A DNA stretch of 21,915 bases. It comes from an archaeon (lineage in GTDB: Archaea > Iainarchaeota > Iainarchaeia > Iainarchaeales > 1-14-0-10-31-34). The notes below the pieces were generated by a model that was not told the origin of the DNA, did no database searches, and saw only the letters and a program-made list of their open reading frames with translations. This document shows, in pieces, positions 1-21,915 of this stretch. The translations under genes and the position numbers were made by a program. Within the stretch, counting starts at the first letter, position 1. Each line of letters begins with the position of its first letter. Location of the stretch: NCBI GenBank assembly GCA_043815885.1, contig JBDRIL010000056.1:1-21915 (forward strand), in the 5' to 3' direction.

Positions 1-272
1 GACCATCCTGTTGGTGCTTGACCGCAAGTAAAAATTGAAGTTCCTTTTGTTGCTTCATAAATTTCAACTTGAAGTATTTCATCAAGGCTGCTTCCATTGT
101 TTTTTACATTTACTGTAAAAGTGTTACCTAATTGATCACAGTTTGCGATATCTGGCGTGATAGTTAGTGTTGCATCGTGTTGAGCAGAAGCAGTTGAAGC
201 AAAGATTATAAAGCAAAAAAGAATTAGACTAACCGTTGATAATTTATTGTACCATGTATTATTCCATTTCAT
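1..272 (-). CDS. Secreted/surface protein, N-terminal part (continues beyond window start)
   Basis: Manual translation from ATG at 272: MKWNNTWYNKLSTVSLILFCFIIFASTASA|QHDATLTITPDIANCDQLGNTFTVNVKNNGSS..., open to window edge. Signal peptide with ASA cleavage motif; GGGGGG SD-like sequence 8 nt upstream. Confidence 0.8.
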   Translation of the reverse strand, partial: MKWNNTWYNKLSTVSLILFCFIIFASTASAQHDATLTITPDIANCDQLGNTFTVNVKNNGSSLDEILQVEIYEATKGTSIFTCGQAPTGW

Positions 273-463
273 TAAAAAATCCCCCCAAAATTTTAATTGG
301 TAAAGTAATGAAGGTAGTGATAGCTTTTTAAATATTATTGGTGGTTTATAAAAAAATTCGTCATCAACCAGTAGTAATTTTTTCCGATGAAAAAATGAAT
401 TTGGATTCCTTTATAAATGTGTTGCTTGAAATTAGATAAATCAAATTGTAGAGGTGTTTGTAT

Positions 464-871
464 TTGAAGATTCCAGAGGCAATGGATAAAATGGTTTTCA
501 GTTATGCCTACTATGAAATGAAAGACTTTAGTAAACTTGTCCCATTTTTTGAGGCACTAGAGAAAGAAGACTTGTTCTGGATTGATGAATGCAATAAAAA
601 GAAGGGGTTACTAAAAGGCACTTTTGTGAGAGATTATCCAAAAGGTCATTGGAATCATCTTGCAGCAACTCCGGGAGCAAAACAGGTTGCCGGTGGAACC
701 GAAGTAAAAAACGGAGTATTAAAGATTGACGCAAAAACAAAGAGTGGTTTGACTGCCTTACAAGAAATAATTGAAGAATCCTTATCGGATTCAATTAACT
801 TTAAAAAAGAAGAATTTGAACAAGTAAAGCAGGCGATTAGTGAAGGGAAGAAAGAACTTTCCTTACAATAA
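464..871 (+). CDS. Hypothetical protein
   Basis: 137-aa ORF in the track (458). GAGGTG at 451-456 fits the in-frame TTG at 464 better. No family recognised. Confidence 0.65.
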   Translation: MKIPEAMDKMVFSYAYYEMKDFSKLVPFFEALEKEDLFWIDECNKKKGLLKGTFVRDYPKGHWNHLAATPGAKQVAGGTEVKNGVLKIDAKTKSGLTALQEIIEESLSDSINFKKEEFEQVKQAISEGKKELSLQ

Positions 872-937
872 TTTGTATGATTATAATAGTGCCAATAGAG
901 CCTTTTTGAGCTATTGTAATAGGGTAATGACACACCG

Positions 938-1711
938 CTATGTTGATTTTTTAGCAATCTTTTTCTTTTCTTTATATTTGAAGTGTTTGGCTATTACGGC
1001 GATGGCTGTTTTGTAGGTTATTGGCTTGTTTGTGAGGCTGGTTTCTTCTTCCCATTTTGTGTAGATTTTTTTAGCGTTTTTGAATATTTTATCAATGTCA
1101 TAGTTTAAGCCAACTTCTTTGAGTTTTTGTTTTACAAGTTTTTCGTCAATCTTTTGCTTGGAAGAAATTATTTGGTATGCGTCAAAGTAATCTCTTGGCT
1201 GGTTTCTCTGAAAAAGCGAGCGAATTTTTTCAGCAAGCAGTTCTTTTTGATTCAACATTGTAATGCTAAAGTCCGGGATTTCCTTATAAAAATGCTTTAC
1301 TTGTTTTTTCTCTGGCTCTAAATGAATTTTTGCGTGAGAATTTAAGTCAACATTAACATACTCTTTTTCCTTGAAATAACTCTTGTAATACACTCGTATT
1401 CGGGTGAATTTCTCATTTTCCTTGTCAGTTCCAAGTCTTGTAAAAAGACCAGGGTTTTCTTTGACTATTTCTTCAATTTTCTCTTTTACTTCACTTATTT
1501 TTGCAGTGCAAGTGAAATCCAAGTCCTCGCTTAGCCTTGTGTGGTTGAAAACAATTTTGTTTAATGCTGTTCCACCTTTGAAATACAAGCCATCAATGTC
1601 TTTAATCAAGTAAAGCAGGGCTGTCAGAAAATAGTCTTTTTCCAAGTAAATAAGGTTAAAGTCTTTTTCAGCTGCAATATTCTGAAGCTTTGCCTTACTA
1701 ATCAAATCCAT
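938..1711 (-). CDS. Type IV TA toxin, AbiEii/AbiGii family nucleotidyltransferase
   Basis: Motifs LEKDY, FKGGTAL, RLSEDLDF, LLAEKIRSL and RDYFD are typical of AbiEii; coupled to the upstream AbiEi-like gene. Confidence 0.92.
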   Translation of the reverse strand: MDLISKAKLQNIAAEKDFNLIYLEKDYFLTALLYLIKDIDGLYFKGGTALNKIVFNHTRLSEDLDFTCTAKISEVKEKIEEIVKENPGLFTRLGTDKENEKFTRIRVYYKSYFKEKEYVNVDLNSHAKIHLEPEKKQVKHFYKEIPDFSITMLNQKELLAEKIRSLFQRNQPRDYFDAYQIISSKQKIDEKLVKQKLKEVGLNYDIDKIFKNAKKIYTKWEEETSLTNKPITYKTAIAVIAKHFKYKEKKKIAKKST

Positions 1712-2199
1712 TTCTTGCTCTCCTCTTTGCTTGCAATCAAAAAGCTATGTCCTGCGATCATTCGCTTTACAAAATCGCCAAGCTTTCTTACTCTCTTAAG
1801 CCTAAACTTTGTTCCAAGAACATTCCTAGTGCCCTGTCTTGTAGTGGAAAAAACATCAATAACTGCAGGAAGCTGGTCAATAAGACCCCAATAATGAACC
1901 GCGGCTTTTCCCCCAACATAGTAACCTTTTCCGTTAAACATTTCATCAGCCACTATAAAAGGGTGTTCAGCCCAGCTCTTCTGCGCATGAATAGGAACAA
2001 GATAATACTTATCCTTGTTTATCCTCACAACCCGCCCCTTACGCTTAAAGGAAGAAAGATATTTACGCAAATCAACATCCGATTTAAAGAAGTGCCTAAT
2101 ATCTTTTTTGGAGAAAAAACGCTTTTCTTCCAACTCCAAAAAAGACACTACCTTAATCTCCTTATCAGACAACCCCTTAATACTAATTTTTCCAGCCAT
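1702..2199 (-). CDS. Type IV TA antitoxin, AbiEi family transcriptional regulator
   Basis: N-terminal wHTH ending KRKGRVVRINKDKYYLVP, plus YYVGGKAAVHYWGLIDQLP; overlaps the AbiEii start; GAGGTAG SD upstream. Confidence 0.88.
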   Translation of the reverse strand: MAGKISIKGLSDKEIKVVSFLELEEKRFFSKKDIRHFFKSDVDLRKYLSSFKRKGRVVRINKDKYYLVPIHAQKSWAEHPFIVADEMFNGKGYYVGGKAAVHYWGLIDQLPAVIDVFSTTRQGTRNVLGTKFRLKRVRKLGDFVKRMIAGHSFLIASKEESKKWI

Positions 2200-2202
2200 T
2201 TT

Positions 2203-2263
2203 AATGCTACCTCAATGTTACCATATTAGTAACATTAGTGTAGCAATCTTTTTAAGCTTTTCT
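2203..2263 (-). promoter_or_regulatory. abiE promoter with nested inverted-repeat operator
   Basis: Half-sites AATGCTAC (2203), AATGTTAC (2214), GTAACATT (2229), GTAGCAAT (2240). The minus strand reads GAAAAG-CTTAAAAA (BRE/TATA-like) just upstream. Confidence 0.6.
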
Positions 2264-2371
2264 GGCTTCAATTCAAGGCATCTTTATGCTATTTTTCCTT
2301 GTAGCTTGCTATCTCATCTCTCAATTTTCAGAGCCTCTTTACCATATAATTTTAACTTGTTGGTAAGACCC

Positions 2372-2442
2372 TCTAATATAGGCAATGATGACGTCATTGC
2401 AAATAAACATTTAATGCATTAATGCCTGAAACACTCAGTGCC
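2372..2442. repeat. Diverged duplicate of purH 3' end and downstream flank (att-like direct repeat, copy A)
   Basis: Aligns with 5225-5292. The minus strand encodes GTECFRH* versus GARGFKH* at the purH end. Confidence 0.85.
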
Positions 2443-2477
2443 TAAAAGATTTCAATTTCATTTAAGGAATCACGCTA

Positions 2478-2626
2478 ATATCAAAAGACATTAATTATGA
2501 AACTTTTTTATTGTATACCGAAGGTATGCAATGTTTTTTTTGATAAAACTTTTTCTAAAAGTTTTTTAATGTCTTTTGATAGCTATCAAAGGACAAATTT
2601 TGTTTCTATATTTTGGTCCTTTGGAA
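2478..2626. repeat. Dispersed palindromic element with TATCAAARGACA half-sites (copy 1, with nested hairpin insert)
   Basis: Homologous, in inverted orientation, to 21342-21436. Confidence 0.85.
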
Positions 2627-2803
2627 TCAAAGCTATTATTTACCTTTGAAAAGCAGGGAATAAACGTTTTTTCTTTCGGCGAAGCAAAAAAAATTCTAAA
2701 GATGCCGAATAACTCTTTAAAGAATGTGATTTATCGCTTTAAGAAGAAAAAGAGAATAATTGAAATAAAATTCTCAACACAGTGTTTTAACTCTACGCCC
2801 TGA
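2612..2803 (+). pseudogene. Truncated AbiEi-family antitoxin (N-terminal wHTH fragment)
   Basis: FGPLESKLLFTFEKQGINVFSFGEAKKILKMPNNSLKNVIYRFKKKKRIIEIK parallels the N-terminus of the 1702..2199 protein, then similarity stops. No convincing start, no C-terminal domain, no toxin partner. Confidence 0.6.
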
Positions 2804-2833
2804 CTTTCAACTTCCTGCACCATCAAAACCACA

Positions 2834-2869
2834 ACTTAACAATACTTAACAATACTTAATAATATTTAA
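2834..2869. repeat. Short 10-bp tandem repeat (AATACTTAAC-like, about 3.5 copies)
   Basis: acttaac aatacttaac aatacttaat aatatttaa. Confidence 0.6.
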
Positions 2870-3207
2870 AGACATCCCTATCAAACAAAACCCCCCAGAT
2901 TTTGAAAGTTGTAATTAAAAGTTGGATTGCGCTCCTAAGATGGACTTAGACAAGAAATCGAAACCTGCAACGGCATAATAAACAAGCTGGCTGATTACTG
3001 GCAGAAAAGGGAGAAATAGTTATCACTGGTTTCTCAATGCAGGCCTGTTTTTGTGATAACTGGTTTATACGGTTGTAATAGGGTTAAAATGCCTGTTTTG
3101 ACTCTCTTGTAATAGTATGAATATTGCTTTTCGTAATGAGCAATATGGCGTGTTATTACGCATTATAATGAGCAATATTTAAATACTTGTTTGTCGTATA
3201 ATATGTC

Positions 3208-4527
3208 ATGGTTTTGAAGAAAAAAACATTTACCGCAGACGCAATTTTAGTCAATAAAATAACAAAAGAGCTTTTGGGCACTGTAATAAAAGACCAGTTA
3301 AAGGAATTTGAGGCCTTGAAAGACTCTGTTCCAAGAAGCGTTTTCCCAGAAATAGCAGAATATAAGGGTGCAGCTGCGTTTGTAGTAAAAGGCCTAAGGA
3401 GATGCGGCAAAAGCACTCTTTTAAAGCAAATAATTGAAGCAAAATTCAGGGAAGACTTTTACTATTTCAACTTTGACGATGAAAGAATATTCGGGTTCAG
3501 CGCAGAAGACTTTCAAACCCTAATGGAAACCTTTATTGAAATGTTTGGAAAAAGAAAAAACGTTTTCTTTGATGAAATACAGAACATTAAAGGATGGGAG
3601 TTGTTTGTAAACAGAATTTTAAGGCAAAACTACAGGGTTTTCATAACAGGCTCCAACGCAAACCTTTTGAGCAAAGAACTTGGAACACATTTAACCGGCA
3701 GGCACGTTGACATAGAGCTATTCCCATTCTCATTCACAGAATTCCTGAAGGCAAGAAAAGAAAAAATTCCAGAAAAAGGATTCTATTCAACGGACGAAAA
3801 AGCACAGCTTTCAAGAAGATTCAAGGAATACTTTGAAAAAGGCGGGATGCCTGAAGCAATAGTTTTCTCAAATGATGCAGTACTAAGAGAAGTAATAAAT
3901 GACATAATACAAAAAGATATAGTAACCAGATACAACATAAGAAAGCCGGCTGAACTGAAAGCAGTGCTAAAATTCCTAATTGCAAATATGGCAAATTCCG
4001 TGACCTACCGCTCCATAACAAACAACTTCAAAATAAAAAGCCCGAACACAGTGCAAAAATACACAGAGTATGCTGAAGAAACCTACTTAACATTTACAGT
4101 GCATAAGTATGAGAAAAAACTCAAAAACTTTGACAAAAACCCAAAAAAAGTTTACTGTATAGACAATGGAATAATAAGAGAAAACTCTACTGCCATAAAT
4201 GAAAAAAAAGGCGCAATGCTGGAAAATCTGATAGCAGTGCAGCTCAAGCGGCTCGGAAAAGAATTCTATTATTACAAGGGAAAAACAAGCAGTGCAGAAT
4301 GCGACTTCATACTCCCAAAAGAAAAGCATGCAATACAAGTTTGCTATAACCTGAACGAAAACAACAAAGAAAGGGAAACAAAAGGCCTGCTCGAAGCAAT
4401 GGAAAAAACAAAGGCAAAAAAAGGCCTAATACTGACACTTGACCAAGAACAACAAACCACCAAAGAAAACAAAAAAATAACAATAAAACCAACTTGGCAA
4501 TGGCTCCTGGAAAACGAGCCATCATAA
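3208..4527 (+). CDS. AAA+ ATPase, AAA_14/DUF4143 family
   Basis: Walker A GLRRCGKS, Walker B VFFDEIQ, ITGS, LTGR, GGMPE, KVYCIDNG, ENL, and a C-terminal ECDF...AIQV nuclease-like motif. Confidence 0.93.
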   Translation: MVLKKKTFTADAILVNKITKELLGTVIKDQLKEFEALKDSVPRSVFPEIAEYKGAAAFVVKGLRRCGKSTLLKQIIEAKFREDFYYFNFDDERIFGFSAEDFQTLMETFIEMFGKRKNVFFDEIQNIKGWELFVNRILRQNYRVFITGSNANLLSKELGTHLTGRHVDIELFPFSFTEFLKARKEKIPEKGFYSTDEKAQLSRRFKEYFEKGGMPEAIVFSNDAVLREVINDIIQKDIVTRYNIRKPAELKAVLKFLIANMANSVTYRSITNNFKIKSPNTVQKYTEYAEETYLTFTVHKYEKKLKNFDKNPKKVYCIDNGIIRENSTAINEKKGAMLENLIAVQLKRLGKEFYYYKGKTSSAECDFILPKEKHAIQVCYNLNENNKERETKGLLEAMEKTKAKKGLILTLDQEQQTTKENKKITIKPTWQWLLENEPS

Positions 4528-4565
4528 AACCATCAATTTTAAGGAATAATCCCTATACATTAAAG

Positions 4566-4581
4566 TAGGCAATGATGAGGT
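4566..4581. repeat. Third copy of the 16-bp core TAGGCRATGATGASGT
   Basis: TAGGCAATGATGAGGT; 15/16 identical to each of 2379-2394 and 5230-5245. Confidence 0.75.
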
Positions 4582-4680
4582 AAACTACAAGCAATATATG
4601 ATTCAAATAGGTACTAAATAGAAACATATTTAAATTATATATGGCACATATATTACAGTATGTTTTGTAGGTGGTTTTAG

Positions 4681-4923
4681 ATGAATGTGGATTTTAGAGG
4701 ACGAACAAAACAGATACTGGAGAACATGGTTGAAGAGGGTTATGCGAACACTCAATCCGAAGCAGCCAGACTAGCAATAGTACAGTTTGGAGAAGAACAC
4801 TTCAGTGAAGTGGAAATAGTTAATAGAAAGCTTGATAGAATAGACCAAGACATAAAAGCAGGGAGAAGGAAACTACTTAACAATGACCAAGCCCTTGGCG
4901 AATACGCAAAACACTTGAAGTAA
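4681..4923 (+). CDS. Putative type II antitoxin (ribbon-helix-helix/CopG-like)
   Basis: 80 aa with an RHH-like pattern ILENMVEEGYANTQSEAARLAI; precedes a RelE-like gene; AGGTGG SD; ATATATG-GCA-CATATAT palindrome upstream (4637-4653). Confidence 0.75.
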   Translation: MNVDFRGRTKQILENMVEEGYANTQSEAARLAIVQFGEEHFSEVEIVNRKLDRIDQDIKAGRRKLLNNDQALGEYAKHLK

Positions 4924-4928
4924 TCAAC

Positions 4929-5192
4929 ATGCACAAACCAGGATTTGATGAAGACTGGCCAGAATACTTCAACAAACTAGACCACGCCGTCAAAGAACGT
5001 GCTGCTAAGAAAATAAGGAAAATCCTTGAGTTTCCCAAAAAACGCCACCTAAAGAAAGGCGCCAGGTTCTTCGTTGACGAAATCGGCCAGAGCAGAATCG
5101 TCTACAGAGTATTTGAAGAAAACAACGAAGTCAGGTTCTATTTTATCGGAAACCACAAAGAATACGAAAAATGGTATAAACAATACCTCTAA
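4929..5192 (+). CDS. Putative RelE/ParE-superfamily toxin
   Basis: 87 aa, basic; GQSRIVYRV...FYFIGNHKEY RelE-like C-terminus; downstream of an antitoxin-like gene. Confidence 0.75.
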   Translation: MHKPGFDEDWPEYFNKLDHAVKERAAKKIRKILEFPKKRHLKKGARFFVDEIGQSRIVYRVFEENNEVRFYFIGNHKEYEKWYKQYL

Positions 5193-5224
5193 CCCAACCA
5201 ATTAAATCATTTATCTTCTATTTG

Positions 5225-5292
5225 TCTAATAGGCGATGATGAGGTCATTGCAACTGAAACATTTAATGCATTAATGCTTGAATCCTCTTGCC
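5225..5292. repeat. purH 3' end and flank (att-like direct repeat, copy B)
   Basis: Aligns with 2372-2442; contains hairpin GCGATGA-N5-TCATTGC. Confidence 0.85.
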
Positions 5293-6809
5293 CCGGAAAA
5301 AATTAATGCAATTCCCTTTTCGTTTGCTTCTTCTATTACTTCTTTGTCTTTAATGCTTCCCCCTGGCTCAATTACTGCAGTGATTCCGGCTCCTGCAGCC
5401 AAGTCAATGCTGTCCCTAAATGGAAAGAATCCATCTGAAGCAAGAACTGCTCCTTCACTTTTTATTCCTGCCTGTTTCAGTGCAAGGTCAACTGCCCTTA
5501 CTCTTGAGGTCTGCCCTACTCCAATTCCAATTGTTGCCTTTTCTTTTGCAATCACTATTGCATTACTCTTTACGTGTTTTACTACTTTAAATGCAAATAA
5601 AATATCCTGCAATTCTTTTTCACTTGGTTTTTTTTCTGAAACAAACTTTAATTCTCTTTCCTTTAATTCTTTTTCGTCTTTTTCCTGAACCAATAAGCCT
5701 CCATCAATCTTCTTGAATTCAATTTCATTTTTTTCTTTTTTATTTAAATCCAGTTTCATTATTCTCAGGTTCTTTTTTTCTTTCAGTAGCTTCAATGCTT
5801 TTTCTTCAAAAGAGGGAGCAATCACCACTTCATTGAAGAAGGAAGTAATCTCTTTTGCAGTAGCATCATCTATTTTCCTGTTCAATGCAATTATGCCTCC
5901 AAAAGCTGATTCAGCATCGCACTCCAATGCCTTAGTGAATGCTTGGTGCAGTGTTTTTCCTGAAGCAACACCGCAGGGATTTCCGTGCTTTATGATTACT
6001 GCAGTTGGTTCAGGGAATTCCTTCACTAATTCTACTGCAGCATTCAAGTCAAATAAATTATTGAATGAAAGCTCTTTTCCGTGCAATTGCACTGCATTAA
6101 CAGTACTTGAAGCATCTGCAAGGGATTCCTTATAGAGTGAAGCCTTTTGATGAGGGTTTTCCCCATACCTTAAATCCATTAATTTATCAAAGGAAAGAAC
6201 CATTTTCTCCGGGAAACCCCCAGAAAACCTCTTATTAAAGAAACCAGAAATAATTGCATCGTATTCAGCTACATGCTGGAAGGCCTTTACAGCTAATTCC
6301 TCTCTAACTTTTTTATTCAGTGAACCTCTTCCTTTCTTTATTTCATTTAAAATATAATTATAATTAGTATAATCCACTACCACTGCAGCATTCTCATAGT
6401 TCTTTGCAGCAGCCCTAATCAATGTAGGCCCGCCAATGTCTATTTCTTCAATTATTTTTTCCAGAGAAGAAGTCTTCTCCAGAGTCTCCTTGAATGGATA
6501 CAAATTAACTACAATTAAATCAATTCCTTCAATTCCCTGCTTCTTTAATTCACTTAAATGCTTTTTATTCCTTTTTGCAAGGATTCCAGCATGAATTTTA
6601 GGATGAAGGGTTTTCACCCTTCCTTCAAGCATTTCAGGAAAGCCAGTCACCTCTTCAATCGGAATTGCCTTTACTCCCGAATTCCTTAATTTACTGTAAG
6701 TTCCGCCAGTAGAAATTATCTTTACTCCCAATTTCTGCAGTCCTTTAGCAAATTGCACTATCCCTTCTTTATTTGAAACAGAAATCAATGCAGTCTTTAT
6801 TTTACTCAA
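5271..6809 (-). CDS. purH: Bifunctional AICAR transformylase/IMP cyclohydrolase
   Basis: ALISVSNK, ISTGGT, GRVKTLHP, IDIGGPTLIRAAAKN, LRYGENPHQ, KHGNPCG, ASDGFFPF, PGGSIKD. Confidence 0.98.
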   Translation of the reverse strand: MSKIKTALISVSNKEGIVQFAKGLQKLGVKIISTGGTYSKLRNSGVKAIPIEEVTGFPEMLEGRVKTLHPKIHAGILAKRNKKHLSELKKQGIEGIDLIVVNLYPFKETLEKTSSLEKIIEEIDIGGPTLIRAAAKNYENAAVVVDYTNYNYILNEIKKGRGSLNKKVREELAVKAFQHVAEYDAIISGFFNKRFSGGFPEKMVLSFDKLMDLRYGENPHQKASLYKESLADASSTVNAVQLHGKELSFNNLFDLNAAVELVKEFPEPTAVIIKHGNPCGVASGKTLHQAFTKALECDAESAFGGIIALNRKIDDATAKEITSFFNEVVIAPSFEEKALKLLKEKKNLRIMKLDLNKKEKNEIEFKKIDGGLLVQEKDEKELKERELKFVSEKKPSEKELQDILFAFKVVKHVKSNAIVIAKEKATIGIGVGQTSRVRAVDLALKQAGIKSEGAVLASDGFFPFRDSIDLAAGAGITAVIEPGGSIKDKEVIEEANEKGIALIFSGARGFKH

Positions 6810-6815
6810 GCAATT

Positions 6816-7358
6816 TCACCCTTTCACTAATTTTTTCCATCCAAAGCATCCAACAACATCTGAAATGTATGGTGTTCCAATTCTTGTTTTTTTATCTATT
6901 GCGACAACCCATGAATCCATTCTAAGATGTATTCCATGTTTTGAAGCCAATAAAACATTCTTTTTTACTATTTCATCTATCTCTTTTTTATTTTTAACAT
7001 TTTTCGTCTTAACCATGCTTTGCACAACAAATTTGCCTCCTCTGCGTAAATCAGTTAAAACTAATATTGGATTCATTCCATTGGGTTTAACGCACATAAA
7101 TGTCGGAACTACTTTACATCCAATGCTTCTAAACATTGAAAGCATTCTAAAGTCATTTCTTGCCTGATCTTTTGGCAGGTGAGGCTGATAAACTTTTGCG
7201 ACAAAAGGAACTGCTGCTTTACCAAAATAAACTTTTGACCCTCTTATGCTTCCATGAGTACCACTAGCTTCTCTGCCTATCTGTGATTTTGTTACAGTAA
7301 AGCTTATTGGGCGGTCCTTTTCCACCATGTGCTTTTTTGGTCTTCCCATAAAAATCAT
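6816..7358 (-). CDS. Hypothetical basic protein, possible degenerate protein-kinase-like fold
   Basis: Fills the purN-purH gap with an ATGA overlap; GSQ-rich N-lobe-like start, FVAKVY, LVLTDL, HGIHLRMD, YISDV. Confidence 0.7.
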   Translation of the reverse strand: MIFMGRPKKHMVEKDRPISFTVTKSQIGREASGTHGSIRGSKVYFGKAAVPFVAKVYQPHLPKDQARNDFRMLSMFRSIGCKVVPTFMCVKPNGMNPILVLTDLRRGGKFVVQSMVKTKNVKNKKEIDEIVKKNVLLASKHGIHLRMDSWVVAIDKKTRIGTPYISDVVGCFGWKKLVKG

Positions 7359-7975
7359 TTCAATATTTTTACTTTTTCCCCTTCAACCTTTATTTTTCCT
7401 TCTCCAAATAATTTAATTGCTTTCACTAAAACCTCTTGCTCTGCCTTCTGTACCTTTTCTTTCAGCGAATCAACTGTTTCATTCCCAGAAATCCTTACTT
7501 CCTTCTGCAGAATAATTGGCCCTGAATCAAGTTCCTCTGTAGCAAAATGCAATGTACAACCACTAACCTCAACTCCTGCATCCAATACCTCTTGATGCAC
7601 ATCCTTATCCATCCCCCCTGCAAAAGCAGGAAGCAATGATGGATGAATATTCATTACTTTATTCTTATACTTTTCAATGAATGGCTTGCTTAAAAACCGC
7701 ATATATCCAATCAATAAAACCAATTCCACTTTTCTTTTCTCTAATTCCTTTATTGCTTCTTTATCGAATTCCTCTCTTGAAGGAAACTTCTTTGGATCAA
7801 TGAATACAGCTGGAATTGAATGCTTTCTTGCCCTCTCCATACAATAAGCATCTTTTTTATTGGATATAAGCACAGAGACCTTTGCATTAAGCTCTCCTTT
7901 ATTTATTGCTTCCATCACTCCTTTCAAGTCAGAAGCTTTTGTCGAAGCTAGAACTCCAATACTCAGTTCCTTCAT
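7355..7975 (-). CDS. purN: Phosphoribosylglycinamide formyltransferase
   Basis: VLLIGYMRFL, MNIHPSLLPAF, SGCTLHF, LDSGPIILQ. Confidence 0.97.
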   Translation of the reverse strand: MKELSIGVLASTKASDLKGVMEAINKGELNAKVSVLISNKKDAYCMERARKHSIPAVFIDPKKFPSREEFDKEAIKELEKRKVELVLLIGYMRFLSKPFIEKYKNKVMNIHPSLLPAFAGGMDKDVHQEVLDAGVEVSGCTLHFATEELDSGPIILQKEVRISGNETVDSLKEKVQKAEQEVLVKAIKLFGEGKIKVEGEKVKILK

Positions 7976-8423
7976 TGCTCACACCCTTTACATCGATTAA
8001 TTTTCCGGTTAATTTGCAGTGGTCTGCATAGGAAAGAATTTCCTTTCCTTTCCATTTCCTTAATTCCTTTAAAGCCCATTTCCTTGTCTCCTTTATCCAT
8101 TTCATTGGAATCTTTTTCATGTAAGGGCATTTATTGTTTAAATAAAAATAAAATCTCTTTTTATTGATAGTGAATGAAAGCGGAAACAGCAAGCAGTCAA
8201 ATGGCTTCTCATTTTCCTTTAATTTGCATCCATTCCTTCCAAGAAAAGGGCATTTCTCGTTATCTAAAAGAATCTTTCTCCCGTTCTTCCAGTAATAAGC
8301 CTCGAATTCAATCTTTACATTCTTTAATTTCTTTAAGTCATTCTTTGAAACAAACACATTCCTATTGCAGCACAATCCCCTGCATTCCTTGCATATCTTA
8401 TTGAAAAAGGAATCATGCTTCAT
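7929..8423 (-). CDS. YkgJ-family cysteine-cluster (Zn/Fe-S-binding) protein
   Basis: CKECRGLCC, CPFL...C, KPFDCLLFP. The tail overlaps the purN start by 47 nt. Confidence 0.8.
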   Translation of the reverse strand: MKHDSFFNKICKECRGLCCNRNVFVSKNDLKKLKNVKIEFEAYYWKNGRKILLDNEKCPFLGRNGCKLKENEKPFDCLLFPLSFTINKKRFYFYLNNKCPYMKKIPMKWIKETRKWALKELRKWKGKEILSYADHCKLTGKLIDVKGVSNEGTEYWSSSFDKSF

Positions 8424-8440
8424 TCTTAAAACCTTTCTTT

Positions 8441-8666
8441 TTATTGCAGGTAATCAATTAATTCTTTTCTAGAAGTATTTGATTGCTTTAATATGCTTAA
8501 TAATGTCCCTGGTTTTATTGCCTTTTTCATTGGAACAACCACAATATAATTTCTCAAATGTTTTTCTATAAAGAGATGTGTGGCTTCCTTTTTGTCTTGC
8601 CACAGAGAAACCTTTGGATTGAAGAAACTTAAGCATTTCTTTTCCTGATACAACAGGCAATCTCAT
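8441..8666 (-). pseudogene. hicA: HicA-family toxin, frameshifted
   Basis: N-half MRLPVVSGKEMLKFLQSKGFSVARQKGSH and C-half VVVPMKKAIKPGTLLSILKQS lie in different frames; span 226 nt = 3n+1. Confidence 0.85.
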
Positions 8667-8669
8667 TTA

Positions 8670-8927
8670 TTAGGCCTTCAATCTAATTGGAATATTTGTA
8701 GCAACAATTTCAGGGTATTCCTTGGATTGCTTGAGTTGCCCAACAACTTCTTTTATTGTCCCGATTCCTTTTGCGGTTTCAATATACAATTCAACAGCTT
8801 CAGTAATATTCTTTTTTGCTTCTTCAAAGGTTTCTCCTTGCGAAGCAACTCCAAGTTCTGGGCAAAAGACAGAATAGCCTTTTTTTTCCTCTTTGAAAAC
8901 TACAGTCAAAAAGAATTTTTTATCCAT
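8670..8927 (-). CDS. hicB: HicB-family antitoxin
   Basis: GYSVFCPELGVASQGETFEEAKKNITEAVELYIE. Confidence 0.9.
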   Translation of the reverse strand: MDKKFFLTVVFKEEKKGYSVFCPELGVASQGETFEEAKKNITEAVELYIETAKGIGTIKEVVGQLKQSKEYPEIVATNIPIRLKA

Positions 8928-8961
8928 ATCAAATCACTAAATATATTAAATAAACAAACTA

Positions 8962-9804
8962 TTAAAATTTAAGTTGTTTCCTTGCAGCAATCAATACATT
9001 CTCAATCAATGAAGCAACAGTCATCGGCCCAACACCGCCAGGAACAGGAGTAATAAAAGAAGCAATTTTTCTCACTTCCCCAAAATCCACGTCCCCGACA
9101 ATCGTTCCTTCAATCCTGTTTATTCCTACATCAATCACTACTGCTCCCTTCTTCACCATTTCCTTCATGATTAATCCTGCTTTTCCCACTGCAACAACCA
9201 GTACATCTGCTTTCTCTGTGAATTCACTTAACTTCTTGGTGAATTTATTGCAGTAAGTTACTGTAGCATTTTCATTCAATAACATTATCCCCAAAGGCTT
9301 TCCAACAATATTGCTTGTTCCAACAATTACTGCATTCTTTCCTTTCAGGGGAATTTTTGTTGACTGCAGCATTTTCATTATTCCTTTTGGAGTCGCGGGA
9401 AGCAATGCTTTCTCTCCCAAAAAACCCTTTCCAATATTTAATGGATGAAATCCATCCACATCCTTTTCAGGAGAAATTGAATTCATTACCTTGAACTCAT
9501 TTATGTGTTTAGGCAGGGGAAGCTGCACCAGAATGCCGTTCACTTCTTTATTTTCATTTAAATTATTAATAATATTAATCAGTTCTTCTTCGCTTATGCT
9601 TTCATCCAAAAAATGGTTTTCTGTATTGATTCCAGTTTCCTTGCATGCCTTTTCCTTTGCATTCACGTAAATCCTTGAAGCTTCATTTTCTCCAATCATT
9701 ACAATAGAAAGAGTCGGAATAAAATCCAATGATTTTACTTCCTTTTTCACTTTATCCAATAATTGCCGGGCTAATTTCCTTCCATCAATTATCTTAGCCA
9801 ACAT
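8962..9804 (-). CDS. folD: Methylenetetrahydrofolate dehydrogenase/cyclohydrolase
   Basis: IIDG, GILVQLPLP, KDVDGFHP, VGKP, ITPVPGGVGPMT. Start placed at MLAKIIDG (ATG 9804) rather than the track's 9843. Confidence 0.97.
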   Translation of the reverse strand: MLAKIIDGRKLARQLLDKVKKEVKSLDFIPTLSIVMIGENEASRIYVNAKEKACKETGINTENHFLDESISEEELINIINNLNENKEVNGILVQLPLPKHINEFKVMNSISPEKDVDGFHPLNIGKGFLGEKALLPATPKGIMKMLQSTKIPLKGKNAVIVGTSNIVGKPLGIMLLNENATVTYCNKFTKKLSEFTEKADVLVVAVGKAGLIMKEMVKKGAVVIDVGINRIEGTIVGDVDFGEVRKIASFITPVPGGVGPMTVASLIENVLIAARKQLKF

Positions 9805-9852
9805 ATAAATTAAAAGAAGAATAAAGGTTATTAATATAATCAATTATCTTTC

Positions 9853-10329
9853 CTAACCAAATGTCGTACTAATCCAGTCTCCAGCGTAATGGGTTGCAGT
9901 TATCACTATTAATGCAATGAATAAGTGTTCTCCTATTACTTTCCATGGATTCTTGTTCTGTTTTCTGGCAATATAGTAACTAAAGATTGCCAGTAAAGAC
10001 AATCCCCATGCAAGGCTTACAATAATTGCAGTAATTAATTCAAATAACAGTAATGGAACAAGAAAGGTTAAGGCAAAAAAGAATTTAGCAAAGAAGGTTA
10101 CCCCGGTTGACTGCCATATCTCTCTTGAGGAATGCTTGTTTTCGGTTTCCTCTGACATATGGATTCCCAATGCATCAGAAAAAGCATCAGCAATCGCAAT
10201 TGTTAACACTCCCCCGGTAACCACAATCCTTGAATGGGTTCCTGAATGCAGTCCAACCATTAAACCAAGAGTAGTAATAATTCCAGAAGTCAAACCAAAA
10301 CTCAAACCAGTTTTAATTGAATGATCCAT
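9853..10329 (-). CDS. VIT1/CCC1-like membrane protein (putative metal transporter)
   Basis: SFGLTSGIITTLGLMVG, AIADAFSDALGIHMSEE; about 5 TM helices. Confidence 0.85.
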   Translation of the reverse strand: MDHSIKTGLSFGLTSGIITTLGLMVGLHSGTHSRIVVTGGVLTIAIADAFSDALGIHMSEETENKHSSREIWQSTGVTFFAKFFFALTFLVPLLLFELITAIIVSLAWGLSLLAIFSYYIARKQNKNPWKVIGEHLFIALIVITATHYAGDWISTTFG

Positions 10330-10359
10330 GATAAATAAACCTTTTTCTAATTAATAAAC

Positions 10360-10843
10360 CTAACCTGAAATACTTAACTTTAGCCCCCATTTTTCCAGGA
10401 TTTCTCCAGGATATTCTCCCCTGCTAACAATTTCTAGCGCTTGATTAATCGCTTTGATTTGGTTTTCCAATTGTTTTTGCTTTTCTGGGTTAATGCTACG
10501 TCTATCTAATAATCTGCTTTTCTGTTCTTTAATTTGCTTAAGCTCTGACATTATTTCAACTATAGAACGAATAAGCAATGGTCCCCTCCTTTTCGCTTTT
10601 GCTTTAACAGGTTTCCCACTCTTTAATTGCCTTAAGTTTCTATTAGCTGCTTCCAGTTGTTGGCTTAATCTTTTTCTTGCACTACCACTAGTTCCCGGCT
10701 TATTCAATTCGGTTAGAAGAAAATTTTTCGCTTGTTCAAGACTCAGAATCTGTTGTACCCTAAAATCAGGTATTTTTACTCTTTCTAACTTTCCCTCTTG
10801 GGGCGACATTTTTCACGGTTCTTCTTTTTCCAGGGGAAGGCAT
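10360..10843 (-). CDS. Hypothetical basic coiled-coil protein, probably with a frameshift near the 5' end
   Basis: 149-aa ORF 10360..10809. The ATG preceded by AAGGAG (10843) is one base out of frame and yields only 25 aa. Confidence 0.55.
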
Positions 10844-10856
10844 TAGTTTTTTCTCC

Positions 10857-11087
10857 TTAGAATTCATTCTCTGCAACAGAACCCTGCTTGATGCAGGTGT
10901 TTCCTTCATCTATTATTCCATCACAGTCATCATCCAATCCATTGCATAACTCGTTTTGTGGAATGCATTCATTCTCAGCTGTTGCTTCAGTAGGAAACCC
11001 CACAGGAGAAGAGAAAAAAGAATTAAGAGTAACATAAGCTAAAGCAAAAATAAGCACTACGATATAGACTGCCATTACCCTCTTCAT
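10857..11087 (-). CDS. Small membrane-anchored protein with putative metal-binding motif (Cu-binding_MopE-like)
   Basis: N-terminal TM/signal; ELCNGLDDDCDGIIDEG. Confidence 0.8.
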   Translation of the reverse strand: MKRVMAVYIVVLIFALAYVTLNSFFSSPVGFPTEATAENECIPQNELCNGLDDDCDGIIDEGNTCIKQGSVAENEF

Positions 11088-11140
11088 AACAAAATAGATG
11101 CTTTAACTTGTTTTTAATTATTTGCTTTTTCTGCTGATAG

Positions 11141-11180
11141 AATCAGTAAATAATGAATCCCTTGCACAATTCAATTACTT
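11141..11180. repeat. Perfect 40-bp duplicate of glyA 3' end (att-like)
   Basis: AATCAGTAAATAATGAATCCCTTGCACAATTCAATTACTT is identical to 12593-12632. Confidence 0.97.
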
Positions 11181-11186
11181 TTTCCA

Positions 11187-11837
11187 TTATTCTCTTTCTA
11201 TTTCTTTTAATGTCTCGTCATAATATTTTTTGAATTTTGTTTTTTCAAGTAATTCATTTAATTTTTCCTGGTTTATTTCTAGTTTTAGTAAGCCCTGAAT
11301 GTCTCTTTTGTCTTTTTCTATTTTTGCTTTTAGTCTGTCTCTTGAGAATTTTGATAGGTTTGCCCATGTCTTTATTTTGTATTGCCTGTCTTTTAGTGCT
11401 GCTGTCTTGTATAGCAGCAATACTTCTTTTTCTGGTACTCTTGCTGTTACATCTTTATTTATTTTCCATTCTTTACTGTTTTTGTCTGCCAACTTCCATG
11501 GAATTTCAATTGATTTATTTGAAGCAAGAGTGTTTTTGTCTGATAGCGTAAAAATATCCAACTCAATTTCTTTTTCACCTGTTTCTTTTCTGAATAGTGT
11601 CCTGGTTTTGGCTTTCCTATCTTTTTTGAAACCATATTGTTTACTGTATTTTTCAAATACTTGAATTACTTGTTTTGTTGGAAGCACTAAATCAATGTCA
11701 ATTGAACCAGCTCCTTTTGTATAATAGTATACAGCCCAGCCGCCTATTATGATTGGATGCAGGCCATGAATGTTGAATAACTTTGTTGTCTTAATTAATT
11801 CTTTGAATGAAAGCTCTGTTAATTTGTTTGAATTCAT
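11187..11837 (-). CDS. Pol-beta-superfamily nucleotidyltransferase (putative type IV TA toxin)
   Basis: IIIGGWAV...SIDIDLV, ELDIF, LLLYK, KDKRDI. Start placed at ATG 11837 behind GAGGA. Confidence 0.82.
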   Translation of the reverse strand: MNSNKLTELSFKELIKTTKLFNIHGLHPIIIGGWAVYYYTKGAGSIDIDLVLPTKQVIQVFEKYSKQYGFKKDRKAKTRTLFRKETGEKEIELDIFTLSDKNTLASNKSIEIPWKLADKNSKEWKINKDVTARVPEKEVLLLYKTAALKDRQYKIKTWANLSKFSRDRLKAKIEKDKRDIQGLLKLEINQEKLNELLEKTKFKKYYDETLKEIERE

Positions 11838-11839
11838 GT

Positions 11840-12442
11840 TTATTCCTCGAACTTTAGGCCCCAAAGCTGCTTGTATAGGTCTCTTGCATAAAATGATTTA
11901 TTGTCGCAAACTAAATCAATTAGGGTTCTTATCTTGCTTGTCACTGTAAAGCCTTTAATTTTATTGGTTTCTGGTTTAATGTCTGGCTTAAACATCCAAA
12001 GCATTGTGTTGCCTCCAGTTAATGGCTTGAATTCCTTTTCTATTTTTTTGAATTCTTTTGAGTTTTCTTCAACGTAAACACAAACCCTGTCAGAACGCCA
12101 GTAACCAGAATAAAACTCTAAAGCCGAATCAAGGCAAAGCATTGTTCCTTTCGGCAGTCTATTGATTACTTGTTTTATTGAAAGCCTTAAAGGAAGCTTC
12201 TTCAAAACCAATGAATTTATGTCCCTATACAAAGGAAACAAAGAAATCAGCCCAGCAGGATCAATTAACTCGTATTCCCTTCCTCTTTTTTCAACAAAAT
12301 TCTTATTAACAAGCCACTGCACTACTTCATTCATTCTACCCCAAGAAACTTCAGTATCCTTAAATACTTTTGTTTGGGTAAAAACAGGATTAAGCAAAAC
12401 AAAAGAAACAACCTTGTAAGTTTGCTTTGAAGTTAATTTCAT
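11840..12442 (-). CDS. wHTH regulator, AbiEi-like putative antitoxin
   Basis: N-terminal HTH (FTQTKVFKDTEVSWGRMNEVVQWL); C-terminal VTSKIRTLIDL resembles the AbiEi C-terminal motif; directly upstream of the NTase. Confidence 0.78.
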   Translation of the reverse strand: MKLTSKQTYKVVSFVLLNPVFTQTKVFKDTEVSWGRMNEVVQWLVNKNFVEKRGREYELIDPAGLISLFPLYRDINSLVLKKLPLRLSIKQVINRLPKGTMLCLDSALEFYSGYWRSDRVCVYVEENSKEFKKIEKEFKPLTGGNTMLWMFKPDIKPETNKIKGFTVTSKIRTLIDLVCDNKSFYARDLYKQLWGLKFEE

Positions 12443-12474
12443 AAAATATTAATTAAGTAAAACTGTTTTTAAAG

Positions 12475-12512
12475 ATATCGGTAAAAACCGATATTTAAAC
12501 AAAAAACCGATA
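12475..12512. promoter_or_regulatory. Putative operator of the HTH/NTase operon
   Basis: ATATCGGT-AAAA-ACCGATAT inverted repeat plus a third half-site AAAAACCGATA. Confidence 0.55.
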
Positions 12513-12592
12513 ATGAGAGATTCGTGTAATATGGCTTCCAAAAGAATATCATAAGTTTCGCTTTAAAGCGAAAATACTTTTTCAATTAATAA

Positions 12593-12632
12593 AATCAGTA
12601 AATAATGAATCCCTTGCACAATTCAATTACTT
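12593..12632. repeat. glyA 3' end, second copy of the 40-bp repeat
   Basis: Identical to 11141-11180. Confidence 0.97.
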
Positions 12633-13824
12633 CCTGCCTGATTTTCTTTCTTTCCCCTGCATCATCCTTTTTCTCGATTGTTTTTGCAATAAGCCTCCCT
12701 GTTTCCTTCATCTCTCCTTCCTTCATTCCTCTTGTAGTTAAAGCAGGAGTGCCTAACCTTATTCCTGACGGATCCAATGGCTTTCGTGAATCAAATGGAA
12801 TCATGTTCTTATTGCAGTAAATTCCAACTTCATCCAATACAGTTTCTGCTTCTTTTCCAGTAACTCCTTTATCAGTTAAATCAATTAAAAGAAGATGATT
12901 GTCTGTTCCCCCGCTCACCAGTCTGAATCCATGGGACTGTAGTTCTTCTCCTAAAGCCTTTGCATTTTTCACTATTTGTTTGCTGTAGTCCTTGAATTCC
13001 GGTTTTAATGCTTCCCTGAATGCAACTGCCTTTCCAGCATTAATATGGTCATGAGGCCCTCCTTGTAAACCGGGAAAAACTGCTTTATCTATTTTTTTAG
13101 CGAATTCTTCCTTGCACATTATCATTGCCCCTCTGGGGCCTCTCAAAGTTTTATGTGTTGTTGTAGAGACAACATCAAAGAATGGAACAGGGTTTTCATG
13201 AACTCCTGCTGCGCACAATCCAGCAATATGGGCAATATCTGCAAAGCAGTAAGCTCCAACCTCATCACAGATCTTTCTGAATTCCTTGAAATCAATTGCC
13301 CTTGGATAAGCAGTAAAACCAGAAAGAATCATTTTTGGTTTTTCTTTCTCAGCAATCTTTCTAATCTTATCATAATCAAGCATTTCGCTTTCTTTTTCCA
13401 CTCCATAGGGAACCACATTATAGTATCTCCCGCTGAAGTTAACCTTTGACCCATGCGTTAAATGCCCTCCATGAGCCAAATCCATTCCCATGAATTTATC
13501 TCCAATTTCCATTAAAGCATAATAGACTGCCTGATTAGCTGGAGAGCCACTGTAAGGCTGTACATTCACATGCTCTGCATCAAATAATTTCTTTGCTCTT
13601 TCAATTGCTAAATCCTCCACTACATCAACAAATTCATTTCCCCCATAGTATCTCTTGTGGGGATATCCTTCAGAATATTTATTAGTAAAAACTGAACCCA
13701 TTGCCTCCATTACAGCTTTGCTTACATAATTCTCTGAAGCAATTAATTCCAGTCCATCCATCTGCCTCTGCTTTTCGTCCTCAATTGCCTTCGCTATTTC
13801 TGCATCAGCTTTCTCCAAAAACAT
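12595..13824 (-). CDS. glyA: Serine hydroxymethyltransferase
   Basis: [58 protein letters not shown]. Confidence 0.98.
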
Positions 13825-13906
13825 CCTTCTTCCCGCCTTTTCTGAATGATAAAGAAATAATAAGTAAGTAATTAAATAGTTTTGTTTCTAATTTATTACG
13901 GTTAAG

Positions 13907-14848
13907 ATGAATGGATTCCAGAAGATTGACTATGATTTGGGTTTTTCTTCCAGCAAGAGAGGAGCCAATCCAGTTGGAGCAGTAATTGGAATCATTTTAA
14001 TATTTATCTCTATTTTTATTGGAATTGCATTAAGGAGTCCTGTTTTAACTATTGCAGGAGTGATAATTGGAGTTCTTTTTATGGCTGCAATAAGGGTTGC
14101 AGCTGAATGGGAGAGAGTAATTATTTTAAGGCTTGGAAAGTATTCACGAAAAGTCGGTCCAGGATTATTTCTGATAATTCCAATATTTGAGCAAACCTTT
14201 AAAGTTGATTTAAGGACAAGGGTATGGGATGTAAGGCCCCAAGAAATAATGAGTTCTGATTCAGTTCCAGTTGAAGTAGATGCAGTAGTTTACTATAAAA
14301 TTGTCGATCCAGAAAAGGCAATAATGAATGTAGAAGACTATGCAACTGCCTCAGTTAAAATGGCTCAAACCACTCTAAGAGACATTGTTGGAAAAAGTGA
14401 TTTAGACAGGCTGTTAATGAAGAAAGAAGAAATCGGGAAAGACATAAAGATAATCCTTGACAAAGCCACAGATCCATGGGGGATAAGTGTAGGCAGTGTG
14501 GAAATAAAGGATGTGGTACTGCCTCAAATGCTTAAGAGGGCAATGGCAAAAGAAGCAGAAGCATCAAGGGAAAAGAAGGCAAGGCTGATTAAGGCAAGCG
14601 CGGAAGAAGAAGCGGCATCAAAATTCGAGAGAGCAGCAAAAATAATGATGAAAAGTCCGGCAGGAATGCAGTTAAGGCAGTTGCAGACCTGGCAGGAAAT
14701 CGGAGCAGAACAAAACTCCTTAATGATTCTGATTCCAACAGAATTCGCCAAGAATGTAGGAAATCTGGGATTGGTTGGATTGGGCAGCGAAGTCCTGAAA
14801 GAAGTACAGAAAAAAGAAAAAAATAAGACAACCAAAGAAAAGAAATAA
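13907..14848 (+). CDS. SPFH/band 7 (stomatin/slipin) membrane protein
   Basis: EWERVIILRLG, GPGL, VDLRT, AQTTLRDIVG, ATDPWGI, VEIKDV. Confidence 0.95.
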   Translation: MNGFQKIDYDLGFSSSKRGANPVGAVIGIILIFISIFIGIALRSPVLTIAGVIIGVLFMAAIRVAAEWERVIILRLGKYSRKVGPGLFLIIPIFEQTFKVDLRTRVWDVRPQEIMSSDSVPVEVDAVVYYKIVDPEKAIMNVEDYATASVKMAQTTLRDIVGKSDLDRLLMKKEEIGKDIKIILDKATDPWGISVGSVEIKDVVLPQMLKRAMAKEAEASREKKARLIKASAEEEAASKFERAAKIMMKSPAGMQLRQLQTWQEIGAEQNSLMILIPTEFAKNVGNLGLVGLGSEVLKEVQKKEKNKTTKEKK

Positions 14849-14884
14849 TTGCTGATTCTTGATTTTATTTACCTTGCTGTTTTG

Positions 14885-15175
14885 TCATATTTTTGAGAGA
14901 TATTTTTCAAGGTCGCGGTAGTTCTTTTTTCTTTCAAGAAGGCAGACTATCAATATATTGGGTTCAAGCACGATGTAAATGAGCCTTGTTTCCTTTCCCT
15001 GTAGATTCAGCCTTACACGGAATACCTTGTGGAATTTTTTTGAATGAATCCGTTTGAATCTGAAGGGGTTTTCCTTTATTAGCGCAATCTTTTCCTGAAT
15101 TATTCTTTTGCTTTTTTCATCGATTTTTTTGATTTGCTTGAGAAAGAATTCCAGTGCTTCAACCCTGAAGCTCAT
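14885..15175 (-). CDS. RelE/ParE-superfamily toxin
   Basis: 96 aa, basic; FLKQIKKID...KENPFRFK...FRVR...RLIY; ATGA overlap with the antitoxin. Confidence 0.82.
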   Translation of the reverse strand: MSFRVEALEFFLKQIKKIDEKSKRIIQEKIALIKENPFRFKRIHSKKFHKVFRVRLNLQGKETRLIYIVLEPNILIVCLLERKKNYRDLEKYLSKI

Positions 15176-15426
15176 TGCAATGCCTTCATGAGTTTCTCTT
15201 CATCCACGAATTTCTTTTTCTTGATGGATTTCTCAATCAGGGAATCAATCAATTCAATTTCCTTTTCAGAGAAGGATTCATCAAAATCGCTTTTTTCAAA
15301 GATCTTTTCCCTGACGGATTCGTTGACCAATTCCTGCAAATTCCTGTAGCCATAGTTCTCTGCAAAAGACTCTGCAGCATTGTAAAGATTAGAGGACATT
15401 TTCAGGTTAATTTGTTTGGTAGCCAT
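15172..15426 (-). CDS. Putative antitoxin (RHH-like)
   Basis: KQINLKMSSNLYNAAE...ELVNESVREK, acidic C-half; upstream of a RelE-like gene. Confidence 0.78.
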   Translation of the reverse strand: MATKQINLKMSSNLYNAAESFAENYGYRNLQELVNESVREKIFEKSDFDESFSEKEIELIDSLIEKSIKKKKFVDEEKLMKALQ

Positions 15427-15448
15427 AGATATCTATAGATACCAAGGT

Positions 15449-17272
15449 TTATTTAAAGGTTTTTGTTTTCTTTTTCTTTAATGCAATAGCGTATGCTTTA
15501 AGGTAATTCTTTACCAGTTTGTTCCAGTCAAATAAATAAGACATTTTTTTGGCGCGGATTTTTTTGTCTCCTCGCTCCTTTTTGTTCATGCAATAGATTT
15601 TTTCCATCATGTCTGCGAGTTGTTTTACTGCCTGATTGTAGGTTCTGTACTCCCTTTCAATTATTTCTATTGAACCATTTGCTTTCTTTCCTATTTTCTT
15701 CTTAACATATCTTCCGAAACCGCTTAAGTCAGAGGTTACTGTCTGTAATCCAAGGGTTGCTGCTTCCAATGGAGTGTAACCCCATGGTTCGTAGTAGGAA
15801 GGAAACACTCCCAAATGAGAGCCCATCATTGCAGGATACACGTCCAGGCTTAAGAGACAGTCAGTTGAACTAAGGTAAGCAGGATAGAAAATCACTTTCA
15901 CTTTATCATTCACTTTATTGGATAAATTATTCTTTTTGATTGCTTTAGTTATTTCGTTTCCCTTCTCCAATTCAAATGCAGAGATAGGGGGAAGTTTTCT
16001 GTTCTTTGACCTCAATTCCACAAGCATTTTGGAAATCGTGTGCTTGAATTCTTCATCCAGTAATTCCTCTCCCCTTGGAGTCATTCCCATTGAAATAAAC
16101 CTGAATATCCTTTCCTTGATGTCACTCATTTCTGAATCAATTTCTTCCTCCATCCTGTCATAAATAGCCATATGCTTTAATACCTCTAAATTCTTTCCCC
16201 TTGTTTTTATTGGAGTCCATATAAATACAATCACCTTTCTCTGCAGTTCTGATTTCTTCAGTCTGTTATTAAGCTCCCCCAATGCATCAATGAAAATGTC
16301 TACTCCTTTATTCCTGAATTCATATCTCCCAAGAATGAAAAAAAACAAGGTGTCCCTGACATCAATGTAATAATATGGGGCAAAATAATCTATAACGAAT
16401 TCCCTTATCCTGTTCCGGTATTTCAGGTGAAGTGTTGAGAGCTCTTCCATGAATGGAAACTTCTCCATATCCAATCCGTTTGGAACAATTACGTCTGCCT
16501 TTTTTGCCAGGATATATTCTGCTTCAATTGAGGTTATTTCGCTTACAGTCGTAAATACGTCTGCCTCTTTTGCAGATTTTTTTTCCATTAAATGAATTGC
16601 CTCTAACCTGTATTTCCTGCTTTCCCTGTCAGGAAAATGAGTTCCTTTTTTCAGGTTGTTTTCCACTAACTCGTACAGGTTTTTCCCTGAATTCGCTATT
16701 GCCCTTCCAATCCTTGTTGCATGGGTAGTGAAGACAGTCTTTATTTTCGGGTTAGCGAGCTTTAAATGAAGCAGTCCTGCTCCTGAATACCATTCATGGA
16801 AATGAGCAATAACTTTCTCTTTTGGGAAAACTTCTTTTGTCAGTTCATCAATCAGTATTCCTGTTGCCTTGCTCCAGGCAATCCTTTCATCGAATTCCTT
16901 TGGGCTGTTAAGAGAATCAATCTTCCAGTTCTTCCAGTACTCTTTCTTTATTTCATCAGTGTTTTTACTGTATTCCTCTACATCAATCAACAGGCATTTT
17001 GGACGGCCAGGAACAATCCAATGGCCGGAATAACACTTTATCCCGAATTTTTCCAGTTTATCAAACACCCTTCTGAATTCCTTGCTTGGAGGCTCATCCT
17101 CAAAATCCACTGCCGCCTGCCTCGGAATATAAGGCCCTACAAGAAAATAACCCTTCAGGTTATTCTTCATTATCGAGGCCTTAGAGGAAAGAACAGTATG
17201 AATTCCTCCAACCTTATTAACGACCTCAAACCCTACCTCAAAAACAATACAGTCCTTCTTCATCCCATCCAC
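15449..17272 (-). CDS. Glycogen synthase, GT3 family
   Basis: FEVGFEVVNKVGGIHTV, HFHEW, FTTHAT, GRYEFRNKG, GVFPSYYEPWGYTPLE. The start may be ATG 17263. Confidence 0.95.
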   Translation of the reverse strand: MDGMKKDCIVFEVGFEVVNKVGGIHTVLSSKASIMKNNLKGYFLVGPYIPRQAAVDFEDEPPSKEFRRVFDKLEKFGIKCYSGHWIVPGRPKCLLIDVEEYSKNTDEIKKEYWKNWKIDSLNSPKEFDERIAWSKATGILIDELTKEVFPKEKVIAHFHEWYSGAGLLHLKLANPKIKTVFTTHATRIGRAIANSGKNLYELVENNLKKGTHFPDRESRKYRLEAIHLMEKKSAKEADVFTTVSEITSIEAEYILAKKADVIVPNGLDMEKFPFMEELSTLHLKYRNRIREFVIDYFAPYYYIDVRDTLFFFILGRYEFRNKGVDIFIDALGELNNRLKKSELQRKVIVFIWTPIKTRGKNLEVLKHMAIYDRMEEEIDSEMSDIKERIFRFISMGMTPRGEELLDEEFKHTISKMLVELRSKNRKLPPISAFELEKGNEITKAIKKNNLSNKVNDKVKVIFYPAYLSSTDCLLSLDVYPAMMGSHLGVFPSYYEPWGYTPLEAATLGLQTVTSDLSGFGRYVKKKIGKKANGSIEIIEREYRTYNQAVKQLADMMEKIYCMNKKERGDKKIRAKKMSYLFDWNKLVKNYLKAYAIALKKKKTKTFK

Positions 17273-17344
17273 TTGAATAATTCAAGTATATTAGGGGATT
17301 TCAATATAAAAGGTTTTCTGGAAAATAAAGGAATTCACGCATTA

Positions 17345-17734
17345 CTAATATCTTTGTTCTGCCTTTCTCTTGAAATAATCCACTCTGACTTCTACTGCTT
17401 TCGCCATTTCTTCCCTTGAATGCAATTGATTCAGTTTTCCTGCAAGAGTCCTGTCACCGATTGTTTTATCAATCCATTCACTGAAGTCATTCCTCTCGTT
17501 TCCCACATGGTAATTGAAAGAATATTCATCCAAGTCATTCAGCAATGATGAAAGCTCGCACAGATTCTTTACAGGAATTTCTCCCTTAAGATAGAAGTAG
17601 TGGTCCGGATGCTTTACATCGCCCAGCAGAATTGCAGCGCATTCACTTCTCCTGGTGTTCTGCAGATCCTGGTGCATGAAATAGTTTCTTAGAGCGTTTA
17701 AACTTTTTTTTGCTCCTTCACTCAGCCAATTCAT
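17345..17734 (-). CDS. DUF5752-like small protein associated with glycogen loci
   Basis: FYLKGEIPVKNL.EL...FNYHV..ERNDFSEWI...IGD..LA. The track's extension to 17884 runs through a MITE, so the start is placed at ATG 17734, about 25 nt after a TATA-like TTATTAAG. Confidence 0.75.
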   Translation of the reverse strand: MNWLSEGAKKSLNALRNYFMHQDLQNTRRSECAAILLGDVKHPDHYFYLKGEIPVKNLCELSSLLNDLDEYSFNYHVGNERNDFSEWIDKTIGDRTLAGKLNQLHSREEMAKAVEVRVDYFKRKAEQRY

Positions 17735-17785
17735 AAAAATCAATAATATTATTGCTTTCCCCTTAATAATTCTTTCCATTGCCTT

Positions 17786-17881
17786 AGCTTTGCACAAATA
17801 TTCTGTTCTGCACTTAAACGAGGCTTTTTGCACAAAAAAGGGGTTTGAAATCCTAATTTTGCCACGTTTTTGTGCAAAGCT
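17786..17881. mobile_element. 96-bp MITE
   Basis: Perfect 13-bp TIRs AGCTTTGCACAAA (17786-17798, 17869-17881) flanked exactly by the 9-bp direct repeat CATTGCCTT (17777-17785, 17882-17890). Confidence 0.85.
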
Positions 17882-18213
17882 CATTGCCTTTTTCAGTGCA
17901 TTTTACTGAATTATTGCGGTAAAACAGAAAAAAAATCAGCAGTAAAAAAATGTCTTTTGATATAAAATTAAAAAAATCCCAATTATTTATCCTGTTTTTT
18001 TTAATCATTTTTTAGCCATTTTAAGCGAAAAAAAATAAAGTTTTTTTAAAATTTAAAAAATCGGCATAATATATATATTTAGAAAAATTGTTTTTTTCTT
18101 TCAAAAAATAATGAAGGAAGATTTAAATTCTGGTTCTTGCATTAGTATTTGGCTAAATATTAATTTAGCCTGATTTTCTTTAAGAAAATTGTTTCAGTTA
18201 TTGGAGAATGTGA

Positions 18214-19398
18214 ATGAAGATTTTAATGCTTGGATGGGAGTTTCCTCCATTCAAGTCTGGAGGCCTAGGAACATATCTTTATGGCTTCACTAAATCCCTC
18301 GCTCAAAAAAATATTGAAATTACTTTTGTAATGCCCCGCACCGAAAGCAGGATTGACCCTGGATTCATAAAGATAATACAGCCAAACATGAAGCTGGTTG
18401 GATTGGATGGAATCAGCCTGACTCCATACCTTGCATCAATTGATTTAAGTGAAGGAACTGATTCAGATGAATCTTCCAAAAAAGCTTATGGATGGGATTT
18501 CTTTAACGAAGTCAAAAGATTTACTTTTGCTGCAGTAAGGGCAGTGAAGAATGAATCCTGTGACGTAATCCACTGCCATGACTGGATGACTTTTCCTGCA
18601 GGAATTGCATTAAAGAAACAGAAGCAAAAGCCTTTAATAGTGACAATTCATTCAACTGAATTCGACAGGACAGGAAACCTTTCCCCTCACCCGGCAATAA
18701 CTGAAGTTGAATACAATGGATTAAAGGAAGCAGACAGAATAATCACTGTAAGCAATTACATGAAAAAACAGTTAATTGAAAGATACTCTATTCCTGAAGA
18801 AAAAATTACTGTTGTCCATAATGCAGTGGAAAAAAACGAGTACTCTTTAAGGGAAAGAACCTCTTTCGGCCTGAAAGAAAAGATAGTATTGTTTTTAGGA
18901 AGGCTGACAATACAGAAAGGGCCTGACTGGTTTTTGGAGGCAGCTTACAGGGTTTTAAAGGCAAGCCCTGACACTCGTTTTGTAATTGTCGGAGACGGAG
19001 ACATGCTTCCCGAATTAATAAATAAATCCATTGCAATGGGCATCAGCGATAAAGTGATTTTCACTGGCTTCAAGGATGACGTATTAAAATTCTATGGCTC
19101 TGCAGACTTGTTTGTAATGAGTTCTGTTTCAGAGCCATTCGGTTTAACTGCCCTTGAAGCAATGGCTTCAGGAACCCCGACAATAATCTCAAAACAGTCA
19201 GGAGTAAGCGAAGTAGTAAACCACTGCATGAAGGTTGATTTCTGGGACAGCGATGAAATGGCAAACAAGATTCTGGGAGTGTTAAACTATGAATCCATGA
19301 GAAAAGAAATGAAGCACAATTCCTTAATTGAAGTCCAGAAATTTTCTTGGGATGACGTTGCAGAAAAATGCCTAAACATTTACAAGGAAGTGGCATAA
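18214..19398 (+). CDS. Glycosyltransferase family 4 (glycogen-synthesis associated)
   Basis: MLGWEFPP..SGGLG, IHCHDWMT, HSTEFDR, FLGRLTIQKG, SEPFGLTALEAM. Confidence 0.95.
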   Translation: MKILMLGWEFPPFKSGGLGTYLYGFTKSLAQKNIEITFVMPRTESRIDPGFIKIIQPNMKLVGLDGISLTPYLASIDLSEGTDSDESSKKAYGWDFFNEVKRFTFAAVRAVKNESCDVIHCHDWMTFPAGIALKKQKQKPLIVTIHSTEFDRTGNLSPHPAITEVEYNGLKEADRIITVSNYMKKQLIERYSIPEEKITVVHNAVEKNEYSLRERTSFGLKEKIVLFLGRLTIQKGPDWFLEAAYRVLKASPDTRFVIVGDGDMLPELINKSIAMGISDKVIFTGFKDDVLKFYGSADLFVMSSVSEPFGLTALEAMASGTPTIISKQSGVSEVVNHCMKVDFWDSDEMANKILGVLNYESMRKEMKHNSLIEVQKFSWDDVAEKCLNIYKEVA

Positions 19399-19399
19399 A

Positions 19400-19633
19400 A
19401 TGAATTGGAAGGAATTCTTCAAGCCAACAAAAGAAAAAATAATTTTGTTCATTGTTCTATTTTTTGTTGGGGCAACTATTTTTTTCCAGATCGAAAATGC
19501 TGCAGTTACTTATTTTTGGATTTTGTTGTTTTTTACAATTACCTTTATTTTTTGTTATTTGATCTCCTGTATTAGTAGCGCAATTGCTGGTTTTATCATC
19601 TCTGCTTTCAATAAATTCAAGGAGAAGAAGTAA
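19400..19633 (+). CDS. Small membrane protein (MNWKxFxKPTKEKIILF paralog 1)
   Basis: Hydrophobic; tightly abuts both neighbours; paralogous to 20824..21123. Confidence 0.8.
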   Translation: MNWKEFFKPTKEKIILFIVLFFVGATIFFQIENAAVTYFWILLFFTITFIFCYLISCISSAIAGFIISAFNKFKEKK

Positions 19634-20827
19634 ATGCCTTCAATCTGCCTTTACTTTCACGTGCACCAGCCTTTGAGGCTGAAGCATTATTCTTTCTTTG
19701 ATATCGGGAGAAGCCATGAATACTTTGACGCGGAAAGAAATAATGCTTACCTGGAGAGAATAATACGGAAATGCTATCTCCCCACAAACACTAAACTGCT
19801 TGAATTAATTCACAGGTTTGATGGAAGATTCAAGTTCTGCTTCAGCATTACAGGAGTCATTCTTGAACAACTGCAATCATTTAATCCAAAGGTAATTGAT
19901 TCATTCCAGGAATTAGTGGATACAGGTTTAGTTGAATTATTTGATGAAACCTATTACCATTCGCTTGCATTCCTTGTATCCAAAAAGGAATTCAGGGAAC
20001 AGGTAAAACAGCATTCAAAGAAATTCAGGCAGACATTCGGAGTAAAGCCAAGAATCTTCAGGAATACAGAGGCAATGTATTCAAATGAAATTGCATCAGA
20101 GGCAGAGAGAATGGGCTACAAGGCAATAATTGCTGAAGGCCTTTCAAATGTATTGGGATGGAGGTCTCCAAACTATATTTACAATGCAAAGAATTCAGGC
20201 ATAAAGCTTCTGCTCAGAAACTACGAGCTATCGGATGACATTTCCTTCAGGTTTTCTTCAAGGGACTGGAAGGAATGGCCGCTTACCGCAGACAAGTATG
20301 CTTTTTGGTTAGCGTCTTCTGAAGGGCAATGCATTAATCTCTTCATGGACTATGAAACCTTTGGAGAACACCAATGGATTGAAACAGGTATATTTGATTT
20401 CCTGGATTTCTTTCCAGGAGAAGCACTAAGATATGAAAACCTTGAATTCTGCACTGCATCAGAACTGATTAAGAAGCACAAGCCAGTGGGAGAGTTTGAT
20501 GTCCCGTACATTTCTTCTTGGGCTGACGTCCACAGGGATTTGAGTGCATGGCTTGAAAACTCAATGCAGCAGCAGGCATTCAATGAATTAAAGGCATTGG
20601 AAAAAAAGGTAATGCATTCAGGGAACAAGAAAGTAATAAATGACTGGAGGAATTTAGGAATCAGTGACCACTTTTACTACATGTGCACTAAATGGTTTGC
20701 TGACGGTGACGTCCATAAATACTTTAATCCTTTCGATTCTCCTTATGATGCATTCCTGAATTACATGAATATTTTAACTGACTTAAAGAATGAATTAACT
20801 AAAAGCAAAAAAGTGGGATTAAGTTGA
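19634..20827 (+). CDS. Glycoside hydrolase family 57 (alpha-amylase-like)
   Basis: FHVHQP, ETYYHSL, FRNTE, LSDDISFRFS, MDYETFGEHQW, SDHFYYM. Confidence 0.96.
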   Translation: MPSICLYFHVHQPLRLKHYSFFDIGRSHEYFDAERNNAYLERIIRKCYLPTNTKLLELIHRFDGRFKFCFSITGVILEQLQSFNPKVIDSFQELVDTGLVELFDETYYHSLAFLVSKKEFREQVKQHSKKFRQTFGVKPRIFRNTEAMYSNEIASEAERMGYKAIIAEGLSNVLGWRSPNYIYNAKNSGIKLLLRNYELSDDISFRFSSRDWKEWPLTADKYAFWLASSEGQCINLFMDYETFGEHQWIETGIFDFLDFFPGEALRYENLEFCTASELIKKHKPVGEFDVPYISSWADVHRDLSAWLENSMQQQAFNELKALEKKVMHSGNKKVINDWRNLGISDHFYYMCTKWFADGDVHKYFNPFDSPYDAFLNYMNILTDLKNELTKSKKVGLS

Positions 20828-21123
20828 ATTGGAAAAATTTCATTAAACCAACAAAAGAAAAAATAATTTTGTTTATTTTGTTTTTGTTAGTTAACACTTT
20901 TGTGCCTTTAACCCCCTTTTTTATGGTATTGAAGGCTTGTCTGAATCCTCCCTGCCCAAACACAATATTAACTTTTGGTTCATATGTAGCGGAAAGTTTT
21001 TTGGCGAGTTTAATTTTTTTCCCGATAAACTTGATTATTTTAATAATCAATCTTGTTTTCTGGTATCTGATTTCATGCTTGATTATTTTTGCTTTTAATA
21101 GATTTAAGGACAAGAAAAAATAA
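20824..21123 (+). CDS. Small membrane protein (MNWKxFxKPTKEKIILF paralog 2)
   Basis: TTG start overlapping the GH57 stop; two TM regions flanking a CLNPPC loop; paralogous to 19400..19633. Confidence 0.8.
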   Translation: MNWKNFIKPTKEKIILFILFLLVNTFVPLTPFFMVLKACLNPPCPNTILTFGSYVAESFLASLIFFPINLIILIINLVFWYLISCLIIFAFNRFKDKKK

Positions 21124-21147
21124 ATTAAAAAGAGGTGAAAAACGAAA

Positions 21148-21342
21148 ATGGATGCAAACGAATACTTCGGAGCAAGGGCTGGTTCTGTCTGGCTTGCACT
21201 GAAAGGAAAAAAACCACAGTCAATCACACAGATAAAGAGTTCAACAAAACTCAGAAAGGAACAAATTTACGGTGCACTCGGATGGCTTGCAAGAGAAGGA
21301 AAAATCGGAGTAGAGAAAAACAGGTTTATTTTGTGGGAATGA
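21148..21342 (+). CDS. Winged-helix protein, DUF2582-like
   Basis: FGARAGSVWLAL...ALGWLAREGKI; GAGGTGA SD 9 nt upstream. Confidence 0.88.
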   Translation: MDANEYFGARAGSVWLALKGKKPQSITQIKSSTKLRKEQIYGALGWLAREGKIGVEKNRFILWE

Positions 21343-21436
21343 TATCAAAGGACAAAAACATGGAAACAAAATTTGTCCTTTGATAGCTATCAAAAGACAT
21401 TAAAAAAAAAGTTTTATAACTAATGTCTTTTGATAT
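21342..21436. repeat. Dispersed palindromic element with four TATCAAARGACA half-sites (copy 2)
   Basis: Half-sites at 21343, 21374 (inverted), 21388 and 21424 (inverted); homologous to 2478-2626. Confidence 0.85.
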
Positions 21437-21445
21437 GAGATGAAT

Positions 21446-21915
21446 TCATTTCTTCAGTGCGCATGCATACGCCTTAGAGTACTCTTTTATCAGGCTTCCC
21501 CAGTCAGCCAGTCCAGCCAGCTCTTTTGCGTGCATCTTTTCCCTCATTCTTTCTCTTCTATTTTTTTTACAGAAGGAATGCATTATCCTGGTTAATTCCT
21601 GGACTTCTTCTTTTGGTTTTTCTTTTCTATTCAATACAATTATTCCGCCCTTCTTTTTTCTCTTTTCTTCAATGAACTGCCCAAATCCAGCGAAATCAGT
21701 AGTTACTGCAGGCACTCCCAATGCAGCAGTCTCTAATGGAGTGTAACCCCATGGTTCGTAGTAGGAAGGAAACACCCCCAGATGACCTCCAGTCAGTGCA
21801 GCATAATAACTCAATCCAATGAATCCGTCTGCAGGGGAAAGATAAGTGGGATAATAGATTACCTTTACCTTGTCTTCTTTCCTGTTCAGTAAATTATTTT
21901 TCTTTATTGCCCAGG
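21446..21915 (-). CDS. Second GT3 glycogen synthase, C-terminal part (begins beyond window end)
   Basis: Frame is open to the window edge (WAIKKNNLLNRKEDKVKVIYYPTYLSPADG...); GVFPSYYEPWGYTPLE; paralogous to 15449..17272. Confidence 0.93.
   Translation of the reverse strand, partial: WAIKKNNLLNRKEDKVKVIYYPTYLSPADGFIGLSYYAALTGGHLGVFPSYYEPWGYTPLETAALGVPAVTTDFAGFGQFIEEKRKKKGGIIVLNRKEKPKEEVQELTRIMHSFCKKNRRERMREKMHAKELAGLADWGSLIKEYSKAYACALKK

Follow-up and report, generated by a model that had tools for sequence, protein, structure and literature searches.

Introduction

Integrative elements that insert at the 3' ends of genes, such as those in tRNA genes and the islands at trmE or dusA, regenerate their target, encode an integrase and use one fixed site. 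Integrons of archaea are said to have been described by Ghaly et al. in 2022, and Nobusato et al. reportedly found in 2000 that restriction-modification gene units had inserted with long target duplication.

The known systems closest to the locus described here are restriction-modification units inserted with long target duplication and the toxin-antitoxin (TA) islets of bacteria. The former were surveyed by Furuta, Abe and Kobayashi (2010; PMC2853133), and in the available portion of that survey no archaeal case survived selection. For the latter, the available portion of a study of Photorhabdus describes TA islets in small chromosomal spots and proposes their spread through homologous recombination in flanking core genes; the term 'direct repeat' is absent from that portion (PMC13617665).

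Results

The window analysed here is a whole contig of 21,915 nucleotides from a DPANN (Iainarchaeum-like) host, a tiny groundwater archaeon. It carries the conserved metabolic operon glyA-folD-purN-purH together with glycogen genes, with five TA-like pairs within or beside the operon. These pairs and their positions behind glyA, folD, glycogen synthase and purH agree with the original prediction, with uneven support: Pfam and PADLOC matches are strong for AbiE, and the ParE-like gene at 4929-5192 stays below cut-off. The window also proved free of integrases and transposases, as had been claimed, with no such family or other recombinase family among its 33 scanned ORFs. A genome-wide search for Xer/tyrosine recombinases, which had been proposed alongside, returned two: a XerA on contig C36, which scores 264 bits where NCBIfam requires 220, and a divergent enzyme on contig C49 (100 bits, under the cut-off). 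The features on the glyA side are as follows.

10335..10857, minus strand: single-gene unit with a 149-aa ORF (10360-10809) without assigned function, absent from a strain variant
11125..11199, no strand assigned: second, distal copy of the 75-nt repeat, overlapping the end of the toxin gene in another reading frame
11187..11864, minus strand: MenT/AbiEii-type nucleotidyltransferase, putative toxin, 225 aa, G-G-x12-D-I-D motif
11840..12442, minus strand: winged-helix AbiEi-like putative antitoxin, 200 aa, weak AbiEi match (E 7.7e-4), TrmB-type wHTH
12577..12651, no strand assigned: proximal copy of the 75-nt repeat, made up of the final 18 codons of glyA, its stop codon and 18 nt past it
12595..13824, minus strand: glyA (serine hydroxymethyltransferase), the target gene (Pfam SHMT, E 6e-172)

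The two repeat copies bracket the 1.45-kb MenT/AbiE-type pair and are identical at 64 of 75 nt, with a 40-nt identical core; 57 nt are the last 18 codons and stop of glyA, so that the gene-end repeat claimed for this gene stands. Among exact local repeats the longest measures 40 nt, whereas 100 shuffles gave none above 18 nt, and neither copy occurs again in the host genome. All 11 mismatches fall in the repeat arms (P ~0.001 for a mismatch-free run of 40 given 11/75). The gene-internal arms of the two copies agree at 13/19 nt, and glyA genes of other genera do no worse (e.g. 13/19, 14/19); these same genes match the coding part of the proximal copy at no more than 43/57 nt, which places the 40-nt identity beyond mere conservation. 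The closest glyA among the genomes compared, that of G002, is 81% identical, and none comes from the same genus.

We considered whether such a mosaic could arise with no mobile cassette at all, either as a strain collapse within the bin or as the leftover of a foreign glyA from patchy recombination. The host genome is a 62-contig bin with a depth of about 5x in a single close run, it is rich in short dispersed repeats, and a strain variant without the 149-aa ORF does exist, in which a record from run X1 (record 6, zero mismatches) joins 10334 to 10858 through 9 other letters. Both junctions of the glyA cassette are nevertheless covered without mismatches by independent records: a metagenome contig from a separate assembly (L050) matches the window at 100% identity over the glyA end, the proximal repeat and the cassette, and a 151-nt record from run X3 spans the distal repeat, reaching 44 nt past it on one side and 32 nt on the other. 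As far as contigs show, the repeat is no assembly artefact, with the proviso that L050 and X3 may share the window's population, and the artefact that would have undone the original prediction does not appear. Together with the uniqueness of the repeat in the genome and the recurrence of the scar around the same pair in archaea, well over geometric expectation, this makes artefact or chance extremely improbable.

The putative toxin and antitoxin genes overlap by 25 nt, and in most related loci the winged-helix putative antitoxin adjoins the nucleotidyltransferase. The AF2 model of the nucleotidyltransferase (pLDDT 93) has MenT1 (8an4) as its best Foldseek match (E 1.8e-6), and MenT1 is likewise the top match of a profile search against the PDB (E 0.17). 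The pair thus resembles AbiE/MenAT systems in a toxin whose predicted fold is a minimal nucleotidyltransferase nearest MenT1 and in an upstream overlapping gene for a wHTH protein with a weak AbiEi match. It differs from them in that both genes fall short of every Pfam, NCBIfam and PADLOC family cut-off, and the toxin and antitoxin roles are putative. The pair is present at another place in G008 (75% and 67% identity), and a paralogous pair is found on contig C14; both observations speak for mobility of the module. Two relatives (X4 record 20 and L056) carry a MenT/AbiE-type pair immediately before folD, suggesting that the pair may be old at this junction and the intervening genes of the window newcomers.

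The remaining TA-like pairs and the purH-side repeat comprise the following features.

938..2199, minus strand: AbiEii (938-1711) and AbiEi (1702-2199) (Pfam E 3.7e-29; PADLOC 1.2e-40 and 3e-21)
2374..2430, plus strand: distal purH-side copy of the same promoter and C-box element as at 5225..5282, from repeat comparison
2576..2803, plus strand: AbiEi N-terminal fragment, 75 aa (PADLOC AbiEi E 4e-6)
3208..4527, plus strand: AAA_14/DUF4143 ATPase, PADLOC candidate system PDC-S01, inside the purH-side repeats (domain search, PADLOC)
4548..4581, plus strand: third, partial copy of the promoter and C-box element, in the gap that separates the ATPase gene from the ParE-like pair
4681..5192, plus strand: 80-aa ORF (4681-4923) and weak ParE-like toxin (4929-5192; ParE E 0.0023)
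5225..5282, plus strand: purH-proximal copy, promoter and GGCRATGATGAGGT (C-box) element, overlapping the last 12 nt of purH on the opposite strand
8441..8927, minus strand: HicB (8670-8927) and HicA (8441-8666), between folD and purN (Pfam)
14885..15426, minus strand: 84-aa ORF (15172-15426) and ParE/Gp49-like toxin (14885-15175; E 3.6e-4), behind glycogen synthase

A second gene-end copy had been described at purH. The repeat itself exists, but just 12 of its ~57 nt (3 codons and the stop) lie inside purH, the rest being chiefly the promoter and C-box element, which is present in 9/9 family genomes. This repeat is best explained as duplication of a promoter or small-RNA-like element, and not as the regenerated end of a gene. 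The partial copy at 4548..4581 is closer to a copy on contig C14 than to the other two in the window, and C14 also carries a second AAA_14/DUF4143 ATPase gene, bracketed by a 98-nt repeat. The purH-side repeats enclose the ParE-like pair, whose toxin misses the Pfam cut-off at E 0.0023 and whose 80-aa partner matches no family, with a homologue of the latter 1.2 kb behind purH in G004. The AbiEi-AbiEii pair falls outside these repeats. No flanking repeat was found at three of the five pairs, including HicB-HicA and the ParE/Gp49-like pair. The HicB-HicA pair is common to the window, G002 and L056; HicA is intact in G002, and in the window it is frame-shifted and split over two frames. This HicA and the AbiEi fragment indicate that decay occurs in the window.

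Among the relatives compared, glyA and folD lie less than 150 nt apart in G001, G003 and G008, and the gap is occupied by other small genes or TA families in G002, G004, G005, G007 and L056. Behind glycogen synthase, the ParE/Gp49-like pair is missing in a ~88%-identical relative (X4 record 21), in which 61 other letters replace 14785-15469. The near-adjacency of glyA and folD and the absence of this pair show that the TA islets are true insertions. No exact empty site, circle or excision product of the glyA cassette was seen among the contigs compared (contigs, not raw reads).

The expected enrichment of local repeats around TA and defence genes is observed genome-wide. Eleven of the 24 ORFs within two-copy local repeats of the host genome are TA or defence genes, against a baseline of 2/150 sampled ORFs (PADLOC was run on all 150 and Pfam on just the 76 of at most 230 aa). 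Beyond this genome, the MenT/AbiE-type pair is straddled by direct repeats 35 nt or longer in 12 of 72 eligible distinct other archaeal loci (one of these 12, L143, comes from a genome flagged unpublished), and 16 of 21 repeat clusters straddle the pair where geometry alone predicts 5.9. This recurrence of apparent repeat scars around the same pair family in other archaea is new. The pair family sits at many different targets, and its repeats in other genomes are frequently intergenic; docking specifically at the 3' ends of housekeeping genes is therefore not general.

The same crossover might instead be made in trans by a site-specific recombinase (XerA, the second tyrosine recombinase or an integron-like system), with the repeats as att sites. 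A core of identical sequence between diverged arms is how att sites are classically built, and the genome does encode two tyrosine recombinases. As the original prediction had said of glyA and purH, however, no common sequence is visible among the repeats at glyA, purH, C14, C23 and the other archaeal loci. Repeat lengths in those other loci range from 35 to ~430 nt, which does not fit a fixed recognition site; in the loci examined, none of the repeats has a recombinase gene nearby, and no integron-type attC motif was recognised by eye. We regard recombination in trans as quite unlikely.

One locus allows the direction of divergence to be read. At L154 the repeated segment corresponds to the final 124 nt of 23S rRNA (Rfam LSU_rRNA_archaea, 62.7 bits). 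Of 40 genomes of that family, 29 others contain this piece, and in 27 of the 29 it is single-copy. The gene-internal 62 nt of the two copies are identical. At 7/7 differing columns the orphan copy has the state of most or all of 10 aligned relatives (9 or 10 of 10 in six columns); the divergence falls on the copy that adjoins the rRNA gene, which also has two 1-nt deletions. This direction implies that the gene end was supplied by the element, and mosaic repeats together with a foreign gene-joined copy in one locus suggest that the copy came with the element and was not generated by duplication during insertion. The polarity evidence comes from this one other genome, the window's own relatives being too distant for the comparison.

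These observations bear on a further possibility, that staggered cutting or copying of the target produced two initially identical copies, of which the orphan later decayed. Such duplication would account for one module at many targets; the class pattern fits what is available of the restriction-modification survey (repeats longer than 30 bp at varying targets, without mobility genes; PMC2853133), and several repeat pairs elsewhere are 94 to 98% identical. At L154, though, the functional 23S rRNA gene carries the diverged copy, and the orphan is ancestral at 7/7 columns, the opposite of orphan decay, and the mismatches in the window cluster in the arms (P ~0.001) where decay predicts an even spread. 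Staggered duplication is therefore very unlikely.

The cassette could also be what remains of a larger integrative element with its own integrase, site-specific at the 3' end of glyA (elsewhere of 23S rRNA), which regenerated the gene end and then suffered deletions that spared only the addictive TA pair, its loss being lethal. Erosion of this kind accounts for the identical core with diverged arms, for the L154 polarity and for TA genes as the remnant within repeats; erosion of carriers to TA-only islets has been proposed for bacteria in the available portion of the Photorhabdus study (PMC13617665), and decay is seen in the window. Against it, repeat-bounded units of 1.45 to 1.75 kb surround a 1.25-kb pair in four loci (the window, L139, L154 and L152), which would need repeated, independent and near-complete erosion. 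No recombinase or integrase remnant was found in the window's ORFs or in the 23 ORFs in or beside the units of eight other loci, and no locus with the pair adjoining an integrase was identified in flanks viewed without a systematic scan. We consider an eroded element unlikely.

Discussion

With moderate confidence, we favour a model in which incoming DNA with its own copy of the target end recombined with the target, the cassette itself being free of a recombinase. Small accessory units, mainly TA or defence genes, would insert at operon junctions. The 1.45-kb pair would have come on DNA bearing its own diverged copy of a glyA end, and one reciprocal crossover within the 40-nt identical stretch would have integrated a circular or circularised piece behind glyA (Campbell-type), leaving glyA intact and a second, orphan gene end at the far side of the cassette. 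The most likely enzyme would be the host homologous recombination machinery, with a short homology anchor from a conserved gene. Once placed, the addictive pair would, as known TA systems suggest, select against its loss through recombination between the repeats. The original prediction that incoming DNA carries a piece of the target gene fits both the glyA scar, which has the expected mosaic form, and L154.

Homologous recombination leaves the gain of new anchors unexplained, yet the family occupies many targets. Three of five pairs without a repeat, a circle and exact empty site that were not seen, and the possible age of the pair at the junction before folD are also counted against the model. 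The wider islet interpretation keeps its insertions and its recombinase-free cassettes, and the repeat does not extend to those three pairs. HicBA, the two ParE-like pairs and AbiE may be ordinary TA islets, either older insertions or products of double crossover in flanking core genes.

Like 3'-end integrative elements, the cassettes show repeats of a target 3' end, an intact gene and a gene-joined copy supplied by the element (here seen in L154); unlike them, the units measure 1.45 to 2.5 kb, hold two genes and no recombinase, and sit at many targets. With integron cassettes and integrase-less attC clusters they share small size, frequent TA cargo, co-oriented rows at one hot spot and freedom from recombinases. 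They differ from integrons in that no integron integrase lies nearby, no attC-like imperfect palindrome was recognised, and the window's repeats copy the neighbouring gene and share no site family.

Like the Photorhabdus islets, as the available portion of that study describes them, these are very small TA-only islands between core genes, without integrase or transposase, and in both cases TA families vary at the same spot among relatives; the mechanism proposed there leaves no repeat (PMC13617665), whereas the window's islet is marked by a long mosaic repeat through which a gene end is regenerated. The restriction-modification units, in the available account, are likewise small addictive units with no mobility gene and with direct repeats of more than 30 bp; in both systems the repeats vary with the site and can extend into the 3' end of an adjacent gene (PMC2853133). 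In contrast to that account, a TA pair replaces the restriction-modification system as cargo here, in an archaeal host, and the repeats are mosaic, with a foreign gene-joined copy in one locus. The scar, with two copies of a gene's tail around an enzyme-free TA pair, recurs in many other archaea.

Gene content of the window and its toxin-antitoxin-like pairs

The window is one complete contig (C56) of a genome bin that comprises 1.16 Mb in 62 contigs, and most of the sequence is found in one run, a groundwater metagenome. Genomes of the same family encode a TATA-binding protein, and public entries for close homologues bear the label Candidatus Iainarchaeum / Diapherotrites, which places the organism among the DPANN archaea. 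A gene map built with Pfam, PADLOC and NCBIfam bears out the original prediction that five toxin-antitoxin (TA)-like pairs lie between or behind the operon and glycogen genes. The accompanying claim that the window holds no integrase or transposase agrees with a Pfam scan, in which none of 33 ORFs matches such a family.

Genes and TA-like pairs in the window
938-2199, AbiEi/AbiEii pair
2576-2803, AbiEi fragment
3208-4527, AAA_14/DUF4143 ATPase (PADLOC candidate PDC-S01, E 4e-110)
4681-5192, 80-aa ORF and weak ParE-like protein
5271-6809 (-), purH
7355-7975 (-), purN
8441-8927, HicB and frame-shifted HicA
8962-9843 (-), folD
11187-12442 (-), winged helix-turn-helix (wHTH) protein and 225-aa protein (glyA cassette)
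12595-13824 (-), glyA
14885-15426, 84-aa ORF and weak ParE/Gp49-like protein
15449-17272 (-), glycogen synthase

HicA (8441-8666) is broken into two overlapping frames of 65 and 70 aa, and an intact 75-aa gene is present in a family relative (G002) and in L056, a metagenome contig close to G002. Either the toxin gene is decaying through a true frameshift while HicB stays intact, or low coverage has led to an assembly error; the aligned metagenome contigs list no indel within this stretch. The window also holds repeats between paralogues, one from two glycogen synthases (15726-15838 and 21693-21805) and one from two small membrane-protein-like ORFs, each behind a glycogen-metabolism gene (19396-19468 and 20820-20892).

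The end of glyA is duplicated beyond its cassette

The end of glyA recurs on the far side of the downstream cassette, as originally predicted. Two direct repeats of 75 nt (11125-11199 and 12577-12651), 1452 nt apart, are identical at 64 of 75 positions, and neither copy recurs anywhere else in the genome. The proximal copy consists of the last 18 codons of glyA, the stop codon and 18 nt more, while the distal copy is an orphan gene tail. One repeat copy thus stands on each side of the unit and the gene end is kept, glyA retaining a full-length end that matches the glyA of relatives.

The identical core of the repeat spans 40 nt, whereas exact local repeats in 100 shuffled versions of the window reach 18 nt at most. 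All 11 mismatches fall in the arms, five in the 18 nt past the stop and six in the 19 nt of the gene-internal arm; with 11 mismatches among 75 positions, 40 consecutive matches have a probability of about 0.001. Because no relative exceeds 43 of 57 matches to the coding nucleotides of the proximal copy, the identity of the core is not due to conservation. In its gene-internal arm, the orphan copy agrees with the proximal copy at 13 of 19 nt, which is no better than glyA of other genera.

We further note a perfect 18-nt palindrome (12556-12573) just inside the cassette, 22 nt past the glyA stop, and two copies of an A-rich word of 11-12 nt ending in CCGATA upstream of the putative antitoxin gene (about 12482-12514). 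These may represent a terminator and an operator.

The cassette encodes a MenT/AbiE-like pair

The 225-aa protein contains the nucleotidyltransferase motif G-G-x12-D-x-D, and G41, G42, S54, D56 and D58 are invariant across 33 aligned homologues. An AlphaFold model built on this alignment (mean pLDDT 93.3) finds its closest structure in the toxin MenT1 (8an4; Foldseek E 1.8e-6, TM 0.56-0.68), with other nucleotidyltransferases and MenT3/MenT4 next in rank. The same structure also ranks first in a profile search of PDB sequences, yet at E 0.17 only. The partner combines a wHTH domain with a weak AbiEi match (E 7.7e-4). Neither cassette protein reaches the curated family cut-offs of Pfam, NCBIfam or PADLOC, and neither shows significant similarity to the window's own AbiEi and AbiEii in pairwise BLASTP.

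Compared with AbiE and MenAT systems, the putative toxin has the predicted MenT/AbiEii-type fold and the catalytic G-x-D-x-D motif, but lies outside the Pfam AbiEii and PADLOC AbiE models (no match at E 0.01 or better). We call the pair, a putative toxin and a putative antitoxin, MenT/AbiE-like rather than a member of either group.

Related cassettes lie between unrelated repeats in other archaea

A paralogous copy of the pair is present on another contig (C14) of the same genome. In G008, a family relative, the pair is found at another place with 75% and 67% identity, and DNA similarity is confined to window positions 11262-12510, inside the repeats. Scans of metagenome and genome collections yield 108 loci for the pair, 100 of them distinct. 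With the window's own population left out and 300 nt required on both sides, 72 loci are eligible, and a direct repeat of at least 35 nt straddles the pair in 12 of these (one of the 12, L143, comes from a genome flagged as unpublished). Where repeat clusters are spaced 1.3-4 kb, 16 of 21 straddle the pair, compared with 5.9 expected from geometry. The straddling repeats elsewhere measure 35 to about 430 nt at 77 to 94% identity, and several units are tight, spanning 1498 nt (L139), 1603 nt (L154) and 1732 nt (L152). Repeats at different loci are mutually unrelated; among them are intergenic stretches, a portion of a methylase gene, and the ends of a phage capsid-like gene and of a 23S rRNA gene.

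None of the 23 ORFs inside or beside the repeat-bounded units of eight other loci matches a recombinase family in Pfam. A recombinase-free unit with one repeat copy on each side is a recurrent arrangement. These counts bear on the main rival to the homology-driven entry that we propose below, which we rank second, namely that an integrase-bearing element has eroded down to its TA pair. Erosion to TA-only islets is suggested in one report on bacterial TA islets (PMC13617665). Several of the units seen here are near-minimal, though, and no integrase remnant is seen among either these 23 ORFs or the 33 of the window, both of which argue against erosion.

Divergence at a 23S rRNA end falls on the gene-joined copy

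At one of these loci, L154 of a Micrarchaeota genome, the pair lies immediately behind the 3' end of a 23S rRNA gene (Rfam LSU_rRNA_archaea, model positions 2749-2987, 62.7 bits). The last 124 nt of this gene are repeated beyond the pair (3066-3189 versus 4669-4790). Of 40 other genomes in the family, 29 contain this 23S piece, 27 of them in single copy. We aligned both L154 copies with ten relatives, leaving out an unpublished genome (G082). The seven columns that distinguish the two copies all fall within the 3'-terminal half, and the gene-internal 62 nt are identical. At all seven columns the orphan copy has the state of most or all relatives and the gene-joined copy is the deviant one. It has lost a single base at two of these positions and carries a substitution at the other five, where most or all of the ten relatives agree.

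Such a pattern results when the chromosome and a diverged, incoming copy of the target end undergo a reciprocal crossover, and it shows that in this one genome the gene-joined end is of foreign origin. It is the opposite of the pattern left by duplication on the spot and subsequent decay of the orphan. A duplication made at insertion, which would create the second copy from the target itself, accordingly ranks lower than erosion: the gene-joined copy at L154 has diverged at seven of seven positions, and the mismatches of the window's repeat are confined to its arms. Relatives of the window are too distant for polarity to be read there, and its scar, with mismatches in the arms only, appears to point the same way as L154.

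Local repeats across the genome enclose TA and defence genes

Comparison of the genome with itself yields 74 local direct-repeat pairs. Most of these lie within paralogous genes and were set aside, as were pairs formed by copies of dispersed short repeats with 22-42 matches each, for example those around housekeeping genes on C50, C48 and C11. The remainder are ten segments with two-copy repeat borders and whole ORFs inside. Together they enclose 24 ORFs, 11 of which are TA/defence genes spread over four segments.

Repeat-bounded segments with TA/defence genes
glyA cassette: two TA/defence ORFs
purH segment: four TA/defence ORFs; repeat of about 57 nt
C14:2066-3646 (L206): one ORF, a second AAA_14/DUF4143 ATPase; 98-nt direct repeat, 91% identical, 59 nt exact, unique in the genome
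C23:5766-7748 (L205): four ORFs, DUF4258/MazE-like and MNT/HEPN pairs; 44-nt repeats, 43/44 identical

As a baseline, 150 random ORFs from eight other contigs contain two TA genes (one pair), with all 150 searched by PADLOC and the 76 of at most 230 aa also by Pfam. The genome-wide enrichment of TA/defence genes inside local repeats, on which the original prediction depended, is clear from these figures (11/24 versus 2/150), small as the numbers are and crude as the gene calls.

In the C23 repeats it is the promoter region and the opening codons of a conserved downstream gene of 664 aa that are duplicated, making this islet the 5'-end counterpart of the glyA scar. The 664-aa gene is present in eight of nine genomes and the upstream gene in one of nine, which leaves no definable empty site. 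Neither the C14 nor the C23 insert contains a mobility gene recognised by Pfam. In the rest of the genome, a search proposed with the original prediction finds two tyrosine recombinases, one on C36 that scores as XerA and a divergent one on C49; C29 encodes an IS240-type transposase and C11 a TnpB-like protein. That a site-specific recombinase acts in trans on these units is a further rival explanation, which we consider less probable than erosion.

The purH-side repeat and its small-RNA-like element

A second duplicated gene end had been predicted at purH. There is indeed a true two-copy repeat (2374-2430 and 5225-5282) that encloses 2.8 kb of defence-type genes (the AbiEi fragment, DUF4143 ATPase and ParE-like pair), but it is not a gene-end copy, as purH contributes only 12 nt. 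The left half of this repeat, AGGCRATGATGAGGT, is found a third time in the window (4567-4581) and again on three other contigs (C14, C60 and C16), and a TATA-like box lies at a fixed distance upstream of every copy. With one mismatch allowed, the pattern occurs one to eight times per genome in all nine family genomes, compared with zero for the reversed control.

The purH-side copies belong to GGCRATGATGAGGT (C-box) elements, whose neighbours are genes of every kind, for example those for hydrogenase, TBP, sugar enzymes and HSP20. Among the family members are textbook C/D box small RNAs (L161, L169, L189:6981 and L193:2151), with the canonical layout of C box, 12 nt, D', C', 12 nt, D and a GGC/GCC stem. 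The window's copies depart from this full archaeal layout of boxes, guides and stem: all three have a C box, a correctly spaced D' box is found in one of them and a distant CTGA in another, and a clear C' box is absent from all three. The window's two guide-like stretches do not match the 16S gene, and their matches with at most one mismatch fall only in protein-coding ORFs and the repeats themselves. Rfam, run over the window at E up to 1, returns nothing but a chance histone stem-loop match, and nothing at the gathering score over eight other loci. Because the element is family-wide, the window's copies are non-canonical and purH supplies so little of it, the repeat is a family element of small-RNA or promoter type that has been duplicated, rather than a gene end that has been regenerated.

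Separately, 2440-2640 and 21340-21450 contain two short, partly palindromic units in inverted orientation, about 40 and 65-75 nt in size. They recur, mostly in intergenic positions, on more than 30 contigs of the genome at 87-97% identity. The summed contig depth of 2102-2635 is ten-fold that of its neighbours in two metagenomes.

Operon junctions gain and lose small units

glyA is present in 33 of 41 genomes searched (a count that includes the window's genome), and the order glyA-folD-purN-purH is found in seven family relatives. In three of these (G001, G003 and G008) the glyA-folD gap is shorter than 150 nt, and glyA identity of 71-74% makes them too distant for the site to be aligned. The contents of the junctions differ among the relatives.

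Junction contents in family relatives
G002, glyA-folD junction: DUF4258 toxin and MqsA/MazE-like partner
G002, folD-purN junction: nucleotidyltransferase and HicBA
G002, behind purH: MazEF
G004, G007 and G008, from purH to the convergent 5-formyl-THF cyclo-ligase gene: VapBC-type pair
G003: purH directly abuts the 5-formyl-THF cyclo-ligase gene

The contig L056 has three extra units, one of which is a wHTH-nucleotidyltransferase pair, 50% identical, immediately before folD. Metagenome contigs aligned to the window show strain variants as well. In one contig from run X4 (record 21), a relative at about 88% identity, 61 other letters replace 14785-15469, so that the ParE-like pair behind glycogen synthase is missing. 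Another contig of this run (record 20) has the glyA-type pair, then 93 letters, then folD; its HicBA is replaced by other sequence and a 180-aa ORF is absent. Together, the differing junctions and these variants show that the operon junctions are hot spots for gain and loss of small units. HicBA, common to G002 and L056, is the oldest of the pairs.

No empty glyA site is seen in these data. An X4 joint (10934-12579) was rejected as a candidate, its short side measuring 32 nt only and its borders differing from those of the repeat; joints with sides of 20-21 nt were disregarded. Among the joints listed for the close run X1, none skips the glyA cassette, and self-comparison finds no gene-end duplications in the glyA-purH loci of the seven family relatives.

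Two further observations concern polymorphism at or near these sites. A mismatch-free X1 contig (record 6) joins 10334 to 10858 through nine other letters, and so does not have the 149-aa ORF (10335-10857) that otherwise lies between a VIT1-like gene and a 76-aa ORF, a single-gene presence/absence polymorphism within the population. In G005, which belongs to another genus, two contigs (C12/C20; L039 and L040) share an exact overlap of 141 nt, which reaches to within 2 nt of the end of the glyA stop codon and is found only in these two contigs. This break at the end of glyA hints at a long perfect repeat, strain polymorphism or alternative continuations.

A homology-anchor model and its relation to known systems

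To explain how TA and defence genes enter chromosomes without a visible mobile element, we put forward, as a possible and still doubtful answer, that recombinase-free archaeal cassettes with MenT/AbiE-type TA pairs, and perhaps DUF4143 ATPase genes, carry a short homology anchor from the 3' end of a conserved host gene (such as glyA or 23S rRNA) and exchange the recipient's gene end for their own copy. A circular or circularised intermediate would be integrated by the host's homologous recombination, and TA addiction would then stabilise the inserted unit. The direction of divergence at L154, where the incoming DNA brought the gene end, turns the pattern into a testable model of single crossover that depends on the anchor and on RadA. 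The model does not account for how a unit acquires a new anchor.

The five-fold TA-islet system of the original prediction is thereby reduced. What stands is less than was proposed, yet it goes beyond an ordinary TA islet, since one cassette family bears this scar repeatedly in different archaeal phyla and the polarity of the scar suggests a mechanism open to testing. If true, the model would give related archaea a general way to transfer genes that is enzyme-free. For annotation, orphan gene tails behind TA pairs mark sites of past insertion, and a conserved gene, even one for 23S rRNA, may end in foreign sequence.

Within the limited literature searched, we find no archaeal TA pairs described as flanked by long, mosaic target repeats. 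In Photorhabdus, islets that hold TA systems alone and have no mobile element are reported (PMC13617665). The closest precedent is insertion with long target duplication, described by the Kobayashi group for bacterial restriction-modification genes (PMC2853133), where the repeats are longer than 30 bp, vary among sites and in some cases extend into the 3' end of a gene, and no mobility gene accompanies them; by that paper's account, no archaeal case survived its screen. The repeats described here likewise exceed 30 bp (75 nt at glyA, about 57 at purH, 98 on C14 and 44 on C23), and their inserts have no mobility gene. In long target duplication both copies derive from the target, whereas the L154 polarity and the arms of the window's repeat point to one incoming copy; the homology-anchor model, if correct, would also answer how such duplications arise.

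In a comparison with integron cassette arrays, no outer attC boxes are seen by eye in the repeats, the window encodes no integron integrase and the C36 enzyme scores as XerA. Integrase-encoding integrative elements carry their own tyrosine or serine recombinase by the att site, unlike the window, the genome's two tyrosine recombinases being on C36 and C49. What the cassettes would share with such elements is the regeneration of the target's 3' end by an element-borne copy, with the polarity read from L154 and not from the window.

Follow-up and report, generated by a model that had tools for sequence, protein, structure and literature searches.

The locus examined here raises the question of why the end of glyA, the gene for serine hydroxymethyltransferase, is present twice and in identical form on either side of a two-gene module, and which process could have placed it there. 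The locus lies in a stretch of 21,915 nucleotides, referred to below as the window, which belongs to a metagenome bin of 62 contigs. The features discussed are as follows.

11141–11180, (−) strand: left copy of the repeat, a non-coding duplicate of the end of glyA that begins 6 nt past the toxin stop codon
11187–11837, (−) strand: NT225, a MenT/AbiEii-like nucleotidyltransferase and putative toxin, with its ATG at 11837
11190–11279, (−) strand: mosaic segment, the last ~90 nt of NT225, 83–92% identical to the cassette of locus L051
11840–12442, (−) strand: HTH200, a putative regulator/antitoxin (AbiEi-like) with an N-terminal winged helix and a C-terminal nucleotidyltransferase-like domain
12466–12513, (−) strand: putative cassette promoter region, consisting of a TATA-like box, a palindrome and a third half-site
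12466–12473, (−) strand: putative TATA-like box of this region
12475–12493, (−) strand: palindrome ATATCGGT-N4-ACCGATA, a putative operator
12506–12513, (−) strand: third half-site of the promoter region
12556–12573, no strand assigned: second palindrome (TTTCGC-N6-GCGAAA), separated by 19 nt from the right repeat
12593–12632, (−) strand: right repeat copy, the functional glyA end, with 35 coding nucleotides, the stop codon (12595–12597) and 2 nt
12595–13824, (−) strand: glyA (409 amino acids), the target gene; Pfam SHMT, E = 6.1e-172

The duplicated glyA end and its junctions

The direct repeat is an exact 40-mer with a spacing of 1452 nt between its copies. Perfect identity ends immediately on both sides (extension 0/0), and the ungapped similarity beyond it is weak, with 11/16 matches downstream of glyA and 10/16 on the gene-internal, T/C-rich side; a repeat search with mismatches allowed gave 75 nt at 85%. 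The 1.16-Mb genome holds no third copy, nor any other occurrence of a 16-mer or 20-mer taken from the repeat, and a chance origin is rejected, none of 100 dinucleotide shuffles having matched even when three mismatches were allowed. The right copy is contiguous with the glyA reading frame, whose product is 81% identical to that of its nearest relative and whose end is conserved at the protein level in relatives. The sequence-only reading had described an identical 40-mer on both sides, which is exact, and had counted in it the last 12 codons of the gene, a figure to be corrected to 11 codons and two nucleotides of the twelfth. By simple geometry, a recombination event that joined the two copies would excise 1452 bp without damage to glyA, just as had been proposed.

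Both junctions were confirmed by sequence from outside the contig of the window, and the repeat is real. A separate metagenome contig of 1584 nt (L045) crosses the right copy, linking glyA with the cassette, and is 99.75% identical to the window, with all four mismatches located within glyA. The left copy is bridged by a 151-nt record of run X3, which spans 11081–11231 with no differences. The misassembly that had been named as a possible refutation was thus checked at each junction. Logan contigs of the probable source run (X1, from groundwater) end within the repeats, one of them at 11170; these are k = 31 graphs that cannot bridge a 40-mer, and they are uninformative either way on the junctions. 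Neither an empty site nor a circle junction of this locus was seen among the contigs, an absence that carries no weight with such graphs. Runs X2–X5 hold small shares only.

The nucleotidyltransferase cassette

The copies enclose 1412 bp, a compact cassette that comprises a putative promoter of its own, HTH200 and NT225. Its edges are tight: on one side the repeat is followed after 19 nt by a palindrome of a type found in the family, and on the other the toxin stop codon is followed after 6 nt by the repeat. Profile, homologue and structure comparisons agree with the initial description of the module as a winged helix-turn-helix (wHTH) protein together with a nucleotidyltransferase, and neither protein reaches any curated family threshold in Pfam or PADLOC.

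The NT225 frame is also open from an upstream TTG at 11864. NT225 matched no Pfam family, AbiEii (PF08843) included; the AbiEii profile gave sub-threshold matches in seven of 39 members of the NT225 family, with a best E value of 2.2e-4. Across the 39 homologues, a GG..S.D.D pattern and Lys144, Arg151, Lys175-Asp176 and Asp179 are invariant, and the invariant residues include Gly32, Gly33, Ser45, Asp47 and Asp49, which correspond to a G[GS] loop and a DxD motif. The structure model (pLDDT 94.3) gave MenT1 as the top Foldseek match (8an4, E = 1.5e-6, TM 0.58/0.65, 12% identity), followed by MenT3/TglT, MenT4, JHP933, ANT(2'') and LnuA. A search of PDB sequences with the toxin-family profile returned weak LnuA matches only (E = 0.36). 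On the strength of the model, NT225 best matches a MenT/AbiEii-type nucleotidyltransferase and is a putative toxin.

HTH200 matched the TrmB HTH family below the cut-off (E = 0.0038) and the AbiEi model of PADLOC with E = 7.7e-4, and AbiEi models gave sub-threshold matches in several of its 29 homologues (best 2.4e-5). In the structure model (pLDDT 94.4), residues 1–72 resemble a MarR-like wHTH domain (Z = 8.9), which is clear, and residues 87–200 resemble TM1012 (Z = 8.3) and MenT1 (Z = 7.8) with middling Z scores. Foldseek found nothing for HTH200 at E ≤ 0.001, and AbiEi (6y8q) appeared at rank 23 with E = 0.029. Complex prediction from the toxin and HTH alignments gave no verdict (score 0.01).

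The promoter elements are conserved in the window locus and in five related loci (L039, L046, L048, L049 and L050), the surrounding DNA not being conserved. The second palindrome near the right repeat is the operator type of other cassette subfamilies; palindromes of this TTTCGC type, often in tandem, lie 50–90 nt upstream of the HTH gene in L051, L063, L093, L095, L097, L100, L105 and L107. A scan for bacterial promoters and terminators was uninformative for an archaeon, and tRNA and Rfam scans of the window returned no hits.

AbiE (AbiEi/AbiEii) and MenAT (MenA/MenT) are nucleotidyltransferase toxin-antitoxin systems (PMC7450476, PMC10435456, PMC11375011). The pair in the window resembles them in being a two-gene operon with the putative regulator/antitoxin first, in the minimal nucleotidyltransferase fold of NT225 with GG..DxD and KxxAxxxR-like motifs, in the combination of a wHTH and a second domain in HTH200, and in the palindromes of the promoter. 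It differs from them in that both proteins remain below the Pfam and PADLOC family thresholds, and in that the C-terminal domain of HTH200 is itself nucleotidyltransferase-fold-like (Z = 7.8–8.3, middling). NT225 is also shorter (216 amino acids) than AbiEii and MenT3 (~290 amino acids). By analogy with MenT and AbiE, NT225 would block translation through nucleotide addition at the 3′ ends of tRNAs, and HTH200 would repress the operon and neutralise the toxin.

Sister cassettes and the glyA–folD interval

The HTH-NT pair is conserved as a unit, with both genes adjacent in 54 of 76 related loci. The closest homologue (P0002) is 92% identical and lies on a Logan contig of 4130 nt. The spread of the pair is patchy: at E ≤ 1e-10, matches were obtained in 46 of the order's 196 genomes, strong ones in about 30, and in-frame stops interrupt several of the copies. 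Viral contigs contained no relatives of the locus. The surroundings of one related cassette (L083) resemble a provirus, with duplicated ends of a capsid gene and two small genes as the flanks of the cassette.

Direct repeats were sought within 450 nt upstream and 300 nt downstream of each cassette, with pseudo-cassettes shifted within the same loci as controls. A tight repeat of any kind was found at six of 44 non-redundant other loci, compared with none of 62 shifted pseudo-cassettes and eight of 500 random places in this genome; for strong repeats (E < 1e-10) the counts were 4/44, 0/62 and 1/500. With flanks widened to 2.5 kb the difference was not significant (6/39 vs 4/43 shifted controls), and only the tight-bracket test separates cassettes from controls. 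The tight repeats vary in length from 14 to 53 nt. Those of the window locus, L067, L122, L128, L140 and L048 are unrelated local sequences, as judged by eye and with blastn: the repeat of L067 is the 5′ end of an aconitase-family gene, that of L128 covers codons 2–15 of a gene for a 159-residue protein, and that of L140 is a promoter-like spacer. None of the cassette repeats overlaps a tRNA gene. The downstream repeat begins 6–8 nt past the toxin stop codon in the window locus, L128 and L123. The distance between the HTH gene and the upstream end of the insert ranges from 96 to 328 nt among loci, and the element therefore has no fixed end. The cassette has no conserved ends or attachment core, and its sisters stand between repeats cut from whichever gene end was hit.

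Where homologous modules had been suggested as a comparison, the ends of genes other than glyA were found to bracket the sister cassettes, and the empty site of one of them is present in another genome of its genus. In genome G170 (locus L128), the cassette is flanked by direct repeats that match at 42/42 positions; in G010 the flanks are joined over a single copy. A search for an empty site of L122 returned matches to the right flank only. In the genome of the window, other addiction-type genes also lie between gene-end repeats, on contigs C23 (43/44) and C14 (98 nt) and within the window itself (2378/5229, 49/54).

In relatives, folD lies within 1.5 kb of glyA in 19 of 29 loci. None of the 29, which include no member of the same genus and no locus with the exact flanks of the window, has this cassette or the three other genes that stand between glyA and folD in the window. 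An apparent second glyA tail in genome G005 was discarded as merely a 141-nt overlap of two contig ends. In a syntenic relative, L051, the same interval contains a cassette that belongs to another subfamily, lies immediately ahead of folD and has no glyA-tail repeat; the glyA of L051 is only 75.8% identical to that of the window at the nucleotide level. The interval varies among relatives and also within the sample, where a contig of run X1 lacks p149 (10335–10857) and has nine other letters in its place. Contigs of run X4, from a relative at ~88–93% identity, suggest another gene order, one joint having only 32 letters on one side. Different lineages carry different cassettes at the conserved glyA–folD operon junction, which serves as a landing strip for them.

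Judged from sequence comparison, the cassette is a mosaic of two subfamilies. The cores of the window and L051 cassettes are only 40–70% identical, and the last ~90 nt of NT225 and the upstream palindrome are of the L051 type. These parts imply a history of more than one clean recent insertion; the recent date first proposed for the event rests only on the 40/40 identity of the copies. Together with the L051 cassette in the same interval, the mosaic means that the cassette may long have been resident there and that its neighbouring genes may instead have brought in the duplicated tail.

A probable insertion with long target duplication, and alternatives to it

The repeat is probably the footprint of a self-contained 1.41-kb toxin-antitoxin cassette that inserted into the last 12 codons of glyA and duplicated 40 bp of its target. 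The duplicated 40-bp target would explain why glyA keeps a complete end. The insertion of restriction-modification gene units with a long target duplication was reportedly described by Nobusato and colleagues in 2000 (Gene 259:99). Passages of a later study present bacterial restriction-modification units inserted in this way, with repeats of 46–47 bp that overlap gene 3′ ends and with no mobility genes; these passages give no mechanism (Furuta, Abe & Kobayashi, 2010, NAR, PMC2853133). The class is delimited there by a complete addiction unit of less than 20 kb, a direct repeat of more than 30 bp, no mobility gene and an empty site in a related genome. The insert in the window is a complete putative addiction unit of 1412 bp; its repeat exceeds 30 bp, matches at 40/40 positions, copies the native glyA end and has only two copies in the genome; no mobility gene was found among the window ORFs scanned; and the repeats differ from site to site. 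An empty site in a related genome is known here for the sister cassette of G170 and G010 only. Unlike the published class, the cargo is a toxin-antitoxin pair and not a set of restriction-modification genes. Insertion with long target duplication is the best fit, here with a toxin-antitoxin pair in an archaeon. A literature search, judged by titles, found no toxin-antitoxin cassettes with repeats of this kind, and PMC2654758 contains the phrase "long target duplication" in its reference list only.

Several kinds of mobile element were compared with the locus. As had been stated, ORF profile scans detected no recombinase in the cassette or elsewhere in the window, and no recombinase or transposase family was found among the window ORFs scanned. 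Tyrosine and serine recombinases are likewise absent from the 68 + 124 ORFs that neighbour related loci, and the genome has two tyrosine recombinases (PF00589), on contigs C36 and C49 only. A DNA transposon or insertion sequence was rejected, as the repeat search revealed no terminal inverted repeats bounding the insert, no transposase is present and the duplication is 40 bp and not short. Integron gene cassettes are similar in being small one- or two-gene units, often toxin-antitoxin pairs, that gather at a hot spot; they differ in that the cassette here brings a putative promoter of its own and is flanked by repeats copied from the ends of housekeeping genes. This assignment was dropped because no IntI lies nearby (PF00589 only on C36 and C49) and no attC-like element is shared. 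Integrative elements with att sites at gene 3′ ends have recombinase-less derivatives, the cis-mobilisable elements. Like integrative elements, the insert is bracketed by direct repeats that rebuild the 3′ end of the target and whose recombination would excise a circle; unlike them, it has no integrase in cis, no family-wide att core, no tRNA target and a variable upstream end. Titles and the opening parts of abstracts on DPANN toxin-antitoxin systems with direct repeats and an integrase gave no match, and, on direct-repeat flanks in archaea, PMC4158269 concerns proviruses only.

The repeat could also have a quite different origin if the cassette were an old resident of the glyA–folD interval. 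The newcomer would then be a block from a sister strain that starts 35 nt inside the glyA tail of that strain and carries a MopE-like gene, p149 and VIT1, joined behind the toxin gene by one illegitimate joint and one homologous crossover further downstream. In such homology-facilitated illegitimate recombination, the repeat would result incidentally from the mixing of alleles and not from movement of the cassette. We regard this as unlikely. It draws on the position of the L051 cassette directly before folD, on the L051-type extremities of the window cassette (the last ~90 nt at 83–92% and the upstream palindrome), on the 11/16 match after the repeat copies, which diverged alleles of one intergenic spacer might show, and on the variation of the interval among relatives and in the sample, including the X1 contig without p149. 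Weak hints in the same direction come from X4 (~88–93% identity), whose contigs put the MopE-like gene upstream of a related cassette and whose glyA contig does not run on into the cassette. However, in G170 and G010 the part present or absent between the copies is the cassette itself, and tight repeats recur around the cassette in unrelated contexts with a matching architecture, the downstream repeat beginning 6–8 nt past the toxin stop codon in the window locus, L128 and L123. A 40/40 match beside an 11/16 match is also hard to obtain by simple allelic divergence, and the glyA tail of L051 already differs at ~8 of 39 positions.

An improbable alternative takes the repeats as attL and attR of a decayed or non-autonomous integrative element, with a recombinase supplied in trans either by one of the two tyrosine recombinase genes on C36 and C49 or by a passing element, in the way of bacterial cis-mobilisable elements. 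In archaea and bacteria, integrative elements classically have repeats over the 3′ end of a conserved gene, as the 40-bp repeat is placed here, and the L083 cassette lies in a provirus-like region. No recombinase stands beside the cassette in the window or among the 192 neighbouring ORFs of related loci, however, and the loci have no visible common core: their repeats range from 14 to 53 nt, include promoters and 5′ coding ends, never lie in a tRNA gene and are accompanied by an upstream insert end at a variable distance (96–328 nt) from the HTH gene. The case for an assembly artefact, in which the assembler would have worked a free 1452-bp circle, or a strain variant with the same 40-mer, into the chromosome, starts from the nature of the genome (a 62-contig metagenome bin), from a repeat shorter than many assembly k-mers, from the many homologues on ~1.5-kb contigs and from the Logan contigs that end at the repeats. 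Against this, L045 comes from a different assembly and joins glyA, the repeat and the cassette with its four mismatches confined to glyA, the 151-nt record from a run of another study links the end of the toxin gene across the repeat to the downstream flank with no differences, and the same architecture occurs in other genomes, one of which has an empty-site partner; we give the artefact hardly any credence.

Under the preferred reading, insertion with long target duplication, the cassette would have entered without a site-specific enzyme. One route would be a single crossover of a circularised fragment that contained the cassette and a short piece of the conserved neighbour gene, and another would be template switching during replication. 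The repeats would be retained because a deletion between them would lose the antitoxin gene and kill or arrest the cell, in the manner of addiction. A bolder extension, which we consider a long shot, is that HTH-NT pairs, and perhaps other addiction-type genes of small-genome archaea, are autonomous mini-elements of a hitherto undescribed kind that insert at gene boundaries, by their own proteins or by host replication and repair, with 14–53-bp duplications whose downstream copy lies 6–8 nt past the toxin stop codon.

As the organisms are uncultured, the value of these observations lies for now in comparative genomics. A family of putative nucleotidyltransferase toxins and its partner, which current Pfam and PADLOC models miss, have been defined. 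How compact genomes acquire toxin-antitoxin and other defence or addiction genes with no transposase or integrase involved is poorly understood; the window locus, the repeat-flanked sisters and one filled/empty pair present the signature of long target duplication for an archaeal toxin-antitoxin pair. If the mini-element reading is true, the mobile unit would be the cassette itself instead of a recombinase, and the cassette would offer a tractable two-gene model for the 25-year-old puzzle of long target duplication.

The duplicated glyA end and its cassette

The genome bin (1.16 Mb in 62 contigs, 36.8% G+C, completeness 91.7%) includes the window as contig C56 (21,915 bp). The sequence-only reading had placed an identical 40-mer on both sides of a two-gene module, and this proved exact: the copies lie at 11141-11180 and 12593-12632, with a spacing of 1452 bp. 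No further copy was present in any of the 62 contigs, even at the 16-mer level, and 0 of 100 shuffled controls matched the 40-mer with up to three mismatches allowed. The right copy belongs to glyA itself and comprises its last 35 coding nucleotides, the stop codon and 2 nt. Outside the 40 nt, ungapped similarity is 11/16 on the downstream side and 10/16 on the gene-internal side, and the gene-internal flank is T/C-rich low-complexity coding sequence at both copies. The features are as follows.

11187-11837, minus strand (that of glyA): NT225, putative toxin; no Pfam family
11840-12442, minus strand (that of glyA): HTH200, putative regulator or antitoxin; clear winged helix at the N terminus (Z 8.9 against MarR-type proteins)
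12556-12573: second palindrome, TTTCGC-N6-GCGAAA, 19 nt from the right repeat
12595-13824, minus strand: glyA, serine hydroxymethyltransferase (SHMT, E 6e-172)

Within the insert, two overlapping genes run in the direction of glyA, preceded by 150 nt of DNA, and the cassette extends from the operators to 6 nt beyond the toxin stop codon. The AlphaFold model of NT225 (pLDDT 94.3) has MenT1 of the MenAT family as its top structural match (E 1.5e-6, TM 0.58/0.65), followed by MenT3/TglT, MenT4, JHP933, ANT(2'') and LnuA. The motifs GG-W-A, S-x-D-x-D, K144, R151 and K175-D176-x-x-D179 are kept in 39 aligned homologues, and single family members give sub-threshold Pfam matches to AbiEii, ANT(2''), DUF2204 and DUF6036. 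The C-terminal domain of HTH200 resembles nucleotidyltransferase folds with middling scores (TM1012, Z 8.3; MenT1, Z 7.8), and AbiEi models match HTH200 and several homologues below threshold. About 25-70 nt upstream of the start codon lie a TATA-like box, the palindrome ATATCGGT-N4-ACCGATA and a third half-site. The six closest loci conserve these elements but not the adjacent DNA. The TTTCGC-N6-GCGAAA type of palindrome, often doubled, precedes the HTH gene in eight more distant loci. Because of the gene pair and its conserved upstream elements, the insert appears to be a complete two-gene unit with its own promoter, putatively of the AbiE/MenAT kind. The likeness lies in the putative mode of working, whereas both proteins miss the curated sequence thresholds of those families; we infer a toxic activity for NT225. 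A paralogous pair on contig C14 (~66% nucleotide identity) has no flanking repeats. A second nucleotidyltransferase-type toxin-antitoxin pair (938-2199) lies on the minus strand 9 kb from the glyA cassette; in it a canonical AbiEii toxin (938-1711, PF08843, E 3.7e-29) follows a 165-aa partner (1702-2199).

Repeats around other cassettes

Similar repeats enclose other genes in this genome. On contig C23, a repeat identical at 43/44 positions (5766-5809 and 7705-7748; locus L115, 2767-2810 and 4706-4749) consists of the promoter and initial codons of a GDE_C glycogen-debranching gene; between its copies lie two toxin-antitoxin pairs, one of DUF4258 and a MazE-like Zn-ribbon protein, the other of MNT and HEPN. 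In the window, 54 nt of the purH 3' end and spacer are duplicated (49/54; 2378-2430 and 5229-5282) around an AAA_14/DUF4143 ATPase gene (3208-4527) and two small ORFs (4681-4923 and 4929-5192). On C14, a 98-nt repeat (91%; 2066-2162 and 3549-3646; locus L116) encloses another AAA_14/DUF4143 ATPase gene (2291-3544), with the second copy beginning 5 nt past its stop codon; the neighbouring genes include one AbiEii and one Fic gene. Two further direct-repeat pairs in the window resemble ordinary paralogy, not insertions: 19388-19453 and 20811-20877 cover the ends of two genes of glycogen metabolism, both with a small ORF behind them, and 15765-15838 and 21732-21805 lie inside two glycosyltransferase-like ORFs.

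Loci with the HTH-NT pair numbered 6 in genomes and 70 in metagenomes, and the two genes were adjacent in 54/76. Within the same order, 46/196 genomes match at E<=1e-10, ~30 of them strongly, and the MAGs of the closest homologues are labelled archaeon, Iainarchaeum, Diapherotrites or Micrarchaeota. The pair is patchily distributed among genera, and stop codons interrupt several copies. With 2.5-kb flanks and E<1e-5, a flanking direct repeat was found at 6/39 non-redundant loci, at 4/43 shifted pseudo-cassettes in the same loci and at 11/399 random places in this genome, which leaves the signal indistinguishable from background in such repeat-rich islands. When the repeat was confined to 450 nt upstream and 300 nt downstream (the tight bracket), the counts were 6/44 non-redundant loci versus 0/62 shifted and 8/500 random controls, and at E<1e-10 they were 4/44 versus 0/62 and 1/500.

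Repeats flanking related cassettes (identical/compared positions).
L067: 37/38; false 5' end of a gene of the aconitase family (a stop follows the start codon and 21 codons)
L128: 42/42; codons 2-15 of a 159-aa gene
L122: 50/53; diverged similarity extends on both sides
L140: 33/35; promoter-like spacer
L123: 17/17
L137: 14/14
L048: 73/74, cut by the contig end; within an ORF without Pfam family; outside the tight bracket

These repeats are unrelated to one another and to glyA; the sequence-only reading had asked whether homologous modules are flanked by glyA ends or other gene ends, and the latter is the case, e.g. in L067 and L128. The downstream copy begins 6, 7 and 8 nt past the toxin stop codon in the window, L128 and L123, respectively, and upstream the gap ranges between 96 and 328 nt. 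The L083 cassette lies between two ~85-90% identical copies (4428-4828 and 6881-7271) of an HK97-like capsid gene end and two small genes, and thus in a provirus-like region.

A filled and an empty site were found in two genomes of one genus with flanks 82% identical. The order in G170 is a 217-aa gene, 35 nt, repeat, cassette, toxin stop codon, 7 nt, repeat and the 159-aa gene; in G010 the left flank directly joins a single repeat copy (33/42 identical), followed by the 159-aa gene. The empty site expected for insertion with target duplication was therefore observed for this sister cassette, not for that of the window. The toxin ORF of L128/L150 (G170:C3) has 246 aa versus the usual ~220 aa, and its 3' end (query ~2050-2220) matches many short places across both genomes, which points to a short dispersed repeat within the tail of the gene.

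The glyA-folD interval

In the window glyA, folD, purN and purH are on the same strand. In 19 of the 29 loci compared from relatives, folD lies no more than 1.5 kb behind glyA, often only tens of bases away, and none of the 29 contains the cassette, the MopE-like gene, p149 or VIT1, all of which separate glyA and folD here. The interval is a hot spot: it holds a DUF4258/MazE-like pair in G002, two small genes in G005, and in the syntenic contig L051 a 138-aa gene, the DUF4258/MazE-like pair and, ending 6 nt before folD, an HTH-NT cassette that belongs to a different subfamily (49-50% amino acid identity). The DUF4258/MazE-like pair on C23 is the one that occupies this interval in G002 and L051. 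A contig of X1, the probable source run, lacks the p149 stretch (10335-10857) and has 9 other letters instead, a presence/absence polymorphism without direct repeats. Small addiction-type genes also lie near the core operon, namely a sub-threshold ParE-like toxin (14885-15175) with an 84-aa partner upstream (pair region 14885-15426) and a HicB-like antitoxin (8670-8927).

Origin of the duplication

Misassembly, which the sequence-only reading had raised, is probably not the source of the repeat. Contig L045 (1584 nt, from a JGI metagenome) bridges the right junction with 99.75% identity to 11281-12864; its four mismatches are all within glyA, so the glyA-repeat-cassette junction is present in a slightly different, separately assembled strain. 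The left copy is spanned by a 151-nt record of X3, a run from another study, which matches 11081-11231 with 0 differences. The Logan contigs of X1 stop within the repeats, e.g. at 11170, since a k=31 graph must break at a 40-bp repeat. Neither an empty site nor a circle junction appears in any contig, though contigs of this type could reveal neither. We regard an artefact as very improbable. Site-specific recombination acting in trans is quite doubtful. The cassette is recombinase-less, as had been claimed; no tyrosine or serine recombinase was found in 68 + 124 neighbouring ORFs of related loci, which include one DDE transposase and one TnpB-like gene, and a scan found no tRNA gene in any repeat.

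A mirror history, with the cassette resident and its neighbours incoming, is unlikely, but draws on the mosaic structure of the cassette. The window shares 70-82% identity with the L039/L046/L048 type over most of the cassette; in the final ~90 nt of NT225 this falls to 40-57% while identity to L051, whose cassette occupies the same glyA-folD interval, climbs to 83-92%. As glyA of the window and L051 is only 75.8% identical, cassette ends have been exchanged between lineages later than the core genes diverged. Of the recent event proposed earlier, the 40/40 identity still speaks in favour, whereas the mosaic ends weaken a simple reading as one recent insertion.

Insertion with long target duplication was defined for restriction-modification units by an insert of <20 kb, a duplication of >30 bp, no other mobile element and a related genome with an empty site (Furuta, Abe and Kobayashi, 2010; PMC2853133). 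The examples there include 46-47-bp repeats over gene 3' ends, and no archaeal case passed the repeat-flank screen (PMC2853133). Our literature search did not find the term applied to toxin-antitoxin cassettes or archaea, an absence that is weak evidence. The duplication may have arisen when a circularised fragment recombined by one crossover at short homology, or by template switching. The repeat is genuine, a long target duplication of the end of glyA within which a putative toxin-antitoxin cassette without a recombinase is located; on balance, we favour the view that the cassette was inserted with this duplication and has been kept by addiction.
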